From the sequence record MK817115.1: DNA of 64,000 bases, one strand, 5' to 3'. A model generated the notes under the pieces. It worked only from the letters and a program-made list of their open reading frames with translations, did not search any database and was not told the DNA's origin. Both the position numbers and the translations under genes were made by a program. The number at the start of each line of letters is the position of its first letter. Positions within the stretch are counted from its first letter, which is position 1. This document shows positions 1 through 64,000 of the stretch, in pieces.

Positions 1-2
1 TT

Positions 3-1145
3 ATGTTACCTTTTGCAAGAATGGTTAAGTACGGGAATATTGCACCTGCACAAATCGGTAGATATAAAATATACAGTTCATCTTCTTCACTATTTTTATT
101 GGATACCCAAAAACACAATTTGTACAGTACATCGAACATTAATTATACTAGTGGTACAGGTAATGTTGAGCCTAAATTTGTGTTAAGTGCAACTAATGTT
201 AAAAGATTATTACTATCTGATAATAGTTGTGCAATGCAAATATATGAAGATATGAATGGGCGTGCAGCGATGTGTGGCACAAGAACTGCATATAGTGGGG
301 TTGCAAATGATAATGTACTGGTATGGACGGATTGCACTACATGGTTCACAAATGTAGGGTTGAATGTATCAGATATTCAGTACATGTCTGGTTTTTATAA
401 TCTGAAACTAAACATAGTTATGAATAATGGTGATTTGTGGTGTAGTGGGAAAAACAACACTACTACTATGTCATCATTTGGTAATAGCACAAATATCGAT
501 TCATTCAATCAGTTTACCAAAATAACAACAATATCAAATGTTATTAAAGCCACCGGGAATATATACTTATGTGCAGATAATACTTTATGGGGATGTGGTT
601 TTAACTCTTACTATCAGTTAGGGACAGGTAATCAAACATCCAGTATTAATTTGATTATGATGGCTTCTAATGTTATCGACTGTAATGTTGGTCTTCAAAA
701 TACTTATTACTTGACTAATAATAAAGAACTTTATGGATGTGGTACACAATTTGGTACAACTTACGGGAATGAATTTGGAACAGGAAGGCAGGGAACATCA
801 ATACAATATAAGACTCCTACTATAATTTTCACAAATGCAGATGGTCTGGCTGTTTGTGTCGGTAATATGTCTACTCATGTTATTCAATATGATAAAGTTT
901 TTAGTTCTGGTAATAATGCCCTTGCACAGTTGGGTGTAGGCAACCGTGACAATGTGTACACATATACACAATCATTTGATAATTTCAAAATGGATTCTTC
1001 TATAGTACGTGCAAACGTTGGAACATTGATAATGACAGCGGACAATAAGTTATATTACAGTGGGAGAAATGATGTTGTTATGGGTGGAACAAGCACACAA
1101 TACACGACGGTTTTCAGTGAAGTTAATATGTCATTTATACAATGA
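3..1145 (+). CDS. RCC1/BLIP-II-like beta-propeller, MLPF array member 1
   Basis: 380 aa, MLPFARMVKYGN start, GxNxxxQLGxG repeats (GFNSYYQLGTGN, GNNALAQLGVGN). Confidence 0.75.
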   Translation: MLPFARMVKYGNIAPAQIGRYKIYSSSSSLFLLDTQKHNLYSTSNINYTSGTGNVEPKFVLSATNVKRLLLSDNSCAMQIYEDMNGRAAMCGTRTAYSGVANDNVLVWTDCTTWFTNVGLNVSDIQYMSGFYNLKLNIVMNNGDLWCSGKNNTTTMSSFGNSTNIDSFNQFTKITTISNVIKATGNIYLCADNTLWGCGFNSYYQLGTGNQTSSINLIMMASNVIDCNVGLQNTYYLTNNKELYGCGTQFGTTYGNEFGTGRQGTSIQYKTPTIIFTNADGLAVCVGNMSTHVIQYDKVFSSGNNALAQLGVGNRDNVYTYTQSFDNFKMDSSIVRANVGTLIMTADNKLYYSGRNDVVMGGTSTQYTTVFSEVNMSFIQ

Positions 1146-1150
1146 ATTAA

Positions 1151-1217
1151 TGCCAGTACTTGATACTGGCTTTTCTTTTTTGTATTAAATATAGTATAAT
1201 GAATAAAGGAGGGAATT
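1151..1217 (+). repeat. Array intergenic module: hairpin terminator, TTTGTATTAAATATAGTATAATGAATAA, GGAGG RBS
   Basis: GCCAGTA-CTTGA-TACTGGC plus T-run, then near-invariant core. Confidence 0.9.
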
Positions 1218-2360
1218 ATGTTACCTTTTGCAAGAATGGTTAAGTACGGAAATGAAGCACCAGAACCAAAACCTCTATTTAAAAATAGATTACAAGCAAA
1301 TTATAATACTCGTTTTTATTTGCATGTTAATGGTGACTTGTACTGGTATGGTTCATCTTCATTTGGACAAGGTGGTAATGGTTCATTACAATCATCCACC
1401 GTATGGACCCGTGTGAATAATAATATTGAACGTTACTGGGGTGGTGTTCTTGGTTCCATTGCCATTAAGAATGATGGAACTATTTGGTTCACAGGTGCTA
1501 GTATAGTAATGCCACAAATCGGAACAAATACAAATGGGGTTTGGATTGATGTAACCCAGTACTTCACTGATTTTGGTGTCAGTGCTGATGATATTGATGG
1601 TATTGCTGTTGGACAGAATTTGCGTGTATTTTTGAAAAATGGAAAATGGTTCTACTGTGGTGCTGGCGAGGGTGGTGTATTTGGTAACGCATCAACAGCT
1701 AATGTCACATCGTTCAGATACAGCACTATAGAAAATGTTAAAAGTTATGGCTGTTCTTTGCTCAGTACTGGGTTAGTTCTTGATGATGGTTCCTATTGGT
1801 ATGCAGGAAATACTGTTGCTCCTGGTAGTACAACAACATCAAATATATTAAGTTTTACAAAAGACAATACGATCACCAATGCTATACAAGCTGTAAATAC
1901 ATACCGTACTTCATATATATTTCTTAATGATGGTTCAGTGAAGGTTGCTTCACCAAATGCATATGGTCAAGCTGGTGTAGGTAGAGTATCAGCAGTACCA
2001 ATGAGTACATTAATTCCCAATTTATCATTCCAAGGTGAAATAGAGTTGGTGGGTGGTTTATCCAACAACGAAGGGAATGGATGTGTTGTTAAAAATAATA
2101 ATAAGTTATATACTTGTGGTCGAAATACCTATGGTGCATGTGGTGTTAATCAAACATCCGAAAATATACTAACTTTCACCGAAATGGTTCTTGATGCATT
2201 AGAAGGAAGACGAATTTCAGGCTTCGTAATTGATAATTTCTATTCAATGATAATTGATGAAAATAACAATTTGTATATGAGTGGTTTGGCTGAACTTGGA
2301 AATGTTCCAGCCGTGAGAGTTCCAACCAGAGTCCCCGATTCCCTTCTACCGTGGAAATAA
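1218..2360 (+). CDS. RCC1-like beta-propeller, array member 2
   Basis: 380 aa, shared N-terminus, GRNTYGACGVN and YGQAGVG repeats, GGAGG RBS. Confidence 0.75.
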   Translation: MLPFARMVKYGNEAPEPKPLFKNRLQANYNTRFYLHVNGDLYWYGSSSFGQGGNGSLQSSTVWTRVNNNIERYWGGVLGSIAIKNDGTIWFTGASIVMPQIGTNTNGVWIDVTQYFTDFGVSADDIDGIAVGQNLRVFLKNGKWFYCGAGEGGVFGNASTANVTSFRYSTIENVKSYGCSLLSTGLVLDDGSYWYAGNTVAPGSTTTSNILSFTKDNTITNAIQAVNTYRTSYIFLNDGSVKVASPNAYGQAGVGRVSAVPMSTLIPNLSFQGEIELVGGLSNNEGNGCVVKNNNKLYTCGRNTYGACGVNQTSENILTFTEMVLDALEGRRISGFVIDNFYSMIIDENNNLYMSGLAELGNVPAVRVPTRVPDSLLPWK

Positions 2361-2367
2361 TGTAATA

Positions 2368-2433
2368 TGCCAGTACTTGATGCTGGCTTTTCTTTTTTGT
2401 ATTAAATATAGTATAATGAATAAGGAGGGATTT
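2368..2433 (+). repeat. Array intergenic module
   Basis: Same hairpin, core and RBS. Confidence 0.9.
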
Positions 2434-3543
2434 ATGTTACCTTTTGGAAGAATGGTTAAGTACGGAAATATTGTACCTGGTCCTAAAAATATAATTAAAG
2501 TTGGTGCTTCTACACAAGGTCAATTCTTATTGACTGATTCACATGATTTATATTACATAGGTAGAAATCAAGGTGGTGAATCTGGAAATGGTAATACCAA
2601 CACGGTATCTTCATGGATATTAGTAAGTGCAGATGTTTCTAATTTTTTCGTGGGTGATCGTACACTTGTTATTATTAAAAATGATAATACTATATGGACA
2701 TCAGGTCAAACGTACTGGTTCTCATCTTCTACGACTACTTCTTACAGTACTGTATTAGTTGAAAGGACTAATTGGTTTACTAATGCTATACCAGTCAGTG
2801 AAATTGCTAATATTGTATGTACAAATGGTTTAATATTTGTACTTAGCACTAATTCAGTACTCTATGGTGCAGGAGATAATGGATATCGTGGTTCTTTGGG
2901 TATTGGTTCATCATCAATTTATACATTAACTCAATGTGCTACGAACGTTCGTAAAGTAATGACCAATGCGAATGATAGTATGTATCTTACATTAGATAAT
3001 AAGCTATATAGTTCTGGATGGAATAGTAGTGGGCAGCATGGTACGGGGAACCAAACACAAATTAACACTTGGGGATTGCGTAGTTCTGGTGTAATCGATG
3101 CAGCCATTGGTGGTAATGCATTAAATTACTATAATGGTACATCATATTTCGTATGTGGTCAAACTCCAAACTTTCTTAGTTCAGGTACGACTACATTCCG
3201 TGCAGTTCCTGTAAGTACTTTGCCTAATAGTTCTCCGTTGTTTATGACGAATTCACCTGCATTAAATACTGCTACACAAATGGTAATTACTAGTACATAT
3301 CAAAAGGGTGTTGGGGCGAACCGTGGTTTGGGATTAAACAATTCTCAAACTGGTGCTATATATAGTGCTACCAATTTACAATTACCCGTTGAAGTTAGTG
3401 AGATTAGGGATGTTCTTTTTAGTGATGGTTTGACATCGATATTAACCAAAAATGGAGATGTGTATAGTACTGGATCGTATTACGCCATTCCAGGTGCAAT
3501 CGAGGATGTTGCAGTCTTTACTAAAATTGATTTACCAAAATAA
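2434..3543 (+). CDS. RCC1-like beta-propeller, array member 3
   Basis: Start reassigned to MLPFGRMVKYGN after AAGGAGG; 369 aa; GWNSSGQHGTGN. Confidence 0.75.
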   Translation: MLPFGRMVKYGNIVPGPKNIIKVGASTQGQFLLTDSHDLYYIGRNQGGESGNGNTNTVSSWILVSADVSNFFVGDRTLVIIKNDNTIWTSGQTYWFSSSTTTSYSTVLVERTNWFTNAIPVSEIANIVCTNGLIFVLSTNSVLYGAGDNGYRGSLGIGSSSIYTLTQCATNVRKVMTNANDSMYLTLDNKLYSSGWNSSGQHGTGNQTQINTWGLRSSGVIDAAIGGNALNYYNGTSYFVCGQTPNFLSSGTTTFRAVPVSTLPNSSPLFMTNSPALNTATQMVITSTYQKGVGANRGLGLNNSQTGAIYSATNLQLPVEVSEIRDVLFSDGLTSILTKNGDVYSTGSYYAIPGAIEDVAVFTKIDLPK

Positions 3544-3548
3544 CATAA

Positions 3549-3613
3549 TGCCAGTGCTTGATACTAGCATTCTTATTTGTATTAAATATAGTATAATGAA
3601 TAAGGAGGGAAAT
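3549..3613 (+). repeat. Array intergenic module
   Basis: Same core; hairpin variant GCCAGTGCTTGATACTAGC. Confidence 0.88.
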
Positions 3614-4810
3614 ATGTTACCTTTTGGAAGAATGATTAAGTACGGGAATATTGCACCAGGGCCAAGTCCAGTGGCTTTCTCTGACGTTCTACAACAACAT
3701 TACACAAACTGTATGTATCTACATACACCAACTAATACTTTATATGGTTATGGTAATAATAATTTATGTCAATTAGGTGTTGGGAATCAATCTATAGTTT
3801 CGACATTTACAGTACTTGCAAGGGGTTGTGCAGCCTTTTGGCTCGGTGTTCATGGTTCATTGATGATTGATTTGGATAATAGAATATACTACACTGGTTC
3901 TGGTGCTGCCTTTCCTGATTATGGAGATGCAACACTTGTGAATGGTTTTATGACACAATGGACGGATGTTACTGTTGCATTTAATAAAATTGGTGTTATT
4001 GCTAATATGATCAAGAGTGTACATATAGGTGAGAGTACTAGAATATTATTAACCGATGGTAGAGTAATTGCGTGTGGAAAAAACACTTATGGTGAATGTG
4101 GTTCTGGGAACACAAATGCTATCCCTACACTAACAGTTATGACTGACATGGGTGAAGTTTCTCAACTCGCGTGTTCATTACAGGGTACACACTATCTCAA
4201 AACAAATAAAGACGCATGGTTTTGTGGTAAGGATAATGTTGGTGCAAGTGGTTGTGGTGCTGCTGGTGTTGTACATCTTAATAAACTCGTAACAAGTAAT
4301 GTCGAATATATTAGTGCTACATATGATATAACTTGGTGGTTTATTAGAGGTGGTTATGTATACTATAGTGGTTCTAACTCGTTTGCACAAGCGGGTAATG
4401 GTACATTTTCATCAACTAATCAGCTTAGGCCCACTAGAAACTTAGATCTTGCTTCAATTGTAGTTGATGATAATTTTGTATGTCCTAGTAATATGGGGAA
4501 TAGTTCAATTGGTACACCTATGGCAAAATATGATCCGAATATTAGAAGTGGTGGTGTTAACACATATGGTCAGGAAGGTACAGGAAATAATAATATAGTG
4601 ACGAAGTGGAATACCTTTAACATTAGTGCAATCACTGGAGGATTTGACAATATTCTTATGGCATCTAAAGACTGGTGTAGGACAATAATTATTACTAAAG
4701 ATTACAAAGTGTATGCGTGTGGAGGATTTAATGGTTCTGGTGGTATCTTACCAGATGGTACTTATGCTATTAAAACATTAACATTAATGCCAACACAACA
4801 ATGGCAATAA
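3614..4810 (+). CDS. RCC1-like beta-propeller, array member 4
   Basis: Start reassigned to MLPFGRMIKYGN; 398 aa; GNNNLCQLGVGN, GKNTYGECGSGN. Confidence 0.75.
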   Translation: MLPFGRMIKYGNIAPGPSPVAFSDVLQQHYTNCMYLHTPTNTLYGYGNNNLCQLGVGNQSIVSTFTVLARGCAAFWLGVHGSLMIDLDNRIYYTGSGAAFPDYGDATLVNGFMTQWTDVTVAFNKIGVIANMIKSVHIGESTRILLTDGRVIACGKNTYGECGSGNTNAIPTLTVMTDMGEVSQLACSLQGTHYLKTNKDAWFCGKDNVGASGCGAAGVVHLNKLVTSNVEYISATYDITWWFIRGGYVYYSGSNSFAQAGNGTFSSTNQLRPTRNLDLASIVVDDNFVCPSNMGNSSIGTPMAKYDPNIRSGGVNTYGQEGTGNNNIVTKWNTFNISAITGGFDNILMASKDWCRTIIITKDYKVYACGGFNGSGGILPDGTYAIKTLTLMPTQQWQ

Positions 4811-4822
4811 TAGGAGAAAATA

Positions 4823-5992
4823 ATGTTACCTTTTGGAAGAATGATTAAGTACGGAAATATTGCACCAACACCACCGAAATTTAAAAAAATACTCGCCAAT
4901 AACTACAACGTTGCAGTTTTAACAAGCAGTGGGGATTTATATGTACGTGGGAATAATCAAAACGGTCAATTGGGTTTAGGTCACAAAGAAACAGTTACTA
5001 CATGGACGATTAGCACTTCTGGTGTTCAAGATTTTTGGTTTGGTAGTTCATCACTAGTGGTTAAGAAAACCGATGATGAAATATGGTACAGTGGGCAGTC
5101 AACTACAATTGGTATGCCAGGGGCATCCGTGTCAGTGTGGACTTCTGCCATGCCGACATTCAATACATTAACATTACCAATATTAGATATGGCAGTTAGT
5201 AATCAGACTACAAGTGTATTACTATCTGACCGAACAATATGGAGTAGTGGGGTAGGAAGCAATGGTCAATTGGGTAATGGAACTGCGACGAACAACATTT
5301 CAGGTAAATTCGTCCAAAGTACTGTTTCAACAGAAGAAGATCAATTACCAGTTAAATTGTTTGCCAGTAATTTAATGCATGGATATGTTACGTCGAACGG
5401 CTGGTTATACTACACTGGGCAACCCAATGCAGTTAGCACTAATGGCAGTGCGATATATAGTGTTTATACTAGTGCTCCTATTAGTCTAAGGAATTCCATT
5501 AATATCAAGTACTATACAAATAATGGAACTTCGATGGCGATGGCTATTGGTACAGATCCAAATGGCAAGACCGTAATTGCTAATGGCGGCCCTAGGATAT
5601 TTGGTGCACAGGCTGATGGAGTAAATGGTCAACTAAGTAATGTTAGGTCATTTGCTGTTCAAACCGAATCACTAATGCCACCAGGTGATGTAGTAAGTAT
5701 TGCTCATAATACTTCATATTATAACCAAGTTATTGCTACAACAGATGGTATATATTGTTGCGGCTACAACCGATCTACACAAGCTGGTATGTTAGGCATT
5801 GGTACATCTACTAACGCATTAGTATATACCAAAGCAATCGTACCTGATGGTTTTGATTATAGTAAATCGCAAATGGTAGGTGGGTATAACCGTACTTATA
5901 TAACTGATGGTAATTTTGTATATAGTGCTGGGACAGATGTCACATATGGTGGCGTTAGTAGCTTAGAATTTGTATTAGATTCACCAGTTTAA
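4823..5992 (+). CDS. RCC1-like beta-propeller, array member 5
   Basis: 389 aa; GNNQNGQLGLGH, GVGSNGQLGNGT; only an AGGAG RBS upstream, no full module. Confidence 0.78.
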   Translation: MLPFGRMIKYGNIAPTPPKFKKILANNYNVAVLTSSGDLYVRGNNQNGQLGLGHKETVTTWTISTSGVQDFWFGSSSLVVKKTDDEIWYSGQSTTIGMPGASVSVWTSAMPTFNTLTLPILDMAVSNQTTSVLLSDRTIWSSGVGSNGQLGNGTATNNISGKFVQSTVSTEEDQLPVKLFASNLMHGYVTSNGWLYYTGQPNAVSTNGSAIYSVYTSAPISLRNSINIKYYTNNGTSMAMAIGTDPNGKTVIANGGPRIFGAQADGVNGQLSNVRSFAVQTESLMPPGDVVSIAHNTSYYNQVIATTDGIYCCGYNRSTQAGMLGIGTSTNALVYTKAIVPDGFDYSKSQMVGGYNRTYITDGNFVYSAGTDVTYGGVSSLEFVLDSPV

Positions 5993-5997
5993 ATATA

Positions 5998-6062
5998 TGC
6001 CAGTACTTGATACTGGCATTCTTATTTGTATTAAATATAGTATAATGAATAAGGAGGGAATT
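5998..6062 (+). repeat. Array intergenic module
   Basis: Same hairpin, core and RBS. Confidence 0.9.
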
Positions 6063-7253
6063 ATGTTACCTTTTGCAAGAATGATGAATTATGGGAATAT
6101 TGTGCCTGTACCACTACAAATTAAGAAAATAATACCAACTGATACTGATGTTGTTGTACTTTATACTGATGGTCAACTATACGCACGAGGCAGTAATAGT
6201 TTTGGGAAGTTTGGTAGAGGAAATAATAATGCAGTAAGGTCGTGGACATTAATTAGAGAAAATGTCAAAGATTGCTGGATGACACAAGGAACTTTGTTAG
6301 TTCAAGATAAGGACTTAAATTATTTTTATTGTGGATATGGTAGTCATATTGGTTTAGAAACTAGTACTACATCATTTTTAAGTTATAACCAATATATTGA
6401 AAATTTGTACACACAAAGTTCAAGTACTTCAATTAAACAGATGTATGCAGGTACTACGTGGTTTACTTTCTTAATGGATAATAATACAATATGGAGTACA
6501 GGGTGGAATAGTGCTAGACAATTCGCAGATGGTACAGGAACTACTTATCAAATATCAGATGGTTCATTTGTTAAAGCGGTAACACCAGATGTAGATATTG
6601 CACAAATACAGTCAACAAATTACTGTGTAATGTTTTTTGATACACAAAATAATTTATATATTGGTGGTAGTACATCTGGCATAAGTACTAGTACCACATG
6701 GACACCATTTAATGAATATACTTTGTATAAGCCAAGTACCACATATACAAAAACATTACAATATACTGGTTGTTCAATTGGTGCTGTCAGTGCTTTAGTA
6801 GAGAATCCAAGTACAGGAGCACGTCAGTTCCTAGTAGGTGGTAACGCTAATAATGGGGCATGGGGTAATAACACTACGAATAGTACAGCACTAGCAGTAT
6901 TAGGGAATAATAGTACTACATTACCATCAGGAACTTATTATTCAATCCATACTGGATATGCAGCACAATCTAGTATACTAGTTACGAGTACAGGTGTATA
7001 TGCAACTGGTTTAAATGCGAGTGGTTATGCTGGTACATTAGGTGTTGGTTCTAATGTTACTATTGGTAGATTTACTATATGTCCAATGCCAGCAGAAATA
7101 TCATATTCTATGTATGATAAAATAAAAATATATCGCGGTTCGTATCGTACTTTTCTAACTGCTGATATGAAAAATATATATTCAACCGGAACGTATGATG
7201 ATGGTGGACCTAGTACAAATAGATATGTTCTGGATACACCTAGACAATTGTAA
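6063..7253 (+). CDS. RCC1-like beta-propeller, array member 6
   Basis: Start reassigned to MLPFARMMNYGN; 396 aa; GSNSFGKFGRGN. Confidence 0.75.
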   Translation: MLPFARMMNYGNIVPVPLQIKKIIPTDTDVVVLYTDGQLYARGSNSFGKFGRGNNNAVRSWTLIRENVKDCWMTQGTLLVQDKDLNYFYCGYGSHIGLETSTTSFLSYNQYIENLYTQSSSTSIKQMYAGTTWFTFLMDNNTIWSTGWNSARQFADGTGTTYQISDGSFVKAVTPDVDIAQIQSTNYCVMFFDTQNNLYIGGSTSGISTSTTWTPFNEYTLYKPSTTYTKTLQYTGCSIGAVSALVENPSTGARQFLVGGNANNGAWGNNTTNSTALAVLGNNSTTLPSGTYYSIHTGYAAQSSILVTSTGVYATGLNASGYAGTLGVGSNVTIGRFTICPMPAEISYSMYDKIKIYRGSYRTFLTADMKNIYSTGTYDDGGPSTNRYVLDTPRQL

Positions 7254-7260
7254 TAATTTC

Positions 7261-7324
7261 GCCAGTACAAAGTACTGGCTTTCTTATTTGTATTAAATAT
7301 AGTATAATGAATAAAGGAGGAAGT
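7261..7324 (+). repeat. Array intergenic module
   Basis: GCCAGTAC-AAA-GTACTGGC plus core. Confidence 0.9.
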
Positions 7325-8059
7325 ATGTTACCTTTTGGAAGAATGGTAAAGTACGGGAATAAAATTGAATATAAGCCAGATGGTGAACAATTAATCACGA
7401 CAATAGGAACAACACAATTTACAGTTCCTGCTGGCGTTACCGAAATATCAGTATGTGTTATTTCGCCGGGTGGTCAACGTGGTGCTGGTGGCGGCTTATC
7501 GTGGCGTAATAATATTCCGGTTACTAGTGGTGAGTACTTAAGTGTTTCTCTTACACATCCCAACACTACTACAGCAGTTGAAAACGGTTTATATCGTGGA
7601 ACTGAAAAACTATGTGTTAGCTTCACTGGTGAATATAGGGTTGGTGGACTAGGTGGGAAAGCTGCTAACGCTATTAATGATGGTGGTGGTAATGGGGGCA
7701 ACGCTGGTGTAAGTGGTGGTGCAGTCATTGGTGGTGGTGCTGGTGGCTACACTGGTAAAGGTGGTAACGGAGATGCAATCACTGGTGAAAATGGTGCTGG
7801 CGGCGGCGGTGGTGGTGCATTCTATAATACCTCGTTCATTGGTACGGGTGGTGGTACTGGTATCATTGTTCAAGGTGCTAATGGTATTGGCGGTAGATAC
7901 GATGGTTCATATAATGGTGGTGCTGGTAGTGGTGGTGCTGGTAAGATGTATGGTGGTGGTGGTAGTATATGGGATAATTTTTCTTATACGGCTGCTGGTG
8001 GTGGTGCTGTGCGAATAATATGGGGACGTGGGAGATATTATCCTAACAATTCAGTCTAA
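7325..8059 (+). CDS. Glycine-rich protein carrying the MLPF N-terminal tag (array member 7), resembling tail-fibre-associated Gly-rich domains
   Basis: MLPFGRMVKYGN then FTVPAGVTEISV..GG..GAGGG and many GGxG motifs; no RCC1 repeats; 244 aa. Confidence 0.65.
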   Translation: MLPFGRMVKYGNKIEYKPDGEQLITTIGTTQFTVPAGVTEISVCVISPGGQRGAGGGLSWRNNIPVTSGEYLSVSLTHPNTTTAVENGLYRGTEKLCVSFTGEYRVGGLGGKAANAINDGGGNGGNAGVSGGAVIGGGAGGYTGKGGNGDAITGENGAGGGGGGAFYNTSFIGTGGGTGIIVQGANGIGGRYDGSYNGGAGSGGAGKMYGGGGSIWDNFSYTAAGGGAVRIIWGRGRYYPNNSV

Positions 8060-8066
8060 AATATAG

Positions 8067-8131
8067 GCCAGTACTTTGTACTGGCTTTCTTATTTGTATT
8101 AAATATAGTATAATGAATAAGGAGGGGAATT
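8067..8131 (+). repeat. Array intergenic module
   Basis: GCCAGTAC-TTT-GTACTGGC plus core. Confidence 0.9.
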
Positions 8132-9283
8132 ATGTTACCTTTTGGAAGAATGGTTAAGTACGGGAATATTGCACCAGTTCCAGTAGTTCCTACAATAAAA
8201 GATTTTAAGATTGGCTTTTCACATGAAGTGTTATTGGACAGTGAAGGTGATGTGTGGGGTATTGGATATAATACCGCTGGTCAGTTGGGATTTCTGGACG
8301 CTAACACAAATTCAATAGGAATGTGGTCTAAGATACATGAGAATGTTAGATTAATTGGCGTTACTACCAATTATACTGTAGTTGTTACAAATGATAATAG
8401 AATACTTTACGCCGGAAATAACTTAATTTCTAGTACTACAACGCTTGGGTGGAACGATATAACGTCTAGTATGGGAGCGGTTGTAGTGGATAGCATCGAT
8501 GCATTATATTGCACAGATGGCATGATGCATATTAAAACTGCTGATGGTTCTTTATACGCATATGGACGTAATATGAACGCAAACGCTGGAGTTACTGGTG
8601 TTTCTGGAGTTATTAGTGTTGCAACTAAAGTTAGTGGTTTACCATCGGCTGTGAAAGATATACGATATACGTTTAGTTATGGTACAGTACTATGTCAATT
8701 AGATACCACCTCGGTATATGGATGGGGAAGAAATGTCAATGGTGAATTAGGTCAGGGGAACGCAGCCGCAGTTCCTACCCCATCCCAAAGGGCGGGTGCT
8801 TCTATTGCTATAGGTACTTCGTATAATGCTACTGCAATTGTTTCCGGTACTGCATCGTTGGTTACATGTGGTGGACAAAATGATGGTCAGTTAGGTAATG
8901 GTATTACTACTGCTGGTAATGTATACACATATGGTGCTAGAGCATACCCAAGCGATCTTAATAATATAAGAAGTCCAGTGGATTGCAGTACAACTTATAC
9001 ATCTGCATTTATGAGTCCAGATGGCATATATTACACGGGTTCGAACCGAAGTGTGTTTGGTGGTCCGAGCGGGGCTGCCACTGTTGCATTATATACCAAA
9101 TGTAGTGATTTACCAATATTATATTCTAATATAACACAGTGGTGTAGTGGTACTATTGGTGGTGCGATATGTAGCAGTACTGAATTATATCAGTGTGGGA
9201 CCGGTAGATACATTGCCGGAGATGGGCAGAACGCAACTAGGTATGGGTTTAGAAAGACACCATTACCTTGGGATGTTTATTGA
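8132..9283 (+). CDS. RCC1-like beta-propeller, array member 8
   Basis: 383 aa; GYNTAGQLG, GRNVNGELGQGN, GQNDGQLGNG. Confidence 0.78.
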   Translation: MLPFGRMVKYGNIAPVPVVPTIKDFKIGFSHEVLLDSEGDVWGIGYNTAGQLGFLDANTNSIGMWSKIHENVRLIGVTTNYTVVVTNDNRILYAGNNLISSTTTLGWNDITSSMGAVVVDSIDALYCTDGMMHIKTADGSLYAYGRNMNANAGVTGVSGVISVATKVSGLPSAVKDIRYTFSYGTVLCQLDTTSVYGWGRNVNGELGQGNAAAVPTPSQRAGASIAIGTSYNATAIVSGTASLVTCGGQNDGQLGNGITTAGNVYTYGARAYPSDLNNIRSPVDCSTTYTSAFMSPDGIYYTGSNRSVFGGPSGAATVALYTKCSDLPILYSNITQWCSGTIGGAICSSTELYQCGTGRYIAGDGQNATRYGFRKTPLPWDVY

Positions 9284-9289
9284 CATAAA

Positions 9290-9355
9290 GCCAGTACTCA
9301 AGTACTGGCATTTCTTTTTGTATTAAATATAGTATAATGAATAAAGGAGGAATTT
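9290..9355 (+). repeat. Array intergenic module
   Basis: GCCAGTACT-CA-AGTACTGGC plus core. Confidence 0.9.
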
Positions 9356-10531
9356 ATGTTACCTTTTGCAAGAATGGTTAAGTACGGGAATGTTAAACCA
9401 GCACCTTCGGGTGTACTGAAGATTGCTACATCTACAACACATGTGGGTATGTTGTTCGATAGTGGCAATTTATATCTACGTGGTAATGGTGCACAATATA
9501 GGCTAGGAAATGATAGTACTGCGTATTTACAAAATGGATGGATACAGTGTCCATATAAAGTTGCTAATGTTTGGTGTTTATCCGCAGGGACCATTATACT
9601 TACGACTGAAGGAGAATTTTACTTAGCAGGACAAATGGGATACCTTGGTGTGGTCAAATCGCCTGTTCCAGGATGGACAAATATTACATCAATATTGTCT
9701 ACAATACCAAGCCTTACTACAGTTCAAGATATAGCTTCTACTGAGACTGTCGCTTCAAATGGTACTTTATTAATTATGTTAAGCAATGGTGATTTATACG
9801 GGATAGGTAGTAATACTGGAGGTGAACTGGGTGTTTCTGGTGCAAAAGCGACACCGATTAAGATTGATACTGGTGTTACTATGATTGCTGGTACACACTT
9901 TGGTGGTGCTTTACATTATGTTAAAAATGGTCAATATTACAGATGTGGTAATAACGCAAGTTATAACCTAGGTACAAGTGCATCTAAACTATCCACATTT
10001 ACAGTAAGTACTGATATATCTGGAACAGTTATTGGTATTTCATGTACTAATTTGACGACTTCAGTACTTACATCGAATAAGGGTAATATTAGAGTATATA
10101 CTGCTGGGATAAACACTGATTATTGTTTAGGAATTGGGTATGGAGACACGAAGGTTACAATGAGTCCATTTAGTGCTACTCCCGAAATTAGTGGTATTAT
10201 ACCAGATGCTGGGTCGATGAACAATCACAGTTTGAATTATTTTATAATGGCAATGACACAGAATGGTAAACTTTATACATGTGGTAGTGGTGTTCCTCTT
10301 GGTTGGCCTGTTACTACTGCATCAGAAAGATCTTATTACCACCAGGTACAATATGAGGATATGGATGTTGCACCAGATGTTAATGCATTTTCAGTACAAG
10401 GTGGTTCTGGTGTGTTATACGCGTTAGTGGGGACTAATGAGGTGTACTGGTGTGGTAACGGGTCTATGTTTCAGGAACAGAGTCCAGGTACACAACAAGT
10501 TACAATGAAGAAATTGGTACTACCTGAATAA
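9356..10531 (+). CDS. RCC1-like beta-propeller, array member 9
   Basis: 391 aa; GSNTGGELGV; closest in sequence to member 12. Confidence 0.75.
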   Translation: MLPFARMVKYGNVKPAPSGVLKIATSTTHVGMLFDSGNLYLRGNGAQYRLGNDSTAYLQNGWIQCPYKVANVWCLSAGTIILTTEGEFYLAGQMGYLGVVKSPVPGWTNITSILSTIPSLTTVQDIASTETVASNGTLLIMLSNGDLYGIGSNTGGELGVSGAKATPIKIDTGVTMIAGTHFGGALHYVKNGQYYRCGNNASYNLGTSASKLSTFTVSTDISGTVIGISCTNLTTSVLTSNKGNIRVYTAGINTDYCLGIGYGDTKVTMSPFSATPEISGIIPDAGSMNNHSLNYFIMAMTQNGKLYTCGSGVPLGWPVTTASERSYYHQVQYEDMDVAPDVNAFSVQGGSGVLYALVGTNEVYWCGNGSMFQEQSPGTQQVTMKKLVLPE

Positions 10532-10573
10532 AGGCACGAAATGTGTTTAGAAAGACACTATTAATTAACATAA

Positions 10574-10639
10574 TGCCAGTACTTGATACTGGCATTTCTT
10601 TTTGTATTAAATATAGTATAATGAATAAAGGAGGGATTT
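10574..10639 (+). repeat. Array intergenic module
   Basis: Same hairpin, core and RBS. Confidence 0.9.
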
Positions 10640-11819
10640 ATGTTACCTTTTGCAAGAATGGTTAAGTACGGGAATATAGCACCTATATATGAATCTAGTG
10701 TAATTAAAATGCAAGCACCATCGGCTTTTACCAACAACACATTGATGATTCTGTATAAGAACGGTGATTTGTGGGGTATTGGCGGTAACAATGCTGGTAT
10801 ATTCGGTCTTGGAAATACAACGACACAGACCAAATGGGTTCGCTTAATGCAAAATGTGAAAAATTTTTGGTGCACAAGGAATGCTTCATATAGCTTAGTT
10901 CAGACCAATGATAATAAATTTTATTATGCAGGTTGGAACCTTTGGACTGGTACATCTAGTGCAGTTCAAAGTACTACATTTGTTGATTGTACGTCTTATT
11001 TTTCAGGTTTTAATGTGGATAATATCAAGGAGATATATCCAAATGTTCGTAATATGTTTTTACTAACAAATGATAGTGTTCTTTACGCAATAGGTGATAA
11101 TTCGACCTATGAGTTGGGTAGTAGTTCATCTACACTTACATCATTTACACAGGTTAATATTAATGTTAAAAAGGTTAGTTCATTTTTCAATAGTCCGACT
11201 TGGATAATTAAAAATGATAATTCAGTATGGCGATGTGGTAAAACTAGTACTGGTACATTGTTAACTGGTTCTGCTACTGATACTTTGACGAGTTGGACAA
11301 AGTATAGTTTTCCTACAGGCCAGTACCCCGTTGATATAATTTCATATAACAATATGTTGGGTATAGTTCTTAATGTAGATAATACTTATCCGCTATATGG
11401 TGTAGGGTCACAAAATTCACGGACAATTAGGAAATGGTGTTCTATCTAATACTAATAAGATATCTTTAACGCCACAAAGTACTTATTTACAATTAACTAA
11501 TGTTTCCGATTTTGAATTTATACAAACATATTCACAAAATCCTAGGGGATTATTATATAGAAATGGAAGTCGTATTTTTGGAACAGGGTATAATAATTAT
11601 GGACAGCTTGGTAACAATTCATCTAATAATGCTTCAATTTTCGTCCAAGCACAATTTCCAAATTCTGTAGTTTATGATCCGTCAACATCGTTGGTTGCTG
11701 CGAATGACAATGCATTATTTGCATATGTGAATGGGAAATTATACTACACTGGTATGTCTCCAGTAGGGACAGTTGTTGGTACATGGACTTTAACTGAATA
11801 CCAATTGCCACAAATTTAA
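10640..11819 (+). pseudogene. Array member 10, split by a 1-nt frameshift near 11418
   Basis: ORF stops at 11449, but GQLGNG...GYNNYGQLGN...YQLPQI* continues in the adjacent frame to TAA at 11817-11819; could be a sequencing error. Confidence 0.7.
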
Positions 11820-11829
11820 GGAGGAATTT

Positions 11830-12939
11830 ATGTTACCTTTTGCTAGAATGGTTAAGTACGGAAATATTGCACCTGAAGCTCCAAAGATAAAGAAAGTACT
11901 GTGCGGTCTTGATAATTTGTACGTCCTCTATGGCGATGGCTCACTTTATGGTTGTGGGGTTAATACGTATTTGCAGTTAAACGTTGAAAATACAGCAACA
12001 AGAAATACTTGGATATTAATTTCAGAAGGTGTTACTGATGCATGGGCTGGTGCGTACAATATTCTTTATCTCAAGGGTGAAGAATTCATAATGCATGGAG
12101 TTACCACACAATTAGGCACAGGAAATACTATGATTCCGTTGGGTGGTTTGAATGTTACTTCTTCATTTCCACATATATCTAATATTAAAATGATATCAAT
12201 TGGTGCAGATACAATGCACTACGTTGATGCTAGTGGTTCGATTGTTTATGGTAGAGGCATGAATGGTAACTATTCACTCGGTGGTGGGTATTCCACGGCT
12301 CAGAGTACTTTTGTTTCAGTTATTAATACCGGAGCTAATACAGTTCTTGATATATTGGGTACACAGAATAACACATTAATATTAACATCAAATAATGAAC
12401 TTCTCGGTTGCGGGAGCAGTGGGTATGGTTCACTTGGCGTAAGTCCAGGACAGTATACTACACTAGTAAGCAGGTTAACAAGTGTTAAACTATTTGGTGG
12501 TAACAGTACTGGTACTCTTGCTTATTCAGCCAGCAATATATACAACGCAGGTTGGCAGTATATTGGTCAACTTGGTAACGGTATTACAACGAACACACAA
12601 GTATATCCATTTGCATTTAACTCCACTACTATTGATAGTAAGATACATAAAATATCAAAATCAAGTGCGACTTCATATGTTAATATGTACGCAACAACCG
12701 AAGGAAAGATATACAGTACTGGTGAATTTGGTAGAAATGGTTCGGGAGGTGGTTTGAGTAGATTCACCAATACACTAACTTTAGATAATTACAACCCAGA
12801 AAAATCAGCATTATACACATGTGCACATTTTAGTATAGTATTTGATGGTAATAATCAAATTTATGCTTGTGGTTCTTTTTTGTATGTGCCAGGTCCTATT
12901 ACCACGAACTCATGGTCTGCAATTACAATGCCGAAATAA
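11830..12939 (+). CDS. RCC1-like beta-propeller, array member 11
   Basis: 369 aa; GWQYIGQLGNG; only an RBS upstream. Confidence 0.75.
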   Translation: MLPFARMVKYGNIAPEAPKIKKVLCGLDNLYVLYGDGSLYGCGVNTYLQLNVENTATRNTWILISEGVTDAWAGAYNILYLKGEEFIMHGVTTQLGTGNTMIPLGGLNVTSSFPHISNIKMISIGADTMHYVDASGSIVYGRGMNGNYSLGGGYSTAQSTFVSVINTGANTVLDILGTQNNTLILTSNNELLGCGSSGYGSLGVSPGQYTTLVSRLTSVKLFGGNSTGTLAYSASNIYNAGWQYIGQLGNGITTNTQVYPFAFNSTTIDSKIHKISKSSATSYVNMYATTEGKIYSTGEFGRNGSGGGLSRFTNTLTLDNYNPEKSALYTCAHFSIVFDGNNQIYACGSFLYVPGPITTNSWSAITMPK

Positions 12940-12952
12940 TACTATAAAACTA

Positions 12953-13019
12953 TGCCAGTACTCGATACTGGCTTTCTTATTTTGGATTAAATATAGTATA
13001 ATGAATAAAGGAGGGAATT
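12953..13019 (+). repeat. Array intergenic module
   Basis: Same hairpin; core TTTGGATTAAATATAGTATAAT. Confidence 0.9.
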
Positions 13020-14189
13020 ATGTTACCTTTTGGAAGAATGTTAAAGTACGGAAATATTAAACCAACTCTTCCTGAAATAAAGAAATTGGATGGTAGTCAA
13101 TTACATGTCGGATTACTTTATAGTACAGGGAATATGTACATGCGTGGTTCTGGTTCGAACTATAAATTAGGTACAGGGGATGCTAGTGATGTATTAGGTG
13201 GTTGGGTACATGTACCCTATGAAGTTGATGATTTTTGGGCGTGTGTATCCGGTACATTAATAAAGACTGTTGATAATAAATTATATTGTGCAGGTCTATA
13301 CATGGGTGGATATTTTGGGGCTAGTGGTTCATATGTTAACTGGACTGAAGTAACTTCATTATTTGTAGGTATTGACGTGTCGCAAATAAAGAATATAGAA
13401 TTTACGTCAGCGGGGACTTCCGGTAGTACACTAATATTGATGTTAGATGGTCGTTTATATGGGTTCGGTATGAACAGTAGATCTGAGTTAGGTGTTAATA
13501 ACAAAGTTGTATCTCCCATTCTTATAGATACTGAGGTAAGTGCAATAGGAGCACATAAGTTAGGCGGTTCATCGTTCCATTATATAAAAGGCGGTAAGTA
13601 CTACAGATGTGGAACATCGGTTGGTAGTAATATTGGAAGTTCTTCTTTAACTACTTTTACGGTATTGAGTATTCCTGATAACGTTATATCTATGCAAATA
13701 TTATATGACAACGTACAGTTATTATGTTTAGGAAGTTCTGGATATAGTATCTATATGGCTGGTTCTAATGATTATGGTGGAAGAGGTGTTGGTGGTTCTA
13801 CTGTTTACACTACATTCAGGAAAATAGATCTTACAGGATTTGGTGTTGTTCCCAGTGAAATACTATTTGAAAATGCTGGAAATGGTTATGTTAATATATC
13901 AACTGATAGTACTGGGGTATATACATGTGGTGGTGGGGCTGGTGTTAATGGTTTAGGTAGACCAACTGATGTGATACCAAGTTCACAGTTGGGTTCGGTT
14001 CAGTTCAGTACTGGAGTAGAACCATCAAATATAAGTCGTGTGTATTCACAGAGTTCGAGTTCTGTTATATATTGTATAGTTAATAATGAATTGTACTGGG
14101 CTGGTAGTAATTCATATTTTACTGATCAAACCACAAATACTGGTACACAATTTTCATTTATTAAGATGAAGGATATGCCTTCTGCTTAG
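13020..14189 (+). CDS. RCC1-like beta-propeller, array member 12
   Basis: 389 aa; MLPFGRMLKYGN; GMNSRSELGV. Confidence 0.75.
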   Translation: MLPFGRMLKYGNIKPTLPEIKKLDGSQLHVGLLYSTGNMYMRGSGSNYKLGTGDASDVLGGWVHVPYEVDDFWACVSGTLIKTVDNKLYCAGLYMGGYFGASGSYVNWTEVTSLFVGIDVSQIKNIEFTSAGTSGSTLILMLDGRLYGFGMNSRSELGVNNKVVSPILIDTEVSAIGAHKLGGSSFHYIKGGKYYRCGTSVGSNIGSSSLTTFTVLSIPDNVISMQILYDNVQLLCLGSSGYSIYMAGSNDYGGRGVGGSTVYTTFRKIDLTGFGVVPSEILFENAGNGYVNISTDSTGVYTCGGGAGVNGLGRPTDVIPSSQLGSVQFSTGVEPSNISRVYSQSSSSVIYCIVNNELYWAGSNSYFTDQTTNTGTQFSFIKMKDMPSA

Positions 14190-14194
14190 ATTTT

Positions 14195-14261
14195 ATGCCA
14201 GTGCCTTGTACTGGCATTTTTTTGTCCTAAATATAATAACGATTTACATTTGGAGGATACA
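14195..14261 (+). repeat. Degenerate array module before member 13
   Basis: Hairpin ATGCCAGT..ACTGGCAT plus T-run; core reduced to CTAAATATAAT; GGAGG. Confidence 0.7.
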
Positions 14262-14685
14262 ATGCTACCCTTTCGAAGAATTATCACATCATCAAAACAG
14301 AACATACAACCTTCTGTAACAAAAATAGCTTCATCTGATACAACAGTTTTTGCCCTTATGTCAGATGGTACGTTGTACAGTAGAGAATCTCAAGAGTTTG
14401 GGTTATTCATATTTTTCTAATCATATTATAACTTCATTGGGTGTTTACGCAACTGGTAATAACACAGGCGATAACGCAGGTCAATTGGGTATAGGTACAC
14501 AAACAGATGTGTCGGCCTATACCAAATGTGTACTACCAATAGAGATGAATATGAATAACGTATATGTTACAGCAACTTTATACAGAACTTACTTAACCGA
14601 TGGTATACAAATTTACAGTACTGGACAATATATTACAGACGGTGGAGTTGCCAGTACTGTATTTGTTAAAGATTCACCATTTTAG
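14262..14685 (+). pseudogene. Array member 13, internally deleted and frameshifted
   Basis: MLPFRRIITSS...DGTLYSR (stop 14420) joined out of frame to a C-terminus (GQLGIGT...YRTYLTDG..YSTG...DSPF) that matches members 5 and 6. Confidence 0.7.
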
Positions 14686-15328
14686 GAATATTGTACAAAG
14701 TGTATGCAGTTATTTTAGAACTCTTTTTAAATTCATCATAGAGAAAATTCAAAATTCTGGAGCATTCAATATACTTTTCAATATCTTTATGGATTAATGA
14801 GTACTGAAACATTAAATCAGATGATATAGTGTAGGTACTACCTTTTAAACTGTTTAAAATATCACAGATTTCAGGGTTTACTGGTACTTCGTCAAAATTA
14901 TCATCTAAAACATTTATTTCAAAATCAAAGCTATCTTTGTTTTTGATTAATTTGATAATAGAATCACCATAAACATTATATTGTTTTAATGGATTTACTA
15001 CAATGTTAAAAAGATTGGATGTATTACAATCAATATCCATAAAGTATGTATTATCATTGTACTTAATATTGAAACATCCGTACTCAATAAAATCACCAGG
15101 AGTTATTGATGAGTTTCTTCTCGTTTCAACATAAGAAGCTTTAATTTTGTTTTTATGTAAAAGAGTAATAAATTTCTTAGACTGTTTAGCACCAGCTAAG
15201 TAAGTATTATAACTTGGTCTTTTAAAGATTATAGGACTAGACTTCTCGCCAGAGAAATATTTTTTTATAAATTTACGTTGTTTAACAAAATAGTTTTTAT
15301 AAAACAAACCTAATTTTGATTTCATCAT
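14666..15328 (-). CDS. Hypothetical protein, EExxFQxS-type C-terminal motif variant
   Basis: 220 aa, AGGAG RBS, ISSDLMFQYSLIHKD. Confidence 0.7.
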   Translation of the reverse strand: MMKSKLGLFYKNYFVKQRKFIKKYFSGEKSSPIIFKRPSYNTYLAGAKQSKKFITLLHKNKIKASYVETRRNSSITPGDFIEYGCFNIKYNDNTYFMDIDCNTSNLFNIVVNPLKQYNVYGDSIIKLIKNKDSFDFEINVLDDNFDEVPVNPEICDILNSLKGSTYTISSDLMFQYSLIHKDIEKYIECSRILNFLYDEFKKSSKITAYTLYNIPKMVNL

Positions 15329-15340
15329 AACTCCTTATAC

Positions 15341-15368
15341 ATCCAGTACTATTAAGTACTGGATTTTT
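15341..15368 (+). terminator. Hairpin built from two AGTACT sites, T-run on the + side
   Basis: ATCCAGTACT-ATTA-AGTACTGGAT-TTTT. Confidence 0.6.
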
Positions 15369-15369
15369 A

Positions 15370-15741
15370 TTATGACATACGCTTATTATGAATGGAATTA
15401 TGAATGGATTTTAAATAATTATATAATTTTATCAATCCACTACCAGTAGCTACAAACAGTAGTGCTGTTGGTATCATACATCCAAACATGGTTATTAATT
15501 CATGTATTTCCATACCATCACTATTTGGTCCCACATCAAATATAACAACCAAAACAACACCTAAAATGCTTAGACAATAATATCCCATAAAGACCATAAA
15601 AGTGATATATCCGGCACTTGATTTAATATTACATAACATATTATACACTGGATTAATACAGAAGAAGTATAATAACCATACCAGTGTTCCAGTACTGAAC
15701 ATAATAATTGAAATAATGGAAAATATCTCACGGTAACTCAT
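15370..15741 (-). CDS. Small 3-TM membrane protein, paralogue cluster A
   Basis: 123 aa, three hydrophobic segments, basic C-terminus. Confidence 0.75.
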   Translation of the reverse strand: MSYREIFSIISIIMFSTGTLVWLLYFFCINPVYNMLCNIKSSAGYITFMVFMGYYCLSILGVVLVVIFDVGPNSDGMEIHELITMFGCMIPTALLFVATGSGLIKLYNYLKSIHNSIHNKRMS

Positions 15742-15742
15742 A

Positions 15743-16105
15743 TTATTTCCTCATACCCAAACGTTGGTGGATTTCAGAGATCTTTATATACAATAGTACC
15801 ACAAGGTGCAGTACTAAACAACATATAATTACGGCTAATACCAATGAACATATCATAAGACCGAAGGTTATTGTATTCAAAGAGGATGTGAACAGTCCAA
15901 TTATTAATACAATAAAACCAAAATTGAATACTGTACCCAACACAGTATATGCTGGACTATATCTCTTTTGGATTACATCATATATATTTGATAATGGTCG
16001 CTTATGGAAGTACTTCCCAATGCACACGAATGCATTCAGTGAGAAGATAAATGTATACGCCATTACTAGTAATTGACCAACGAAAGATAATTCTATCCCG
16101 TTCAT
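15743..16105 (-). CDS. Small 3-TM membrane protein, cluster A
   Basis: Start moved to MNGIELSF (GAGG RBS), 120 aa. Confidence 0.7.
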   Translation of the reverse strand: MNGIELSFVGQLLVMAYTFIFSLNAFVCIGKYFHKRPLSNIYDVIQKRYSPAYTVLGTVFNFGFIVLIIGLFTSSLNTITFGLMICSLVLAVIICCLVLHLVVLLYIKISEIHQRLGMRK

Positions 16106-16106
16106 A

Positions 16107-16475
16107 CTAACCTCGTTTACGTTTTTTAATTGTACTGTGCATCTTTTCGAAATAGGGAACCAAAACATATTGAACAGTTTGCCAGATAACCATTAGATTA
16201 TGCACTGCACCACCAAGGATACCAAACACTAGAACAATAATTGCCATAATAGGATCACCGTCTACCATACCCCATTTAAAGATATGTAAAATCCAAGCAA
16301 TGACTAGACAAAATAAACTAAGCCAATACGTAATGAAAAATCCGGCTTGTAATTCATAATCATCAGCAATTTCATCGTATACCGTTTCTAAAAATGATAC
16401 ACAAAAGAATTTACCAATTATAACCACAGTACTAATAAACAGCATAGCAGTTAAGATAATAAGAGCAATTTCCAT
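16107..16475 (-). CDS. Small 3-TM membrane protein, cluster A
   Basis: 122 aa, hydrophobic, coupled stop/start. Confidence 0.75.
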   Translation of the reverse strand: MEIALIILTAMLFISTVVIIGKFFCVSFLETVYDEIADDYELQAGFFITYWLSLFCLVIAWILHIFKWGMVDGDPIMAIIVLVFGILGGAVHNLMVIWQTVQYVLVPYFEKMHSTIKKRKRG

Positions 16476-16789
16476 TACATCCCTCGTTTACGCTTTTGGT
16501 TGCGTCTAAATTCTGTTAGTCCACGGCTAATCGGCGGCATCAGACTACATAAAAAAGTAACAGTTGTTGGTAGTAACATCAAGTCAATCATTGCAGTGTT
16601 ATCTGGTGGTTCAAAAACCAAAAAATACACACAAGAAACACTAATAATGGTTGATCCGATAAAAGGAATACAAAATTCTTTTATCTGTTTTTCAACATAA
16701 TCAAACATCTTGAGTACAAATAAAAATCCAACCCAACACATAATGAAATAGAATGAATACAACGTGTAAATCAATGTTACGATATCCAT
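16475..16789 (-). CDS. Small 3-TM membrane protein, cluster A
   Basis: 104 aa, TAATG coupling. Confidence 0.75.
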   Translation of the reverse strand: MDIVTLIYTLYSFYFIMCWVGFLFVLKMFDYVEKQIKEFCIPFIGSTIISVSCVYFLVFEPPDNTAMIDLMLLPTTVTFLCSLMPPISRGLTEFRRNQKRKRGM

Positions 16790-17127
16790 TAGTACCTCGC
16801 ATCAGGGACTTTAGCACGTAATTTATGAACGACTGGGAACAACAACAAACTTACATATGCAATAGTTGAACCCCAATAGAATACTAATACAATTGGTTCA
16901 CCATTAGAACGGAAACCTCTACTAATCATTGAGTAGTGAATAATAGGCATAATCATCGCCATACCAAACCATGCGTGTAATTTTAATTGCAGCATGTTAT
17001 CAGCGATGAATACTGAAATTGGTCGTTTAAAGAACCACATCAGAAAGTAGAATCCAGCACTAATAATATAGTACAAAGTACTAACTTTCATATACCACGG
17101 CAGTAAATCAATAAAGTACTCCATCAT
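16789..17127 (-). CDS. Small 3-TM membrane protein, cluster A
   Basis: 112 aa, ends LRAKVPDARY. Confidence 0.75.
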   Translation of the reverse strand: MMEYFIDLLPWYMKVSTLYYIISAGFYFLMWFFKRPISVFIADNMLQLKLHAWFGMAMIMPIIHYSMISRGFRSNGEPIVLVFYWGSTIAYVSLLLFPVVHKLRAKVPDARY

Positions 17128-17471
17128 TCCTCCGGTATCTTATTTCGAAGTTCAATCATAACACAACAAATTTTAATGGTCAAGTAAAAAACTACACATA
17201 TCATACCCAATGTACCGTAAACTGCGGAGAATGCTGGCAGTACCTTTCCTGTGAGTGTTGCTACAATACATGCTATCAATGTTGATGCAAACAACGATTG
17301 ATTAATGAAAGAATTCATAAAATCTTCACCATTACGCTTATAGAATTGTCGTTTAAAATACCATCCTAGAAACATAACTACCCAAAATGTTACATAACCT
17401 GTTAGAATAATCCCTGCAATTGAATGTGCAACAGAACTACTCTTTAAAAACTCAAGATAAGCTTCAAACAT
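17124..17471 (-). CDS. Small 3-TM membrane protein, cluster A
   Basis: 115 aa, ends LRNKIPEE. Confidence 0.75.
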   Translation of the reverse strand: MFEAYLEFLKSSSVAHSIAGIILTGYVTFWVVMFLGWYFKRQFYKRNGEDFMNSFINQSLFASTLIACIVATLTGKVLPAFSAVYGTLGMICVVFYLTIKICCVMIELRNKIPEE

Positions 17472-17809
17472 TAGAAGTCTCCGCGAATTTTATCTCTACC
17501 ATGAATAATGAGATGGATTAAGTATACAACTAACCAAATGAACAACCCAAAGAATACAATATATTGTGAGATTGAGTTCAAGTGAGGATTGGCACAATAA
17601 ATTAAGTGTGCCATAAGACCAACAATTGCAAACAAACCTTGAACTAGTGTGTAAAGAACTAGTGATGAATTCCTTACTGGATACAGTTTAAAAACAATTT
17701 TCTTTTTAAAATACCACAGTACTACAACCAGTGCATGATAAAAGAAAAAACCAAACAGATAAATCAAAGTAATACTAATCATTGTATCTGAATTAAAAAA
17801 CTCAAGCAT
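17471..17809 (-). CDS. Small 3-TM membrane protein, cluster A
   Basis: 112 aa, GGAG RBS. Confidence 0.75.
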   Translation of the reverse strand: MLEFFNSDTMISITLIYLFGFFFYHALVVVLWYFKKKIVFKLYPVRNSSLVLYTLVQGLFAIVGLMAHLIYCANPHLNSISQYIVFFGLFIWLVVYLIHLIIHGRDKIRGDF

Positions 17810-17838
17810 ATCGTATCTCCGGTGGTGAATATTAAGTT

Positions 17839-17867
17839 ATAGTACTACACTATGGTAGTACTGTCAA
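17839..17867 (-). promoter_or_regulatory. sigma70-type promoter overlapped by an AGTACTAC..GTAGTACT inverted repeat
   Basis: TTGACA-17nt-TACTAT upstream of the membrane cluster. Confidence 0.65.
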
Positions 17868-17874
17868 TATGGAA

Positions 17875-18645
17875 TTAAATTTTCTCAAGGAACAAGTTTT
17901 CGCACTGCTCTTCCCAATCGTATGGGTTGTTGTTATATACTGCCGAAATCAACAGTGGCATACGCAGTGAAGGTGAACGAAGAGAATCTTCGTGCTTCAA
18001 CATCCAGTTCAGAATTGCTTTACTACCATTACGGTTAATACCCTTAGATTCTAAAATGTTAGTCTGATTCATCACGTTCTCAATGTGAATCATGATATCG
18101 CTTTTGGTCTGAATCTGTAAGTCAACGTATACAGAACGAGACATAAGAGCAGCATAGTGAGCAGACATTTTCGTTTTAGCTTTAGCATCTAATGCTAAAT
18201 CTTTGTTAGTGATGAATACGATACGACCGTTAAAATCAAAGCTGTTAGGGATACCGTTAGTGGTTAAGTACTTAGAGCTAGTCATGTAAGACACAGTACG
18301 TTTACCGCTGTCCAGTACTGCTTTGAGCAGGTTCATACCGTCTTCTGAATCAAAGATGCTGTCCATATCATCCAGTACTAATACGTTGGTGCTATGACGA
18401 TTCTTGTACAGAACTTCGTACAGAGCCAGAGTAGTCATTTTACCACTGATGGTAGCTACGTTCCATTCTGCTGCGTCATGAGCTTTCTGGAGGCGTTTAG
18501 ACAGGGTGTAAGTCTTACCAACACCAGGAGCACCACTGACAACCATACTTTTTACAGTACTGCTATCATCGAGCAAACACTCAAGAGCAACCATCATGGA
18601 GTTGAAGTTTTTCTGGATTTGAATGCTACGTGCTTCTCTGGTCAT
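17875..18645 (-). CDS. AAA+ family ATPase
   Basis: Walker A GAPGVGKT, Walker B LVLDDMD, sensor-1-like VFITN. Confidence 0.8.
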   Translation of the reverse strand: MTREARSIQIQKNFNSMMVALECLLDDSSTVKSMVVSGAPGVGKTYTLSKRLQKAHDAAEWNVATISGKMTTLALYEVLYKNRHSTNVLVLDDMDSIFDSEDGMNLLKAVLDSGKRTVSYMTSSKYLTTNGIPNSFDFNGRIVFITNKDLALDAKAKTKMSAHYAALMSRSVYVDLQIQTKSDIMIHIENVMNQTNILESKGINRNGSKAILNWMLKHEDSLRSPSLRMPLLISAVYNNNPYDWEEQCENLFLEKI

Positions 18646-18673
18646 TTCGTTATCCTCATCAGTTGATGAAATA

Positions 18674-18706
18674 ATTATAACAAAAAGGGCTGACCGAAGT
18701 CAACCC
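18674..18706 (-). promoter_or_regulatory. Terminator/promoter overlap cassette (PeSL-like) 1
   Basis: GGGTTGAC-TTCG-GTCAGCCC-TTTTT-G-T-TATAAT; TTGACT lies in the hairpin arm. Confidence 0.85.
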
Positions 18707-18712
18707 TTTTGT

Positions 18713-20599
18713 TTAGTTTTTTTTCACCCCACCCCATTTTTCATAGATTGCAATAATTTTATCTATGTTGTTTGGTGTAGTAGTTTCAGTATAACCATCT
18801 GGCATTTCTTGTTTAGTTAAAACGCCTTTACCAAATAGTTTTTTACATTCTTTTTCAGCTTCCTTACACTCAAACACAGATGTGAAAAAATACGTATGTA
18901 ACGATTCAATTTTAAATAATGATTTTTTATTTTGCTGCATAACCCTCTTACCTTTCTGCTTTTCAATACCATATTTCAATGCTACAGATAAATCACCATC
19001 CAAAATATTATGAATATATGCATATTGCTGAGAATGACCAGCCGCAAGTGGATGACCAGACCCACAAAGGTGACTTGCTGGAGTTTGCCAAAAGTCTCCA
19101 TACACTGGATGAGTTATTAATACTTTCGTTGAAGAATTTACATAATCAACTTTATCATAATTATATAAGTTATTATGAACTTCATTTGCTTTAATTTTAA
19201 ATTCATCACATGTATAAGGAACACCACCTTTGACTTTCGGGTGTCCTTTACCTGCCAAATGCCCATTTGGAGTTTGCCAAAAGTCTCCATACACTGGATG
19301 AGTTATTAATACTTTCGTTGAAGAATTTACATAATCAACTTTATCATAATTATATAAGTTATTATGAACTTCATTTGCTTTAATTTTAAATTGAGTTAGA
19401 TTTTTTATTTTAAAGTTAGCTGTATCATATTTCAAACTGTTTTTTAAATGTGTTAAGTGATTTTGTGGTGTACTTTTGAATTCTCCGTAAATTTTATGAA
19501 CTATAGTTACAGGTGTACTTTGATTTATATAGTTTACTCTATCATAGATATATTCTCCACTTGATTTGAACTCCAAGCACTTTTCTATAAATGTTTTAGT
19601 ATCTATATTTTTACAGTTTCCACAAGTTTTTAAATTTCTGTTCATTATAACGTCCACAGATATATCGTATTCACACCCACATGATTTATAACATACTTTA
19701 ATTTTCTTTTTTGTACCAACATCATCAGGTATTAGGATTGGTGTAATAAGTTGATTGTTAGGTGAACATTTGTAAAAATAATATAAAAAATTATTTTTTG
19801 TATAATGTGGTCTATGTACTATATTATTATTGATCAAATATGATGCTCTGGAAATACGATATAATACTCCTTCGTGTTCCGTTATTACAGGAGTTTTTTC
19901 ATTTTTCCATTCACTAAGAGATGATATTGCATATCCAATAATATTTTTACCAACCGACAATGCTTTTTCTTTCATTTTTTCGGCAAGACCGTAACCATGT
20001 TTTTTCATTTCCAATGGTGAAATCCACGAGAATGCAACATCATCCCCAAATATAAAATGGGAAATTGTAACACAATCATCATCAGTAGTCATGGATGTAT
20101 ATTCATTGTTATCTTCGATTTCTGATATTAATTCAGATTTACATTTAGAACAATTACAACCGATTTCATCACCCAGTGTAGAAATAGTAAGCGTTTTTTT
20201 AGTTCCATTTTTACAAATATATGGTATTTTTGTTGAATTATTTTTATAAACTTCAACTTCACCACTAACTGTATCAATTATGCCACCATAAGTACTAATC
20301 CAAGAATTAATTCTTTCCCTAACAATTAAAATATCTAAACTTTTAGCATGACCATTATACCAGTCTTCACATTCAGGACAACCAAATTTTTTAGATGGGT
20401 GTGTGAGGTTTGCGTGATCCATAAGATATACTTGTGATATGCCTGATTTGTGTTTTAATACATCATTGCAAACTACTTGGATGTTTTTTAATTTGGCATT
20501 TTCATACTTACTATAATCAGCTTCAATTGGAACGTTATGTTCTAATACTTTATTGTTGAATTTTTCTTTTGCTTGTTTAGGGGTTAATTTAGCTGGCAT
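18713..20599 (-). CDS. Putative homing endonuclease with repeated DNA-binding modules and a C-terminal GIY-YIG-like (T5orf172/MUG113-type) domain
   Basis: 628 aa; repeats FKIKANEVHNNLYNYDKVDYVNSSTKVLITHPVYGDFWQTP; CxxC motifs; YAY..LKYGI..R..E..GYTET. Confidence 0.6.
   Translation of the reverse strand: MPAKLTPKQAKEKFNNKVLEHNVPIEADYSKYENAKLKNIQVVCNDVLKHKSGISQVYLMDHANLTHPSKKFGCPECEDWYNGHAKSLDILIVRERINSWISTYGGIIDTVSGEVEVYKNNSTKIPYICKNGTKKTLTISTLGDEIGCNCSKCKSELISEIEDNNEYTSMTTDDDCVTISHFIFGDDVAFSWISPLEMKKHGYGLAEKMKEKALSVGKNIIGYAISSLSEWKNEKTPVITEHEGVLYRISRASYLINNNIVHRPHYTKNNFLYYFYKCSPNNQLITPILIPDDVGTKKKIKVCYKSCGCEYDISVDVIMNRNLKTCGNCKNIDTKTFIEKCLEFKSSGEYIYDRVNYINQSTPVTIVHKIYGEFKSTPQNHLTHLKNSLKYDTANFKIKNLTQFKIKANEVHNNLYNYDKVDYVNSSTKVLITHPVYGDFWQTPNGHLAGKGHPKVKGGVPYTCDEFKIKANEVHNNLYNYDKVDYVNSSTKVLITHPVYGDFWQTPASHLCGSGHPLAAGHSQQYAYIHNILDGDLSVALKYGIEKQKGKRVMQQNKKSLFKIESLHTYFFTSVFECKEAEKECKKLFGKGVLTKQEMPDGYTETTTPNNIDKIIAIYEKWGGVKKN
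19079..19392. repeat. 125-bp identical direct repeat (19079-19203 and 19268-19392) inside the endonuclease gene
   Basis: Read base by base; 189-nt (63 aa) period. Confidence 0.85.
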
Positions 20600-20828
20600 T
20601 ACTTAAAACTCCTTTCCAGTACTGAACCCGTCCAGCACCATTAATCTTAGCCTGAATCTTATCTTTTTCGACAAGACCTTCTTTGTAATCGATGGAAGTA
20701 TTATCACACTTAATTACATCCAAGTCAAGTACTTCTTGTGTACTTAATGAAGTATTGTCTGCAATTTGTTGTAATGTAATTATATCAGTACCGAAGAATT
20801 CTGCTAAACGTATAAAAGATAGTTTCAT
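20589..20828 (-). CDS. Hypothetical protein
   Basis: 79 aa, GAGG RBS, downstream of cassette 2. Confidence 0.7.
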   Translation of the reverse strand: MKLSFIRLAEFFGTDIITLQQIADNTSLSTQEVLDLDVIKCDNTSIDYKEGLVEKDKIQAKINGAGRVQYWKGVLSNAS

Positions 20829-20854
20829 GTATTACCTCTCGTTTCGATAAAATA

Positions 20855-20887
20855 ATTATAGCAAAAAGGGCTGACCGAAGTCAACCC
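20855..20887 (-). promoter_or_regulatory. Terminator/promoter overlap cassette 2
   Basis: GGGTTGACTTCGGTCAGCCCTTTTTGCTATAAT. Confidence 0.85.
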
Positions 20888-20893
20888 TTTATG

Positions 20894-21253
20894 TTATTCT
20901 AACTCACTCATTGTGGCGATAGTTAATCCCATTTCTTCTGCAATGTTGCATAGCAAACCAACTGCATTACGAAGAATATCAGTGTTGTCCACCGAGAATG
21001 ATGAGTTTTCATTTACAGTTGAAGACTCAATGTAGTACTCAAAATAACGAGAAGTTGAACGCACAACTTTAACACCTTCATACTTCTGTAGTTCAGAGTT
21101 GATACGCTCGATGAGCGAATCTTCCAGTACTCGATAGTCACCATTCATTCCACGTTTCCATCCATCAGCAGGACGGAAATAAAAAGTTTTTGTACGTTGA
21201 ATTGTTGAGATTGTTAGTGGGTTGTATTCTGCGATTTCACTTAAAGATGCCAT
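20894..21253 (-). CDS. Hypothetical protein
   Basis: 119 aa, GAGG RBS. Confidence 0.7.
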   Translation of the reverse strand: MASLSEIAEYNPLTISTIQRTKTFYFRPADGWKRGMNGDYRVLEDSLIERINSELQKYEGVKVVRSTSRYFEYYIESSTVNENSSFSVDNTDILRNAVGLLCNIAEEMGLTIATMSELE

Positions 21254-21316
21254 GTTGTATTCCTCATTTTCTTTGTTACATGATACTGAAAGATAAAACT
21301 GGTGTTAATGTTTTTT

Positions 21317-21751
21317 TTAGATCATAGAACGATAATACTCAGGTAACTCAACATCAGTAAATTTATACCACGTAGGCTTCATCTGGAGCTTCTCAATCAA
21401 ACGTTCACGAGACATTTTAATCTCTGACTCCGTTGGTATGTAGTCATTACAAAACTCAGCAGGGAAGCCGCTAATGTCGTTTACTTCAGTGTTTTGAATC
21501 TTCATACCACGACGCAGACATTCGTTGACAATATCAATATGACGCTTCTGTAAGTACAGTAACTTGTCGTAGAAAAATGTTACATGACCTGAACCTAACA
21601 GATAAGTACTGTTAATTTTGAAATCACGTACACGCTTACGTGCTTGAACGTGTTTTTGTACAGCACCAAATACACGTGGGAGTTCACGATATTCAGCCAT
21701 CAGATGTTGGTCAGCAAGTTCTTTAACGTGTACTAAGTTAATGCGTGTCAT
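21317..21751 (-). CDS. denV: Endonuclease V (pyrimidine dimer DNA glycosylase/AP lyase)
   Basis: MTRINL...[18 protein letters not shown]...[13 protein letters not shown] matches T4 endonuclease V. Confidence 0.95.
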
Positions 21752-21779
21752 GTATTCATCCTCTCGTTTCGATGAAATG

Positions 21780-21812
21780 ATTATAGCAAAAAGGGCCGAC
21801 TGAAGTCAACCC
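21780..21812 (-). promoter_or_regulatory. Terminator/promoter overlap cassette 3
   Basis: GGGTTGAC-TTCA-GTCGGCCC-TTTTTGCTATAAT. Confidence 0.85.
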
Positions 21813-21895
21813 TTTTTTTTTCTTTCAATCAAACATAGTCTACCAGAATGTACCATGCGATGGTGATTAGAACAAAGAATCATACACTTCTTCAT
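21806..21895 (-). pseudogene. Possible HNH nuclease C-terminal remnant
   Basis: 29-aa MKKCMILCSNHHRMVHSG resembles the LCxNxHxxxH tail of HNH domains. Confidence 0.4.
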
Positions 21896-21907
21896 TGTTT
21901 AATCCAT

Positions 21908-22177
21908 TTATTCAACAATCCCCAACTTCACAATCTCATACCCGTCCAGATAGCCGTAGGAACACTCAGGTGTTTCATAAGATGAACCATCATGGATGCC
22001 TTGGCATTGACTTTTGGAATTCTCAAGCAATCGTTGCAGTACTGATACGTCATCAAGAACGTAATACAAGTTAGCATATAGGTCAGTTACAATACAGTAC
22101 TCCAACATATCAAATGTATCAATCGAAATTTCAACCTTAGCAAATCGTTTCTTTTCTTTATTATACAGTGCGTACAT
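21908..22177 (-). CDS. Hypothetical protein
   Basis: Start MYALYNK (GGAG RBS); N-terminus resembles 24040..24294. Confidence 0.7.
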   Translation of the reverse strand: MYALYNKEKKRFAKVEISIDTFDMLEYCIVTDLYANLYYVLDDVSVLQRLLENSKSQCQGIHDGSSYETPECSYGYLDGYEIVKLGIVE

Positions 22178-22178
22178 A

Positions 22179-22550
22179 TTAATCTCCATAATCAAGTTTA
22201 ACCAACTTACCACACAGATACCCAAAGTTTTCTGGCTTCGCATCTGAATAGAAGAAGTCAGTACTTAACTCTGAATTCAATGCTAAAGCACACAACTCCA
22301 CCCAAAATAAACCCCTATGTTGTACTGGCTTACAACGTTTCTGTACAGTTACTAGTCCAGTACATGATGACCACAAAGTAGGACAGATACCAGTATCACT
22401 ACGCTTGGAGTACTGCATCCACGAACGTTCATTGAGGTTAGCTATCATCCCTGTTAAGAATAGCTTCCAACTTTTAAAGGTTGGAATCTTGATAGCGTAT
22501 TCCCCAATGAGGATAACAGTTCGGGTTGCACCTTTCAAATCTATATTCAT
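22179..22550 (-). CDS. Minimal protein-kinase-like protein
   Basis: GATRTV...YAIKIP, DAKPENFG, KLDYG motifs in 123 aa. Confidence 0.65.
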   Translation of the reverse strand: MNIDLKGATRTVILIGEYAIKIPTFKSWKLFLTGMIANLNERSWMQYSKRSDTGICPTLWSSCTGLVTVQKRCKPVQHRGLFWVELCALALNSELSTDFFYSDAKPENFGYLCGKLVKLDYGD

Positions 22551-22560
22551 ATTATTTTAA

Positions 22561-22812
22561 TTAGAAGAACACAAACCAAGTCCAGAATAAATTCCACACT
22601 ACAAATAAAGACATAGTGGTTTTATGTACAATATCAGCAGTACTGGTCCATCCTCCACCGTGTCCTATTCCATTTATGAATAGAACTAAGAACAAGATAC
22701 CATTTACTACAATAGTACATAGTAAGTACACAAACACATTCCATGCAAGTTCAGGGGATACTAACGTAAATGGTAAAACAATTAGTAGTATTAGAACTAA
22801 TAAAATTTTCAT
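22561..22812 (-). CDS. Small membrane protein
   Basis: 83 aa, hydrophobic. Confidence 0.65.
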   Translation of the reverse strand: MKILLVLILLIVLPFTLVSPELAWNVFVYLLCTIVVNGILFLVLFINGIGHGGGWTSTADIVHKTTMSLFVVWNLFWTWFVFF

Positions 22813-22840
22813 TTATCGCCTCACTTAATTAACGTGACAA

Positions 22841-23017
22841 TTAGTACGAATCAGATTCCCAGTACTCGATTGCTTCTTTCAGCAATTCTTTAGCACGTTG
22901 TTTTGCAATGCGAGCGGGTAACAGATATGTGTACATTAACTGACGCTTCACTTCATTCAGTGAAAGCTGTTCATGGTACAGTGCATCCATCAGTCGATTA
23001 CGAGTACGTAGTTTCAT
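22841..23017 (-). CDS. Hypothetical 58-aa protein (not in ORF track)
   Basis: MKLRTRNRLMDALYHEQ...YWESDSY*, AAGGA RBS, fills the gap. Confidence 0.6.
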   Translation of the reverse strand: MKLRTRNRLMDALYHEQLSLNEVKRQLMYTYLLPARIAKQRAKELLKEAIEYWESDSY

Positions 23018-23028
23018 ATAAGTTATCC

Positions 23029-23583
23029 TTATTTCAAAGAATCATAGTAAGCAGTGTCAAAGATTGGAGTCATAATAACATAGTCAATACGGTCAATGTA
23101 AGTTGAACTCCACATTTCTGGTTTGTCATAAAATTGACGTTCGCGTTCATTCATACGAGTCAGTACTTCTTCCAATTTACTACGTGAAGCCATCAATGTA
23201 TTACGCGATCCATAAGTGAAGTACTCAGTCCATTGATATTCATATTCAGTACTGATAGATTGAATAGTACCATCTTTGAAATGAGCTAATGCATAACCTT
23301 TCTCTACAAAGTTATCAGGTGGAAGAACACCATCTGGATTAGTTTTCAATGCTTTTTCTAACTTTTCTTTAATTTCAGTTAACGTGCATACTGAACGAAT
23401 GTTCTTCAGGTTTGATACTTGAAAATCACTGTACTTTCCAAAGAAAAATACACGCCAATCTTTAGGTTCATTATCAGATACGGTAACATCAGGATGATGG
23501 GCGAGTAAACGAAGAAGGCCAGCTTTGTGACCGTTAATGTAGATTTCATGGATGTGGTTAGCAGTTTTCTTAAAAGTAATCAT
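23029..23583 (-). CDS. Hypothetical protein
   Basis: 184 aa, GAGG RBS. Confidence 0.7.
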   Translation of the reverse strand: MITFKKTANHIHEIYINGHKAGLLRLLAHHPDVTVSDNEPKDWRVFFFGKYSDFQVSNLKNIRSVCTLTEIKEKLEKALKTNPDGVLPPDNFVEKGYALAHFKDGTIQSISTEYEYQWTEYFTYGSRNTLMASRSKLEEVLTRMNERERQFYDKPEMWSSTYIDRIDYVIMTPIFDTAYYDSLK

Positions 23584-23630
23584 GGTAGTTCCTCGATTGT
23601 AGGGATGAGAAGTTCATCCCCTTGATAAGC

Positions 23631-23658
23631 ATTATACAGTACTGAATGTGTTTGTCAA
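23631..23658 (-). promoter_or_regulatory. sigma70 promoter with CAGTACTG in the spacer
   Basis: TTGACA-AACACATTCAGTACTG-TATAAT. Confidence 0.75.
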
Positions 23659-23659
23659 C

Positions 23660-24040
23660 TCAAAATAAATTCATTTCATGTGCGTATTGTGGTTCAAGAT
23701 AAGATAAGTTTTTGAAACTGTCTTTCAATTCCGCATCATCTACGTACACAGTACCAGGTACATTCCCCATAGTGAAGCCAACCCAAACAGTCATGTTTCC
23801 AGTTCCTAAGCGGGGCATTGATAGCGTCCCGTCAGGTGAAACATCAAACGCTACACTAAAGTCATCCGTTACAACTTCCGAACCATTTTCCAGAATAATA
23901 CAACCACGTTCTTTAAGCTTCTGAATGTGGATAGCAGCCTCTACTGCACGTTTAAAGTTATAATAAGACTCTTTATCCTCGAACATTGATTGTTTAACCA
24001 GACGCTTGTTTAGCTCGGTTACTTTGTGCATTTGACGCAT
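23660..24040 (-). CDS. Hypothetical protein
   Basis: Probable start MRQMHK, coupled to the upstream stop. Confidence 0.65.
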   Translation of the reverse strand: MRQMHKVTELNKRLVKQSMFEDKESYYNFKRAVEAAIHIQKLKERGCIILENGSEVVTDDFSVAFDVSPDGTLSMPRLGTGNMTVWVGFTMGNVPGTVYVDDAELKDSFKNLSYLEPQYAHEMNLF

Positions 24041-24294
24041 TACTTCAACTCCCACAGTTGTAGAATTTCATAAGAGCCTGGTGGTGCTGGATTGATAATC
24101 TCAGGGTATTCAGTACTGTTAGGATTACCACCAGCATTGAACTCAGCAAGTAATAATTCGAGTTCATTCCTATCATGTACAACAAACACGCAATATCCAG
24201 TTCCTTCTTCAAGAACTGTAGTTGATCCCGCACAATCCCATACGGCATCAATACATAATAATTCTTTAGTGTTTTTATTACGCAACGCAAACAT
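24040..24294 (-). CDS. Hypothetical protein
   Basis: 84 aa, AGGAG RBS. Confidence 0.7.
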   Translation of the reverse strand: MFALRNKNTKELLCIDAVWDCAGSTTVLEEGTGYCVFVVHDRNELELLLAEFNAGGNPNSTEYPEIINPAPPGSYEILQLWELK

Positions 24295-24303
24295 ATATGT
24301 CTC

Positions 24304-24648
24304 CTATCGATTCGGCATATTCTTTCGTAGTCGCAAGAGAAATTCAACCACTGACCATGTTGTAATGAAGGCTATATAAGTTGCAAGGAATCCAGTAAGA
24401 ATAAATGCAACCAGCGTACTACCATTTGGGGAATCAGTTTTAATGCCGATGACACCATCGGCTACAGTGAAACATGTAGCCATTAATGTGTAACCTACGT
24501 ACAACACAAAGAAAAACTCATTCTCCATTGAAGGATAGAAACGGTTAAACACTTTATAAAATTTAAAGTACAGTAGGATTATACCAACAAAGGCATAGAA
24601 TGTAAACAGTGTTGTTATAATATATGAGATTAGGTTCAAATTATACAT
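24304..24648 (-). CDS. Small 3-TM membrane protein, paralogue cluster B
   Basis: Hydrophobic; ends LRKNMPNR. Confidence 0.72.
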   Translation of the reverse strand: MYNLNLISYIITTLFTFYAFVGIILLYFKFYKVFNRFYPSMENEFFFVLYVGYTLMATCFTVADGVIGIKTDSPNGSTLVAFILTGFLATYIAFITTWSVVEFLLRLRKNMPNR

Positions 24649-24649
24649 A

Positions 24650-24997
24650 TCAACGCTCCGGTAGATTATCACGTAATGTTTTAATTCGATGATACATTTT
24701 CATACCAATATTACCAAAGATACCATATCCAAGTACTAAAATGTATGCAATAAGCATAGTAATAATTACTATAGTGCCAAAACTATAATGTACACTACTG
24801 ATACCCATTGTAGTTTCAACGATTATTTGAGAAACTGAAAGAATCAAAAGTACAACTACAATTGGATGATTTGGGTACATTCGGTTGAACAACGTTTTGT
24901 ACTTAAAGAAGCACAGTACTCCACCGAATAAGAAGTAAACAATGTAAATGCAAGCAACAGCATAGGCAAACATGTTAGTGTAATAAATCATTACCAA
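24650..24997 (-). CDS. Small 3-TM membrane protein, cluster B
   Basis: Ends LRDNLPER. Confidence 0.72.
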   Translation of the reverse strand: MVMIYYTNMFAYAVACIYIVYFLFGGVLCFFKYKTLFNRMYPNHPIVVVLLILSVSQIIVETTMGISSVHYSFGTIVIITMLIAYILVLGYGIFGNIGMKMYHRIKTLRDNLPER

Positions 24998-25000
24998 TCC

Positions 25001-25339
25001 TTACTTTTCAGGGATATTAGAACGCCATATATCAATGCGATGAACTAGTCCAAAGAACAACCATACTGGAACGGCAGCTATCATAACAACAAATGAAAAC
25101 CCAGTCAAGACCGATACCAGATTTAATTCATCAGTACTATACCCACATATCAGTACTTCTAATATTCCCCACGTACATGCACAAAACATCAAGAATGAAA
25201 TTGGGGCATCATAGTAGATACGTTCATATAAAGTAGTGTATCGGAAGAATGCAATAATGTAGCAAAACATATAATACACCCAAACCAAAGATACTACATA
25301 AAATGATACTTTGTTTATTAATTCAAAATATTGTTCCAT
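25001..25339 (-). CDS. Small 3-TM membrane protein, cluster B
   Basis: Ends WRSNIPEK. Confidence 0.72.
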   Translation of the reverse strand: MEQYFELINKVSFYVVSLVWVYYMFCYIIAFFRYTTLYERIYYDAPISFLMFCACTWGILEVLICGYSTDELNLVSVLTGFSFVVMIAAVPVWLFFGLVHRIDIWRSNIPEK

Positions 25340-25341
25340 TT

Positions 25342-25623
25342 TTACCCCAATATATATTCAGAGAGTAATGTATTAGCTTCATCTTTGTTCTTAAGGTAAT
25401 ACATGTAATATAGATTCGGTTCACCATCTTTAGAACTCAAATCGAAGTTCTTTAAACTATGTACTTTCATAGTAAAAACAAATAATGACTTAAAACCAAT
25501 CTCACCGTACTTAATAAACAGTTCATCCAAATGAATGTAACTTTTTGATTTGGATAATTCTTTAACGTCTGCATCAATTTCAGATAAAAGATGCTTACCT
25601 ATTAAGTTTTCAAATGAACGCAT
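25342..25623 (-). CDS. Hypothetical protein
   Basis: 93 aa in the operon. Confidence 0.65.
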   Translation of the reverse strand: MRSFENLIGKHLLSEIDADVKELSKSKSYIHLDELFIKYGEIGFKSLFVFTMKVHSLKNFDLSSKDGEPNLYYMYYLKNKDEANTLLSEYILG

Positions 25624-25684
25624 GATTTTATCCTTTACCGCAATTTTTATGGTTTATTAAGAATACACCAGAACATCAGTTCTG

Positions 25685-26326
25685 TCAATAAAAAACTGGA
25701 TCTTCTTCAGTAACTGGTATTTCTCTACGTACATCACACGAAAGAGGATCAGTAATGAATACATTGCCATCTTTATCCATCATGACATTACTGGAATGAA
25801 TGTCTGGTACAAAACGCCCGTGAAACTCTTTCATGATGTTAGCAGCGACCGTCGCAATAGCAATCTCTTCAGAATTACCACGCATATCATTCACTGAAGT
25901 AGCGTACTGACCAGCATGTGCATAAGAATATAAATCTCCAATTTTAGTACTAACAAAGTCATCATAATTATTTTTTTGTTTAATTATAGGATAGTACTTG
26001 TCCATCTCATACCATCCAAAGTTTCCTTGTTCGTTTGCACTGTAGATCACTGGAAGAAACTTGGTTCCTGCGTTTTCAATGCAGTACTTTGCATAAGCAC
26101 GAAAACCATCCCAGCGTGAAGTGGTTACTTTAAATGCACGTCCAGGATAGTTTTTATGTTCAACTACTACAGAGTACATCCCCATTCCAAGCAAAGTAAG
26201 TCCAGCAGCTTTAACTTGTGGAAAGATTACGCGTTCAGCATAAGGAATATCAAACTCCATCGCACAACGAGTTTTTGATGGACGCAAAATGTCAATTAAA
26301 GTTTTGAATATTTCTTGCTTAGTCAT
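25685..26326 (-). CDS. Ser/Thr protein kinase, T7 gp0.7-like
   Basis: LGMGMYSVV, RAFKV, DGFRAYAKYC, DIHSSNVM, FITDP; start MTKQEIF after GAGG. Confidence 0.8.
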   Translation of the reverse strand: MTKQEIFKTLIDILRPSKTRCAMEFDIPYAERVIFPQVKAAGLTLLGMGMYSVVVEHKNYPGRAFKVTTSRWDGFRAYAKYCIENAGTKFLPVIYSANEQGNFGWYEMDKYYPIIKQKNNYDDFVSTKIGDLYSYAHAGQYATSVNDMRGNSEEIAIATVAANIMKEFHGRFVPDIHSSNVMMDKDGNVFITDPLSCDVRREIPVTEEDPVFY

Positions 26327-26354
26327 TACTTTATCCTCTGTAGTTAATATCAAC

Positions 26355-26387
26355 ATCATAACAAAAAAGGCTGACCGAAGTCAACCC
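26355..26387 (-). promoter_or_regulatory. Terminator/promoter overlap cassette 4
   Basis: GGTTGACTTCGGTCAGCCTTTTTTGTTATGAT. Confidence 0.8.
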
Positions 26388-26395
26388 TTTTATTA

Positions 26396-26815
26396 TCATT
26401 TACAGTTTTCTATAACTATTGCACGTTTTAGTATTTTACTTTCATAAACATACTTAAGATGACCTTCTTCACGAATACGATTGAACACATATCCTAGTTT
26501 ATCTTTTAGTACTGAAGCGGTATCAATGTCAAGATTAACTTCAACCCCTCCTGTTAATTTAACTTTATATGTAAAGCTAAAAGCATCACCAGATTCAACC
26601 AATGGGACTACTTGTTCATACGTATTCAACATAACTCGTTCATCATTAACTAAATTATATATTACTATATCACAAGTTTTTACCCCAATTTCCTCTAATG
26701 TAGGAGCATTATCTACTATAACATCTTTTACTGTATTTGCAACCTGTTTAGCATCTGCTGCATATACATTAAAACTAAAAAGTACTAAAATAATACTTAA
26801 AAAAATCTTTTTCAT
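26396..26815 (-). CDS. Exported protein with signal peptide
   Basis: MKKIFLSIILVLFSFNVYA-AD. Confidence 0.7.
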   Translation of the reverse strand: MKKIFLSIILVLFSFNVYAADAKQVANTVKDVIVDNAPTLEEIGVKTCDIVIYNLVNDERVMLNTYEQVVPLVESGDAFSFTYKVKLTGGVEVNLDIDTASVLKDKLGYVFNRIREEGHLKYVYESKILKRAIVIENCK

Positions 26816-26824
26816 TATATATCC

Positions 26825-27148
26825 TTATTTTATTTTACATGTCATATCGGGTTGTGCTGGTTTATTATTTTTAAACGGATTAGGTTTTTTATCTTTCTTT
26901 TTATCTTTTAAAGGTTTTTTGTCTTCTTTTTTATCTTTATCTTTGTCTTTTTTATTTTTATCAGGTTCAGAGGGAGTATTACATTGTGCTGGGGGTTGAT
27001 TAGTTGGAGTACAGCTATTGTCTGATGGGAGTATTACTTCTTTACAATTGTAAAATAGTAAACTTTTATTTGTGGTTAAATTATGAAAACGATAGTTACG
27101 TTCATTATTATAATAAATTGTTTTAGTACTTTCAATGTCATTGCACAT
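26825..27148 (-). CDS. Lys/Asp-rich low-complexity ORF, possibly the frameshifted C-terminal half of 27159..27410
   Basis: No RBS; frame open upstream to about 27175. Confidence 0.5.
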   Translation of the reverse strand: MCNDIESTKTIYYNNERNYRFHNLTTNKSLLFYNCKEVILPSDNSCTPTNQPPAQCNTPSEPDKNKKDKDKDKKEDKKPLKDKKKDKKPNPFKNNKPAQPDMTCKIK

Positions 27149-27158
27149 TACTACTGAA

Positions 27159-27410
27159 TCACCGGAACTCTTTTTCTATTCCCATTACATCAGTCTTATG
27201 CTCAGATAGTATACCTGAAGTATATGAATCTTTGTTGTCAAACACATTAAATCCAATAGTTCTGTCGGTGTCGTGTATTATTCCTTTTGTGTATGAGGTA
27301 GTATAGAACTCCCCATTTCTGAAATCCTGCCTTGCTACGGAGCAATGATAATCTGCACCATAAGCAGTACTGGAAAATAATACAATTCCAAATATAATAT
27401 ATTTTTTCAT
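27159..27410 (-). CDS. Exported protein with signal peptide
   Basis: MKKYIIFGIVLFSSTAYG-AD. Confidence 0.65.
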   Translation of the reverse strand: MKKYIIFGIVLFSSTAYGADYHCSVARQDFRNGEFYTTSYTKGIIHDTDRTIGFNVFDNKDSYTSGILSEHKTDVMGIEKEFR

Positions 27411-27439
27411 TGTAATCCCTCTTCTTAATTCCTCTTTTG

Positions 27440-27471
27440 TATTTACAAAAAAAGGCTGACCGAAGTCAACC
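27440..27471 (-). promoter_or_regulatory. Terminator/promoter overlap cassette 5
   Basis: GGTTGACTTCGGTCAGCC-T7-GTAAATA (TAAATA at the -10 position). Confidence 0.7.
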
Positions 27472-27481
27472 TTTTGTTTTA

Positions 27482-28735
27482 TCATTTACCGTATTTGCTC
27501 ATGATGTCCTTTTCCCAAGGAGTTACATTTCCATTTTCGTAATCACGGAAAGAGTCATCAAGTGTAGTCAATGCATAATCATATGCCTCACCGGATTCAA
27601 CATCAATATCAACAGCACCATTCACTACATCAGTCCACGCTTTTTGTAGTTTACGAGCGTTGTTACCAACTTTATCTTTAATCCAACTAAGATTTCGGTT
27701 TATACTCTTCTTATCAGCACCAGCTTTTTCACCAACATCTGCAACCCATTGCATTAATTTCTGTAGTTCGTTATGGGATTTTTCAGTCATTTGGCGGTCT
27801 TGTGACAGTTCAGCTTCCATGTCATCAATTTCTTCGTCTGAATGAACATCGTTCTGTTCTACTGCACCTTCTTCATCATCACGCATCAGATAACCATCTC
27901 GTGTAACCTTCTCACCATGATCAGCTTCATACTTTTTCATAGTATTGAATGCAGCATCCATTGCAGTTACAAAACGACTCTTTTCACCTTGTACATAAGA
28001 TTTAAGTGCATCGTTAACTGCATCAGATACTAATTTAATCTTATCGTCTTTACCTTCCAGACGGTTTTCTAACTTAGCTAGTACATTCTTAACTTGTTGA
28101 GCATTAGCACGGTCTTCTTTACCAATACTATCAAATGTTTTAAGTACGCTTTCAAGACTTACTTCCTCTTGTGCAGGCACATCACCTTGTTGCGTACCTT
28201 CAAGTGCACGCATTATAGTACTGAATACTTCAGTTGGTTCAGTACTGGTATTTCCACTCATTGCATCAAGCACAGCTTGTGCTTTGACTTTTAATTCTTC
28301 TTTAGGTACAGATTGCAATTCTTTCACAATACCTTGGATAAGTTGTGGTTTATTAGCAAAAATCTTACCTAACTTATCAGACAGTTCTTTGACAGGGTTA
28401 ACCGCCTTTGGTGCTTCTTGTTTTGGTTCTTCTTTCGCAGGAGCAGACTTTTCTTTTTCTTCACGTTCCATATCAGCTAGACGTTGTTTTTGTGTAGCAT
28501 TAAGAAGTCCCAATGAATTAACATAACGTAGCTTTTCTAGCTCAGTCATGTTCTCAGTACTCTTAACTTCACCTGCTTCTGCGTTTGCTTTACCAGCTAG
28601 ACCAGTTCCTTGGTTACGTGACCCACGTGAACCTTGACCTGCTTGATAACTATTTGGACGGCGGTTGCGTTCACTCCATTTATCAGAGTGACCAGCCATG
28701 TTACCACCATTTTTATCAGTAAAATTACTTGGCAT
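27482..28735 (-). CDS. Charged helical protein, probably late/virion-associated
   Basis: Start MPSNF after GGAG; TATAAATA at 28776-28783; paralogous to 29005..29388. Confidence 0.7.
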   Translation of the reverse strand: MPSNFTDKNGGNMAGHSDKWSERNRRPNSYQAGQGSRGSRNQGTGLAGKANAEAGEVKSTENMTELEKLRYVNSLGLLNATQKQRLADMEREEKEKSAPAKEEPKQEAPKAVNPVKELSDKLGKIFANKPQLIQGIVKELQSVPKEELKVKAQAVLDAMSGNTSTEPTEVFSTIMRALEGTQQGDVPAQEEVSLESVLKTFDSIGKEDRANAQQVKNVLAKLENRLEGKDDKIKLVSDAVNDALKSYVQGEKSRFVTAMDAAFNTMKKYEADHGEKVTRDGYLMRDDEEGAVEQNDVHSDEEIDDMEAELSQDRQMTEKSHNELQKLMQWVADVGEKAGADKKSINRNLSWIKDKVGNNARKLQKAWTDVVNGAVDIDVESGEAYDYALTTLDDSFRDYENGNVTPWEKDIMSKYGK

Positions 28736-28775
28736 TTGATTTCTCTCCATAGATTTCATTTTTTCTCTATGTCTA

Positions 28776-28813
28776 TATTTATAGTATAAAGAAAAGGCTG
28801 ACCGAAGTCAACC
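28776..28813 (-). promoter_or_regulatory. Cassette 6 plus T4-late-like TATAAATA
   Basis: TTGACT-17nt-TATACT overlapping TATAAATA. Confidence 0.75.
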
Positions 28814-28821
28814 TTATTTTG

Positions 28822-28935
28822 TTACTTAGATTGTTCTTGTGCAGGTGGATTTACTTTTTGATCCACTACATAGAATACACCACCAACCAGTACTGCGGCG
28901 ATGAGTGCAGCAACTACAAATTTCAAACCTTGCAT
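28822..28935 (-). CDS. 37-aa single-TM microprotein (not in ORF track)
   Basis: MQGLKFVVAALIAAVLVGGVFYVVDQKVNPPAQEQSK*, GAGG RBS, own cassette. Confidence 0.7.
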   Translation of the reverse strand: MQGLKFVVAALIAAVLVGGVFYVVDQKVNPPAQEQSK

Positions 28936-28964
28936 ATATGATACCTCAGTTATATTGAGAAGTT

Positions 28965-28998
28965 ATGATACAACAAAGGGCTGACCTTAGTCAACCCC
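28965..28998 (-). promoter_or_regulatory. Terminator/promoter overlap cassette 7
   Basis: GGGTTGAC-TAAG-GTCAGCCC-TTTGTTG-TATCAT. Confidence 0.75.
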
Positions 28999-29004
28999 TT
29001 TTTA

Positions 29005-29388
29005 TTACTTCTTGAACTTATGTTTTTCACTTTCGATTGCATTCACGATTTCATCATGAATTTTACGAAGATTGTGAGTTTTCTTTAGAGATTCATGTAA
29101 TGCACGGAATGCAGAGTGTACAGTTGCTTTAAAGTGCTCTTTAGGAGTTACTTTAAGTTTCTCGATAATATCACGTACATAGATTGGGTGATCCTCAAAC
29201 ACACGATTAAGCTCATGACCTAGTGATTCTAGGCTAAATGCTTTTTCACGGGATGGACGATCATGTGCAAGACTTTGGTCTGGTTTTAGAAGACCTAGTG
29301 AATCTAGATACTTGTGCTTATGTGCATTGTCTAGACCAGAAATATCAACATCATGTGATGGATCTTTCTTATTCCATTTATCAACCAT
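29005..29388 (-). CDS. His/Lys-rich protein, paralogue of 27482..28735
   Basis: DKW..YLDSLGLL..SLES; TATAAATA upstream near 29425-29432. Confidence 0.7.
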   Translation of the reverse strand: MVDKWNKKDPSHDVDISGLDNAHKHKYLDSLGLLKPDQSLAHDRPSREKAFSLESLGHELNRVFEDHPIYVRDIIEKLKVTPKEHFKATVHSAFRALHESLKKTHNLRKIHDEIVNAIESEKHKFKK

Positions 29389-29503
29389 TTTTATAACTCC
29401 TATAAGAGATAAATTTTACTATAATATTTATAGTTCCGTTGTCATTTATATCGAATGACATAAAACATTATATCATAATAAGAATGGTTGTCCCAAAGTT
29501 AAA

Positions 29504-29947
29504 TTAGTACTGATCAAGTTCAGATGTAAAAATGAATGCATCCATGTCTTCCAACGTAAGTTTTAAGTCTGGTACATACTTAAGAATAACGCACTCTGGC
29601 TTCTTAATAGCAGCTTGATAAGCAGCAATGGCAAGGGATTCCAACTGCTGTGCTGTATAATTTTTACGTTCTGCATTAAAAACTTTGTTTTTGATATCAC
29701 CACCTGGGAGTTTTTCAAACTCACGCATAACTGCGGTAAGAACATCGTCAGCAGTGTTACTATATACCCATTGGGGTAATTGCATTACATTATAAATCAC
29801 ACCACTATCATCCATCAAAGAGATCCATTTGTACCCATCACTAGCACTGAACAAACGCCCTTTTAGTACTGTGTTATTAGTTAAATTTACAAATGCAAAA
29901 ATATCTTGTTCGTTAAGTTCAATACTATTAACATTTACCCAACTCAT
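29504..29947 (-). CDS. Hypothetical protein
   Basis: Probable start MSWVN. Confidence 0.65.
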   Translation of the reverse strand: MSWVNVNSIELNEQDIFAFVNLTNNTVLKGRLFSASDGYKWISLMDDSGVIYNVMQLPQWVYSNTADDVLTAVMREFEKLPGGDIKNKVFNAERKNYTAQQLESLAIAAYQAAIKKPECVILKYVPDLKLTLEDMDAFIFTSELDQY

Positions 29948-29960
29948 TACGATTCCCCAT

Positions 29961-30533
29961 TCATAAATCACGAACAATATTCATTAAACACAATTTAGGT
30001 TTTATAGCATTCAACACCCATATGCATTCTTTGTAAGTAGCTATTATATCATCTAAATGCTCAGTTACAATGCTTTCTTGAAAATATTCTTCATCATTGA
30101 GCTTTGCTAATTTAGTAACATCACACGTAGGCACTATAGGTCTGGATTGTACACCCATTCCATTATTGATATTAGTGAAATGTACAAAATGGTACTTCAC
30201 AACACCTTTATCTAGATTTATTATACATGACAAATTTTCCAACTCAGTTAGTTTTTTATTACAAGTAACATTAATGAAACCAGCATTATAGGCTCTATAA
30301 TCATCTACTGATATCTCAAAATCATTACGTTCAAATATAAGTGAAATGAGTTGGTCCAGTGGTTTGACATTCATATATTTTAATGAATTTACGTATGATA
30401 CTTCAATCTTAGATGAAATTATCTTTTTACTAAGTGCAGTTAATTCTTTGTTAGATTTAACTGTTAAAACAATATGTTTAAACCTAGAACTTTTGTTCTT
30501 TTTTGATACTTTAAAACGACCTTTACGATTCAT
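29961..30533 (-). CDS. EExxFQxS-motif family protein
   Basis: LNDEEYFQESIVTE; start MNRK after GAGG. Confidence 0.7.
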   Translation of the reverse strand: MNRKGRFKVSKKNKSSRFKHIVLTVKSNKELTALSKKIISSKIEVSYVNSLKYMNVKPLDQLISLIFERNDFEISVDDYRAYNAGFINVTCNKKLTELENLSCIINLDKGVVKYHFVHFTNINNGMGVQSRPIVPTCDVTKLAKLNDEEYFQESIVTEHLDDIIATYKECIWVLNAIKPKLCLMNIVRDL

Positions 30534-30540
30534 AATTTCC

Positions 30541-30762
30541 TCAATTAATAATTTCACATTTAACGTGTGGTTTATATAGCATAATTAACCCATTTTTAAG
30601 TACAATGATTGTTGCTCTGTTAGTAATCGAAACGTTTTTAATTATACTTTTTTTATATGTTTCAACATATTTCTCTTCATAATTTATACATTTAATATAT
30701 TCTTTTTGTTTAGCACTTACAACAGTACTGAATAATATCAGTACAAGTACTATATATTTCAT
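30541..30762 (-). CDS. Small exported protein
   Basis: MKYIVLVLILFSTVVSA-K. Confidence 0.65.
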   Translation of the reverse strand: MKYIVLVLILFSTVVSAKQKEYIKCINYEEKYVETYKKSIIKNVSITNRATIIVLKNGLIMLYKPHVKCEIIN

Positions 30763-30814
30763 TACTATACCTTATAAACAAAAAGGAATTCATTTAAGAA
30801 TTCCTATTTTACAA

Positions 30815-31108
30815 TCATTTATCTAACATACCATTGTGCAAACGTTCATATACTTCAGTTCGACGCAAATTAACAATATCTTCTGCGTATTTTAATGTAA
30901 ATGCCCATGCTTTTGGATGTACGTTAAGCTTCATACGAATTCGATTTTTCATCAACTCTCCACTTAAACGAATAAATTCGTGTACACCACGACTACCGTA
31001 TTCAGTAATTAAATCATTAATGTACATATCACGAAGAGTTTCATCTGCACATTCTTTAACCATTTCTACGTCAGCGACGATGCTTTCATTAACTGAAGTA
31101 CTGATCAT
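30815..31108 (-). CDS. Hypothetical protein
   Basis: 97 aa, AAGG RBS. Confidence 0.65.
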   Translation of the reverse strand: MISTSVNESIVADVEMVKECADETLRDMYINDLITEYGSRGVHEFIRLSGELMKNRIRMKLNVHPKAWAFTLKYAEDIVNLRRTEVYERLHNGMLDK

Positions 31109-31120
31109 TTTTAATTTACC

Positions 31121-31387
31121 TTATTTAAATTCGACTGTAATTTTATCACCTTCAACTACGAACTTACAGTTGTAGCGACGTGCCATATCCATGTACATAT
31201 GCTCAGAGTACCAAGGAACATCAATAATCGGATGCTCTGCATATTGTAAAACTTCACGGTCGCCCACTGTAGTAATGATGAAAGGAATGTTCATCTCTCG
31301 TAAAAACAGTTCAGCACCAGGAGAACGATTAATAAATTCAGTATCATTACGTAAAGTAAATCCATTATATTGTAATTTAAGCTTCAT
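31121..31387 (-). CDS. Hypothetical protein
   Basis: 88 aa, GAGG RBS. Confidence 0.7.
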   Translation of the reverse strand: MKLKLQYNGFTLRNDTEFINRSPGAELFLREMNIPFIITTVGDREVLQYAEHPIIDVPWYSEHMYMDMARRYNCKFVVEGDKITVEFK

Positions 31388-31401
31388 ATGTTATCCTCTA
31401 T

Positions 31402-31746
31402 TCAATACCATTCTTTAAAACCATTAAGTTCGGCTACGTGAGTGATTATAACACATATAACATTCAGGTCAAGTATAATTTGATCATAATTTAATTTTAT
31501 ACGATCATCATTATATGCTCTAAAAACTACATCGTAATCAAAGAAATTTGCGTTTTCATCATTCATTGAAACGATTCGGTATCTACGTCTTCCATCTGTA
31601 TTGAATATAGTTAAACACTGTTGAAACTTTCTCATTAACTGTTTAGATAGGATATTATAATATTCAATATCTTTTTGTGAATTACGTGGGTCATCAGGAA
31701 GATAGAATGAAACAAATTTCTTTAATTCTATTTGAGTTTTATCCAT
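31402..31746 (-). CDS. Hypothetical protein
   Basis: 114 aa, GAGG RBS. Confidence 0.65.
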   Translation of the reverse strand: MDKTQIELKKFVSFYLPDDPRNSQKDIEYYNILSKQLMRKFQQCLTIFNTDGRRRYRIVSMNDENANFFDYDVVFRAYNDDRIKLNYDQIILDLNVICVIITHVAELNGFKEWY

Positions 31747-32179
31747 ATATTACCTCATTTGTTTCTCTTTTACTTTGTCGGAACTCATCCTTTGCTTCCT
31801 TAACTGACATGATACGAACTAATTTAGCACTACCGCAATAGTACTGAACCTGATTACGACCAATGTCTACATGGTGGTCTGGAACTTCATATACAGATAT
31901 AGCAAACCCAGCACGATGCAATTTACCTAAGTCCATAGTGAAGAATCTGAACAAATCTTTCAAACTTTGACAGCCAAATACCCATCCACTTTTGATTGAA
32001 TAAATCCCATCCTCAGTTGGTTCAGGTTGGAATTGAGAAGGTGTAGTCATGAGCAAACGGTCAAATCCATTTTTAGTACTGTATCTGGTTGAATACCGTG
32101 CAAACGGACCTACAGTTCGTGCAGGATCTAAGTTAGGTTCAATGTAACTAAATTTAAGTTCAAAACGATATACATACAT
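31739..32179 (-). CDS. Conserved phage protein, possibly ADP-ribosyltransferase-like fold
   Basis: VYRFE..GPF..P.P..D..FGCQS..L..FF..GF..SVYEV..G..QV pattern. Confidence 0.45.
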   Translation of the reverse strand: MYVYRFELKFSYIEPNLDPARTVGPFARYSTRYSTKNGFDRLLMTTPSQFQPEPTEDGIYSIKSGWVFGCQSLKDLFRFFTMDLGKLHRAGFAISVYEVPDHHVDIGRNQVQYYCGSAKLVRIMSVKEAKDEFRQSKRETNEVIYG

Positions 32180-32207
32180 AATTAAAATCCTCTAATTTAT
32201 TAAGAGA

Positions 32208-32239
32208 ATTATAACAAAAAAGGCTGACCGAAGTCAACC
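32208..32239 (-). promoter_or_regulatory. Terminator/promoter overlap cassette 8
   Basis: GGTTGACTTCGGTCAGCCTTTTTTGTTATAAT. Confidence 0.85.
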
Positions 32240-32425
32240 TTTGTTTTGAAGTTCTTGAACTAATTGTCGTACTTCGTTAATATTTTTACACTGCTTTACA
32301 GTGAAGTAATCATACTTACGACCATAGGTTCTTGGGTCATCACCTTCCATATACTGCTGCACATCAAAGATTTGTAAGTAGGGATGCTGCATAACACGAA
32401 TATTATCACTTTGATAAATCAACAT
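32234..32425 (-). CDS. Hypothetical protein
   Basis: Probable start MLIYQSD after AGGA. Confidence 0.6.
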   Translation of the reverse strand: MLIYQSDNIRVMQHPYLQIFDVQQYMEGDDPRTYGRKYDYFTVKQCKNINEVRQLVQELQNKG

Positions 32426-32429
32426 AATA

Positions 32430-32780
32430 TCAATCCTTATATTTACACAAGCCACCAAAACTAGTTTCTTTAGCACCACGACGCATCATAACTAATTTAG
32501 CATATTGTGTGCCATTACTATCTTCATATACATCTACTTCAATAAACGCTAAGAAGTTAGGGTCTGTGTCGTTAGAAAACTCAGTGAAGCTAATGTCGCC
32601 TACTGTATGCTCTTTAACAAACGTATATGATTGTCCATCAATATATACAATATCTCGATCGTCACTATCACCTTGATAGATATGTTTAATATTACCATCT
32701 GTACAAACTAAACCTTCCAATGGTTCAGCATATGACAATCCACACATTAACATACATACAAAAAATAAAATAATTTTCAT
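32430..32780 (-). CDS. Exported protein
   Basis: MKIILFFVCMLMCGLSYA-EP signal peptide. Confidence 0.7.
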   Translation of the reverse strand: MKIILFFVCMLMCGLSYAEPLEGLVCTDGNIKHIYQGDSDDRDIVYIDGQSYTFVKEHTVGDISFTEFSNDTDPNFLAFIEVDVYEDSNGTQYAKLVMMRRGAKETSFGGLCKYKD

Positions 32781-32782
32781 GA

Positions 32783-33160
32783 TTATTTTCCTCCAACGTT
32801 AAGTGATTTCTTGTACTGATATTCTTTATAAGTACTATACCATATATCACCAACGTAAATCAAGTACCACGTAGCAGGATAAAGAGCCAATCCAGTACTG
32901 ATGTATACGAACTTTTGGTCAAGGACATCAAATACATACAGAAGGAAAGTTACTCCCATAATGCAAGAACAAATTAACCACAAGTTATAAGCAATCGAAT
33001 CGCAAGCAAAAATAGAATCAAGCTTAGAAATTAGGACATATTTGTTTGTTAAAATGAAATGAATTACTGCAACTAAACAATATCCTGCCATAAAAATAGA
33101 AATTAAAAAAGACAGAATAATTGGAATATTCAACAACAAAAGTAAAATAGTGTTTACCAT
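32783..33160 (-). CDS. 3-TM membrane protein
   Basis: 125 aa, hydrophobic, similar layout to clusters A and B. Confidence 0.7.
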   Translation of the reverse strand: MVNTILLLLLNIPIILSFLISIFMAGYCLVAVIHFILTNKYVLISKLDSIFACDSIAYNLWLICSCIMGVTFLLYVFDVLDQKFVYISTGLALYPATWYLIYVGDIWYSTYKEYQYKKSLNVGGK

Positions 33161-33170
33161 TTTTTAAGTC

Positions 33171-33530
33171 CTATATTTCACAGTGTAAGTTCAATTTATC
33201 TATATCTAGGTCACGGCGTACCGATGAGTCCAAGTAAATTACTATATAGATATCACCATTACCAGTTCTTGGGTCTACAATTAATATTACGTTTGCTAAT
33301 GTACCAGAATCATCTCTATAAGTCGAGATTTTTTTATTACCGATAATACTTTCTACTTTAAAACGATAAATCACACCATCAACAACTATATTTTTACCAT
33401 TTCTAGGGTCGTTAGTCAATACATGCCACGTTCCCTTAGTACTACGACAATATGTTTCTGCTGCTGCACCATAACTAAAACATGAAAATAATGCACACAC
33501 AAGTGCTATTAATTTTATATAACTCTTCAT
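33171..33530 (-). CDS. Exported protein
   Basis: Signal peptide MKSYIKLIALVCALFSCFSYG. Confidence 0.7.
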   Translation of the reverse strand: MKSYIKLIALVCALFSCFSYGAAAETYCRSTKGTWHVLTNDPRNGKNIVVDGVIYRFKVESIIGNKKISTYRDDSGTLANVILIVDPRTGNGDIYIVIYLDSSVRRDLDIDKLNLHCEI

Positions 33531-33549
33531 AACAAACCTCTAACGAGAA

Positions 33550-33582
33550 ATACTTCTGTACTATATATATGTACAGAAGTAT
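33550..33582. terminator. 12-bp inverted repeat hairpin
   Basis: ATACTTCTGTAC-N9-GTACAGAAGTAT. Confidence 0.55.
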
Positions 33583-33608
33583 TTAATACTATAGAGATAT
33601 TTTCACTG

Positions 33609-33935
33609 TTACATCTTATTCGTGAACTTGAATTTGATAATATCAATCCAAATTTTAACATTTCCTGCAAATAGTGCTTTGATTAGCCACATAATTGCAA
33701 CAAAGTTCTCAACTAAATCCAAAGTTTTAACTACTGCACCGAGTGGGAAGATAAAACTCAAAACCCATACAATTACTGAAACCACAACGACTGCATAGAA
33801 AATACGCACAATCGGTGAATCAAGCATAAACAACTCAGAGAACTCTTTTTTATCATTATCATCAGTAATGAAGCATTCGTAAACCAGAAGCCAAATCAGA
33901 ATTAAAGACGGAATTGAAATTAGTACTGATAGCAT
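33609..33935 (-). CDS. Membrane protein
   Basis: 108 aa, three hydrophobic segments. Confidence 0.7.
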   Translation of the reverse strand: MLSVLISIPSLILIWLLVYECFITDDNDKKEFSELFMLDSPIVRIFYAVVVVSVIVWVLSFIFPLGAVVKTLDLVENFVAIMWLIKALFAGNVKIWIDIIKFKFTNKM

Positions 33936-33981
33936 ATTTTTTACCTCAAGTTTAAGTGTTAAGTTTCAGACTACAGGAACC

Positions 33982-34009
33982 ATTATACAGTACTACGAAC
34001 GTTTGTCAA
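33982..34009 (-). promoter_or_regulatory. sigma70 promoter with AGTACT in the spacer
   Basis: TTGACA-AACGTTCGTAGTACTG-TATAAT. Confidence 0.75.
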
Positions 34010-34235
34010 CATTTGTTTCTTCAATAAGCATAAGATAACTTAACACGAAGAGTAATACCGAAATAATATCAATAACTGTAAAGCTCACTGGAATGATAAT
34101 AGACACCAGTACTAATGCCACGTTTAGCAAGAATACAGTAGTGAGATCTACCATCGTTCGTCTAGTGGCTAATGCCACTAGTGTAGGATAGAACATAAAC
34201 AATAGTGCAACAACAAAACTTAGTACTAGATACAT
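33993..34235 (-). CDS. Small membrane protein
   Basis: 80 aa, hydrophobic. Confidence 0.6.
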   Translation of the reverse strand: MYLVLSFVVALLFMFYPTLVALATRRTMVDLTTVFLLNVALVLVSIIIPVSFTVIDIISVLLFVLSYLMLIEETNVDKRS

Positions 34236-34906
34236 TTCTTTTTCACCTTAATAAAATTATAACACAAAACCACATCAACATCTGGCTCATCATACAAGTA
34301 CTCAAAACGTTCTTTACTTCGTTTAGTACCGATATACTCACCATTCTTATGCCAACGCCATCCACCATCCTTTGGTTGTTCAGACTTCAGTACTGGGTGA
34401 TAGCACAGGACAATTTCTTCTGGACCTTCAATTAGGTTCTTGTACTTATTCATAATCTGTTCAAGCGTATCTGCTACACCATAAGATGGATGCATAAGAT
34501 AAGACTCAGGACGTGGACGTCCACTTGGTAGAATATCATCAGTACTATTAAAGATAGCACGGAAGTCTTCAGATGTGTATAGACTTCCATCTTCATGGAT
34601 CATTGGGTATTCATCCACGACATCGTAATCAGTGAAGTGTTCAATTGCATGTGCAGGTCGATAACCTGCAAGGATACCTGCATGTTTAGTCTGGACAATA
34701 GTCATAACAGATGTATTGTTGTTTACATTTGGAACATGAATTTCAGCCCAGAACGGATGATTTGGGTCAAAAGTTGCATTTACCAATGTACACTCACCAA
34801 TGTAATCAAACATAGTTTCCTTGAAGTTTAAAGAAACCCCACGTAATGCCCAGTCAGGTGAAGTGATGAAATTAAGATTAACTAACATAAGTATCCTCAT
34901 ATGCAT
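34226..34906 (-). CDS. Conserved phage hypothetical protein
   Basis: C-terminal QPKDGGWRWHKNGEYIG motif, which I recall from large-phage hypotheticals. Confidence 0.7.
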   Translation of the reverse strand: MHMRILMLVNLNFITSPDWALRGVSLNFKETMFDYIGECTLVNATFDPNHPFWAEIHVPNVNNNTSVMTIVQTKHAGILAGYRPAHAIEHFTDYDVVDEYPMIHEDGSLYTSEDFRAIFNSTDDILPSGRPRPESYLMHPSYGVADTLEQIMNKYKNLIEGPEEIVLCYHPVLKSEQPKDGGWRWHKNGEYIGTKRSKERFEYLYDEPDVDVVLCYNFIKVKKKCI

Positions 34907-34919
34907 TTTTTTGATGTGG

Positions 34920-35135
34920 TTATTGTATCAAAGATGTATCGATTTGTACAACATTTATTGTAACTATTTCGTACATATAGTCAGGTGCATTGAACTCAGC
35001 ATACCACTCAATGATCTCACAAGCAGCATCAACTTGGTTGTTCGCATTAACACGTCTTGCATAGGTACTAGACATTTTATATCTACCATTTACATACACG
35101 TTATATACACCATGACACCACCACATCTTAGTCAT
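34920..35135 (-). CDS. Hypothetical protein
   Basis: 71 aa, coupled. Confidence 0.6.
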   Translation of the reverse strand: MTKMWWCHGVYNVYVNGRYKMSSTYARRVNANNQVDAACEIIEWYAEFNAPDYMYEIVTINVVQIDTSLIQ

Positions 35136-35346
35136 TTATACTAGGCCATACTTTATATTGTAAGTTCTGGTATTGAAATTTACCAATTTCATTTTTCTTA
35201 CGGAATGATTCATCTACTTGAATTTCCGCATCGTACTGACCATCAGCCTGTACAACGTACTTAAATTCTTCTACGTGTGAAAAACGTTGACCTTCACCTT
35301 CTGGTTTATAGACTTGTACTAAACCTTCAACTAGATATAAATTCAT
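35128..35346 (-). CDS. Hypothetical protein
   Basis: 72 aa. Confidence 0.65.
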   Translation of the reverse strand: MNLYLVEGLVQVYKPEGEGQRFSHVEEFKYVVQADGQYDAEIQVDESFRKKNEIGKFQYQNLQYKVWPSIND

Positions 35347-35349
35347 TTA

Positions 35350-35571
35350 TCATTCCTCATCACTTTCAGTTAGTATAATGCTATGTACAGCTTCCACATA
35401 GCGGTGTGTTTTGGGTGTGTTATACTTTGTAATTTCATCAAACAATTTAAACAGTGCATCTACTTCACTAAGAGCACGAATGAATACATCCATCTTGGTG
35501 ACTACTCTGGAAAACCCGCGTATGTTATTAAATTCAGAGACGTGTTCATACACAACATAGTATCTATTCAT
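35350..35571 (-). CDS. Hypothetical protein
   Basis: 73 aa, layout similar to 35128 and 39617 (Y.V...V.A..E.DA). Confidence 0.65.
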   Translation of the reverse strand: MNRYYVVYEHVSEFNNIRGFSRVVTKMDVFIRALSEVDALFKLFDEITKYNTPKTHRYVEAVHSIILTESDEE

Positions 35572-36086
35572 ATATTAAAAAGTTCCATGAATTCATTGAA
35601 TAAAGAAGTTCTAATGCACATAACAAATTCAAAATCAACATCGATGGTGTCAAGTAGTTTGAACAACTTTGGTACTAATGGATCATTCACCTCAAAGTTA
35701 TGAATCAAACTTTGTTGAAACACATTTTCTTCAGTACTATAATCAATAACAAAATATTCAGCAATACCAGGTGGTGTGTAAACATCATATAAAATATGGC
35801 GGTGATGATTTGTTTTAGAACTAGGGGAATATATAAGTTCTATTTCATAAGATTTATCAGCACTGCGTGCGTAACAAACAATATCAGTACTCGTTATTTC
35901 TGAACCATCACTTCTCTCTGAAAAACAAACATCAGCATAGCGTTTTCCAGAGAGATTCAAAAGGTCATGAGTTGTTTTACCATAACAGAAATCAGTTTCA
36001 ATGCGTATCACATCTTGATATTCAATTGGTCTTGTATCGCGGCGTTCACGATTAAACACTAATTTCAACAACTCATTAATATCCAT
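35568..36086 (-). CDS. EExxFQxS-motif family protein
   Basis: YSTEENVFQQSLIHN. Confidence 0.7.
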   Translation of the reverse strand: MDINELLKLVFNRERRDTRPIEYQDVIRIETDFCYGKTTHDLLNLSGKRYADVCFSERSDGSEITSTDIVCYARSADKSYEIELIYSPSSKTNHHRHILYDVYTPPGIAEYFVIDYSTEENVFQQSLIHNFEVNDPLVPKLFKLLDTIDVDFEFVMCIRTSLFNEFMELFNI

Positions 36087-36286
36087 TATTTCGCCTCGAT
36101 AACCTTAAGGTTAACAAAATCACCTTTTACTTTCATGCATTTGAATTCAGTGCGAGTTTCATCCCCACTATCGCGAGGCCAATGAGTGGCAGAGTAGCAC
36201 TGGTCTGGTGTTTTATATACACCTTCACCAATAGTACGAGTGATTTCACCATTGGTGAGAACTACTGCGAGATATAAAGTAAACAT
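36086..36286 (-). CDS. Hypothetical protein
   Basis: Probable start MFTLYL. Confidence 0.6.
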   Translation of the reverse strand: MFTLYLAVVLTNGEITRTIGEGVYKTPDQCYSATHWPRDSGDETRTEFKCMKVKGDFVNLKVIEAK

Positions 36287-36296
36287 GATATTCGCC

Positions 36297-36443
36297 TTAG
36301 AATAATTTATTAATAATAATAGCACCCAACGCAAGAACTGCAATAATTACAGATACCCACATTACTGCATTCACTGTACCAGTAAGTTCTTTATCAAACT
36401 CCCTGCACTTCTTGCGGTAATCTTCCCACTCTTTGTTATTCAC
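36297..36443 (-). CDS. 48-aa C-terminal TM microprotein (not in ORF track)
   Basis: GTG start, MNNKEWEDY...VIIAVLALGAIIINKLF*. Confidence 0.55.
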   Translation of the reverse strand: MNNKEWEDYRKKCREFDKELTGTVNAVMWVSVIIAVLALGAIIINKLF

Positions 36444-36655
36444 ACTGCCACTCCTAATAGGTCGGTAGCTTTCTTGAGTACTACGTCAATGGTTTCCAGT
36501 ACTGCACCTTTGTGTTCAATTGATACAATATTATTATAAGTATCAAGGTCCAAGTACTCCATATATTCAGTTTTGAATACACGAACATCAGTACTAGTGA
36601 TTTTAATATCACAACCTTTATCCCAAATAACCTGCATCATTTCATTGGTAGTCAT
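36440..36655 (-). CDS. Hypothetical protein
   Basis: 71 aa, coupled. Confidence 0.65.
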   Translation of the reverse strand: MTTNEMMQVIWDKGCDIKITSTDVRVFKTEYMEYLDLDTYNNIVSIEHKGAVLETIDVVLKKATDLLGVAV

Positions 36656-36930
36656 TATTCAACCTTATCATAAACAAGTTTGTGTGTGCTTAATACTTTG
36701 TTGTGATGTCCAGGGCATTCATATACATACAATCGCTCCTGACGTTTTTCCCAACCACCACAGATACGACCTGATTGTGTACATATTTCATACTCGTTAA
36801 TAAAAGACTTACCTGTGAATGTACAATCCTGACGAACTAAGTCTTTTGCACTAAACCTGCCGTCATCATTACATGCTGTAAGAAACATTGTACTGCACAC
36901 AATGATTCCAGACAAGAGTTTTTTAATCAT
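36655..36930 (-). CDS. Lipoprotein
   Basis: Lipobox FLTA-C. Confidence 0.7.
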   Translation of the reverse strand: MIKKLLSGIIVCSTMFLTACNDDGRFSAKDLVRQDCTFTGKSFINEYEICTQSGRICGGWEKRQERLYVYECPGHHNKVLSTHKLVYDKVE

Positions 36931-37295
36931 TTAACATCACCCCAACGGAATCCATTCATATAATTCAAATTCACCTCAACGAGTTCATTTGTTTTTGTAC
37001 ACCAAATTGATAGAGTTTTTGTAACATCACCAGGTGAACTTTCATACTTCACACAATACCCTTCAATGCGAAGAGTTTTGTTAGTCCAATGTTGCCACTC
37101 AATCCAAATTTCATTAGGATAATAAACCATATCTTCCTTGAACCTATGGTATTGATCCATCGGTAAGTGACCTTCAACTTCAATTACTTCAGCACTTCGA
37201 ACAAGTTTGTCAAGCTTGTACTTTATCTCAGCAAGATATTCTTCATCATTCAGACGAGTTAATAAATCTGCTGCACGTGTTGTATCAAGGCTCAT
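36927..37295 (-). CDS. Hypothetical protein
   Basis: 122 aa, GGAG RBS. Confidence 0.7.
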   Translation of the reverse strand: MSLDTTRAADLLTRLNDEEYLAEIKYKLDKLVRSAEVIEVEGHLPMDQYHRFKEDMVYYPNEIWIEWQHWTNKTLRIEGYCVKYESSPGDVTKTLSIWCTKTNELVEVNLNYMNGFRWGDVK

Positions 37296-37297
37296 TG

Positions 37298-37543
37298 TTA
37301 TTCTCCATGAATTACGGAAGTGTTGATTCGTGTTTTACCGCTAGTGTATCCAGTACTTGTATTTGCATTAGGACAGTACACAGTGTATAAAGTCGCACCA
37401 GCACCATCTTGTTGCATACGATAAATCTTACACCCTGCTTCTTTTAATTCAGCAGGTAGAACAAAATCACTTGTACGTTCTTTGGTAGAAGCATCACATG
37501 CAGTGAGTAGAAATGCGACGAGTACTGCTACAATGTATTTCAT
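37298..37543 (-). CDS. Lipoprotein
   Basis: MKYIVAVLVAFLLTA-C lipobox. Confidence 0.75.
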   Translation of the reverse strand: MKYIVAVLVAFLLTACDASTKERTSDFVLPAELKEAGCKIYRMQQDGAGATLYTVYCPNANTSTGYTSGKTRINTSVIHGE

Positions 37544-37851
37544 TAACGAACCTCCACTTCTTGAGAAAGAGCATGAGTCAGTGCATTTGAATTCGAACCA
37601 TTCATTTCACGCTGACATACAAACATAATGGCATCTTGTACTGAACCTGCGATTTCATACTCACGACCTTCTGGATCAGTTACCAGATGTTCAACGATAC
37701 AACCACCTCTCAGTACAGAAGCACCAGTACTTACACTAATTTTGTAACCTAAGAAATCAAACTGCATACATGCGTCAGTAGGTTTCATCCAATGACCGCT
37801 GTTTTGATTCAAATCGATGATTACAAAACCTTGAGTGTTAGTTTGAAACAT
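37543..37851 (-). CDS. Hypothetical protein
   Basis: 102 aa, GAGG RBS. Confidence 0.7.
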   Translation of the reverse strand: MFQTNTQGFVIIDLNQNSGHWMKPTDACMQFDFLGYKISVSTGASVLRGGCIVEHLVTDPEGREYEIAGSVQDAIMFVCQREMNGSNSNALTHALSQEVEVR

Positions 37852-37944
37852 AGTTAATTCCTCATTTAATTTAAAAGGGCGGGAACGCAGTGACGAGTAC
37901 GATTATGCTGTCTTTCCTTTCACTGCATTCCCTTTGATATAAAC

Positions 37945-37973
37945 ATTATACTGCTATTATTCAGTACTGTCAA
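37945..37973 (-). promoter_or_regulatory. sigma70 promoter with CAGTACTG overlapping the -35
   Basis: TTGACA-GTACTGAATAATAGCAG-TATAAT. Confidence 0.75.
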
Positions 37974-38263
37974 TCGATATAAGTACCTTTTTTAACATCA
38001 CAGACTTCTTCCATCCAATGTGGATTTTCGTTTTTATCAGTGAAGATTTGTTCTGCTTCTTCTTTTGTTTCAGCTAGGACAATACGATCCCCTTCATCCA
38101 AATCACGGATACGATACACTTTCAGTTCTTGTTTCTTCTCAAGGATATTACACAGTTCACGTGCTTTTTCTTCATCGCACTTCCCTTCATTAGCATAAAA
38201 CCAAATTGCTTTTTTAATAAGGTCACGTTCTTCTTTAGAAAAAGACATAATATTTCCTATCAT
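37970..38263 (-). CDS. Hypothetical protein
   Basis: 97 aa. Confidence 0.65.
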   Translation of the reverse strand: MIGNIMSFSKEERDLIKKAIWFYANEGKCDEEKARELCNILEKKQELKVYRIRDLDEGDRIVLAETKEEAEQIFTDKNENPHWMEEVCDVKKGTYID

Positions 38264-38293
38264 TTGTTAAAGTGGATTTCGTTTGATATAAAC

Positions 38294-38321
38294 ATTATAC
38301 AGTACTGATATCTTCTGTCAA
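38294..38321 (-). promoter_or_regulatory. sigma70 promoter with CAGTACTG in the spacer
   Basis: TTGACA-GAAGATATCAGTACTG-TATAAT. Confidence 0.75.
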
Positions 38322-38418
38322 GTATTAATCATCAAAAATCATCATATACCCAAAGCAAGCAACACAGATGACTAAAACTAACAATACCAACGATAGCCTC
38401 TAACATCATTTTATATCC

Positions 38419-38619
38419 TTAATCGATAATTTTATATTCACGATGACCATAGAAGCCAGCCTCAAGGATGCGATTACCATCAGCATCTTCCAAGTCCCAA
38501 CCACGGGATGTTTCGGCAATAATAGTCATGATGTGACCTCTTGGGAAAATCCCACTCAGAGTGGATACATCCTCAAGTAATTGAACTTTCTTTCCAACAT
38601 TGGAATTCGGTTTAAACAT
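38419..38619 (-). CDS. Hypothetical protein
   Basis: Start MFKPNS. Confidence 0.65.
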   Translation of the reverse strand: MFKPNSNVGKKVQLLEDVSTLSGIFPRGHIMTIIAETSRGWDLEDADGNRILEAGFYGHREYKIID

Positions 38620-38629
38620 TTTATGGCCC

Positions 38630-38812
38630 TTATTCATTGATCACATCAAGTACTTTATCCAGCTTTTTACCAATGCTTTCCTTTGGTTTCTCACCATTCT
38701 GGAATACATTAGAACTGCAATACTCAGGACGCGTATTAGGAAACTTCTCGTTCATCCAGGAGTGACCGTAAACACCCAGCATGATGCCAACAATAAGAAT
38801 GATAATTTGCAT
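38630..38812 (-). CDS. Small protein with N-terminal TM
   Basis: 60 aa, GAGG RBS. Confidence 0.6.
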   Translation of the reverse strand: MQIIILIVGIMLGVYGHSWMNEKFPNTRPEYCSSNVFQNGEKPKESIGKKLDKVLDVINE

Positions 38813-38827
38813 GATAATTTCCTCTGA

Positions 38828-39616
38828 TTAAATGTTAGTAGTATAGTACTTGATTTCGTGTTGAATTGCAAGTTCTATTTGTTTATTGAAAAGAATTCCA
38901 AACTCTTTGATTGATTCACAATCGAATTCAATAGAAAAAGTATACTCTGGTACACGTACATTGTCAATACCCAAATACTCTTTTATGTAAATTTTAATGA
39001 GTTCACATAGTGCAGTACTAAGACATTGAATTTCAAAATGTTTTGCACCTTTGTCAAAATACTTGAATGCATCAATATCACCTACAATAAAACTATTCTT
39101 TAATGTAGTGAATAGGTTCTCAGGAAACACGGTAATAGGTGACATTGATTTAAGAATGTATGTATCTTTGGCATTCTTAATGTACTCAATGAAGCAGTAG
39201 TTGACGTCAGGCTCGATTGAACGATCCGCGTTATGATACCAGTGTTTAAACTCACTGTATTCAGCAAACTTATGCTGGCGTAATGCGTTACAATCTTCAC
39301 ACAGTGCAGTCATGTTCTCTTTATCATTACCGCCCTGAAGACAGTCCAGTACATTATGGTCTAACGTCATGCGTACAAGGCGTTTCCCTTTAAGTACATA
39401 AGGTCTGAATTTATAACGTTCTTTAGTACTGTGCTTGTGTAAAGTGAATACTACATTTGATTCACCACAACAATCACATTTAAAGCCATCACGTGACATT
39501 ACATGAATGAGTTTGCGTGTGTTCGGTCCAAACTCAGATTTAGTAATGTTATCCACAATTTCTGATGGTTGGTAATATTTTGAATTCCGTTGAATCAGTT
39601 CATCGATAGTGCTCAT
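38828..39616 (-). CDS. HNH endonuclease domain protein
   Basis: RDGFKCDCCG...TLDH...GG....NM..LCEDCN. Confidence 0.75.
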   Translation of the reverse strand: MSTIDELIQRNSKYYQPSEIVDNITKSEFGPNTRKLIHVMSRDGFKCDCCGESNVVFTLHKHSTKERYKFRPYVLKGKRLVRMTLDHNVLDCLQGGNDKENMTALCEDCNALRQHKFAEYSEFKHWYHNADRSIEPDVNYCFIEYIKNAKDTYILKSMSPITVFPENLFTTLKNSFIVGDIDAFKYFDKGAKHFEIQCLSTALCELIKIYIKEYLGIDNVRVPEYTFSIEFDCESIKEFGILFNKQIELAIQHEIKYYTTNI

Positions 39617-39847
39617 TTACATTATTCCTTCTATGCAACAACCAAGAATTACTTTTTTAACTTCAACAACTCGTACCAAATAGAATCCATTTGAAAAGTT
39701 AAAACTATACATTTGTACTAAGGCATCTGCTTCAGATTTCGCACGGATACATGATAGATAAATTTCACGTATATCACCATCTAACGATACTTGTTTCTCT
39801 GCATCGATGACAATAGAACGAATCTCAAAACGAACACCATAACTCAT
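39617..39847 (-). CDS. Hypothetical protein
   Basis: 76 aa, coupled. Confidence 0.65.
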   Translation of the reverse strand: MSYGVRFEIRSIVIDAEKQVSLDGDIREIYLSCIRAKSEADALVQMYSFNFSNGFYLVRVVEVKKVILGCCIEGIM

Positions 39848-40053
39848 TGAGTTTGTCCTACAATAAGCTTTGTGTTAGTATTACTATTGTAACACCACAT
39901 TTGTTCTTTATTAACTGTAATCCAAATATCTTTGTTTACTTGTTCGTATGTACTATCACGTACTGCTATGCATTGATTCATGGAATTCATTGGGGTTATT
40001 TGTATACCGGAATTAACAGAGAAAGCGACTACTAAAAAGATTACTGAATTCAT
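39844..40053 (-). CDS. Hypothetical protein
   Basis: 69 aa, AAGGA RBS. Confidence 0.65.
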   Translation of the reverse strand: MNSVIFLVVAFSVNSGIQITPMNSMNQCIAVRDSTYEQVNKDIWITVNKEQMWCYNSNTNTKLIVGQTQ

Positions 40054-40117
40054 TGGATATTCCTTAATGGTTAATCATCCATCTCTTCGAGATGTCTGTT
40101 CGCTTCTAATACTACGT

Positions 40118-40146
40118 ATTCTACGCGAATGATTAATAACTGTCAA
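40118..40146 (-). promoter_or_regulatory. sigma70 promoter
   Basis: TTGACA-17nt-TAGAAT. Confidence 0.7.
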
Positions 40147-40149
40147 GGA

Positions 40150-40635
40150 CTTTTAATATTGACGGGATTTGAGGAAGGGATTTTTCTTCCCCCCACAAGG
40201 AGGGAAATTTGACGCTGATGGTATCAGAGCTATTGCATTGAAGATTACTCATAACGAGTGCGAAAGCGGGTCATCCTGTTTCTCTCTACTTCAGTTTCAT
40301 ATGACGGTCTACACTTTTAAACATAGTGTATCTTCATTAAGTATCTATGCAATCAAATACTTAATGTGAGTACTCAAATTTTGGACGCAACTTTCCTGTA
40401 CAAAATTCGATAACTCTCCCTTAGATAATTCGTAAGGTGTTATCCTTATATGTCTATCAAGGAACCACCAGCTATCCTAACGTGGTTCTTTATACAGCCG
40501 CATTGCCGTGAGGGGTTCAAACTATGCCCACATCTAACGGGTTTCTTTTGCTGTTCGCACTGTCGGACTGCTCAACTGCCCTCTACGTTTTCGAGTGGAT
40601 CAGGTACATGAATATCATGCCAACAGAATTGTACA
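40150..40635 (-). ncRNA. Candidate large structured non-coding RNA (~480 nt)
   Basis: No credible ORF, higher G+C than neighbours, several hairpins, extended -10 (TGA-TATAAT) just upstream. Confidence 0.45.
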
Positions 40636-40670
40636 AGATAATTATATCACAAACTTTTACTTCATCCCAT

Positions 40671-40695
40671 AAAAAAAGGTTGGCATAAGCCAACC
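40671..40695 (-). terminator. Intrinsic terminator after the sigma gene
   Basis: GGTTGGC-TTAT-GCCAACC-T7. Confidence 0.8.
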
Positions 40696-40703
40696 CTTGT
40701 TCT

Positions 40704-41669
40704 TTAGAAATCTTCGTATTCGTACCCTTTTGCAAGTACTAACTTCTTAAGCTTTTGCATAGCTTCACTGTACTTTCGGTGTATTGATGAACGGGATTTA
40801 ACATATTTTCCATTATCATCAACAAAACCATTATCAGCAATCTCACGAAGCGTTTCAGGTTCATATTCACCTAGACCATGAACACGCTGGATAATCTCAC
40901 GTTCTTTAGTACTCAATTCGTTAGTTAGTTCATTGATAGCATAACGTAAAGGTGCACGGATACTATCAACATTGAGGTTAAAATCAGAAGCAGGTGAATG
41001 AATAATGTCACCTAATGTACCATCTGTAACACCGTCTAATGGTGCATCCAGTGAAGTGTATTCGCTTTGAAATAATAAACAATTATTAACATGCTGAATC
41101 TCAATCCCAGTACCCTCTGAGATTATTTCAGGTGTTGGGCGAACACCATGTTTACGCATATATTCCTGGCAGAATCTTTTTACTTTGATCTTATGAACAC
41201 TCATATAACGTGGGAAGTGTACCATATAGTTAGCGTCAGAACTTTCGTTATAAACTGTCATGTAAATACTAGAAGAAGCATAGGTAATGAACTTCACATT
41301 CTTATTAAGATCAAAGGTTTTTAGTGCTCTCATGAACCCCTCAACACCATATGAAATCTTATCTTCAAATGGGATATAACAAGTACATTTACTTGCTACA
41401 TCAATAATAAGTCCATAATTGTAACGAACTAACAGTTCAGTGTTTTTCTTTACATTGATACCAGCTTGAATATCACGAATTAGATCTTCATTGGAAACAT
41501 TTGGTGGTCGCTTAAGTGTAATATTATATTTGAAACTGCTTTGTACTTTACCTTCATTTTCATCTTTATCTTCAACGAAATCTAAGGCTTCTAGTGTGTT
41601 GACTTCTTCATTAGCAAAACATTCATCCAGAACTTCTTCGGCAATTGTATTTAAATCAAGCTTTTTCAC
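40704..41669 (-). CDS. sigma70-family RNA polymerase sigma factor (RpoD/RpoS-like regions 2-4, divergent)
   Basis: LVRYNYGLII..A; GFMRALKTFD...KFITYA; RPTPEII; SLDAPL; LSTKEREII..HGL..ETLREIA; GTG start with AGGAG. Confidence 0.88.
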   Translation of the reverse strand: MKKLDLNTIAEEVLDECFANEEVNTLEALDFVEDKDENEGKVQSSFKYNITLKRPPNVSNEDLIRDIQAGINVKKNTELLVRYNYGLIIDVASKCTCYIPFEDKISYGVEGFMRALKTFDLNKNVKFITYASSSIYMTVYNESSDANYMVHFPRYMSVHKIKVKRFCQEYMRKHGVRPTPEIISEGTGIEIQHVNNCLLFQSEYTSLDAPLDGVTDGTLGDIIHSPASDFNLNVDSIRAPLRYAINELTNELSTKEREIIQRVHGLGEYEPETLREIADNGFVDDNGKYVKSRSSIHRKYSEAMQKLKKLVLAKGYEYEDF

Positions 41670-41690
41670 TTACATCTCCTAATGACGAAA

Positions 41691-42188
41691 TCAAAATCGA
41701 TATACATTAATATTATCATCTGTGAAGCAATCATGGTTATGCACATCCATGAAAGTACTAAACACTTTATCATATAAAGTTGTATGTTCTTCATGAATAG
41801 CAGCATCTAGCATGTATTCTCCACCACTTCCCATAAAGAAAGTGTAGTCTTCATGTAGATATTCAAGTTTTTTAATAAACTTTCCTTTAGTTAAAATCAT
41901 ATGAATAACATAATCTTTAGAAAGAAGCACACAATGGCAACTTAACTTTCTGTCAGGTATAACTGGTACTTTATTAATTAACCAATCCAGTACTTTATCA
42001 ATTTCACTTACTGACCCACTAGCACTGAATAAACGGTCATGTACATATAAAGTTTTTTGATTAACAACTCCATATTGATATTTTGGTCTTAGTGGGAAAA
42101 AACCAAATAAGTTTCGTGGTATAGTTGACGTAACTCTAGAATCGGTAATCAATAAATTTAATCGTTTATCAATATAAACAGTTGTCAT
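41691..42188 (-). CDS. Ntn-hydrolase (HslV/proteasome-beta-like) protein
   Basis: N-terminal MTTV, ITDSRVT, SASGS, MGSGGEY. Confidence 0.55.
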   Translation of the reverse strand: MTTVYIDKRLNLLITDSRVTSTIPRNLFGFFPLRPKYQYGVVNQKTLYVHDRLFSASGSVSEIDKVLDWLINKVPVIPDRKLSCHCVLLSKDYVIHMILTKGKFIKKLEYLHEDYTFFMGSGGEYMLDAAIHEEHTTLYDKVFSTFMDVHNHDCFTDDNINVYRF

Positions 42189-42189
42189 A

Positions 42190-42609
42190 TTAAACCTTAT
42201 CTAAGAATTTATCGTATATATAAAATTCTTTATCGGTGAATACATTAATTCTAGTATCGAATCTTTGCATCGTGTTCATATACAATGAACTTTTTAAATA
42301 AAAATACAAAGCAACAAATTCTGATATATGCATATTCTTTTTATTGTTACATAAATTCTTTAGCATTTTGATGCTATCAAATTCTTCTTTATCAAATCTG
42401 TACTGGTAAAAATTGTATCTATTGGATCGGCACTCATAGATACGAAGTGCCATTATATCAATACATTCTTTAGATTTACAGTACTTATTCAATACGTCAT
42501 AATCACCCGTACATAATGCTACAAAGATTTTATGTGCAAGCGTAGCTTTGCCCTCAATCGTATAATAGCCAAAAAATTTAATGATTAAGTACTGAATGAA
42601 TGTAATCAT
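42190..42609 (-). CDS. Hypothetical protein
   Basis: 139 aa. Confidence 0.65.
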   Translation of the reverse strand: MITFIQYLIIKFFGYYTIEGKATLAHKIFVALCTGDYDVLNKYCKSKECIDIMALRIYECRSNRYNFYQYRFDKEEFDSIKMLKNLCNNKKNMHISEFVALYFYLKSSLYMNTMQRFDTRINVFTDKEFYIYDKFLDKV

Positions 42610-42614
42610 TTGAT

Positions 42615-42875
42615 TTAGAATTTCTCCGAAATTACTAGAGTGTCATCATAATCTTCTGCAATCTCATGAAGAACTTTTAAGTTACTTTCACCAGAAACGC
42701 TTTGTACTTCGTTCAAAAGATAGTTTAGATCAACTTTAGTTACTTTTTCTGAATCAAATACACAGAAAGTCAATTCAGCGTTTGGACAGATCTTCTTCAG
42801 ATTATCAGCAACAACTTGTTTGAAGTTGAAAGATGGGGAAGCAACCAGGTTAACTGCAACGAGAATAGATTTCAT
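42615..42875 (-). CDS. Hypothetical protein
   Basis: 86 aa, AAGGA RBS. Confidence 0.65.
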   Translation of the reverse strand: MKSILVAVNLVASPSFNFKQVVADNLKKICPNAELTFCVFDSEKVTKVDLNYLLNEVQSVSGESNLKVLHEIAEDYDDTLVISEKF

Positions 42876-42949
42876 AATGTTTTCCTTTTTAGCTGATAAT
42901 TAAATTAGGAGCACATTGTACTCCATATTATTTGTTATGTAAAATACTT

Positions 42950-43201
42950 TTAGATACCAAGTGCAGTAGATAACTCTTTACGTTTGTTATATGAATCAGA
43001 TTCAATCTTACTTTTCTTGTTGAAAAGGGATTCAATATCCTTATAGATTGCTTCGATAGATTTAGTTACTACCCATTCTGATTCTTGAAGCATACCTTGG
43101 AGTCGTGCGTACTCAACTTTGATAGTACTGCGAAGTTCTTCACAAACTTCTTCATTCTTAATTAGTGCAGCACTAAGTTCTTTGACCTTATCGATGTTCA
43201 T
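42950..43201 (-). CDS. Coiled-coil hypothetical protein
   Basis: 83 aa; TTGACA-17nt-TATAAT promoter at about 43237-43265. Confidence 0.7.
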   Translation of the reverse strand: MNIDKVKELSAALIKNEEVCEELRSTIKVEYARLQGMLQESEWVVTKSIEAIYKDIESLFNKKSKIESDSYNKRKELSTALGI

Positions 43202-43260
43202 AAGTTCCTTACTCTAATTTGTTTTTAACAAAATAATTATATATAACATACTAAATTATG

Positions 43261-43686
43261 TCAAGTATTTTTAGTACCTTCTTCTGCCATTTTTGTGATA
43301 TACCAATTAAGTACTGATTTGTGTACCATAAAAAATGTGAATGCAAATATAGCAATAGCTGCTGATGTAACACTATTAGATAATGACCCAAGTTGGATGT
43401 TAGTACCTAAAATAACAATAAATGGATACAACACAATCAATCTACTGTAAGGTTCGTCTCCAGTATCACGGAGAAATCCAAGCCTTTCATGATCAGTATC
43501 CATAGTGACAATTGGACAGAACATAAGTGCAGACATAAGAGCAATACCAATTTGTGCTACATTGGAAATTGTAAACCACAAAGGATTTAAACCATATGAA
43601 ATATTATTTTCTGTACAGTAGTAACCAAACGAATTGAATGCACAAACTAAAAATACAAAAATACAAATCTTATTATAGCCTCTCAT
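43261..43686 (-). CDS. 4-TM membrane protein
   Basis: 141 aa, hydrophobic. Confidence 0.7.
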   Translation of the reverse strand: MRGYNKICIFVFLVCAFNSFGYYCTENNISYGLNPLWFTISNVAQIGIALMSALMFCPIVTMDTDHERLGFLRDTGDEPYSRLIVLYPFIVILGTNIQLGSLSNSVTSAAIAIFAFTFFMVHKSVLNWYITKMAEEGTKNT

Positions 43687-44105
43687 TTGTTTAGCTCCGT
43701 TAATTTTCGTTTAACTTCTAGATCATGAAACTCATCGGCATATGAGTTTTGAACAGTTCTGATGTATTCCAACATAACAAACATAGTTCCACATACCCAT
43801 AGATATGTATAGTAATCAAATACAAATGCATATAACATACACGGTACTAAAATGAAAGTGTAAACAAAACTATATCGTGTAGTTCCAAATACTTTCAGAT
43901 ATAACAAACGTCGATAATCACGGGCAAATGTATTGATGCACACTGAAAATGTAATTAATGTATACCATGAAATACCCTGAATTAAACCTGAAACATTTAC
44001 AAGTTTATGTTCATCGGAAAACCCCAGTGCATTTAGCACTGGAGCCATAACCCAACCAATAATACTAATAAGAAAAAGATATTTTGCATTACTTAGTGTG
44101 AACAT
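43683..44105 (-). CDS. 4-TM membrane protein
   Basis: 140 aa, hydrophobic, similar layout to 43261. Confidence 0.7.
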   Translation of the reverse strand: MFTLSNAKYLFLISIIGWVMAPVLNALGFSDEHKLVNVSGLIQGISWYTLITFSVCINTFARDYRRLLYLKVFGTTRYSFVYTFILVPCMLYAFVFDYYTYLWVCGTMFVMLEYIRTVQNSYADEFHDLEVKRKLTELNK

Positions 44106-44106
44106 A

Positions 44107-44565
44107 TTACTTTAGTCCCCATGCTTTTTTGATTGCATCAACAGAGTTTTGGTCCACTACTTCCTTTTTTTCTGATGTAGTTTGAAGTTTATTAATTACA
44201 TATTCCTTTGCATCTTTTTCTATCATAAATTTACCATCAACCAACACACCAAAAACTTTAGAATTTCGGGCTGGATATGGATTAATTTCATCAAGAGTAC
44301 GGACTTTCTTATCAACTATAATGGCTTTGATGTAACCAGTTTCAAGTACTGTTGTAATCACAGTCATTTCAATTGCAACTGGTGAATCCTCCCAATATGC
44401 AATCCATTTAGTAAAGCTACGATCAGGTGAATCCTTTGTGCATTTTAATTTAATTGCACTATTAAAAATGTATTGTTTAAAATTGTCATCGACAACTTCA
44501 CTAATACTAAAATAACCTTCACGCTCTTCAACATTACGTTTGAAATTTGTAGCTAATACATCCAT
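44107..44565 (-). CDS. Hypothetical protein
   Basis: 152 aa. Confidence 0.7.
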   Translation of the reverse strand: MDVLATNFKRNVEEREGYFSISEVVDDNFKQYIFNSAIKLKCTKDSPDRSFTKWIAYWEDSPVAIEMTVITTVLETGYIKAIIVDKKVRTLDEINPYPARNSKVFGVLVDGKFMIEKDAKEYVINKLQTTSEKKEVVDQNSVDAIKKAWGLK

Positions 44566-44606
44566 TTTCCATCCCCCTTGGGTTACTTGGTGTGTTAATT
44601 ATAATA

Positions 44607-45083
44607 CTAAGAATCTTTGTTGTCAAACTTTTCCCTCAAATATTTTTCTATTAATCTAATTTGTGTTGGTGGTAAGATAAAGTAATCGTACATAGATTTA
44701 CTACCATGTATCGAACAACCTACACTAATACTATAATCATATGGATATAAGTATATTGGGTCTTGTATATCAGGTATGAAAACTATTCTTGGTATATTAC
44801 CATTTCCTATTCTTACTTGGACGTTATCATTATTATTAAGATAATTTCTTATACAGTACTCAATTATACCATTTACTTTAGAATCATAACCATAATTTTT
44901 ATATTCAGGAAAAATGAAATAGCGTTCATGGTATAGATATGAGCATAGTAACGCTGGGAAAAAATTCCAAAATCCTTCATGTTTTGCAATTGTTTGTGCA
45001 TATTTAAAATGATTAGCATTACTAAAAATATTATACAGCACAAAATACACAAATGGACTTACCAACAACACTATTGTTAACAT
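44607..45083 (-). CDS. Membrane-anchored hypothetical protein
   Basis: N-terminal TM; layout like 59893..60399. Confidence 0.65.
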   Translation of the reverse strand: MLTIVLLVSPFVYFVLYNIFSNANHFKYAQTIAKHEGFWNFFPALLCSYLYHERYFIFPEYKNYGYDSKVNGIIEYCIRNYLNNNDNVQVRIGNGNIPRIVFIPDIQDPIYLYPYDYSISVGCSIHGSKSMYDYFILPPTQIRLIEKYLREKFDNKDS

Positions 45084-45544
45084 CAGAAGCCTCTGTATTT
45101 TTCATACACTTCAACGCATTCCATGATTTTGTCATCGTCCATCATATCATAGCCTTGTAGAAATTCTTCTTTATCAACCTTCCCTGCCATCATATCTGTG
45201 TCAGAAATTCTGGAGTCATAGAAGTAATACATATCTTTATAGTACTGTTTTTTGTGCTGCTCAATCTTTACTTTAGCATATCCAGCACAAAATGAAGGAG
45301 ATTTAACAACTTCCCATTTATGCTTCTTGATGGGTTTATCATTAGCATGTTTTTCCCTGTATGTCTGACGATAACGTTCACGCATTTCAGGCATGTATTC
45401 TTCAGCAGTACGTTTAGGGGGAGTTTTACCAGTCCCAATAGTTTTAATAGTTTGACGTTGTTCTTCTGCGTGTACTGGGGAAATGAAACATGATGTACCA
45501 AACAGTACTGCTACGATAACCATAAAATTCTTAAACATAATCAA
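45083..45544 (-). CDS. Exported protein
   Basis: Signal peptide ending PVHA-EE. Confidence 0.65.
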   Translation of the reverse strand: MIMFKNFMVIVAVLFGTSCFISPVHAEEQRQTIKTIGTGKTPPKRTAEEYMPEMRERYRQTYREKHANDKPIKKHKWEVVKSPSFCAGYAKVKIEQHKKQYYKDMYYFYDSRISDTDMMAGKVDKEEFLQGYDMMDDDKIMECVEVYEKYRGF

Positions 45545-45768
45545 ACCTCTTTTACAATAATATCGATTGATACTGGAATTGCAATTTCACTATTACATGA
45601 ATATACATCAGCACAGTACTCAATATCTAGTACTTTATAATATTTCTCAAAACCACAAATGGTAAGATTCAACGTTGACCCAACTGCTGGGAGTACAGGA
45701 AATGATAAGAACGCAATTTTAGAATGAAATTCTTCATTGATATCTTGATATACAGTTGCAGTAATCAC
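45541..45768 (-). CDS. Hypothetical protein
   Basis: 75 aa, coupled. Confidence 0.65.
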   Translation of the reverse strand: MITATVYQDINEEFHSKIAFLSFPVLPAVGSTLNLTICGFEKYYKVLDIEYCADVYSCNSEIAIPVSIDIIVKEV

Positions 45769-46349
45769 AATGGTAACTCCTGTAGTGGTTTCATAATACC
45801 GAGTACTGGGTGATTTTCAATCATTGGTCGCCCTGGTACACCAGTGAGGATAACTGGGATAGAACTAATATCTTTTACATAGTTGAATCCCTCAAACGTG
45901 AACTCTTGTTTTTTCTCATTATACAATACCCATAGTATTACGTCAGCTTTTTTCTGGATATTTTTTAACTGTCGAGTACTAACACATGGTCCAAAGTCAG
46001 TCCATGATTTATACTTGATACCTTTTACTTCAATACGAAGGTTGTTTACCTTAATATCACATTCACCGTCACGTGCTTCATTTTGGAATGCTGGATCGAT
46101 ATTAAGTTTAATACCAGTATTGTTTTCAATTTCATTAAAAAGTACTAAAGATGCGTGCTCACATACCATACCAACAAAATGACTATGTGCATGATTAAAA
46201 CCATATGGCGATTTACTGGCTGGAGCCAAAAGTTTATATCGTTCTGATTTTTCAATCGCTTTTGCCATAAAAGAATCAGCTTCATCTTTATATAACTTAA
46301 CAGTCATTTTTCCATTTTTCAGTACTAATCTATTATCAATAACATTCAT
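45765..46349 (-). CDS. PD-(D/E)xK nuclease-like protein
   Basis: GMVCEHA...DGECDI...IEVKG; promoter TTGACT-17nt-TATCAT near 46376-46404. Confidence 0.5.
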   Translation of the reverse strand: MNVIDNRLVLKNGKMTVKLYKDEADSFMAKAIEKSERYKLLAPASKSPYGFNHAHSHFVGMVCEHASLVLFNEIENNTGIKLNIDPAFQNEARDGECDIKVNNLRIEVKGIKYKSWTDFGPCVSTRQLKNIQKKADVILWVLYNEKKQEFTFEGFNYVKDISSIPVILTGVPGRPMIENHPVLGIMKPLQELPL

Positions 46350-46465
46350 AAAAACACCTCATTATTCATTCACTACATGATAACACCAAATCATACACCA
46401 GTCAAGCTCATTTTTTGGATATGCATAATAAATACGTTATAATAATTATACCAATGGAGGGATAA

Positions 46466-47620
46466 ATGTCAAGGTCAATTGCTGCGGCTGGACACTATAA
46501 GTTTGGTGAATGTGGTTATGTTGTTGATGGTGCAATCCTCAACGATGGAACTAGACTAAAAAATATTAGAATCTATCGCCAAAGAAGCCATAGATTATAT
46601 GATTTAATTGATCCAAGAACTAATATAATATATCGTAAAGTACAAATAACAACTAAAGATAATAAAGGTTATCTATTAAATTACAATAAAACTAATGACC
46701 AACTATTAAGTGAAATTAATAAAAATTGTTTCTTTGTTCGTGGATATTCTGAAGAGCCACAAGAAACTGATACTGGATTTGTATATAAATTTATGCTACA
46801 TAAAACAATTTTAGGTAGTTCACAAACCTTGTATCATATGTATACACCTGAATGTGGTATTATAGATCGTGATATAGATAATATTCTCATTTCACCAGTA
46901 TTTGTTGGTAATGACTCAATTAGTGGTAAATTATTCAACACTGGTTCAGAAATTGATACTAACGGTATGGTAATAACAATCGTATTACCAGACGGGACAG
47001 AATACTTTACTACCCAATTTGTTAATGATGCATTTACAATTCCAGTTGATGTTATCACACAATCAGGGAAAGGTACTGCTACGCTCACTTCTCCATATTA
47101 TAACACTAAAGTGGTGGAATTTGATGTTCTTGAAAGTGGTGAGGATATTGATTTTGTTACATCAGTTCTTCTATCCCAATTTGAACCTGTTTCGGAAGGT
47201 GTATTTTCTGCGGTTGTTCCATTTGATGTTCATGATCGTGGACAGTACTTAGCACTTCAAGCATACAGTGGTGACTTATATCAAGTTGGTGTAGATCTTT
47301 CTGTAGACGCAGAAGGTAATATTACTGTGTATCAAACTGATAATTTACCTGTTTCTTTGAGTATAATCGGAAAAACACTGCATACTACTCCTTTCCATAA
47401 AGAATATACTTTAAGTGAGTGGGTTCTCGGTGAAGACTCTATGTACTCTATCTCAGTTCCAGTAACTGAACATGGTAAAGCACTACCACAAGTTCAATTA
47501 TATTCTTCAGACAATCATGTAGTTCATAGTGAAATACAAGTGGATGAAGATGATAATGTAATTCTTAAAGTAGTAGAACCGCTTGACTGCTCAGTCGTAA
47601 TAGTTGGTTACAACGCATAA
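46466..47620 (+). CDS. Probable structural protein with an Ig-like segment and two C-terminal repeats
   Basis: Lone + strand gene; GGAGG; ATAAATA upstream; repeats V....H....LQ.YS.....V..D.+GN..V. Confidence 0.55.
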   Translation: MSRSIAAAGHYKFGECGYVVDGAILNDGTRLKNIRIYRQRSHRLYDLIDPRTNIIYRKVQITTKDNKGYLLNYNKTNDQLLSEINKNCFFVRGYSEEPQETDTGFVYKFMLHKTILGSSQTLYHMYTPECGIIDRDIDNILISPVFVGNDSISGKLFNTGSEIDTNGMVITIVLPDGTEYFTTQFVNDAFTIPVDVITQSGKGTATLTSPYYNTKVVEFDVLESGEDIDFVTSVLLSQFEPVSEGVFSAVVPFDVHDRGQYLALQAYSGDLYQVGVDLSVDAEGNITVYQTDNLPVSLSIIGKTLHTTPFHKEYTLSEWVLGEDSMYSISVPVTEHGKALPQVQLYSSDNHVVHSEIQVDEDDNVILKVVEPLDCSVVIVGYNA

Positions 47621-47621
47621 T

Positions 47622-47650
47622 AAAAAAAGCCACTACATTGTAGTGGCTTT
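47622..47650. terminator. Bidirectional terminator between convergent genes
   Basis: A7-GCCACTAC-ATT-GTAGTGGC-TTT. Confidence 0.8.
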
Positions 47651-47662
47651 AATTTTATCTAA

Positions 47663-48451
47663 TTATTTGAAATTGTCACGTAGAACTTCTTCAAGTGTTT
47701 TATCTGGATTGCTAATGGCTACATTATAAATCAATTCTTTAAATGCAGTTAGTGCCTGCTCAGTTGCTTCTGGACCAAAGTTCTCACTAATGCTTTTAAA
47801 CATACTTTGTGCACGTTCTGATTTGATACAACTAGTTACAAACTTGTCAATTTCATTACGAAGCTGCTTAGTTGTCATGTCACCAATGAGCATCTCACTA
47901 ATTTCTTTTGGTTCATCTGCACTTGTTCGGACATTCGTAAAACCAAACACATCATCACCTGAGCCAAAGCTACGTTTTTCTTTTTTAGTTTCTTTTACTG
48001 GTTCTTCTTCAACTTCTTGTTCGTATTCTTTAGTAAAGAGATGAGATAGTACATCATCAAGATTTTTAACCATACCATCAATACGAGATTCAGCATTCTT
48101 GGATACATGTTTGAATGCTTGCTCTAGTGCTTTTTCTTGAATCTGGTCACGAACATTATTAACTACATTACGAAGTTTTTCATTACAGTTGTCTAAAATT
48201 TCTAATACTTCACCAGTTTTGATTTTTTCCAAAAGTACATCTAAATCAGATTTTACATTTTGTTTTTGACTTACTTCACCATTAAGAATTGAATTCAATT
48301 CTTTAGCACCTTCAACTGCTTCTTCATGTGTTTTAAATTCAACTGGTACATCAACACCATCCAGTACAATATTAAGCACTTTACCATCAACGTAGGCGTA
48401 GGAGTAAGATGCTTTTTTGAAAGAAATAGTTTTGAAGAAAATGTTGCTCAT
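47663..48451 (-). CDS. Hypothetical acidic/helical protein
   Basis: Start MSNIFF after AAGGAG. Confidence 0.7.
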   Translation of the reverse strand: MSNIFFKTISFKKASYSYAYVDGKVLNIVLDGVDVPVEFKTHEEAVEGAKELNSILNGEVSQKQNVKSDLDVLLEKIKTGEVLEILDNCNEKLRNVVNNVRDQIQEKALEQAFKHVSKNAESRIDGMVKNLDDVLSHLFTKEYEQEVEEEPVKETKKEKRSFGSGDDVFGFTNVRTSADEPKEISEMLIGDMTTKQLRNEIDKFVTSCIKSERAQSMFKSISENFGPEATEQALTAFKELIYNVAISNPDKTLEEVLRDNFK

Positions 48452-48464
48452 ATTGATATACTCC

Positions 48465-48806
48465 TTAGTGCCCACTAGCTGGGAAGGTTTTAAACATATA
48501 GTGACATTGTACTAAATCATTGAACTTCAATCCGAAATCTTTAGTACCCATCAGTGTGTGATAAAAATAATGCGAAATTGTATTAGTTTCAGCGTCTTTA
48601 ATATAGATACCAAATTCGGTACAGCAAAACTGAACAACTTCATTATAACTTTCTAACTTGGAAATTACAAGTACTTGATCATAAGAATTTTTATCAAATC
48701 CAATGATGTACATTTCCTCTGTTTCTGGGTGTACAATCATCCCACCGCGAGAAATAATTTTCTCGAAGTTACTGCTCAAGTACTGAATTGTTGAACTTAA
48801 GTTCAT
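48465..48806 (-). CDS. Hypothetical protein
   Basis: 113 aa, AGGAG RBS. Confidence 0.7.
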   Translation of the reverse strand: MNLSSTIQYLSSNFEKIISRGGMIVHPETEEMYIIGFDKNSYDQVLVISKLESYNEVVQFCCTEFGIYIKDAETNTISHYFYHTLMGTKDFGLKFNDLVQCHYMFKTFPASGH

Positions 48807-49019
48807 TTACAACTCCTTACGTATTACTCGTCCGGTAAGATGTTCATCTGTACAGAACTTCATTATAAATGCTTTTAGATGGAAGTCTTCTAAAATTCTA
48901 TATGCTTGCGTTTTCATAACGACTTCCTTCTTCTCCACATCAACAATTATATCATGTTTCTCGTGAAGTTCCTGGATCATTTGATATGAATTCAAACTTA
49001 GTACGCTCATAACCACCAA
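48807..49019 (-). CDS. Hypothetical protein
   Basis: About 60-70 aa; start uncertain. Confidence 0.5.
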   Translation of the reverse strand: MVVMSVLSLNSYQMIQELHEKHDIIVDVEKKEVVMKTQAYRILEDFHLKAFIMKFCTDEHLTGRVIRKEL

Positions 49020-49326
49020 TGTCCTCCATCTCCCACAAAATTTGAACTGCCACTTCTAATTCGTGGTGAATTTGAAAATAACCATTACTTGCAGTGTAGA
49101 TGTAGCCATTTTTAGTAATTGCATAACCCCACTTTTTACTTTGAGAATGCATCTCACGTTTCAACCCATAAGGGGAAGGTGGCTTCTTGACTGGTTCTGG
49201 TTCTCGGTTTTCGTTGTAAATCTCTTGTTCGATTCGCAACGCTTTATGATATGAGTATACATGAATCAGGCGACAAAGTACAATAGTAATGCAACAAATA
49301 ATTGTAAATGTGATCAAGCTCATCAA
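48952..49326 (-). CDS. Membrane-anchored hypothetical protein
   Basis: N-terminal TM. Confidence 0.65.
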   Translation of the reverse strand: MMSLITFTIICCITIVLCRLIHVYSYHKALRIEQEIYNENREPEPVKKPPSPYGLKREMHSQSKKWGYAITKNGYIYTASNGYFQIHHELEVAVQILWEMEDIGGYERTKFEFISNDPGTSRET

Positions 49327-49742
49327 TTTGCCCTCTGCCTAGATACATATTCATTAATTGCATCTTCCAAATCATACCCTGACATTTTTACATTATCAAT
49401 AGAAACATGATATTTTTTCAGCACTTTTTGTCCAGCAGTGTTCTCCCATATCGACCCATCAGGTTCAATATGAACTTTATGGTTCAGGATGAAATCAAAC
49501 ATTTCTTCTTTTGATAAGTTTGCTTTACGGGTTTCAATGTGATTAGTATTAAGTAATTCACGAGTATGTTTAATTCCATATTCAGTGTGCTCACCAACAC
49601 TACGATGCAAAACTTTTAACTGCTCGGCAGCAGTTTCTTCATCATAAACATGAATAGTTTCAGTACTATATAAAATATCCTGAATATTACCAGTACTTAC
49701 TTCTGTCCAAGTGTCTTTGAAATGAATTTTGATTGTTTTCAT
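49323..49742 (-). CDS. Hypothetical protein
   Basis: 139 aa. Confidence 0.7.
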   Translation of the reverse strand: MKTIKIHFKDTWTEVSTGNIQDILYSTETIHVYDEETAAEQLKVLHRSVGEHTEYGIKHTRELLNTNHIETRKANLSKEEMFDFILNHKVHIEPDGSIWENTAGQKVLKKYHVSIDNVKMSGYDLEDAINEYVSRQRAN

Positions 49743-49753
49743 AGAAGCTCGTA

Positions 49754-50200
49754 TTAGTTATATGCTGTGAATAGGTCAATGTTTTTATCATCTACACTGA
49801 TTAATTTGCCAGTTGAACTAACAAACACAATATTTCCACCGGGCGTTAGTTGAACACGCTGGTTAACTGAATATTGCCCATTAAGGTTGTAATCAGCCCA
49901 TTCGACTACATAACGTTGAATAACACCGTTAGTATCATAAAGATAAACGTGTGTCACGTCACGCATTTTCAAACGTTCCAACAATGTAGAGTTATCCATG
50001 AAATCAGATGGTGTATTGCTGCGTAAAGCAATACCAAACTCACCGATAACAGTACTAATTGTCAGTCCGTTTGAAAAACGGCTACAAAGAGTCTTCTCAT
50101 CAGCAATATGCATCCATAAAACATTCTTTACATCAATATCAACAAATTCACAGTTTTCAAAAACCAAACCTACTTTGGAAACTTTACCATTAAATTGCAT
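49754..50200 (-). CDS. Hypothetical protein
   Basis: 148 aa, AGGAG RBS. Confidence 0.7.
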   Translation of the reverse strand: MQFNGKVSKVGLVFENCEFVDIDVKNVLWMHIADEKTLCSRFSNGLTISTVIGEFGIALRSNTPSDFMDNSTLLERLKMRDVTHVYLYDTNGVIQRYVVEWADYNLNGQYSVNQRVQLTPGGNIVFVSSTGKLISVDDKNIDLFTAYN

Positions 50201-50600
50201 TAGTAACTCCTATTTTTTTATATTTTAAAATTAAATCACTCACGGCTTTCATTAGATTATATGGAATAGCTAACTCTTTAACAGTACTATCCATAAAATG
50301 TTCTTCTTCGGTATCATAAAATGTTGAACTATAGTGTTCACAATCATTTATACTATCATAAAAAGAAGACGTAAGTTTATCGACAATGACAGTGATTTGT
50401 TTACCAGTTTTGGTATATCCTACCTGAACGGTTAATCCAATATCATCAGCCTCTACACGAATTATAAACGAATTATTAGTATAGTTCAGCCAACAATCTT
50501 CACCAAAGTATACAACACTGTGTTTCTTCTGAAATGAAGTTGCGGTGTTAAGAACGCCAATAGCAACATCAACTGTTTTTTCATTTAAAATATTAGACAT
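50190..50600 (-). CDS. EExxFQxS-motif family protein
   Basis: YDTEEEHFMDSTVKE; start MSNILNE. Confidence 0.7.
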   Translation of the reverse strand: MSNILNEKTVDVAIGVLNTATSFQKKHSVVYFGEDCWLNYTNNSFIIRVEADDIGLTVQVGYTKTGKQITVIVDKLTSSFYDSINDCEHYSSTFYDTEEEHFMDSTVKELAIPYNLMKAVSDLILKYKKIGVTNAI

Positions 50601-51009
50601 TTGTGTTCCTGCTTCGTATGTTTCGTGAAATCTCAAAAATACCATTCAACTGTTCAACAGTTAAACCCTGTAAATCATAAACAGTTGATAGTTGAAAGAA
50701 AAGTTCTGAATCTATACTATCATGTTCAATTGGAAGATTCAAGAGGTCTTTGTTAATAAAATAATCATATGTTCGAATTGTCAAAGAATCACCAAAGATA
50801 TCAATGTAAAATTTCGGAACATTATGTAACGAAACATCTATTAATATGTTTTCAGCATATCTACAAGAAATTTTAGAATTATTTTTATAAGATTGGTATG
50901 AAAAATTATAAGGTTCATCGACCAATGTGTATGATGAGGTATCACCTTCGGAAAATATTACACCACATTCAATAAGATGTGTTAACGACTTAGGTGGAAT
51001 TTTTAACAT
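50593..51009 (-). CDS. EExxFQxS-motif family protein
   Basis: IDSELFFQLSTVYDLQGLT. Confidence 0.72.
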   Translation of the reverse strand: MLKIPPKSLTHLIECGVIFSEGDTSSYTLVDEPYNFSYQSYKNNSKISCRYAENILIDVSLHNVPKFYIDIFGDSLTIRTYDYFINKDLLNLPIEHDSIDSELFFQLSTVYDLQGLTVEQLNGIFEISRNIRSRNTNV

Positions 51010-51010
51010 T

Positions 51011-51439
51011 TCACTTCCTATCCTTACTCATATTACTACGGATCACCCCACTAAGAAAACATATTTTCCTTAATGTATCATAACTGATATTTGTAAGATC
51101 ATGTACAAAATTCAACTGCAAGTACATTTCTTCAGTTAATTGATTAAATGTATCATCAACACAAATGTTAGTATGTTCCGTTATATCTATTTCTATATTA
51201 TTTTCCCAAATATCAATGCTAACAGCATAGTCTGATGTATGTCTGGATTGAACTGAAATAAAAATATTATTACTGTTGTATAATGTCTCGGTGTATCCAT
51301 TCAAAAATGATCCAACGACAACATCAAAAATGCCATCTCTAATTGGATTTTTTGTTTCAAACGTATCACTACAAACTTGACGGTATACAATGTCAACATA
51401 CTTATCAATTAAAGTAAACAAATAACTCATTGCATTCAC
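51011..51439 (-). CDS. EExxFQxS-motif family protein
   Basis: LTEEMYLQLNFVHDLTNIS. Confidence 0.72.
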   Translation of the reverse strand: MNAMSYLFTLIDKYVDIVYRQVCSDTFETKNPIRDGIFDVVVGSFLNGYTETLYNSNNIFISVQSRHTSDYAVSIDIWENNIEIDITEHTNICVDDTFNQLTEEMYLQLNFVHDLTNISYDTLRKICFLSGVIRSNMSKDRK

Positions 51440-51448
51440 CTATATAAG

Positions 51449-51477
51449 AAAAAAGGCCGATTCATCGAATCAGCCTT
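51449..51477 (-). terminator. Intrinsic terminator
   Basis: GGCTGATTC-GAT-GAATCGGCC-T6. Confidence 0.7.
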
Positions 51478-51664
51478 AAGTATAACACAGTAGAAGTTAA
51501 AAAGTCAACTTCTAAATTACAGCATCCAAGAGGAATAAAAAGATACTGTTAGAGGGTAACGAATATAATGAATTTGAGGGTAATATCATTATACGTAAAA
51601 AAGTGATAGCTTCTATACATAAGGAGGAATCAGTACTGACTAGAAGCTATCGGGTTAAACGATT

Positions 51665-51949
51665 TCAGTACTGAGTGTTTAGTTTAGGATGAGTATTTCC
51701 ATCTTCGATTTGTTTTAGAATCGAGTCACGAATTTCTACTGCCCCTTGATAACTATATTTATCTTTTGGGATCACCCATGTATATTCGCCATCAGTGGTT
51801 TTAAAATCAATACATGGATTATCCCTGTATTCAGATGCAATGATTGCAATAACATGTAATGAATTCAATGAATGATTTGTATAAGGATAATTGTTATTAT
51901 CTCTGAACGTGAATGTTTTAAGTTCATCAGGTGCAACAATGAATTCCAT
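51665..51949 (-). CDS. Hypothetical protein
   Basis: 94 aa, GAGG RBS. Confidence 0.7.
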   Translation of the reverse strand: MEFIVAPDELKTFTFRDNNNYPYTNHSLNSLHVIAIIASEYRDNPCIDFKTTDGEYTWVIPKDKYSYQGAVEIRDSILKQIEDGNTHPKLNTQY

Positions 51950-52140
51950 TATTCATCCTCGTACTTCTTGAATGGTGGAACATCTACCTTGAAGTCTTTG
52001 CACATCTTAGTTGTACGAACTTCAGTACCGTTGTGATAATTTTTCTTAAATTCATAAGAAACATAATTACGAATACCAGGTGTATGAATAATAGCAAGAA
52101 CCAATGTACGACCAAACAAGCATAATAAATTCCAGAACAT
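51949..52140 (-). CDS. Hypothetical protein
   Basis: 63 aa, GGAG RBS. Confidence 0.65.
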   Translation of the reverse strand: MFWNLLCLFGRTLVLAIIHTPGIRNYVSYEFKKNYHNGTEVRTTKMCKDFKVDVPPFKKYEDE

Positions 52141-52149
52141 ATGAATCTC

Positions 52150-52515
52150 CTAATTGTGGGTTTTAACCAAACGTGAGACAGCTAGTATAGCATTAACCTC
52201 ATCCAATGTCAACCCACCAATGTCATTAATCATTGAGTACTGAAATAGTGATTCTTCAGTGTAATGGTAATCATGAGAAGCAATAAAGATTGCTGGTTTA
52301 GAGGCATCCAAAATTATCTTTGTCATTGTACTATATATATCAAATTGATATAATAGATTTTCACCTGTATATGCTACGTAGATATTATTTGAATAGGCTG
52401 GATGTACCATTGTAAAACCATCATAACATAATATTTTTATGTTCGGATCGTCAAAATTGCCTGTATAAAGGTTATTACAAACATCTTGCATTATACGTAC
52501 TATTAGACTAGTCAT
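52150..52515 (-). CDS. EExxFQxS-motif family protein
   Basis: YTEESLFQYSMINDIGGLT. Confidence 0.72.
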   Translation of the reverse strand: MTSLIVRIMQDVCNNLYTGNFDDPNIKILCYDGFTMVHPAYSNNIYVAYTGENLLYQFDIYSTMTKIILDASKPAIFIASHDYHYTEESLFQYSMINDIGGLTLDEVNAILAVSRLVKTHN

Positions 52516-52933
52516 TTAATGGATTTAGTACCTCTTCTGGAATCAACTTTTGAACTTTAAGTATAGCTTTAATGTCCTCAAATGTTAATCCTAATATGTC
52601 GTTAAGGAGGCAGTACTGGAAGAATTTTTCTTCAGTATCAATATCGTTAACATTCAATTCAATTGATTCATCATCATAATCATAATCTTCATTATCACAT
52701 TCATAACTTCTGAATATAACTTTTTCAAAATACACATCAAATGAATAAAAATGATTATTGAATTCATAACCAAGAAAAATATTAAAACATTTACTCAAAT
52801 CTGTGGTTTGATTCAAATCTGGATCATAGCAAAATACTCTAACTTCACCAATATCTTCTAATTGTACATCATGCAGTGACCATGCGTTGTTTTTTAATAC
52901 ATAGTTCACCATTTTAACAATGTTGTATGTCAT
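52508..52933 (-). CDS. EExxFQxS-motif family protein
   Basis: IDTEEKFFQYCLLNDILGLT. Confidence 0.72.
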   Translation of the reverse strand: MTYNIVKMVNYVLKNNAWSLHDVQLEDIGEVRVFCYDPDLNQTTDLSKCFNIFLGYEFNNHFYSFDVYFEKVIFRSYECDNEDYDYDDESIELNVNDIDTEEKFFQYCLLNDILGLTFEDIKAILKVQKLIPEEVLNPLND

Positions 52934-52939
52934 AGTGTA

Positions 52940-53029
<90 letters not shown>

Positions 53030-53032
53030 AGA

Positions 53033-53142
<110 letters not shown>

Positions 53143-53194
53143 GCCAAGAGTCGGCATAGGTGCAGCACTACAAAGTTCTTCAAGCTGCTTGGTA

Positions 53195-53226
<32 letters not shown>

Positions 53227-53227
53227 T

Positions 53228-53284
<57 letters not shown>

Positions 53285-53286
53285 TA

Positions 53287-53837
<551 letters not shown>

Positions 53838-53846
53838 TAATACCCG

Positions 53847-54248
53847 CTAGTAGTTTAAGTCTGCGGCGTTGAATACACCAAGTGAAGTCTTACCACGTAG
53901 TTTAGGTGAAAGGACATACTTTGTCAATTTCTTTTTACCGTACCAGCGATTGAATTCGTCTTCAGTGACATATGGGTTCTGGAAATCGTATTCGCGTTTC
54001 TTATGCAGTTCTTTAGCACGTTCTGCAATCTTGGTTCGTTGGTCTTCTGGAATGTCGAATGTATTGTTACGTTCACACCATTCGTGCTCTAATGCACCCT
54101 GAAGAAACTGTTCGGTTTCTTTGACTAGAGTGATTTTAGTCAAGCCTTTTTCGATGTTCATATAATCATCGACGTATCCATTCCAAATAACAATCTCTGG
54201 ATTGCCGTCAATTTCTTGAAGCATTTTGATCAAGTCATTCTTTTTCAT
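53847..54248 (-). CDS. Hypothetical protein
   Basis: MKKNDLIKMLQEIDGNPEI. Confidence 0.72.
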   Translation of the reverse strand: MKKNDLIKMLQEIDGNPEIVIWNGYVDDYMNIEKGLTKITLVKETEQFLQGALEHEWCERNNTFDIPEDQRTKIAERAKELHKKREYDFQNPYVTEDEFNRWYGKKKLTKYVLSPKLRGKTSLGVFNAADLNY

Positions 54249-54256
54249 TTAAATTC

Positions 54257-54514
<258 letters not shown>

Positions 54515-54535
54515 TTATACCTCTCATTGTTTATG

Positions 54536-54607
<72 letters not shown>

Positions 54608-54611
54608 TAAT

Positions 54612-55219
<608 letters not shown>

Positions 55220-55270
55220 ATAAACCTCACTATACGTAACTTACACCATATACGTCTGATTGTGGAATTC

Positions 55271-55295
55271 ATTATATCAGTACTGAACTATTTAG

Positions 55296-55299
<4 letters not shown>
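55271..55299 (-). promoter_or_regulatory. Repeated promoter, copy 2
   Basis: TTGACT-AAATAGTTCAGTACTGA-TATAAT. Confidence 0.85.
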
Positions 55300-55709
<410 letters not shown>

Positions 55710-55718
55710 CTTTTTTTT

Positions 55719-55880
<162 letters not shown>

Positions 55881-55884
<4 letters not shown>

Positions 55885-56045
55885 AATCGTACCAGTAGTT
55901 CAATTAAGTACATTTCATATGCTGGATCGTTGATAAGTTTATCATACAGATGTGGCTCTGAAATGAATTCCCAATGATACTTTAGCCATCTACCGATACC
56001 CGAATATCTAAAATTAATGTCATTCATCCATTCTTCATGTGTCAT
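55881..56045 (-). CDS. MTHEEW microprotein (54 aa, not in ORF track)
   Basis: MTHEEWMNDINFRYSGIGRWLKYHW...ELLVRL*. Confidence 0.7.
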
Positions 56046-56206
56046 AATCGTACCATTATTTCAATAAAGAACCACGGATACACTTCATGATTCATAAGTT
56101 TATCGTATTCTGCTGGGTCTGATATGATTTCCCAATGATACTTTAGCCAACTACCGATACCCGAATATCTAAAATTAATGTCATTCATCCATTCTTCATG
56201 CGTCAT
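56042..56206 (-). CDS. MTHEEW microprotein (54 aa, not in ORF track)
   Basis: MTHEEWMNDINFRYSGIGSWLKYHW...EIMVRL*, AAGG RBS. Confidence 0.7.
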   Translation of the reverse strand: MTHEEWMNDINFRYSGIGSWLKYHWEIISDPAEYDKLMNHEVYPWFFIEIMVRL

Positions 56207-56229
56207 GGTTTTTAACCTTTAATTAAAAT

Positions 56230-56306
56230 TGGCCGAGGTAGAGGGACTTGAACCCCCAACCTAGAGATTAGAATTCTCTTGCACTATCCAATTGTGCTAT
56301 ACCCCG
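56230..56306 (-). tRNA. tRNA-Arg(UCU)
   Basis: CGGGGTA/TACCTCG-GCCA, A20, loop AT-TCT-AA. Confidence 0.9.
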
Positions 56307-56310
56307 TATT

Positions 56311-56426
<116 letters not shown>

Positions 56427-56459
56427 ATGTTATGTCCCATTATATAATGAATTAATGAT

Positions 56460-56678
56460 TTATGCAAGTGCTTTAGATACACCGACACCAATAATTCCAG
56501 TGATATCGATATGGATATTGGCAAGTTGATTACTATCATATGGGTTTGTTTCTGTAATAACCAATGTTGTATCATTGACTAAAACCACAGTACCTTTTAC
56601 ACGATAACCATGTAGTAGTACTTGAACCTCATCTTCAGGTTTTAATGATTGAATAACTTCAAATAAAGTTGTTTCCAT
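56460..56678 (-). CDS. Small beta-rich protein, possibly Sm/SH3-like
   Basis: Start METTLF; EVQVLL..V.GTVV.V.DTTLVI..HIDI..I.GV. Confidence 0.55.
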   Translation of the reverse strand: METTLFEVIQSLKPEDEVQVLLHGYRVKGTVVLVNDTTLVITETNPYDSNQLANIHIDITGIIGVGVSKALA

Positions 56679-56694
56679 TTTTTGTATTCCTTGT

Positions 56695-56877
56695 TTAGTT
56701 TTGATTATTTGACTTTCTAAATGCCAGTTCGCATATAAACCAGGGTTTTCTGGTATCCAAAACATATGACCTGAAAAGATTTTCATCTCTTAATATATCA
56801 TAATGTACCTGACGAATGCCATTCCCAAAGCAGTCATGTTCTTTATGCTGTTTGGACATCCATTCTTCGTGTGTCAT
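56695..56877 (-). CDS. MTHEEW microprotein
   Basis: MTHEEWMSKQHKEHDCFGNG...WFICELAFR. Confidence 0.7.
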   Translation of the reverse strand: MTHEEWMSKQHKEHDCFGNGIRQVHYDILRDENLFRSYVLDTRKPWFICELAFRKSNNQN

Positions 56878-56878
56878 T

Positions 56879-57214
<336 letters not shown>

Positions 57215-57219
57215 TCTTA

Positions 57220-57396
57220 CTATTTTTTATCTCTAATAGCAAGCTCGTAGATGAACCAGTGGTTGGAATCTTCGTCCAAAACCAATGATTCGAACGTTTT
57301 TTTATCGTTCAAAACATCATAATGGCCTTGGCGTATACCAAATCCAAAATGATCATGTTTATATTTTAGTGACTCTATCCATTCTTCATGTGTCAT
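57220..57396 (-). CDS. MTHEEW microprotein
   Basis: MTHEEWIESLKYKHDHFGFG...WFIYELAIRDKK. Confidence 0.7.
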   Translation of the reverse strand: MTHEEWIESLKYKHDHFGFGIRQGHYDVLNDKKTFESLVLDEDSNHWFIYELAIRDKK

Positions 57397-57474
57397 TTTA
57401 TGTATCCAGTTCAATTAAGTGTTTCATTTATTCTTCTGTAAAGAAAGCATTGCAATGGACAATGGAAAAGGTTA

Positions 57475-57654
57475 TTATATTTTTTTGTCTCTAACCGCAA
57501 GCTCATAGATGAACCAACGATTTCCATTCTCATCTAGTACATATGATTCGAACTTATATTTGTCTCGTAAAATATCGAAATGACCATCAATAAATCCATT
57601 TCCAAACTGGTCATAACGTTTTTTCATCATTGCCATCCATTCTTCATGTGTCAT
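57475..57654 (-). CDS. MTHEEW microprotein (59 aa, not in ORF track)
   Basis: MTHEEWMAMMKKRYDQFGNG...WFIYELAVRDKKI*. Confidence 0.7.
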   Translation of the reverse strand: MTHEEWMAMMKKRYDQFGNGFIDGHFDILRDKYKFESYVLDENGNRWFIYELAVRDKKI

Positions 57655-57836
57655 CTCTTAATATCCATAACGGCTATACTAAAATATGTACCAAAATCAT
57701 CACAATTGATAATGTTGTTATAGTACTCAATTGGGTTACGCAATGATATATACAATTCAAGCTTAAAATAGTATATATCTGCTGCATTTATATTATAGTG
57801 TAGATTAAACCACTCATCAAATGTCTTAGGCTGCAT
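57651..57836 (-). CDS. Hypothetical microprotein
   Basis: MQPKTFDEWF, a distant THEEW-like start. Confidence 0.6.
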   Translation of the reverse strand: MQPKTFDEWFNLHYNINAADIYYFKLELYISLRNPIEYYNNIINCDDFGTYFSIAVMDIKR

Positions 57837-58230
57837 TATATTTATCTTTATAAAAATCCATGATTTTAGTCAACAGTACTGCAATCGTATAATCTAAATC
57901 AGGATAAAGTAAATTGTACTGAAATTCTTCCTCAACACTATAGTTAGTGGTACAGTACTGGTAATCTTTATAACCTATTGAAAAATAATTCGGATACAAT
58001 GTACAACGAAAGCGATAAGCTTCATCTGTCATATAATCATTGTATTCAACACAGAAGTATAGTGATTTTGAATTTAATTCGATAAGCTCCACGAAACCAT
58101 CTGGTAATGAATGATTATAAATGGTATTATCATTATTAAACCATTCATAATATTTTTCTAAAAAATCACTAATAGATACATCAAGACTTTGTATAGGTGG
58201 AGTTATGATAATTTGAACTTCGTTATTCAT
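57826..58230 (-). CDS. EExxFQxS-motif family protein
   Basis: YSVEEEFQYNLLYPD. Confidence 0.7.
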   Translation of the reverse strand: MNNEVQIIITPPIQSLDVSISDFLEKYYEWFNNDNTIYNHSLPDGFVELIELNSKSLYFCVEYNDYMTDEAYRFRCTLYPNYFSIGYKDYQYCTTNYSVEEEFQYNLLYPDLDYTIAVLLTKIMDFYKDKYNAA

Positions 58231-58715
58231 TTTCTCCCCTTATTATATTTTACATATGGGTTATCATAAAGATCATAACTTTTCTGAGCACGTTCTTTTT
58301 TGCGTTCATACATAATTCTATCATACTCCTTCGCTTTCCCATTTGCTTCATTATACAGTTTTAAAATTAGCAAAAATGTATCAAGGTCAGGGTAGTTTGC
58401 TGGATTGATAGTACTTAACATAAATCGTTCTTCTTCAGTTCTAGCAACATCAAACTCATACTTAATAGTTTTATACCCACTCCATTTATATGTGTGTATT
58501 ACTTTGTTAGTAAGTACATTATATTCAACGAAATCAGTACTACCATCAAGTACACGAGTAATCTTAATAGATGTACCAATGACAATCTGTACAGAACTCA
58601 TTTCTGAAGTTTTAAAGTAATAAATGTTATTACGGCGAAGATTAACTTCTCGATCTCCAATGCGAACATGCTTAATAACTTCCATTAATGGTTCTGGTAC
58701 ACCACGAATTGGCAT
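58227..58715 (-). CDS. EExxFQxS-motif family protein
   Basis: RTEEERFMLSTINP; start MPIRG after AAGGAG. Confidence 0.7.
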   Translation of the reverse strand: MPIRGVPEPLMEVIKHVRIGDREVNLRRNNIYYFKTSEMSSVQIVIGTSIKITRVLDGSTDFVEYNVLTNKVIHTYKWSGYKTIKYEFDVARTEEERFMLSTINPANYPDLDTFLLILKLYNEANGKAKEYDRIMYERKKERAQKSYDLYDNPYVKYNKGRK

Positions 58716-58716
58716 G

Positions 58717-58935
58717 TTAATGCTCCTTTTTAATTCTATACATTTTAACAGCACTGGTTTCCCAAAAGTCACCATCTAAGTTGCTGAATTTATATATAGT
58801 TTCGAGATTTTCACCATCAAACGAAAACAACACAACATCTTCTTGTACAGTGCCGTTATGTAACATGATATCATAAACTTCATTTCTTACAAATAATTCT
58901 TTGGCCTTAGAAATATCAAAATCAATAAATTTCAT
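58717..58935 (-). CDS. Hypothetical protein
   Basis: Start MKFIDF after GGAGG. Confidence 0.7.
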   Translation of the reverse strand: MKFIDFDISKAKELFVRNEVYDIMLHNGTVQEDVVLFSFDGENLETIYKFSNLDGDFWETSAVKMYRIKKEH

Positions 58936-58983
58936 ATATCCTCCTATTATCATTATTTGTATTATATCAGAGTTTCATTGCAT

Positions 58984-59376
58984 CTACCAGCATGTTTTCA
59001 TAACTTCTGTGATGTGATTCATTTTATCTTTAAGTACGTAAGGGATGCAAATTTCACCTGGGCTTAACGTTGTGTTCTTTTGAAACTCATCTTCTTCGGA
59101 ATCAGCCAGGTAAAATGGGTGTGTCACAAAGGTATCATCAACTGGACGATTATGTGGTTTCATTAATGCATCATGATTGACAAAATAATAAGCATCAATA
59201 TCAGGACGGAAATACAAACAATCAACCTTAATGCACGGGTGTAACCATAAGGACAAAGAATATGTTATTTGGTTACCAATTTGTCTTGGGCCTGATGCAA
59301 TTGTATTGATGTTATTTTTATCTTGTACCATTTCATAAATGAAATCTATCATTTCGTGTAGTTCTGATTCAGTCAT
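58984..59376 (-). CDS. EExxFQxS-motif family protein
   Basis: ADSEEDEFQKNTTLS. Confidence 0.7.
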   Translation of the reverse strand: MTESELHEMIDFIYEMVQDKNNINTIASGPRQIGNQITYSLSLWLHPCIKVDCLYFRPDIDAYYFVNHDALMKPHNRPVDDTFVTHPFYLADSEEDEFQKNTTLSPGEICIPYVLKDKMNHITEVMKTCW

Positions 59377-59387
59377 TTTATTTCCTT

Positions 59388-59418
59388 AAAAAAATACCCA
59401 GTCAAGTACTGGGTATTT
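59388..59418 (-). terminator. Intrinsic terminator containing AGTACT
   Basis: ATACCCAGT-ACTTG-ACTGGGTAT-T run. Confidence 0.75.
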
Positions 59419-59430
59419 ACAAAGTAACGT

Positions 59431-59580
59431 TTAATCAGATTTCTTTTCGTAATCTGTAAAAACAGTCAGGATTGTTGCACATAGTGAATCAACTACTGAT
59501 GCACGTGTGTTATCAAGGTCTTTAGCTAGTGCTTGAATCTCTTGAAGTTTTACTACTAAGTCGATTTTTTGATTACTCAT
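59431..59580 (-). CDS. 49-aa hypothetical protein (not in ORF track)
   Basis: MSNQKIDLVVKLQEIQALAKDL..., AGGAG RBS. Confidence 0.6.
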   Translation of the reverse strand: MSNQKIDLVVKLQEIQALAKDLDNTRASVVDSLCATILTVFTDYEKKSD

Positions 59581-59602
59581 TACTTCTCCTATTGGATGTT
59601 TT

Positions 59603-59893
59603 TTAGATATTAATTTTTATACCACTAAGGTCTAGAACTTTTTTATTAGATACTGTTTCTGATTCTAATTTAGTTTCTTTTACCTCAGTGTTAATATTTA
59701 CGTCATCTTTGAGAATATCAGGGATAATACCATGTTGAATATCATCGTACATAGAAACAACGGTTTCGGCACAAGATAACATTTCACGAACTTTGTACTG
59801 ATAACCCTGTGGTAACTCATTGATGATTTCCATAATATCTAGTAATTTAGTTTGGACATCAATAAGAATTTTTCTTGATTTTTCTGGTTCCAT
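59603..59893 (-). CDS. Hypothetical protein
   Basis: 96 aa. Confidence 0.7.
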   Translation of the reverse strand: MEPEKSRKILIDVQTKLLDIMEIINELPQGYQYKVREMLSCAETVVSMYDDIQHGIIPDILKDDVNINTEVKETKLESETVSNKKVLDLSGIKINI

Positions 59894-60399
59894 TACTCCA
59901 ACTCCACAACATTACTTTTTTTGGATTTAATCACTGATGGTGGCTCATTAACGCTTGTTTGACCACGAAGTGATTTTTCCAACGCAATGATGCGTTTTAA
60001 AGTTTTTATTGATGGTCGCTTCTTCGTCAACTCAGCTTTTGCTTCTGAATAATATTTTCTTACATATCCATAGGCATAATATTTTGAACCAATGAAAATT
60101 TCAGCAACTACTGGATTTGAGTATTGTGTATCAATTCCATCTAGATCCGTGTCTACCGAGTAGAATGAAATATTTGTATCACATGCTGAAATTTTAGCCA
60201 CCAAAAGATTTGCATCGAACTTATCTAAAATTAGAGAAATTGTTTTTTCGGCATCAGCACTATATGGCATAGCAGACATTAAAAGTTGGAATGTCTTAAA
60301 GTACTTACTTCCACTAATCATGGTATTGAAAATCAATCCAATGGTGATTAATGCAAGTGTACCAATACACACAAACAAAAACCAATATTCAACACTCAT
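59893..60399 (-). CDS. Membrane-anchored hypothetical protein
   Basis: N-terminal TM, GAGG RBS. Confidence 0.7.
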   Translation of the reverse strand: MSVEYWFLFVCIGTLALITIGLIFNTMISGSKYFKTFQLLMSAMPYSADAEKTISLILDKFDANLLVAKISACDTNISFYSVDTDLDGIDTQYSNPVVAEIFIGSKYYAYGYVRKYYSEAKAELTKKRPSIKTLKRIIALEKSLRGQTSVNEPPSVIKSKKSNVVELE

Positions 60400-60464
60400 T
60401 TATAAATCCTCTTACTTTATATGATTAAAATGCCCCATCAAAAATGATGAGGCGGTAAGATAAA

Positions 60465-60674
60465 TTACTTACGATTTGCTTTACGCAGTTCAGATAGTTC
60501 TTCTTGAAGACTTTTCTTCCATGCAATCAAGTGAGCAAAACGGATTGGCCTTGCACCAGTACCGTGGAATACTGCTAGAGCTTCTTCTGCTTGATGAATC
60601 TGGAATTGAATGTAGTTCACAGTGCGGTCGAAGTCGGTGATATCTAGTACTTGTGCGTTAGTTTCTTTAGCCAT
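60465..60674 (-). CDS. Hypothetical protein
   Basis: 69 aa. Confidence 0.65.
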   Translation of the reverse strand: MAKETNAQVLDITDFDRTVNYIQFQIHQAEEALAVFHGTGARPIRFAHLIAWKKSLQEELSELRKANRK

Positions 60675-60789
60675 TTTAATACCCTTTTATTTCTTTTTTA
60701 TGAAAAACCCTCATCATTGAGGAATGGTTTGCATTTTAATATCTGCCGATAACAAACATTATATCACAATATCTGTTCTTGTCCAATGT

Positions 60790-61086
60790 TTAATTATTAG
60801 AAAGAACAATTTTTGAAACTGGTAAATCTGTATTATTTACACGTTCTTCATTATATCCATTCTGTACAAGAATGTCAATAACTTTAGACTTATCAATTGT
60901 AAATGATTCTAACATATCATATCGGTAATAACCAATAGTCTGACTGAACTCATATTTTCCTGGCTGTTGACGACAACACGTATTTGTTTCAGCCATAATC
61001 TTATTGATTAGGTAATATGTTTCAGTACTATCAATATTTGGAATATAGATCTTATCATCAAAATGAATTACTTCATGTTTATTCAT
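60790..61086 (-). CDS. Hypothetical protein
   Basis: Probable start MNKHEVI after GGAG. Confidence 0.6.
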   Translation of the reverse strand: MNKHEVIHFDDKIYIPNIDSTETYYLINKIMAETNTCCRQQPGKYEFSQTIGYYRYDMLESFTIDKSKVIDILVQNGYNEERVNNTDLPVSKIVLSNN

Positions 61087-61348
61087 AGAGTGATTCAATC
61101 TCCGCTTTAAGAATGGAAATGATCTCTTTCTGAAGGCCAGTAATTTCACTGTTCAAAGATGATAGTCGCTTCGATAATGCCATGAATTGCTTTGCATCTT
61201 CTTTAGAACGGTCATTTCGTACTTTATCAGAACTCCAGTTAGCATATGATTGCTCATCTTTCCTGTTAAGGATATCCCAGTCTAAACGTACTAGTTTACG
61301 TTCTTTCTTCAGTTCGCTTAAGTGAGATTTCATTTCGTCTTTAGTCAT
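61079..61348 (-). CDS. Coiled-coil hypothetical protein
   Basis: 89 aa. Confidence 0.65.
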   Translation of the reverse strand: MTKDEMKSHLSELKKERKLVRLDWDILNRKDEQSYANWSSDKVRNDRSKEDAKQFMALSKRLSSLNSEITGLQKEIISILKAEIESLYE

Positions 61349-61638
61349 TAGATTGTTCCTTTCATGAAGTCTGGAATAACGATTACGATAGGAGGATTAT
61401 ACTCTACATAACCATTTTTTGTCAATAGACTTTTAATATCTGAAATCACATTATCATGCTGTTCAATATCTTTATCACAAAAGATTTCCAATTCTTTCTG
61501 AAACGGTTTTTTAACCGAGATGTTTTGAGTCAGTGTTTGGATTCTCTGTAACATATCAATTGGATCTGGACTGAACTCATTACCAACATAAAGAGTACCA
61601 GATGCATCTTTTTCTAGCAAGACTTCTAAAATTTTCAT
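61348..61638 (-). CDS. Hypothetical protein
   Basis: 96 aa. Confidence 0.65.
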   Translation of the reverse strand: MKILEVLLEKDASGTLYVGNEFSPDPIDMLQRIQTLTQNISVKKPFQKELEIFCDKDIEQHDNVISDIKSLLTKNGYVEYNPPIVIVIPDFMKGTI

Positions 61639-62471
61639 TTCGTATCCTTCAATTTACTAAAGTTTTCTCGTGTAAATCCAGGAACTGGAAAATATACATC
61701 ACAGTCAACATCAGGATTCATAATTACCATGTCATTACATATTATATCACGAATTTTACTGCCGTCCACGATTTTTTGCATTAAATCATTCCATTTTTTA
61801 CGAGAAATAACGAATGTACTAATTATACATAAATCATGTCCACGTTTTGAAATATATCCTAGTACTTCATTATCGTAAACAACACGTATGGTAACTTTTC
61901 CAATTGTAACCCCTCTTACTGGATTAATACTAGTATCTTCAAAAATTAGTTCTAATTTAAGTTTACCATTCGAAATAAGTGATGAAGTATATTTAGAAAC
62001 CATTTTATCAATTTCTTGAGTCAAATCATCTCTACCTAGATATTCAAATACAGAATAAGTTAATTCGTCTGCACCTAACTGTTGGATAGTTGGAAGCTGT
62101 GCAACCATATCTAAAGATACAGGTTCGATATATATTCTTTCAATATCAGAAGATTGTACAAATAGACAACCATCAGGTGTCGTATCTCTAACAATTTCGG
62201 CATAATATGTATAAAGATAAAAAACATTAGACTCGGATGAGTCAGTTTCTACCCAAATCTCAGATTGTTTCATTTCATCTTTATGAAGAATTCGTTGAGT
62301 AAATCCTATGTAAAAACCAAGATATAAATCATCATCAGTTTCAAACGGATTAAACATCAAATACGGATATTTGTCAAGGTACTCATTGAACTTACGCTGT
62401 ACATCTCTATCACAATCCATGATATACTTTCGGAATTCAGAAATGATTATTTTTTCTAATGACATAATCAA
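61635..62471 (-). CDS. Hypothetical protein
   Basis: 278 aa, GAGG RBS. Confidence 0.7.
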   Translation of the reverse strand: MIMSLEKIIISEFRKYIMDCDRDVQRKFNEYLDKYPYLMFNPFETDDDLYLGFYIGFTQRILHKDEMKQSEIWVETDSSESNVFYLYTYYAEIVRDTTPDGCLFVQSSDIERIYIEPVSLDMVAQLPTIQQLGADELTYSVFEYLGRDDLTQEIDKMVSKYTSSLISNGKLKLELIFEDTSINPVRGVTIGKVTIRVVYDNEVLGYISKRGHDLCIISTFVISRKKWNDLMQKIVDGSKIRDIICNDMVIMNPDVDCDVYFPVPGFTRENFSKLKDTK

Positions 62472-62665
62472 TCCTCAAGATGCATGTAGTACATAAACAT
62501 CGCCAACCATATAAAAAACCCGAAACAACGAAGTAAAATATCAATTGTTGGATCTGTCCCACCATTAACTTGGTAAACGATTACTGGGATTAAAGCAATA
62601 GTAATAGACACAGCACATAAGATGAATGCAACAAACACCTCAAACATAAACTTAATCGTTTCCAT
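62468..62665 (-). CDS. 2-TM membrane protein
   Basis: 65 aa, hydrophobic hairpin. Confidence 0.65.
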   Translation of the reverse strand: METIKFMFEVFVAFILCAVSITIALIPVIVYQVNGGTDPTIDILLRCFGFFIWLAMFMYYMHLED

Positions 62666-63224
62666 TATTATCCTTCAATGTGTAGTGTAGTACATCTAAA
62701 AAGTTATACATTGATTCATTACGCACAACCTTGATTGTTAAATTACGACAACCCAACATACGTTTGAGGCGACGCTTCACCGCAGTTAAATCATGTGTAC
62801 TATTCGTATACAGACCATTAACCTGACCTGGAACAGTTGGCACATGAAGAATGTAATCATAATTCATTAGTAAGCGTTGATTATATTTCTTTAATGCTTG
62901 CTTGTATTCTGAAATATTTTCAAAGAATGTACAATAACGGTCGTAACGATTCATTTTATTCAAAATTGAAATACGAAAAGCGTTACCACTATTCCAATCA
63001 TCTTCAGTTGGGTTTGGGTTGATATGTGCCATGTTAGCTGTACTGTACCCACCACTTGTGAAAACTTCAGAATATCCATTCTCAAAAACATACAATGTTG
63101 CTTTGTGGCCTCTGAATTCTTTACGGTACTTTGACAGTACTTGGATGTGATTACGCTTGGACTTGTACATTTCGTAACCTTCATAATCTGAACTGAATTC
63201 ACAAATTTTATCAACACCAGCCAT
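62652..63224 (-). CDS. Hypothetical protein
   Basis: 190 aa, GAGG RBS; TTGACA-17nt-TATAAT at about 63257-63285. Confidence 0.72.
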   Translation of the reverse strand: MAGVDKICEFSSDYEGYEMYKSKRNHIQVLSKYRKEFRGHKATLYVFENGYSEVFTSGGYSTANMAHINPNPTEDDWNSGNAFRISILNKMNRYDRYCTFFENISEYKQALKKYNQRLLMNYDYILHVPTVPGQVNGLYTNSTHDLTAVKRRLKRMLGCRNLTIKVVRNESMYNFLDVLHYTLKDNNGND

Positions 63225-63281
63225 TTCGTATATCCTCGTTTAATTAATATAGGAGTATTATACATACTCCATTTTCATGTG

Positions 63282-63425
63282 TCAAGCTTTATAATACGGA
63301 AGACTTTTTACTAAAGATTCAGACGTATTATTTTTTACCCATGTACTACCGTTGTCATTAGATACGTATCCAGTACCATTAATAAATTTACGCATAATAC
63401 CAGTAAAAATATTAGTATACACCAT
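63282..63425 (-). CDS. 47-aa hypothetical protein (not in ORF track)
   Basis: MVYTNIFTGIMRKFINGTGYVSNDNGSTW..., TAATG coupling. Confidence 0.5.
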   Translation of the reverse strand: MVYTNIFTGIMRKFINGTGYVSNDNGSTWVKNNTSESLVKSLPYYKA

Positions 63426-63595
63426 TACTCAGTATCCTTTGGTTTAGAATGTAAACCATACTTTTCATCATAACGATCATAGGTAGTACCATTAGTACTA
63501 GCTTTGATGCTTTCAGTACGATTGATTGGTTCAATCTTAACACCACGATAACCAATCTCTTCTTTAAATTGTTCCCATGATTCACGTAAACTCAT
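63425..63595 (-). CDS. Hypothetical protein
   Basis: Start MSLRESW. Confidence 0.6.
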   Translation of the reverse strand: MSLRESWEQFKEEIGYRGVKIEPINRTESIKASTNGTTYDRYDEKYGLHSKPKDTE

Positions 63596-63609
63596 TTTAG
63601 CCCCTTTTG

Positions 63610-63753
63610 TTATTTCATACACTCACGTAGGTCAATCTTTTCAACTGAACCACCGAGTACTAGATAGTGAAAATTAGAATCTTTGTTTGCCATATTCAAA
63701 AGATCTGCTTTCTGTTGAAGCGTAAAGCGTGAAGTACTGTTACGTACTGGCAT
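63610..63753 (-). CDS. 47-aa hypothetical protein (not in ORF track)
   Basis: MPVRNSTSRFTLQQKADLL..., AAGGAG RBS. Confidence 0.6.
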   Translation of the reverse strand: MPVRNSTSRFTLQQKADLLNMANKDSNFHYLVLGGSVEKIDLRECMK

Positions 63754-63755
63754 AG

Positions 63756-63998
63756 TTACTCCTTAAAGTAGATATCACGAATTTGTTTAATCATCTCTAA
63801 CTCTTGAAGTCCTATCATACCAAAGTCTTCTTGTATTGTCAACTGCTGAAAGTACATTTCTTCTAAATTATTGTACGGAATCTCAACAAGATTCAAAGGC
63901 TCACTTTCCACACGATAAATTGTATCTTGTACATCATGCTTTTCGATATGAATACTAAATGTATCTTTTTGAATTCTAAATTTATAAAATGTTTGATT
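63756..63998 (-). CDS. EExxFQxS-motif family protein, 3' part (runs off the window)
   Basis: ...YNNLEEMYFQQLTIQEDFGMIGLQEL...YFKE*. Confidence 0.7.
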   Translation of the reverse strand, partial: NQTFYKFRIQKDTFSIHIEKHDVQDTIYRVESEPLNLVEIPYNNLEEMYFQQLTIQEDFGMIGLQELEMIKQIRDIYFKE

Positions 63999-64000
63999 TG

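Follow-up and report, generated by a model that had tools for sequence, protein, structure and literature searches.

Organization of the cassette array

The stretch of DNA analysed here (64,000 nucleotides, hereafter the window) comes from Escherichia phage vB_EcoM_phAPEC6 (MK817115.1), a Rak2-like jumbo phage infecting E. coli. Positions 3-14685 of the window carry 13 tandem genes on the plus strand, of which 12 open with MLPF(A/G)RM.(K/N)YGN and the 13th is a remnant. The pattern ATGTTACCTTTTGSAAGAATG matched 12 times in the 64-kb window, on the plus strand only (starts at 3, 1218, 2434, 3614, 4823, 6063, 7325, 8132, 9356, 10640, 11830 and 13020), with 0.01 matches expected from shuffles. 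The tagged ORFs encode 244-398 aa, and the bodies of the paralogues show 22-35% pairwise identity with a single pair at 54%. The pattern search and these identities bear out an earlier note on this DNA, which had described 12 tagged genes, a decayed 13th and strongly diverged bodies. Among 23 aligned family members, 12 columns are invariant, seven of them in the tag (M1, P3, F4, R6, Y10, G11 and N12).

All cassettes lie on the plus strand; 1 to 6 and 8 to 12 encode RCC1-like propellers with the tag. Cassette 1 (type P; 3-1145, 380 aa) equals gp550 at the record end, and cassette 2 (type K; 1218-2360) is gp001, equal to gp551, which was found in virions. Cassettes 3 (type B; 2434-3543, 369 aa), 6 (type C; 6063-7253, 396 aa) and 7 (type F; 7325-8059, 244 aa) are unannotated in GenBank; cassette 7 consists of the tag, a beta-sandwich and a glycine-rich domain, and the annotated gp004 is an out-of-frame ORF within it. 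Cassette 4 (type E; 3614-4810) is gp002, whose annotation begins at 3506, and is followed by a module-less junction of 12 nt. Cassettes 5 (type N, gp003; 4823-5992), 8 (type G, gp005, seven-bladed; 8132-9283), 9 (type H, gp006; 9356-10531), 11 (type J, gp009; 11830-12939) and 12 (type L, gp010; 13020-14189) encode proteins that were all found in virions. Cassette 10 (type I, gp007 plus a remnant; 10640-11829) is frameshifted near 11410, the remaining blades continuing in the +1 frame and ending at 11816; its N-terminal product of 269 aa was found in virions, and the frame break is also present in phages SP27, 121Q and G17. Cassette 13 (type D; 14262-14685) has the decayed tag MLPFRRI and is internally deleted and frame-broken, with about 50 N-terminal residues, a frame break and then about 110 C-terminal residues, whose blades are within the ORF 14350-14685. 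This remnant likewise ends the array in SP27, 121Q, G17 and PBECO4.

The final 2423 bp of the GenBank record are 100% identical to positions 1-2423 of the window, and GGAGG is absent at the join. Thus genes 1 and 2 are gp550 and gp551, and their duplication is probably an untrimmed assembly overlap. The array begins one gene before the copy of these two genes, at gp549, and the whole phAPEC6 array comprises about 14 very different binding-type proteins with a common 12-residue start.

Payload folds

The RCC1-like identity is based on Pfam matches (RCC1/RCC1_2) and on a Foldseek comparison, in which an AlphaFold model matched UVR8, RPGR and RCC1, the first two best and at 17-19% identity. These matches agree with the earlier assignment of the GxNxxGQLGxG repeats to RCC1-type blades. 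The proteins share the seven-bladed propeller and the G-x-N-x-x-G-Q-L-G repeats with known RCC1-like proteins (UVR8, RPGR, HERC2 RLDs and BLIP-II), but unlike these they are virus particle components with an N-terminal tag, at 14-20% identity to solved structures. Gene 7 (7325-8059) was considered as a propeller and rejected, since it encodes a glycine-rich domain protein. In Foldseek, its best PDB match is gp24, a tail fibre of Pam3 (probability 0.96, with a low TM-score of 0.27), followed by the Bxb1 tail tip; Pam3 gp24 combines a docking helix with a TNF-like domain and a glycine-rich domain that binds the receptor (PMC9608196).

The payloads of the window are thus eleven RCC1-like propellers, one glycine-rich fibre-head-like domain and one remnant. 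In Rak2-like phages they include RCC1 propellers, Kelch propellers, LamG/ConA-like lectin folds and glycine-rich heads (profile matches to RCC1, Kelch and Laminin_G_3, the others being glycine-rich). In PHROG comparisons, the LamG, Kelch and RCC1 payloads matched the C-terminal regions of long families named 'virion structural protein'. The notion of beta-propeller payloads fits the eleven RCC1-like members but is too narrow, since it leaves out gene 7 of the window and does not cover the Kelch and LamG payloads of related phages.

The names 'regulator of chromosome condensation' and 'DNA condensation protein' would make these proteins DNA-condensing or chromosome-organizing factors, in line with the Pfam RCC1 repeat matches, the structural similarity to RCC1 and a proposal that they are possible inner-body organizers (Wagemans 2020, PMC7247149). 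However, the fold serves as a binding scaffold in general and merely took its name from a single eukaryotic member, and UVR8 and RPGR match best; the tag and the locus also bear payloads of the Kelch, LamG and glycine-rich kinds, and the sequences are hypervariable among near-identical phages, unlike a core DNA-packing factor. A condensing role is hardly credible in our view.

The junction module and the tag DNA

A full module is found at nine junctions on the plus strand: 1146-1217, 2361-2433, 3544-3613, 5993-6062 (the start of a block 97.8% identical to phage SP27), 7254-7324, 8060-8131, 9284-9355, 10568-10639 (preceded by 36 nt of extra spacer) and 12948-13019. It consists of a terminator hairpin (GCCAGTAC-loop-GTACTGGC, -6 to -14 kcal/mol), a T-run, TGTATTAAATATAGTATAATGAATAA and GGAGG; the nine copies are nearly identical, with TATTAAATATAGTATAAT as the promoter-like block. 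The tenth copy, before gene 13 (14190-14261, plus strand), is decayed: the hairpin and T-run are retained, the promoter block has diverged to CCTAAATATAATAACG, and GGAGG follows. The earlier count of ten junctions with the same module is thus correct for nine, the tenth being degenerate. There is no module at two junctions (4811-4822 and the one preceding 11830).

The module and tag together (-66 to +36, 102 nt) have a mean pairwise identity of 87.7%, with 33% in the following and 30% in the preceding 102 nt. The tag codons are constant across the copies (TTA 13/13, CCT 13/13, AGA 13/13, AAG 12/12 and TAC 12/13), whereas the gene bodies use the same codons at 44%, 27%, 41%, 33% and 28%, respectively, and the Gly codon GGT is never used in the tag copies but accounts for 64% of Gly codons in the bodies. 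This confirms the synonymous-site conservation reported before for the first coding nucleotides. The near-identity of the tag codons in phAPEC6 could partly come from selection on the translation start region.

The promoter-like block has the form TATTAAATA-N5-TATAAT. TAAATA-type motifs lie 16-45 nt 5' of the virion genes gp035c, 037c, 238, 242, 245, 250c, 253 and 256, and a late sigma factor is annotated in phAPEC6 (gp237c). These features suggest that the cassette array is expressed late, the promoter class being assigned by motif; the perfect TATAAT within the block counts against this, and a sigma-70 promoter scan of the region gave no enrichment (82 found, 77 expected from shuffles).

Cassette shuffling among related phages

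The sets and orders of cassettes differ among the six Asteriusvirus genomes compared: A P K B E N C F G H I J L D in phAPEC6, O E B M A C F G H I J L D in SP27, A K B M C F Q G H I J D in 121Q, e E B N A K C F H f I L D in G17 and E B M A C R G S T D in PBECO4, while the cassettes of EJP2 are mostly unlike those of the other phages. Every end of the homology blocks between genomes (counted at 88% identity or more) falls within ATG-99 to ATG+48 of a cassette, namely in a module or tag. After the short module-less junction of cassette E, the neighbour is N in phAPEC6 and B in SP27, G17 and PBECO4, so that the exchange point must be in the Shine-Dalgarno/tag stretch. The earlier inference of cassettes rearranged by recombination is strengthened by these data; a fixed order in relatives with no junctions at the module was looked for and was not seen in the six genomes. 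Homogenization at the DNA level is likewise supported: modules are particular to each genome and uniform inside it. The EJP2 module, for example, differs from the others yet is uniform over the EJP2 cassettes, including types common to other phages, and the tag codons are fixed in phAPEC6 and vary in a divergent relative.

The genome comparison shows recombinational shuffling of the cassettes. The regulatory block and the tag, together about 100 bp, are the sole DNA common to the cassettes, and homologous recombination inside them reorders, replaces, adds and drops cassettes and keeps the block uniform in each genome. phAPEC6 encodes its own RecA-like protein and other recombination proteins.

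The nearest known system is the promoter-early stem-loop (PeSL) regulatory cassettes of T4-type phages (Arbiol 2010, PMC2839356; Comeau 2014, PMC4122927). In both cases a short repeated intergenic element carries a stem-loop terminator, a promoter and a Shine-Dalgarno site and ends at the start codon, and recombination between copies leads to insertions, deletions and replacements separating close relatives. On the other hand, PeSLs carry sigma-70 early promoters with a -35 box and flank non-essential early ORFans, whereas the module of this array lacks a -35 and is similar to the late (TAAATA) promoters of the phage, the genes encode virion proteins, the common homology extends into the first 36 coding nt, and all units stand in one array of a Rak2-like jumbo phage. 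The array resembles integrons, as the earlier note proposed, in its tandem exchangeable single-gene units, its repeated junction elements and its varying content between close relatives. However, no integrase is annotated in the array flanks, an attC-type site is absent, each unit has a promoter and terminator instead of one common promoter, and the exchange fits homologous recombination, which leaves the integron analogy loose. PeSL recombination between repeated regulatory cassettes is a nearer precedent than integrons.

The tag as a portable peptide

The 12-residue consensus of the tag is M-(L/I)-P-F-x-R-x-x-x-Y-G-N, followed by a short, frequently proline-rich linker. In the metagenomic relative L010, nine genes start with M(I/L)PFARMLEYGN while synonymous sites vary at almost every codon, and the peptide is also retained with changed codons in EJP2 and CBB. 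All 38 tagged ORFs found in IMG/VR are on Rak2-like contigs (109-378 kb). Outside this group of phages, homologues of the payloads either have other N-termini or can be aligned from residue 14-30 onward only. In the AlphaFold models of gp005 and gene 7 (overall pLDDT 88.8 and 93.1), residues 1-20 lie outside the fold at pLDDT 47-69. The tag as an integral first blade was also considered; its presence on four unrelated folds and its low-confidence, non-strand form in these two models speak against this. At the level of sequences and models, the tag is selected as a peptide, does not depend on the payload fold, and is a flexible appendage to that fold and no integral piece of it.

Association with virions

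The virion proteins of phAPEC6 include gp003, 005, 006, 007, 009, 010, 549 and 551, at low peptide counts (1-5 per tagged protein), while the tag-bearing gp550 and gp002 were undetected (Wagemans 2020, PMC7247149). Thus eight of the ten annotated tagged proteins are in the virion proteome (hypergeometric p = 6e-7), mass spectrometry reporting association with the particle and not position within it. In CBB, CBB_536, 537 and 548-554 all begin with MLPF, and the virion proteome contains seven of the nine (p <= 4e-5), with coverage up to 51% (Buttimer 2017, PMC5259590). These proportions agree with the earlier suggestion that the tag is a virion docking signal, though they speak for the docking role itself only indirectly.

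The genes might instead be ordinary tandem paralogues that arose by duplication and divergence, their start reflecting a need of translation initiation or folding and their detection in virions the stickiness of abundant late proteins. Tandem paralogue arrays are common in these phages (Hua 2017), selection acting at the mRNA start would account for the shared codons in the first 36 nt of the phAPEC6 copies, and the low phAPEC6 peptide counts would be expected. But one peptide heads four unrelated folds, so the tag is not a duplication relic; moreover, the peptide persists despite codon differences in L010, EJP2 and CBB, order and content are reshuffled at unit borders, and two independent virion proteomes are enriched, the CBB one with coverage up to 51%. 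We find this explanation quite improbable.

Proposed role of the cassettes

Each unit combines an intrinsic-terminator hairpin with T-run, a promoter-like block and a Shine-Dalgarno site; the 12-residue tag with its linker; and a payload domain of ligand-binding type. From the published proteomics, the tag would act as an address that brings any payload to the virion via a common site on a structural protein. We consider it somewhat better than an even chance that the tag directs incorporation into virions for an exchangeable set of binding heads, encoded by a late-expressed array, with the payloads outside. The least certain step is the location: the payloads would be accessory adhesin heads on the particle surface, plausibly attached to the hair-like fibres that cover capsid and tail. 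External display is probable in view of the match of gene 7 to the Pam3 fibre, the PHROG matches and the hair-like fibres on the particles of phAPEC6, 121Q and CBB. The inner body of phAPEC6 and 121Q particles, GAP32 (which has tagged genes and no report of hairiness) and the low TM-score of gene 7 were counted against it.

Alternatively, the tag may be a capsid-targeting sequence as in T4 internal proteins, the payloads residing inside the head (in the inner body or for ejection) and acting in the host, for example as diverse binders blocking host defence proteins. The T4 internal proteins, otherwise unrelated and fast-evolving, also have a short N-terminal peptide as their only common feature, which suffices to bring foreign proteins into the particle (PMC3012670); besides the inner body and the virion detection, a T4-type prohead core protease (gp227c) is annotated and was found in the virion. 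However, the T4 peptide leads to the scaffolding core and is cut by the prohead protease, whereas the aligned tags lack an invariant Glu or any other constant position for cleavage, residue 9 being variable (K, E, Q, S, T, D, V or N). The LamG, Kelch, RCC1 and glycine-rich folds resemble external lectin or receptor-binding heads, homologous domains elsewhere are C-termini of long structural proteins, and rigid 40-kDa propellers would be unlikely to pass the tail tube. We regard internal packaging as unlikely.

External display of tagged heads also has parallels in branched-fibre and tailspike anchors (CBA120 TSP1-4; RaK2 gp526-534; PMC10253068), where docking is left to a conserved N-terminal region and receptor binding to a variable distal one. 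The fibre-tip docking adhesins gp38 of S16/T2 and gp24 of Pam3 (PMC9608196) follow the same plan, and the TNF-like plus glycine-rich head of the latter resembles gene 7. Those anchors are folded domains, about 30-300 residues long, that belong to trimeric fibres; the tag, in contrast, is a 12-residue disordered peptide on at least four globular folds and is coupled to a DNA-level shuffling unit. If the payloads are displayed outside, each phage would own a different, readily swapped set of surface binders.

Structure of the tagged gene array

The sequence matched bases 1-64000 of MK817115.1, Escherichia phage vB_EcoM_phAPEC6 (352,598 bp; genus Asteriusvirus, Rak2-like jumbo myovirus), with 100% identity. 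The array is a plus-strand island with positive GC skew, flanked by two long minus-strand gene blocks. The tag pattern ATGTTACCTTTTGSAAGAATG matched 12 ORF starts, against 0.01 expected from shuffles of the window, and these 12 ORFs (244-398 aa) all start with MLPF(A/G)RM(V/I/M/L)(K/N)YGN. The thirteenth unit, starting at 14262 with MLPFRRI, is a remnant that retains ~50 N-terminal residues, a frame break and ~110 C-terminal residues in the ORF 14350-14685. The first unit of the array is gp549, which lies upstream of the record origin, so that there are 14 units in total. The tandem tagged genes and repeated junction module described in the earlier note were confirmed, with corrections for genes 1 and 2, gp549, gene 7, gene 10 and the module counts.

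Genes 1 and 2 correspond to gp550 and gp551. The window from 1 to 2423 is, base for base, the last 2423 bp of the record (350176-352598), and the record join strips gene 1 of its GGAGG ribosome-binding site. No duplication of genes 1 and 2 was found in SP27, 121Q, G17 or PBECO4. A biological tandem duplication was rejected, because the 100% identical copy ends at the record boundary and the join has no ribosome site. The repeat is probably an untrimmed overlap from assembly or circularisation, in which case the genome length would be ~350,175 bp, with gp550/gp551 entered twice.

Three cassettes (2434-3543, 6063-7253 and 7325-8059) are absent from the GenBank annotation and therefore could not appear in the published mass-spectrometry search. 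The annotated gp004 (7716-8018) is an out-of-frame ORF within cassette 7, and gp002 is annotated from an upstream ATG (3506-3613 stretch), its start running through the module. Gene 10 (10640-11829) carries a frameshift near 11410, after which the last blades continue in the +1 frame to 11816, reading GHKIHGQLGNG. The same 269-aa truncation is present in SP27, 121Q and G17, and the N-terminal product of phAPEC6 was detected in virions. Possible explanations for cassette 10 are that it is a pseudogene kept in these phages, that its truncation is tolerated or that it undergoes programmed frameshifting.

The array is directly adjoined on the minus strand (15370-17809) by six or seven paralogues of small (104-141 aa), hydrophobic, membrane-protein-like products. 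The tagged genes of phage CBB likewise adjoin a row of 'putative membrane proteins' (CBB_539-547), indicating that this neighbourhood is conserved. Beyond it in phAPEC6, a stretch of ~45 residues (FKIKANEVHNNLYNYDKVDYVNSSTKVLITHPVYGDFWQTP...) is repeated in tandem, almost exactly, within gp019c (18713-20599, minus strand, 628 aa; annotated as exonuclease ABC C subunit). The CBB tagged genes (350196-355464) are located directly before the 22-kb terminal repeat, and in several relatives, among the records of GAP32, BF and the pEa_SNUABM phages, the tagged genes are the outermost part of the database entry. Thus, throughout the group the array adjoins a genome end, be it physical or conventional.

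Conservation and distribution of the tag peptide

In a 23-member family alignment, 7 of the 12 invariant columns were tag residues. This alignment was made from paralogues and fetched loci, since a word-indexed homologue search with gp005 (cassette 8) yielded 11 proteins, mostly orthologues. Codon usage in the phAPEC6 tag is almost uniform: Leu is TTA, Pro is CCT, Arg is AGA and Gly is GGR in 13 of 13 copies each, Lys is AAG in 12 of 12 and Tyr is TAC in 12 of 13. In the gene bodies, TTA, CCT, AGA, AAG and TAC account for 44%, 27%, 41%, 33% and 28%, respectively, and Gly is preferentially GGT (64%). Synonymous variation is back from codon 15 on; the conservation of synonymous sites first noticed at the 5' coding ends is therefore real. 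In L010, a metagenomic relative (run SRR10097269), nine genes start with M(I/L)PFARMLEYGN, almost all synonymous sites differ among the copies and most junctions are module-less. The retention of the peptide while its codons vary shows that the peptide is under selection, and the codon identity in phAPEC6 appears to be an additional effect at the DNA level.

A strict degenerate tag scan of IMG/VR retrieved 121Q only. A relaxed back-translated pattern reached other genera and gave 38 tagged ORFs, all on Rak2-like contigs (109-378 kb) that include CBB, GAP32 and 121Q; in the whole genome of 121Q, matches to the tag were confined to the array. Homologues of the payloads in other phages are without the tag: the alignment starts at residue 19-30 for RCC1 homologues in Clostridioides phages and at residue 14-22 for LamG homologues in rV5-like phages, and the glycine-rich homologues of gene 7 in other phage groups have different N-termini. 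Residues 1-20 are outside the fold in the AlphaFold models of both gp005 and gene 7 (pLDDT 47-69), so the tag is not a blade strand, and the suggestion that it might be an integral first blade of the propeller was not borne out.

Many glycine-rich homologues of gene 7 (P0016-P0037 and others) on unrelated phage contigs share a recurrent M-(I/L)-E-(L/M/A)-(L/M) start of tag-like length, which may be the N-terminal address of another lineage. In the one genomic context covered, a 150-kb contig (L030), this start belongs to a single gene beside the terminase, with no array.

The junction module and its putative promoter

The full module of 70-73 nt is present at nine junctions and a decayed tenth copy precedes gene 13, while two junctions (at 4811-4822 and before 11830) are module-less. 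It comprises a hairpin (GCCAGTAC-loop-GTACTGGC, -6 to -14 kcal/mol) with a T-run after it, then TGTATTAAATATAGTATAATGAATAA, and GGAGG 5-6 nt before the ATG. Mean pairwise identity is 87.7% over 102 nt (-66 to +36), 33% over the next 102 nt and 30% over the previous 102 nt. The region has 19 terminator-like sites, compared with 6.3 expected. An Rfam scan of 1-15400 gave nothing at E <= 0.1, and the conserved junction is thus explained by no known RNA. At the sequence level the module is, like PeSL-type cassettes, a repeated intergenic composite of a predicted stem-loop terminator, a promoter-like block and a Shine-Dalgarno site.

With regard to the promoter, a sigma-70 scan showed no enrichment (82 sites vs 77 expected), leaving an early promoter without support. 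A PeSL-type sigma-70 early promoter with both -35 and -10 boxes was not found: despite a perfect TATAAT in the module, no -35 box lies at 16-18 nt from it, the best candidate, CTGGCA, being paired with TATAGT. The conserved TATTAAATA of the module is similar to TAAATA motifs upstream of virion genes. Motifs of this class, which TATTAAATA fits, precede the structural genes gp238, 242, 245, 250c, 253 and 256 by 16-45 nt, and the one upstream of gp250c, ATTAAATA, is the same as in the module; gp237c is annotated as a late sigma factor. The part conserved among phAPEC6, EJP2, L010 and CBB_552 is TAAATA-N4-5-TATAAT. On the basis of these motif matches, the module is read as a putative terminator, late promoter and ribosome site. 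Host sigma-70 could also use the perfect TATAAT, though the -35 box is absent.

The T4 late-promoter motif TATAAATA was found in the 64-kb window only upstream of gp035c and gp037c (at 28783 and 29432, minus strand, 40-48 nt upstream), both encoding virion proteins; these virion genes lie inside a minus-strand block that otherwise looks early. Hairpins with the core CCAGT(A/G)C...G(T/C)ACTGG of the array terminators also occur outside the array (15341-15364 and 44024-44042), and this core seems to serve the phage as a terminator motif in general, not as an array-specific site.

Cassette exchange between related phages

We compared the homologous loci of five other Asteriusvirus genomes, sorting every tagged protein into types by clustering at a threshold of 75% identity (lower-case letters and O-Z are rarer types; some types are short or broken). 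The order was A P K B E N C F G H I J L D in phAPEC6, O E B M A C F G H I J L D in SP27, A K B M C F Q G H I J D in 121Q, e E B N A K C F H f I L D in G17, E B M A C R G S T D in PBECO4 and U B V A W X Y Z J a b c O d in EJP2. Type A is at position one in two phages and at four or five in the four others, and several types were found in a single phage among the six genomes. The bodies of paralogues share 22-35% protein identity, with one pair at 54%.

All nucleotide blocks shared by phAPEC6 and a relative (at least 88% identity) start 12-99 nt before an ATG. They end 20-48 nt past the next ATG, namely within the shared module and tag, except for blocks continuing into the conserved flanks and two that end 25 and 110 nt before the next ATG. 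The replacements, insertions and deletions by which close relatives differ are thus bounded by copies of the module, as in PeSL-type cassettes. Cassette E is followed via a short module-less junction by N in phAPEC6 and by B in SP27, G17 and PBECO4, so this exchange must have used the Shine-Dalgarno/tag stretch. The EJP2 module has a different hairpin followed by TTGTAAATACATTATAAT and is nearly the same at 10 of 14 EJP2 junctions, even beside the cassette types common to EJP2 and other phages; the modules of a genome thus undergo concerted evolution. Among the proteins encoded by the phage are a RecA-like protein and further recombination proteins, so that a site-specific integrase is not needed. 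The variable order and the position of the junctions support the proposal of the earlier note that recombination occurs at unit borders, and recombination at the module or tag very probably underlies the exchange of cassettes.

Folds of the payloads

Not all payloads are beta-propellers as first supposed. RCC1 propellers were confirmed, but gene 7 (7325-8059) is glycine-rich, and profile searches assigned the tagged payloads to four folds: RCC1 propellers, Kelch propellers, LamG/ConA-like and glycine-rich. Eight of the nine propeller cassettes scanned matched PF00415 and/or PF13540 above the cut-offs; PF25390, the RCC1-like domain model, scored 60-106 bits, under its 150-bit cut-off. The AlphaFold model of gp005 is a seven-bladed propeller (pLDDT 88.8, pTM 0.87), for which Foldseek returned UVR8, RPGR, HERC2 and RCC1 (E 1e-20 to 1e-15, TM 0.63-0.77). 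Both profile and seven-bladed fold are those of an RCC1-like repeat beta-propeller. The database name, chromosome condensation regulator, is inherited from this fold, the sequence being neutral on chromatin binding and nucleotide exchange. The LamG/ConA-like payloads match Laminin_G_3 and phrog_6011 ('virion structural protein').

For gene 7 (pLDDT 93.1; homologues carry PF21722), a PDB sequence search found nothing and fold search alone gave leads. The best match in the PDB was 7ypx_A, the Pam3 tail fibre gp24 (probability 0.96 and E = 9e-4, but TM 0.27), and the next was the Bxb1 tail tip. In Pam3 gp24, a docking helix is combined with a TNF-like domain and a glycine-rich domain that binds the receptor (PMC9608196). 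Judging from the model, gene 7 looks like a head of the Pam3 gp24 type with the tag in place of the docking helix.

Virion association and location

The virion proteome of phAPEC6 includes gp003, 005, 006, 007, 009, 010, 549 and 551 (PMC7247149), so that 8 of the 10 distinct annotated tagged proteins are in the virion, compared with 62 of 551 proteins overall (p = 6e-7). In CBB, which belongs to a different genus, nine proteins (CBB_536, 537 and 548-554) all start with MLPF. Seven of these were found in the CBB virion proteome, with coverage up to 51% (PMC5259590), giving p <= 4e-5 when 83 is taken as the upper bound of virion proteins. Given this and other indirect, mutually independent lines of support, the tag is probably a virion-incorporation signal.

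The published virion mass spectrometry reports association with the particle, whether inside or outside. In fold, the payloads correspond to lectins and receptor-binding heads; their domains align with the C-terminal ends of long structural-protein PHROGs, and the closest structural match of gene 7 is a tail fibre. Moreover, hair-like fibres cover the capsid and tail of phAPEC6, 121Q and CBB. These points favour external display, which we regard as plausible, if a little short of probable. The payloads may instead reside inside the capsid in an internal role, for which the T4 capsid-targeting sequence is a precedent and the inner body of the particle a potential place. As judged from the sequences, the tag is followed by no conserved Glu or fixed site for cleavage by a T4-type prohead protease, and its position 9 is variable; this speaks against the T4-type mechanism specifically.

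Discussion

Among known systems, PeSL regulatory cassettes come closest to the DNA unit, and the T4 capsid targeting sequence or fibre anchor domains to the peptide. PeSL cassettes share with the array the stem-loop terminator/promoter/Shine-Dalgarno repeats that bound exchanges between relatives, but they have a sigma-70 early promoter with a -35 box, whereas the array module has a TAAATA late-like motif and no -35 box. The T4-type capsid targeting sequence is, like the tag, a short N-terminal peptide on otherwise unrelated virion proteins. The branched fibres reported for RaK2 (PMC10253068) involve folded N-terminal anchor domains, not the tag peptide. The likeness to an integron, as drawn in the earlier note, holds as an analogy only. 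No IntI tyrosine recombinase is annotated within 30 kb either side of the array, and the 7-10 bp hairpin is a predicted terminator, not an attC site. Integron cassettes are promoterless, end in attC and depend on one common promoter, whereas the array has a terminator and promoter-like block at each junction.

We tentatively propose, as a possibility still short of the likely, that the hairy Rak2-like phages use one 12-residue plug to load interchangeable heads on their fibres, the DNA of the plug being the recombination site. The plug would load, non-covalently, any of dozens of RCC1, Kelch, LamG or glycine-rich lectin-like heads onto capsid and tail fibres, and the plug-coding DNA with the late promoter-terminator block would also be where recombination exchanges one head for another. 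A single ~100-bp unit would in this way link the docking of proteins to the shuffling of their genes, as a plug-and-play display system of natural origin.

The tagged genes are filed in databases and papers as 'chromosome condensation regulators' or DNA/chromosome condensation proteins. The shared N-terminus and cassette structure are not mentioned in the two virion-proteome papers (PMC7247149, PMC5259590), and the literature searched contained no description of the shared tag, cassette unit or shuffling. Nor did that literature describe the combination of one peptide on four folds with its coding DNA within the recombination unit of a late-gene array in a jumbo phage. The array is a clear case of recombination-driven diversification of what may be virion surface proteins, distinct from tail-fibre domain swaps as well as from diversity-generating retroelements. 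As a virion address, the tag would explain the incorporation of many unrelated accessory proteins, provide a short peptide with which a very large phage particle could be loaded, outside or inside, with proteins foreign to it, and be a pointer to the composition and role of the hair-like fibres.

Follow-up and report, generated by a model that had tools for sequence, protein, structure and literature searches.

The palindrome AGTACT is hyper-abundant in the 352.6-kb genome of Escherichia phage vB_EcoM_phAPEC6, a RaK2-like jumbo phage, and this excess is selectively maintained, as is seen from an abundance beyond the codon-level null models and from a site conservation about twice that of control hexamers. 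We tentatively take AGTACT, often extended to CAGTACTG, as a DNA signal kept by selection throughout the genomes of the RaK2-like jumbo phages, that is, a phage counterpart of HIP1, which would be read by a putative phage protein. The stretch analysed here, called the window below, comprises bases 1–64,000 of the genome. In it AGTACT occurs 180 times (2.8 per kb throughout), including 37 copies of CAGTACTG, while only 21.9 AGTACT are expected from the base composition. The preliminary description, according to which the motif saturates the window, is borne out by exact counting (180 against about 20 expected), and its estimates were close: the claimed ~40 AGTACT in the first 15.4 kb are 45, and the claimed ~35 CAGTACTG in 64 kb are 37, against about 1 expected.

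Among all 4096 hexamers of the window, AGTACT ranks first, followed by CAGTAC (115), TTCTTT (108), and TTTTTT (105), and the top octamer is CAGTACTG. Under Markov models of orders 1, 2, 3, and 4, the expected number of AGTACT is 19.6, 37.1, 71.2, and 142.7, respectively, compared with the 180 found; high orders raise the expectation because they absorb the sub-words of the motif itself. For CAGTACTG, the corresponding values are 0.9, 2.3, 5.2, and 13.4, compared with 37. In the whole genome, there are 918 AGTACT against 119.5 expected, an enrichment of ~8-fold that amounts to one site per 384 bp (2.6 per kb), and 198 CAGTACTG. The flanking bases are C at −1 in 48% of the sites, G at +1 in 43%, and G at −1 in 6%. 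Of the sites in the window, ORFs hold 145 (2.6 per kb) and the spaces between ORFs 34 (4.1 per kb). Along genes the spacing, examined at short range, is almost Poisson-like, and no preferred position within genes was found when we looked for one; this near-random spread is a point against reading the motif as a signal.

A simple explanation would be an artefact, with the count inflated by Ser-Thr-rich proteins, by codon or dicodon usage, or by repeated genes. Half of the coding sites indeed fall in frame 0 (AGT-ACT, Ser-Thr), and one terminator design is reused across the RCC1-repeat gene family of the window. The preliminary description had named a loss of the excess under control for dicodon and amino acid usage among its refuting conditions. 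Actually, it persists: genome-wide, 756 sites are found in ORFs, compared with 225±13 under a synonymous-codon shuffle within genes (z = 40) and 132±12 under codon permutation (z = 54), while the 166 copies of CAGTACTG in ORFs compare with 17.9 and 4.6, respectively. All three reading frames are occupied, in keeping with the earlier statement that the motif occurs in several, and the genome-wide numbers for frames 0, 1, and 2 are 378, 149, and 227. The Ser-Thr frame is the most populated (378/754), but it exceeds the shuffles only ~3-fold, like the other two (3.6- to 4-fold), and the density is higher between genes (4.6 per kb genome-wide) than in coding sequence (2.4 per kb). With sites in every frame as well as between genes, AGTACT is not a peptide motif. 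That is, the suspected Ser-Thr inflation holds as far as frame 0 carries half of the coding sites, but neither Ser-Thr content nor codon usage explains the excess. The contexts flanking AGTACT are diverse as well. The two shuffles and the frame and intergenic analysis rule out a codon, amino acid, or dicodon artefact, and we give the explanation as a whole hardly any chance of being right.

The settings named in the preliminary description, i.e., genes on both strands, promoter spacers, terminator stems, and one tRNA, have all been located in the window. On the minus strand, a sigma-70-type promoter TTGACA-N17-TATAAT (23631..23658) carries AGTACT at 23638–23643, immediately upstream of the −10 hexamer (AGTACTgTATAAT). 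Two consensus promoters with 12/12 matches lie on the same strand: in one (37945..37973) AGTACT at 37963–37968 overlaps the final −35 base (TTGACAGTACT), and in the other (38294..38321) AGTACT at 38301–38306 abuts the −10 hexamer. The minus-strand promoter at 54811..54844 has two boxes 20 bp apart, one abutting −35 (54839–54844) and the other preceding −10 (54819–54824), and that at 55271..55299 (minus strand, 11/12 matches) has a spacer AGTACT (55279–55284) preceding −10, together with a twin at 55681–55708 (AGTACT at 55688–55693). Overall, 35 of the 74 consensus-like promoters carry AGTACT between −47 and −7, abutting −35 in 17 and −10 in 15. In this promoter set, the boxes are therefore fixed in position with respect to −35 or −10, as an operator is, and the peak at 20–23 bp in the spacing of AGTACT pairs comes from promoters. 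The share of promoters among all AGTACT sites is only ~4%.

The density of AGTACT peaks at 7.0 per kb in the region that matches the annotated 21.5-kb terminal repeat of Ec-M-J. Terminator-like hairpins form another setting. After an RCC1-repeat gene, the plus-strand hairpin at 1152..1170 has the arms GCCAGTA and TACTGGC, with AGTACT spanning arm and loop, and hairpins of the same design lie at 2369–2387, 5997–6019, 10572–10596, and 12954–12972. A further plus-strand hairpin (8065..8087, arms GCCAGTAC and GTACTGGC) has the appearance of the extended palindrome interrupted by a loop, with similar ones at 7261–7279, 9290–9309, and 15341–15364. There are 20 terminator-like sites, compared with 6.5±2.6 in shuffles. 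In addition, a minus-strand tRNA-Gly gene (57120..57192) contains AGTACT at 57160–57165.

AGTACT is enriched 6- to 9-fold in Asteriusvirus, Alcyoneusvirus RaK2, Eneladusvirus BF, Mimasvirus GAP32, and Xanthomonas phage XaC1, and the enrichment is present in every RaK2-like genus tested (at least five, with different hosts); none was found in capsid relatives at 64–69% identity. In 62 other phage loci the motif is avoided (0.32x, 100 against 310 expected), and the phi92-like coliphage PHB05 has 0 copies against 11.9 expected (P = 7e-6). A 50-kb sample of E. coli K-12 contains 11 against 12.6 expected (~0.2 per kb). Overall, the enrichment tracks the phage and not the host. The earlier idea of a phage-specific signal at the DNA level gains from this confinement to the clade, from the avoidance in other phages, and from the codon shuffles. 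Phages are textbook cases of palindrome avoidance, and the phAPEC6 genome itself lacks 23 other hexamer palindromes, GCGC, and GGTCTC; with these 23 purged and AGTACT missing from PHB05, the enrichment runs against restriction pressure, which favours the reading as a phage signal. That a palindrome avoided by other phages is the commonest hexamer here, and is conserved across genera and hosts, would imply a reader protein and a genome-wide function.

The individual sites are conserved too. The proportion is 77% relative to Ec-M-J (40% for controls, P = 2e-8), 41% relative to RaK2 (17%, P = 3e-5), and 41% relative to BF (16%, P = 7e-5), and where the amino acids are unchanged it is 59–88%, compared with 36–50%. 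Each lineage also holds many private AGTACT sites, which indicates turnover. In the distant relative L031, whose capsid protein is 65% identical, TTCGAA occurs 68 times against 7.1 expected (z = 9.5), in all frames; if the motif is read by a protein, such a switch is to be expected, because the specificity of a protein can change. This switch, the fixed promoter positions, the density peak in the terminal repeat, and the AGTACA island described below go beyond the preliminary description.

The preliminary description had named a cognate methyltransferase as a possible reader. A phage orphan methyltransferase would then target AGTACT, and its mark would shield the 918 sites from ScaI-type enzymes as in a HIP1-like model; it might also be read epigenetically, to mark self or to switch promoters, or the sites might arise via methyl-directed repair. 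A genome purging every other restriction palindrome could hardly leave 918 AGTACT exposed, and two methyltransferases are encoded, the C5 enzyme gp123c and the Dam-family enzyme gp394c. The gene of gp123c lies just outside the window, and no other C5 methyltransferase is conserved throughout the clade; orthologues of gp123c are present in the Asteriusvirus, RaK2, GAP32, and CBB groups, two Erwinia phages, and Xanthomonas phage XbC2. Alternate HIPs of cyanobacteria track cognate methyltransferases (Elhai 2015), and phage contigs with iterated GGATCC or CAATTG surfaced via a C5 methyltransferase homologue. However, the best PDB matches of gp123c are the catalytic domains of the CpG-specific DNMT3A/B/C (E about 1e-23), it has only catalytic motifs in common with E. 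coli Dcm, and RaK2 DNA has been reported as CpG-methylated by bisulfite (data not shown there; PMC3622015). Since AGTACT contains no CpG, a CpG-methylating enzyme fits it poorly. If the C of AGTACT were 5-methylated, the resulting A-m5C sites would be targets of McrBC, which MG1655 has; yet a relative, Sharanji, was isolated and propagated on this strain (Sharanji paper). Phage A4 keeps the enrichment although its gp123c is N-terminally missing or split, and the phage of a phi92-like homologue (51% identical, with 43 extra variable-region residues) is without any AGTACT. Within the 95 kb of Serratia phage BF that were covered, no C5 enzyme is annotated at 262–311 kb, but BF may carry one elsewhere. 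The one-mismatch neighbours AGTATT and AATACT show no depletion of the kind that methyl-directed short-patch repair would leave (observed/expected 0.9–1.4), and no C-to-T excess was found among one-mismatch variants between relatives, which also leads us to reject VSP-type biased repair. A homologue search with gp123c gave no informative names among its matches, a scan of IMG/VR for the enzyme of the TTCGAA phage yielded RaK2 and otherwise just small, distant phages, and neither a methyltransferase nor an endonuclease was found as a ScaI-type partner of AGTACT. The cognate-methyltransferase proposal comes out weakened: we set aside the conserved C5 enzyme as probably neither the cognate one nor the AGTACT reader, and methylation of AGTACT by a phage enzyme seems unlikely.

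An 8-kb island at 309–317 kb, outside the window, has no AGTACT and carries 38 AGTACA on the coding strand (12/11/10 over the frames) and 0 on the other, where AGTAC occurs at most once against 7.5 expected (P = 0.005). This pattern is common to phAPEC6, 121Q, and Ec-M-J. The AGTACT-free stretches have sharp boundaries, kept between phages 20% diverged. In a second such stretch the AGTACA copies are largely paralogous, which weakens a polarity flip around 318 kb as a signature of a replication origin. For the genes of the island and the candidate regulators, Pfam and PHROGs returned nothing. One may suppose that the functional unit is a strand-specific AGTAC(T/A) read by a moving phage enzyme, either a primase picking lagging-strand starts or a factor that regulates a helicase-nuclease in the manner of Chi so that phage DNA is spared, and that the palindrome is the cheapest placement on both strands. 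Consistent with this are the strict orientation of the island in all frames and in three phages, one site per 384 bp (about the order of Okazaki-fragment spacing), the dependence on phage and not host, and the iteration of another motif in a distant relative. Host Chi also accumulates in the genome, with 27 copies against about 1.9 expected and an orientation in the terminal repeat, and therefore iterated protective words are in use here. On the other hand, outside the island only the palindrome is strongly enriched (3.1–3.5x), while the asymmetric forms reach 1.2–1.35x, equally in both orientations; being a palindrome, AGTACT carries no polarity information genome-wide. Known primases read trinucleotides and would need no hexamer. 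The flip in the second stretch rests largely on the paralogous gene copies, and AGTACA conservation in the island is only marginally above background (53% vs 39%, P = 0.07). We regard a strand-specific word as quite unlikely.

The motif could also hijack a host DNA-binding protein, e.g., SlmA or LexA. SlmA is a dimeric helix-turn-helix protein, its palindromic consensus GTGAGTACTCAC has AGTACT as the core, and the LexA half-site is TACTGT, with the octamers AGTACTGT and ACAGTACT common in the genome. However, the full 12-bp SlmA site GTRAGYRCTYAC, with G, T, A, and G essential at positions 1, 2, 4, and 5, occurs 0 times in the 352.6 kb, that is, the outer bases required by SlmA are missing in the phage. 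The purine that SlmA needs at position 3 is disfavoured (G at −1 being rare), and GAGTACTC has 4 copies compared with the 198 of CAGTACTG. By inspection, the promoter contexts listed contain LexA half-sites and no complete boxes, and a Xanthomonas phage is enriched too. SlmA hijack is ruled out by the lack of the full site, and a host reader in general is extremely unlikely. The last alternative is a neutral by-product of biased mutation or repair, without function. A repair-based origin has been proposed for HIP1 (Elhai 2015), and the private sites reveal turnover. Against it, AGTACT sites are about twice as conserved as controls, no one-mismatch neighbour is drained, the boxes hold fixed promoter positions, and the boundaries of the AGTACT-free stretches remain sharp at 20% divergence; moreover, site conservation argued for selection in the case of HIP1 (Xu et al. 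2018). A neutral origin is therefore very unlikely.

As for AGTACT as a selected signal of the phage itself, we infer from the perfect palindrome that double-stranded DNA would be read by a two-fold symmetric phage-encoded protein, which might bind DNA sequence-specifically or modify it. AGTACT may also act as a packaging signal or as a nucleoid-protein site, as proposed in the preliminary description. The contrast in density (2.6 per kb in the genome, 7 per kb in the early region of the terminal repeat, ~0.2 per kb in E. coli K-12) could let such a reader tell phage from host DNA. At early promoters, occupancy of the box beside or over −35 or −10 may control sigma-70 transcription, e.g., in early-gene shut-off. 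A point against a regulator is that the 750 conserved in-gene sites are not obviously needed for it, with so few sites borne by promoters, and the one-stranded AGTACA island is a point against a purely symmetric reader, hinting at a strand-specific component. Pfam and PHROGs scans of ~40 candidate proteins found no DNA-binding or nuclease domain tied to AGTACT; ~83% of the genes in this phage group are unannotated.

A bolder reading, which we hold as doubtful, is that AGTACT is a self-identification code, written every few hundred bases on both strands, by which a putative phage machine would recognise the phage's 350-kb genome against host DNA. As candidates one may think of a protein that coats and protects DNA, or of a replication enzyme or nuclease that reads along a strand. 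The RaK2-like jumbo phages are not known to have hypermodified bases or a phage nucleus. [quoted passage not shown] Large phages set their DNA apart or protect it by base modification and by the phage nucleus; should AGTACT be a self mark, a third such means would join these two, and the 30-year-old HIP1 puzzle would gain a small tractable model grown on laboratory E. coli. AGTACT is also a simple signature for spotting RaK2-like contigs in metagenomes, and its local absence flags unusual regions, e.g., the island and the stretch adjoining the terminal repeat. Neither the phAPEC6, CBB, Sharanji, and RaK2 papers nor full-text searches yielded any reference to the motif.

Among the known systems, the ScaI-type restriction-modification target is identical in sequence and is avoided by other phages; for such a target depletion is expected, whereas AGTACT is 8-fold enriched here. 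The sequences that serve DNA uptake, USS of Haemophilus and DUS of Neisseria, occur at ~1 copy per kb; they are found within genes in every frame, form inverted pairs in terminators, and allow 'own' DNA to be recognised; unlike AGTACT, they are non-palindromic 9–12-mers read by the competence receptor of the cell. To our knowledge, nothing comparable to them exists for a phage. Chi (GCTGGTGG) resembles AGTACT in being an over-represented short word and a self mark for a processive enzyme, and resembles the AGTACA island in its strict one-strand orientation, which for Chi is relative to replication. However, Chi is asymmetric everywhere and read by the host RecBCD, while the dominant form here is palindromic.

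HIP1 (GCGATCGC), brought up as a precedent in the preliminary description, is the closest known case. Unlike HIP1, AGTACT is viral and not cellular, is a 6-mer (8-mer when extended) that is AT-rich and not GC-rich, and is without an evident cognate methyltransferase, the conserved C5 enzyme looking CpG-specific. In addition, its genome otherwise purges palindromes, it occupies fixed early-promoter positions, and it has a strand-specific variant island. HIP1 shows long-range periodic spacing of 10–90 kb in cyanobacteria; the spacing of AGTACT was examined at short range. On the other hand, HIP1 and the alternate HIPs of cyanobacteria are, like AGTACT, short perfect palindromes that are hyper-abundant against composition and codon nulls and occur in all frames as well as between genes. 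Selection on HIP1 is implied by the conservation of its sites from genome to genome (Xu et al. 2018), and AGTACT sites are likewise conserved. Finally, related cyanobacterial lineages carry different palindromes (Elhai 2015), as is seen here with TTCGAA in L031.

Our analyses establish that AGTACT is a clade-wide, selected signal of the RaK2-like jumbo phages. The window matches, base for base, positions 1–64,000 of the 352,598-bp genome of Escherichia phage vB_EcoM_phAPEC6 (MK817115.1), a RaK2-like jumbo myovirus of the genus Asteriusvirus, and the complete record was used for the genome-wide motif analysis. The window holds 180 copies of AGTACT, 45 of them within the first 15.4 kb, and 37 copies of its extended octamer form CAGTACTG; the approximate counts of the preliminary description (~40 for the first 15.4 kb and ~35 for the octamer) are close to these exact ones. 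From base composition (G+C 34%) only 21.9 AGTACT are expected, and Markov models of orders 1, 2, 3, and 4 predict 19.6, 37.1, 71.2, and 142.7, where the high-order values are inflated because the motif's own pentamers are counted. AGTACT is the most frequent hexamer of the window, above TTTTTT, and CAGTACTG the most frequent octamer. Both rank first again in the whole genome, with 918 AGTACT against 119.5 expected and 198 copies of CAGTACTG. Genome-wide, the flanks show C at −1 in 48%, G at −1 in only 6%, and G at +1 in 43% of the sites, a weak extension that continues farther out with T/A preferred, giving TTCAGTACTGAA. Among the words built on GTAC, the A..T form is found 918 times and the T..A form 197 times, while G..C and C..G are both at zero.

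The excess could in principle arise from dicodon or amino-acid usage, in which case, as the preliminary description pointed out, it should disappear once these are controlled for. In 584 ORFs obtained by greedy calling (90% genome coverage), 754 AGTACT are located, i.e., 2.4/kb, distributed over frames 0, 1, and 2 as 378, 149, and 227, while the 157 copies between ORFs correspond to 4.6/kb. When synonymous codons were shuffled per gene, preserving protein and codon usage, 225±13 copies were obtained against the 756 observed, and codon permutation gave 132±12; for CAGTACTG in ORFs, the 166 copies compare with 17.9 and 4.6, respectively. Each of the three frames is enriched 3- to 4-fold over the shuffles. 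Since the excess persists under codon shuffles, the objection is answered, and a coding artefact is very improbable. With respect to the start and stop codons no position is favoured, and the spacing of the sites is near random except for a peak at 20–23 bp. A neutral bias has also been considered. Codon alignments were built for 40 orthologue groups, of which 15 are represented in all seven phages. In these alignments, phAPEC6 AGTACT sites are kept in place more often than control hexamers in Ec-M-J (77% vs 40%), A4 (53% vs 32%), RaK2 (41% vs 17%), BF (41% vs 16%), GAP32 (31% vs 17%), and XaC1 (24% vs 12%), with binomial P from 2e-8 to 0.07. At unchanged amino acids the retention is 59–88% versus 36–50%, and chance overlap of independent sites would yield ~0.1 shared AGTACT per pair. 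One-mismatch neighbours of AGTACT are not depleted, and the variants opposite AGTACT in the relatives carry no dominant C-to-T signature. Taken together, these observations favour purifying selection on the sites over an origin by biased repair, and a neutral bias appears quite unlikely. A likewise site-conservation-based argument for selection has been made for HIP1, the highly iterated palindrome of cyanobacteria (Xu et al. 2018).

AGTACT is likewise enriched in homologous 41–46-kb stretches of related phages, 6- to 9-fold in two further Asteriusvirus species and in Klebsiella phage RaK2, Serratia phage BF, Cronobacter phage GAP32, and Xanthomonas phage XaC1; against synonymous shuffles, the RaK2, BF, and XaC1 stretches reach z = 14–19. 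Metagenomic relatives were retrieved via their major capsid protein; those with capsid identities of at least 85% have the excess, which is weak at 72% and absent at 64–69%. One of the distant relatives (L031, IMGVR_UViG_3300044959_000303) iterates a different palindrome, TTCGAA, with 68 copies in 21 kb where 7.1 are expected (z = 9.5 relative to synonymous shuffles); the copies occur in all frames, and the core TCGA is found 313 times. Two unrelated phage contigs (L166/L152) show GGATCC (16 vs 1.4 in 12 kb) and CAATTG (23 vs 4.0 in 13.6 kb), with the copies in varied contexts. Iterated palindromes may recur as a trait among phages.

Other phages avoid AGTACT, which is itself a restriction target. 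Pooled over 62 unrelated phage loci, 100 copies are observed against 310 expected, and the phi92-like coliphage PHB05 has none against 11.9 expected in 35 kb (P = 7e-6). In 50 kb sampled from E. coli K-12 the word is neither enriched nor avoided (11 vs 12.6 expected), and the density in the phage is ~12 times that of this sample. In the 352.6-kb phAPEC6 genome, 23 of the 64 hexamer palindromes, all of them G+C-rich, are absent, as are GCGC, CCTNAGG, CYCGRG, GCCN5GGC, and the type IIS site GGTCTC/GAGACC; its DNA is therefore under strong restriction pressure, answered mainly by site loss. The RaK2 fragment avoids palindromes far less, with 2 at zero versus 16–24 in the other genera.

When all 157 intergenic AGTACT sites were listed for context, two settings recurred, namely sigma-70-type early promoters and terminators. 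In the promoters, the box touches the −35 element (AAAAAGTACTTGCA...) or directly precedes the −10 element (AGTACTgTATAAT), and sometimes both boxes are found together, 20–23 bp apart. AGTACT lies between −47 and −7 in 35 of 74 consensus-like minus-strand promoters, abutting −35 in 17 and −10 in 15. Such promoters are located in the window at 23631–23658, 37945–37973, 38294–38321, 54811–54844, 55271–55299, and 55681–55708. The terminators after the RCC1-repeat genes (window 1–15.4 kb) have the hairpin arms GCCAGTAC and GTACTGGC, and one AGTACT lies inside the tRNA-Gly gene, so each of the settings first described, promoters, terminators, and a tRNA, is indeed found in the window. The RCC1-repeat family itself (gp001–gp010, window 1–15,400) has a near-identical terminator hairpin after each gene, followed by TTTCTTATTTGTATTAAATATAGT, and explains the local excess of GGTGGT-type hexamers. 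Seven tRNA genes (Thr, Asn, Met, two Ser, Arg, and Gly) are clustered at 52,950–57,192 of the window, interspersed with strong consensus promoters, and a phage sigma-70-family gene is located at 40,704–41,669.

The longest AGTACT-free stretch, ~8 kb, lies outside the window at phAPEC6 309,065–316,764 (positions 9065–16764 of the segment L007). This island contains 38 TGTACT on the plus strand, so that the coding strand reads AGTACA each time, and the opposite orientation does not occur; the 33 copies in called ORFs are spread over the frames as 12/11/10, in varied contexts, and exceed synonymous shuffles 3-fold. Its borders are sharp, it is restricted to Asteriusvirus, and searches of Pfam and PHROGs assigned no function to its 16 genes. 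Phages 121Q and Ec-M-J share it, with no AGTACT over ~8 kb, Ec-M-J being 79% identical there with 46 TGTACT. In the Ec-M-J record, positions 1–21,525 are annotated as a direct terminal repeat, within which AGTACT reaches 5–9/kb and directly after which it falls to zero for ~5 kb, returns for ~3 kb, and is followed by the one-stranded variant at 29–37 kb. The phAPEC6 counterpart of the repeat (324.5–346.1 kb) has 7.0 AGTACT/kb, the highest density of the genome. The AGTACT-free 5 kb is an array of tiny paralogous genes (phAPEC6 319,424–324,424; Ec-M-J, L100, 21,600–26,000) whose start coincides exactly with the inner edge of the 21.5-kb repeat as annotated. This second stretch has a few AGTACA copies in the orientation opposite to that of the island, a flip given little weight because several of them occupy equivalent positions in paralogous small genes. 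Separately, the E. coli Chi sequence GCTGGTGG has 27 copies genome-wide on both strands against ~1.9 expected (window positions 7484, 7739, 7994, 24128, and 40465), and in the Ec-M-J terminal repeat (L100 1–21,525) 9 of 11 copies are oriented alike, a pattern which suggests that a genome end is shielded from RecBCD.

The palindromic form of AGTACT and its enrichment in intergenic regions and ahead of transcription starts make an action on DNA most probable, rather than one on RNA or protein. The reader of AGTACT is most likely phage-encoded, because the enrichment follows the phage across hosts as unlike as Escherichia and Xanthomonas, and the hijacking of a host protein via AGTACT is scarcely credible. 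The host protein SlmA, which binds GTGAGTACTCAC, was considered as a reader and rejected, as no GTRAGYRCTYAC exists anywhere in the phAPEC6 genome. We tentatively prefer a symmetric protein that binds or modifies DNA sequence-specifically; it would recognise phage DNA by this word and, at the AGTACT boxes of early promoters, would also control transcription. The enrichment, its spread over frames and clade, the site conservation, the promoter positions, and the island are direct observations, and it is inferred from them that a protein reads the motif, that the phage encodes this protein, and what its role is. The one-stranded AGTACA island suggests instead that a primase, or a Chi-like nuclease regulator, reads AGTAC on one strand only, which we consider unlikely. 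A cognate methyltransferase had also been proposed, and phAPEC6 does encode a C5-cytosine enzyme (gp123c, 286 aa, 66,071–66,931, just past the window) and a Dam-family N6-adenine enzyme (gp394c). Yet the top solved-structure matches of gp123c, over its full length, are the catalytic domains of CpG-specific DNMT3A/B/C, and methylated CpG has been reported in RaK2 DNA by bisulfite (data not shown; PMC3622015). As AGTACT contains no CpG, gp123c is unlikely to be its reader or writer. A methyl mark at AGTACT is regarded as doubtful. The remaining weight falls on mechanisms outside those considered.

The gp123c protein is a compact DNMT3-like enzyme, with orthologues at 64–100% identity in the Asteriusvirus, RaK2, GAP32, and CBB groups, two Erwinia phages, and Xanthomonas phage XbC2. 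Its nearest homologue outside the clade, in phi92-like phages, is 51% identical with 43 additional residues in the variable region, and the phage of this homologue avoids AGTACT. In several Asteriusvirus records (A4, ph0011, UE-S1, JNE01, TH47, and two Salmonella isolates), only residues from ~78–112 to 286 match at one place, so the gene is split or truncated there.

No description of the motif was found in the phAPEC6, CBB, Sharanji, and RaK2 papers, and full-text literature searches returned none either. The closest known systems are the cyanobacterial HIP1 and its alternates, and AGTACT shows most of the HIP1-defining features that we tested. For the cognate methyltransferase of HIP1, on the other hand, the search for a counterpart leans negative as far as the C5 enzyme gp123c is concerned. 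The promoter boxes, the one-stranded island, and the link to the terminal repeat are features that HIP1 does not show. Overall, AGTACT is a viral iterated palindrome with features beyond those of HIP1.

Follow-up and report, generated by a model that had tools for sequence, protein, structure and literature searches.

A conserved twelve-residue N-terminal peptide on propeller, lectin-like and glycine-rich proteins of Rak2-like jumbo phages is a candidate virion address tag

In encapsulin cargo and in the adenovirus fibre, a short terminal peptide that stays uncleaved (the cargo-loading peptide and the N-terminal penton-binding motif, respectively) attaches unrelated or variable proteins to a capsid protein. 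The capsid-targeting sequence (CTS) of phage T4 is cut off by the prohead protease. This short conserved N-terminal peptide brings otherwise unrelated, fast-evolving accessory proteins (IPI-III) into the particle (PMC3012670). In the tail fibre gp24 of cyanophage Pam3, the part that is TNF-like and rich in glycine recognises the host receptor, and an N-terminal helical domain docks to the baseplate (PMC9608196). Rak2-group jumbo phages have large arrays of RCC1-like genes, labelled "DNA condensation", and hair-like fibres; such fibres on tail and capsid have been described for two phages, phAPEC6 and CBB.

The window analysed here is a stretch of 64,000 bases that matches bases 1-64000 of Escherichia phage vB_EcoM_phAPEC6 (MK817115.1) base for base. 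phAPEC6 is an Asteriusvirus with a genome of 352.6 kb and infects E. coli. The gene under study, here called member 7, is the plus-strand ORF at 7325-8059, which encodes 244 residues beginning with MLPFGRMVKYGN. Its true start is 7325; an in-frame ATG at 7307 falls within the -10/SD region. Thirteen starts encoding this N-terminal peptide (the "tag") were found in the window, 12 exact and one degenerate, all on the plus strand with gene starts from 3 to 14262, against a chance expectation of 0.09 for the pattern. The twelve exact copies head the genes of one tandem array (Table 1), and the phAPEC6 array runs on over the record origin to 348957. A thirteenth cassette at 14262-14685 is a broken remnant that starts MLPFRRIITSS... 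without YGN, meets a stop after 52 codons and has a C-terminal RCC1 piece that goes on in another frame.

Table 1. Features of the array, the member 7 gene and its cassette (positions in the window)
Feature	Position	Strand	Remark
Tandem array of 12 tagged genes	3..14189	+	11 RCC1-like propellers and member 7
Hairpin GCCAGTACAAAGTACTGGC followed by a T-run	7261..7279	+	terminator-like first cassette element; ends the upstream RCC1 gene
AT-rich promoter-like box TATTAAATATAGTATAAT	7291..7308	+	near-invariant in the cassette alignment
Shine-Dalgarno sequence AAAGGAGG	7313..7320	+	ATG 4 nt downstream
Tag codons 1-12, MLPFGRMVKYGN	7325..7360	+	
Linker KIEYKPD, residues 13-19	7361..7381	+	low to medium pLDDT, no secondary structure
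Residues 20-244, predicted TNF-like beta-sandwich and glycine-rich domain	7382..8056	+	phage fibre-tip type
Stop codon TAA of member 7	8057..8059	+	
Hairpin ending member 7	8067..8085	+	also first element of the following cassette (RCC1 gene at 8132)

The published annotation needs correction at several of these genes. Member 7 is missing from MK817115.1. In its place the record has "gp004" (7716-8018), a spurious valine-rich ORF that results from reading the GGN-rich stretch of member 7 out of frame, at +1. Three other tagged ORFs are also missing (3-1145, 2434-3543 and 6063-7253), and the record's gp002 (3506-4810) begins 108 nt upstream of a tag ATG at 3614. The last 2,423 bases of the record (350176-352598), which is deposited as circular, are 100% identical to its first (1-2423). 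This terminal repeat is probably an untrimmed assembly overlap, and gp550 and gp551 are accordingly copies of ORF 3-1145 and gp001.

We compared the nine of the window's twelve tagged genes that have the full upstream module, member 7 included. In the 66 nt upstream of the start, member 7 is 83-92% identical to the RCC1 copies at the DNA level, and the RCC1 copies are 85-95% identical to one another. The corresponding values are 86-97% and 83-100% for the 36 tag nucleotides, and drop to 47-61% and 39-69% in the next 36 nt, which places the 3' boundary of the cassette at codon 12. The RCC1 bodies of the array share 21-36% amino-acid identity. The Asteriusvirus tag is thus the final element of a cassette of ~100 bp, consisting of terminator hairpin, promoter-like box, Shine-Dalgarno sequence and tag codons. 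The hairpin is kept in 10 of 12 cassettes. The box TATTAAATATAGTATAAT, a putative promoter, includes TATAAT as well as a sequence close to the T4-type late motif; an ATAAATA late motif is used by structural genes of CBB (PMC5259590). In contigs of a wastewater DNA run, a tag's end is linked to other cassettes (window 6098-6100, 7261, 7311 and 9289-9303); the joints skip 1,210 or 3,204 bases or, once, jump back by 2,029. Either the population contains recombinant orders of cassettes, or the assembly jumped at the repeats. Parts of 7292-8335 are also covered by contigs from three RNA libraries; these give no transcript ends, and DNA carry-over is possible.

A conserved gene start of this kind could be a mere by-product of the duplication and homogenisation of an expression cassette, in which promoter, Shine-Dalgarno sequence and first codons are selected and the peptide has no function. 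Several observations agree with this. In phAPEC6, identity among the copies is 83-100% in the upstream 66 nt and in the 36 tag nucleotides, above strongly diverged bodies, and the tag's synonymous sites are nearly fixed, a sign that the cassette is homogenised in this phage. The wastewater joints coincide with the repeats of cassette and tag. CBB, GAP32 and five uncultured genomes, on the other hand, keep the residues with varied codons, unrelated upstream DNA and unlinked genes. The L, P, F, Y, G and N of the tag each occur there in 2-4 codons, and because both codons and upstream DNA differ outside Asteriusvirus, selection appears to act on the peptide. Conservation also ends abruptly after 12 codons, even between RCC1 paralogues, and the tagged proteins are strongly enriched in virions (see below). 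A functionless by-product is therefore highly improbable.

The tag has the consensus M-L-P-F-x5-Y-[G/A]-[N/D] and is always located at residue 1. The motif positions were used to find the tags, so that their invariance is partly by construction; independently of the motif search, every RCC1 ORF in the window was found to have the tag, and CBB_536, 548 and 549, known only as paralogues, proved to bear a Y-A-N variant. Position 9 varies (K, Q, E, V and other residues). Position 10 is Phe in the member 7 orthologues of JP4 (L109 4001-4738) and UE-S1 (L152 1501-2238), which start MLPFGRMVKFGN, and Y-A-N occurs in JP4_577 as well as in the three CBB proteins. The tag thus tolerates Y or F at position 10 and G or A at position 11.

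phAPEC6 has 15 strict matches to the tag, two of which are duplicates because the record ends repeat 2,423 bases, leaving 13 unique genes in one array. CBB has 11 tagged genes at four loci (Y-A-N allowed) and GAP32 has three, while no tag was found in the RaK2 genome, even with mismatches allowed. A scan of IMG/VR returned 43 loci with the tag pattern, of which only those on contigs of 348-378 kb open long ORFs behind a ribosome-binding site; the remaining matches look like chance, as the information content of the pattern predicts. By this sequence criterion, the tag appears to be limited to Rak2-like jumbo phage genomes of 348-378 kb. No paper mentioning or describing the motif came up in a literature search.

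When the first 14 residues (tag plus two) are removed, BLAST sorts the tagged payloads into nine or more clusters. The original prediction, that the tag is a portable module, had proposed a search for other payload types. When phAPEC6 and the other genomes were scanned, the Pfam classes found beside RCC1 and the glycine-rich body were Kelch, a 676-residue RCC1+Kelch double propeller and Laminin_G_3 (ConA-like lectin domains), along with several unknowns. At least three unrelated folds thus carry the tag: RCC1/Kelch propellers, a ConA-like lectin and the TNF-like plus glycine-rich fold. Uncultured relatives have tagged RCC1-like plus Kelch chains of ~670 residues (L105 1903-3930, L088 6416-8416 and L080 140-2158), in which the combination was confirmed by Pfam for L105 only.

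The body of member 7 was compared with known families and structures. Glycine makes up 28% of the body overall and 40% of residues 100-230. In a Pfam search (hmmscan) member 7 matched no family at E <= 1, including PF21722, RCC1 and Kelch, whereas its array neighbours match RCC1 families at E = 1e-17 to 1e-23. A word-based search retrieved 122 homologues, many with PF21722 (Gly_rich_2) and some with additional FN3 domains; P0030, a homologue with E = 4.7e-17 to member 7, aligns with PF21722 from position 5 to 225 of 226. The alignment of the homologues shows conserved VPxGVT and C-terminal VRIIWG blocks. Member 7 can therefore be assigned to the glycine-rich domain family (PF21722) through its homologues, not through a direct model match.

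An AlphaFold2 (AF2) model of member 7 built with 57 homologues reached a pLDDT of 92.6 and a pTM of 0.88. Its structural matches, which start at residue 18-20, include the Pam3 fibre (7ypx_A, Z 13.2, 158 residues, rmsd 3.1 A), the tail-tip protein of mycobacteriophage Bxb1 (9d93_Qa, Z 9.6) and the TNF-like plus glycine-rich (TG) domains of ALK/LTK (Z 6-7). In BFVD, a set of predicted viral structures, matches are named "glycine-rich domain-containing protein" (best E = 2.5e-14). A sequence profile of member 7 found no match in the PDB, so that the relation to fibre tips is structural only. According to the model, the body has a TNF-like and a glycine-rich portion and is of the type seen in phage fibre tips. 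Together with the cassette identities, these results bear out the original prediction that member 7 combines the complete upstream module and the tag with a glycine-rich body like those of phage fibre-associated proteins in place of RCC1 repeats. That the body might be a degenerate propeller, named at the time as a possible objection, is ruled out by the Pfam result and by the modelled sandwich and glycine lattice.

The tag is absent from more than 100 homologues of the body, including the nearest sister clade. In the list of 120 homologues it is present on only four: the cluster of the window's own protein, two metagenome proteins, of which one starts MIPFARIVKYGN and the other has a degenerate MLPFPIISNTN, and CBB_144. 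Tagless homologues, including two Seunavirus proteins, mostly begin M-[L/I]-E-[L/M]-L, a start common to those closest to member 7 (P0008-P0029, L013 2998-3840 and L014 2953-3690). We considered whether this start is a parallel tag of Seunavirus; with 3-5 matches per genome against 2 in a control, the two genomes examined showed no enrichment, and the idea was dropped.

A maximum-likelihood tree was built on the bodies with the tags cut off. Member 7 groups with the two tagged metagenome proteins (97%), and the sister of this clade (98%) is the tagless Seunavirus-type clade; CBB_144 lies away from member 7, at the end of a very long branch. A tree in which all tagged rows are constrained to group is worse by 12.2 log-likelihood units (AU test p = 0.085); given this value and the long branch, the tag may have joined the glycine-rich body once or twice. 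At least one N-terminal replacement of a fibre-tip-type protein thus made the junction between tag and body. Member 7 and its tagged relatives with the same body share 55-62% identity. CBB_144 is 36% identical to member 7 over the first 129 residues (E = 1e-17); it belongs to the genus Mimasvirus, is located between nrdD and nrdG, uses other tag codons and has no upstream DNA in common. With relatives this diverged already tagged, and CBB_144 tagged at an unlinked locus, the replacement is old rather than recent. The prediction that recombination had grafted module and tag onto a foreign payload thus stands as far as an N-terminal replacement is concerned, but not as a recent graft inside the array. 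Equally, the tag is not ancestral to all homologues of the body, since most lack it. The different positions, between nrdD and nrdG in CBB and in the RCC1 array in phAPEC6, indicate that the tagged glycine-rich gene moved locus between genera. In CBB, it sits just upstream of gp323c-like genes (L002, CBB 74304-79310); the syntenic phAPEC6 locus (L154, 242924-248285) has no tagged glycine-rich gene, which is found in the RCC1 array instead.

The member 7 protein was found in 18 of 36 related phage records with 83-100% identity, and the gene is dispensable and accessory. Within Asteriusvirus its dN/dS is 0.35-0.68, a range that is based on few differences and is not decisive. The orthologue in CMSTMSU is frameshifted. 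One metagenome contig of SRR12907740 (Logan) contains an orthologue with a clean 36-nt deletion (L148 1170-1320 compared with window 7240-7420), which takes part of the Shine-Dalgarno sequence, the start codon and tag codons 1-10; its body has further deletions, and 206 aa are called.

In the AF2 model of member 7, residues 1-19 have no secondary structure and a pLDDT of about 49-68, with about 49 for the tag. A model of the RCC1 paralogue gp005, computed from an alignment with an invariant tag, likewise leaves residues 1-20 unstructured at low confidence. These models depict the tag as a flexible extension outside the payload fold. Beta-propellers are often closed by N-terminal strands, and since most tag carriers are propellers, the peptide could be an integral element of the payload, such as a closing strand, that member 7 merely kept after its domain was replaced. 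The disordered N-terminus of gp005 argues against a closing strand, as does that of member 7. The tag is also found on lectin and glycine-rich folds, and tagless homologues of the glycine-rich body are complete. This explanation is thus extremely unlikely, and the earlier suggestion of a fold-independent tag is strengthened by the three or more unrelated folds that carry it and by its disorder in the models of two different payloads.

Published virion proteomes were then compared with the lists of tagged genes. The CBB proteome comprises 55 virion proteins of 554 ORFs (PMC5259590) and holds 9 of the 11 tagged genes (144, 247, 536, 537, 548, 549, 551, 552 and 553; hypergeometric P = 2.4e-8). 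All six CBB virion proteins without a GAP32 homologue are tagged, and CBB_144 was represented by 5 peptides with 34% coverage. For phAPEC6, with 62 virion proteins of 551 (PMC7247149), 8 of the 10-11 annotated tagged genes were detected (P = 2e-6). The four tagged ORFs that are absent from the annotation were unmatchable in this proteome, which accordingly could not register member 7. Three tagged RCC1 proteins are present in JP4 virions, and the annotated JP4 orthologue of member 7 is not in the list of 49 JP4 virion proteins (PMC12648861). GAP32_001 and GAP32_002, both of the annotated tagged genes of GAP32, encode virion structural proteins. Tagged proteins are thus strongly enriched in published virion proteomes, an association by mass spectrometry that is a correlation. 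It agrees with the predicted role of the tag as a targeting signal (CBB 9/11, P = 2e-8; phAPEC6 8 of 10-11; GAP32_001 and GAP32_002). The CBB mass spectrometry table also contains the peptides LLQYGNK, which is residues 7-13 of CBB_553 and is preceded by R, and IAPYQILYEMK, which is residues 14-24 of CBB_144 and is preceded by K. Their presence in virions indicates that the tag stays uncleaved on the mature protein.

The tag could be a T4-type CTS that binds the scaffold core, so that the proteins are packed in the head, in the inner body. After ejection into the host, the hypervariable propellers and the other modules would bind defence or other host proteins. T-even internal proteins are likewise a diverse set with only a conserved N-terminal CTS in common (PMC3012670). 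phAPEC6 has an inner body, where the authors of its description placed the RCC1 proteins, with the DNA inside the head, and a hypervariable paralogue array would suit an arms race. Mass spectrometry gives presence in the particle, not location. However, the tag is not removed and contains no conserved Glu or protease motif, its payloads include a receptor-binding fold of fibre tips and ConA-like lectins, known from the outside of virions, and distant homologues of the glycine-rich body are fused to FN3 domains. Internal packaging is therefore rather unlikely.

We consider it probable that member 7 is a genuine gene for an accessory virion protein and that the MLPF peptide is an address tag that docks payloads, preferably for display on the outside. 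Its product would consist of the flexible peptide (residues 1-12), the linker (13-19) and the TNF-like plus glycine-rich domain (20-244). The peptide would be an address tag specific to the lineage of Rak2-like jumbo phages and would dock each payload to a common acceptor in the particle. As the payloads are binding modules of the lectin, propeller and fibre-tip types, the outside of the virion is the likeliest destination. Member 7 in particular points to external display over internal packaging, because its fold is otherwise that of a receptor-binding fibre tip. We hypothesize that the tagged modules sit on the hair-like fibres of tail and capsid and serve there as interchangeable accessory adhesins, and that recombination or gene conversion keeps the Asteriusvirus cassettes near-identical among array members. 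Tagged genes are numerous in the haired phages phAPEC6 (13) and CBB (11), compared with three in GAP32 and none in RaK2. A bolder and more doubtful proposal, which we offer tentatively, is that the MLPF dodecapeptide is a universal plug that clips swappable receptor-binding modules to whiskers and capsid fibres, with recombination between cassettes reshuffling the adhesins.

Candidates for the acceptor were sought by phyletic pattern, namely presence in phAPEC6, CBB and GAP32 and absence from RaK2, where absence by tblastn may reflect divergence. The leads are gp162c, gp256, gp323c and two paralogues of gp323c. These paralogues of the virion protein gp323c (phrog_3573/26864) are unannotated phAPEC6 ORFs at 239579-242308 and 242325-242912 (909 and 195 aa), and they share its C-terminal domain of ~120 residues. 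The gp323c family is present in CBB (CBB_147-149) and GAP32 and was not found in the tag-free RaK2. Another protein, gp164c (L149 6413-6958), has a ClpS domain (E = 2e-5) and adjoins virion-protein genes in phAPEC6. A role of this ClpS-like protein as tag reader found no support; gp164c is also present in the tag-free RaK2.

The tag offers one testable explanation for both characteristics of the Rak2 group, the large RCC1-like arrays and the hair-like fibres, and the findings argue against the label of DNA condensation for the RCC1-like genes. A universal plug, if true, would account for the hairs and the huge paralogue arrays and would provide a ready-made display tag for jumbo phages. Fusion of the tag to a protein is suggested as a tool for loading it onto a jumbo phage.

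Several known systems resemble this locus in part. One protein with the same kind of body is Pam3 gp24 (PDB 7YPX), in which a TNF-like beta-sandwich is likewise followed by a lattice of glycine-rich loops, an architecture also known from S16 gp38 and the TG domains of ALK/LTK. Sequence identity to member 7 is only 17%. Docking of gp24 involves its N-terminal helical domain of 76 residues and needs a chaperone encoded alongside, whereas the 12-residue tag is all that member 7 has for this, and its gene has no chaperone gene next to it. The structural match spans gp24 residues 77-277 only, so that the tag takes the place of the docking domain. CBB_144 of the Pectobacterium phage shares with member 7 the combination of a tag, MLPFSPLIVYGN, and a glycine-rich body, but it has neither a cassette array nor the upstream module. 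The tagless proteins of Seunavirus (EspYZU08 and NINP13076) and of many uncultured phages have the full-length body, 42-52% identical and with VRIIWG; their N-termini are of the M-[L/I]-E-[L/M]-L type, in place of the MLPF tag.

As an address peptide, the tag resembles the T4 CTS, with which it shares the position at the N-terminus of otherwise unrelated accessory proteins of the particle. It differs in having no conserved Glu or cleavage motif and in being present in mature virions, and its payloads are large modules of the lectin, propeller and fibre-tip types, not small internal proteins. The peptides of encapsulin cargo and the adenovirus fibre differ in their sequences, termini and hosts. 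N-terminal address peptides are thus already known, and what is new compared with the T4 CTS kind is a different sequence that remains uncleaved on lectin-, propeller- and fibre-tip-type payloads.
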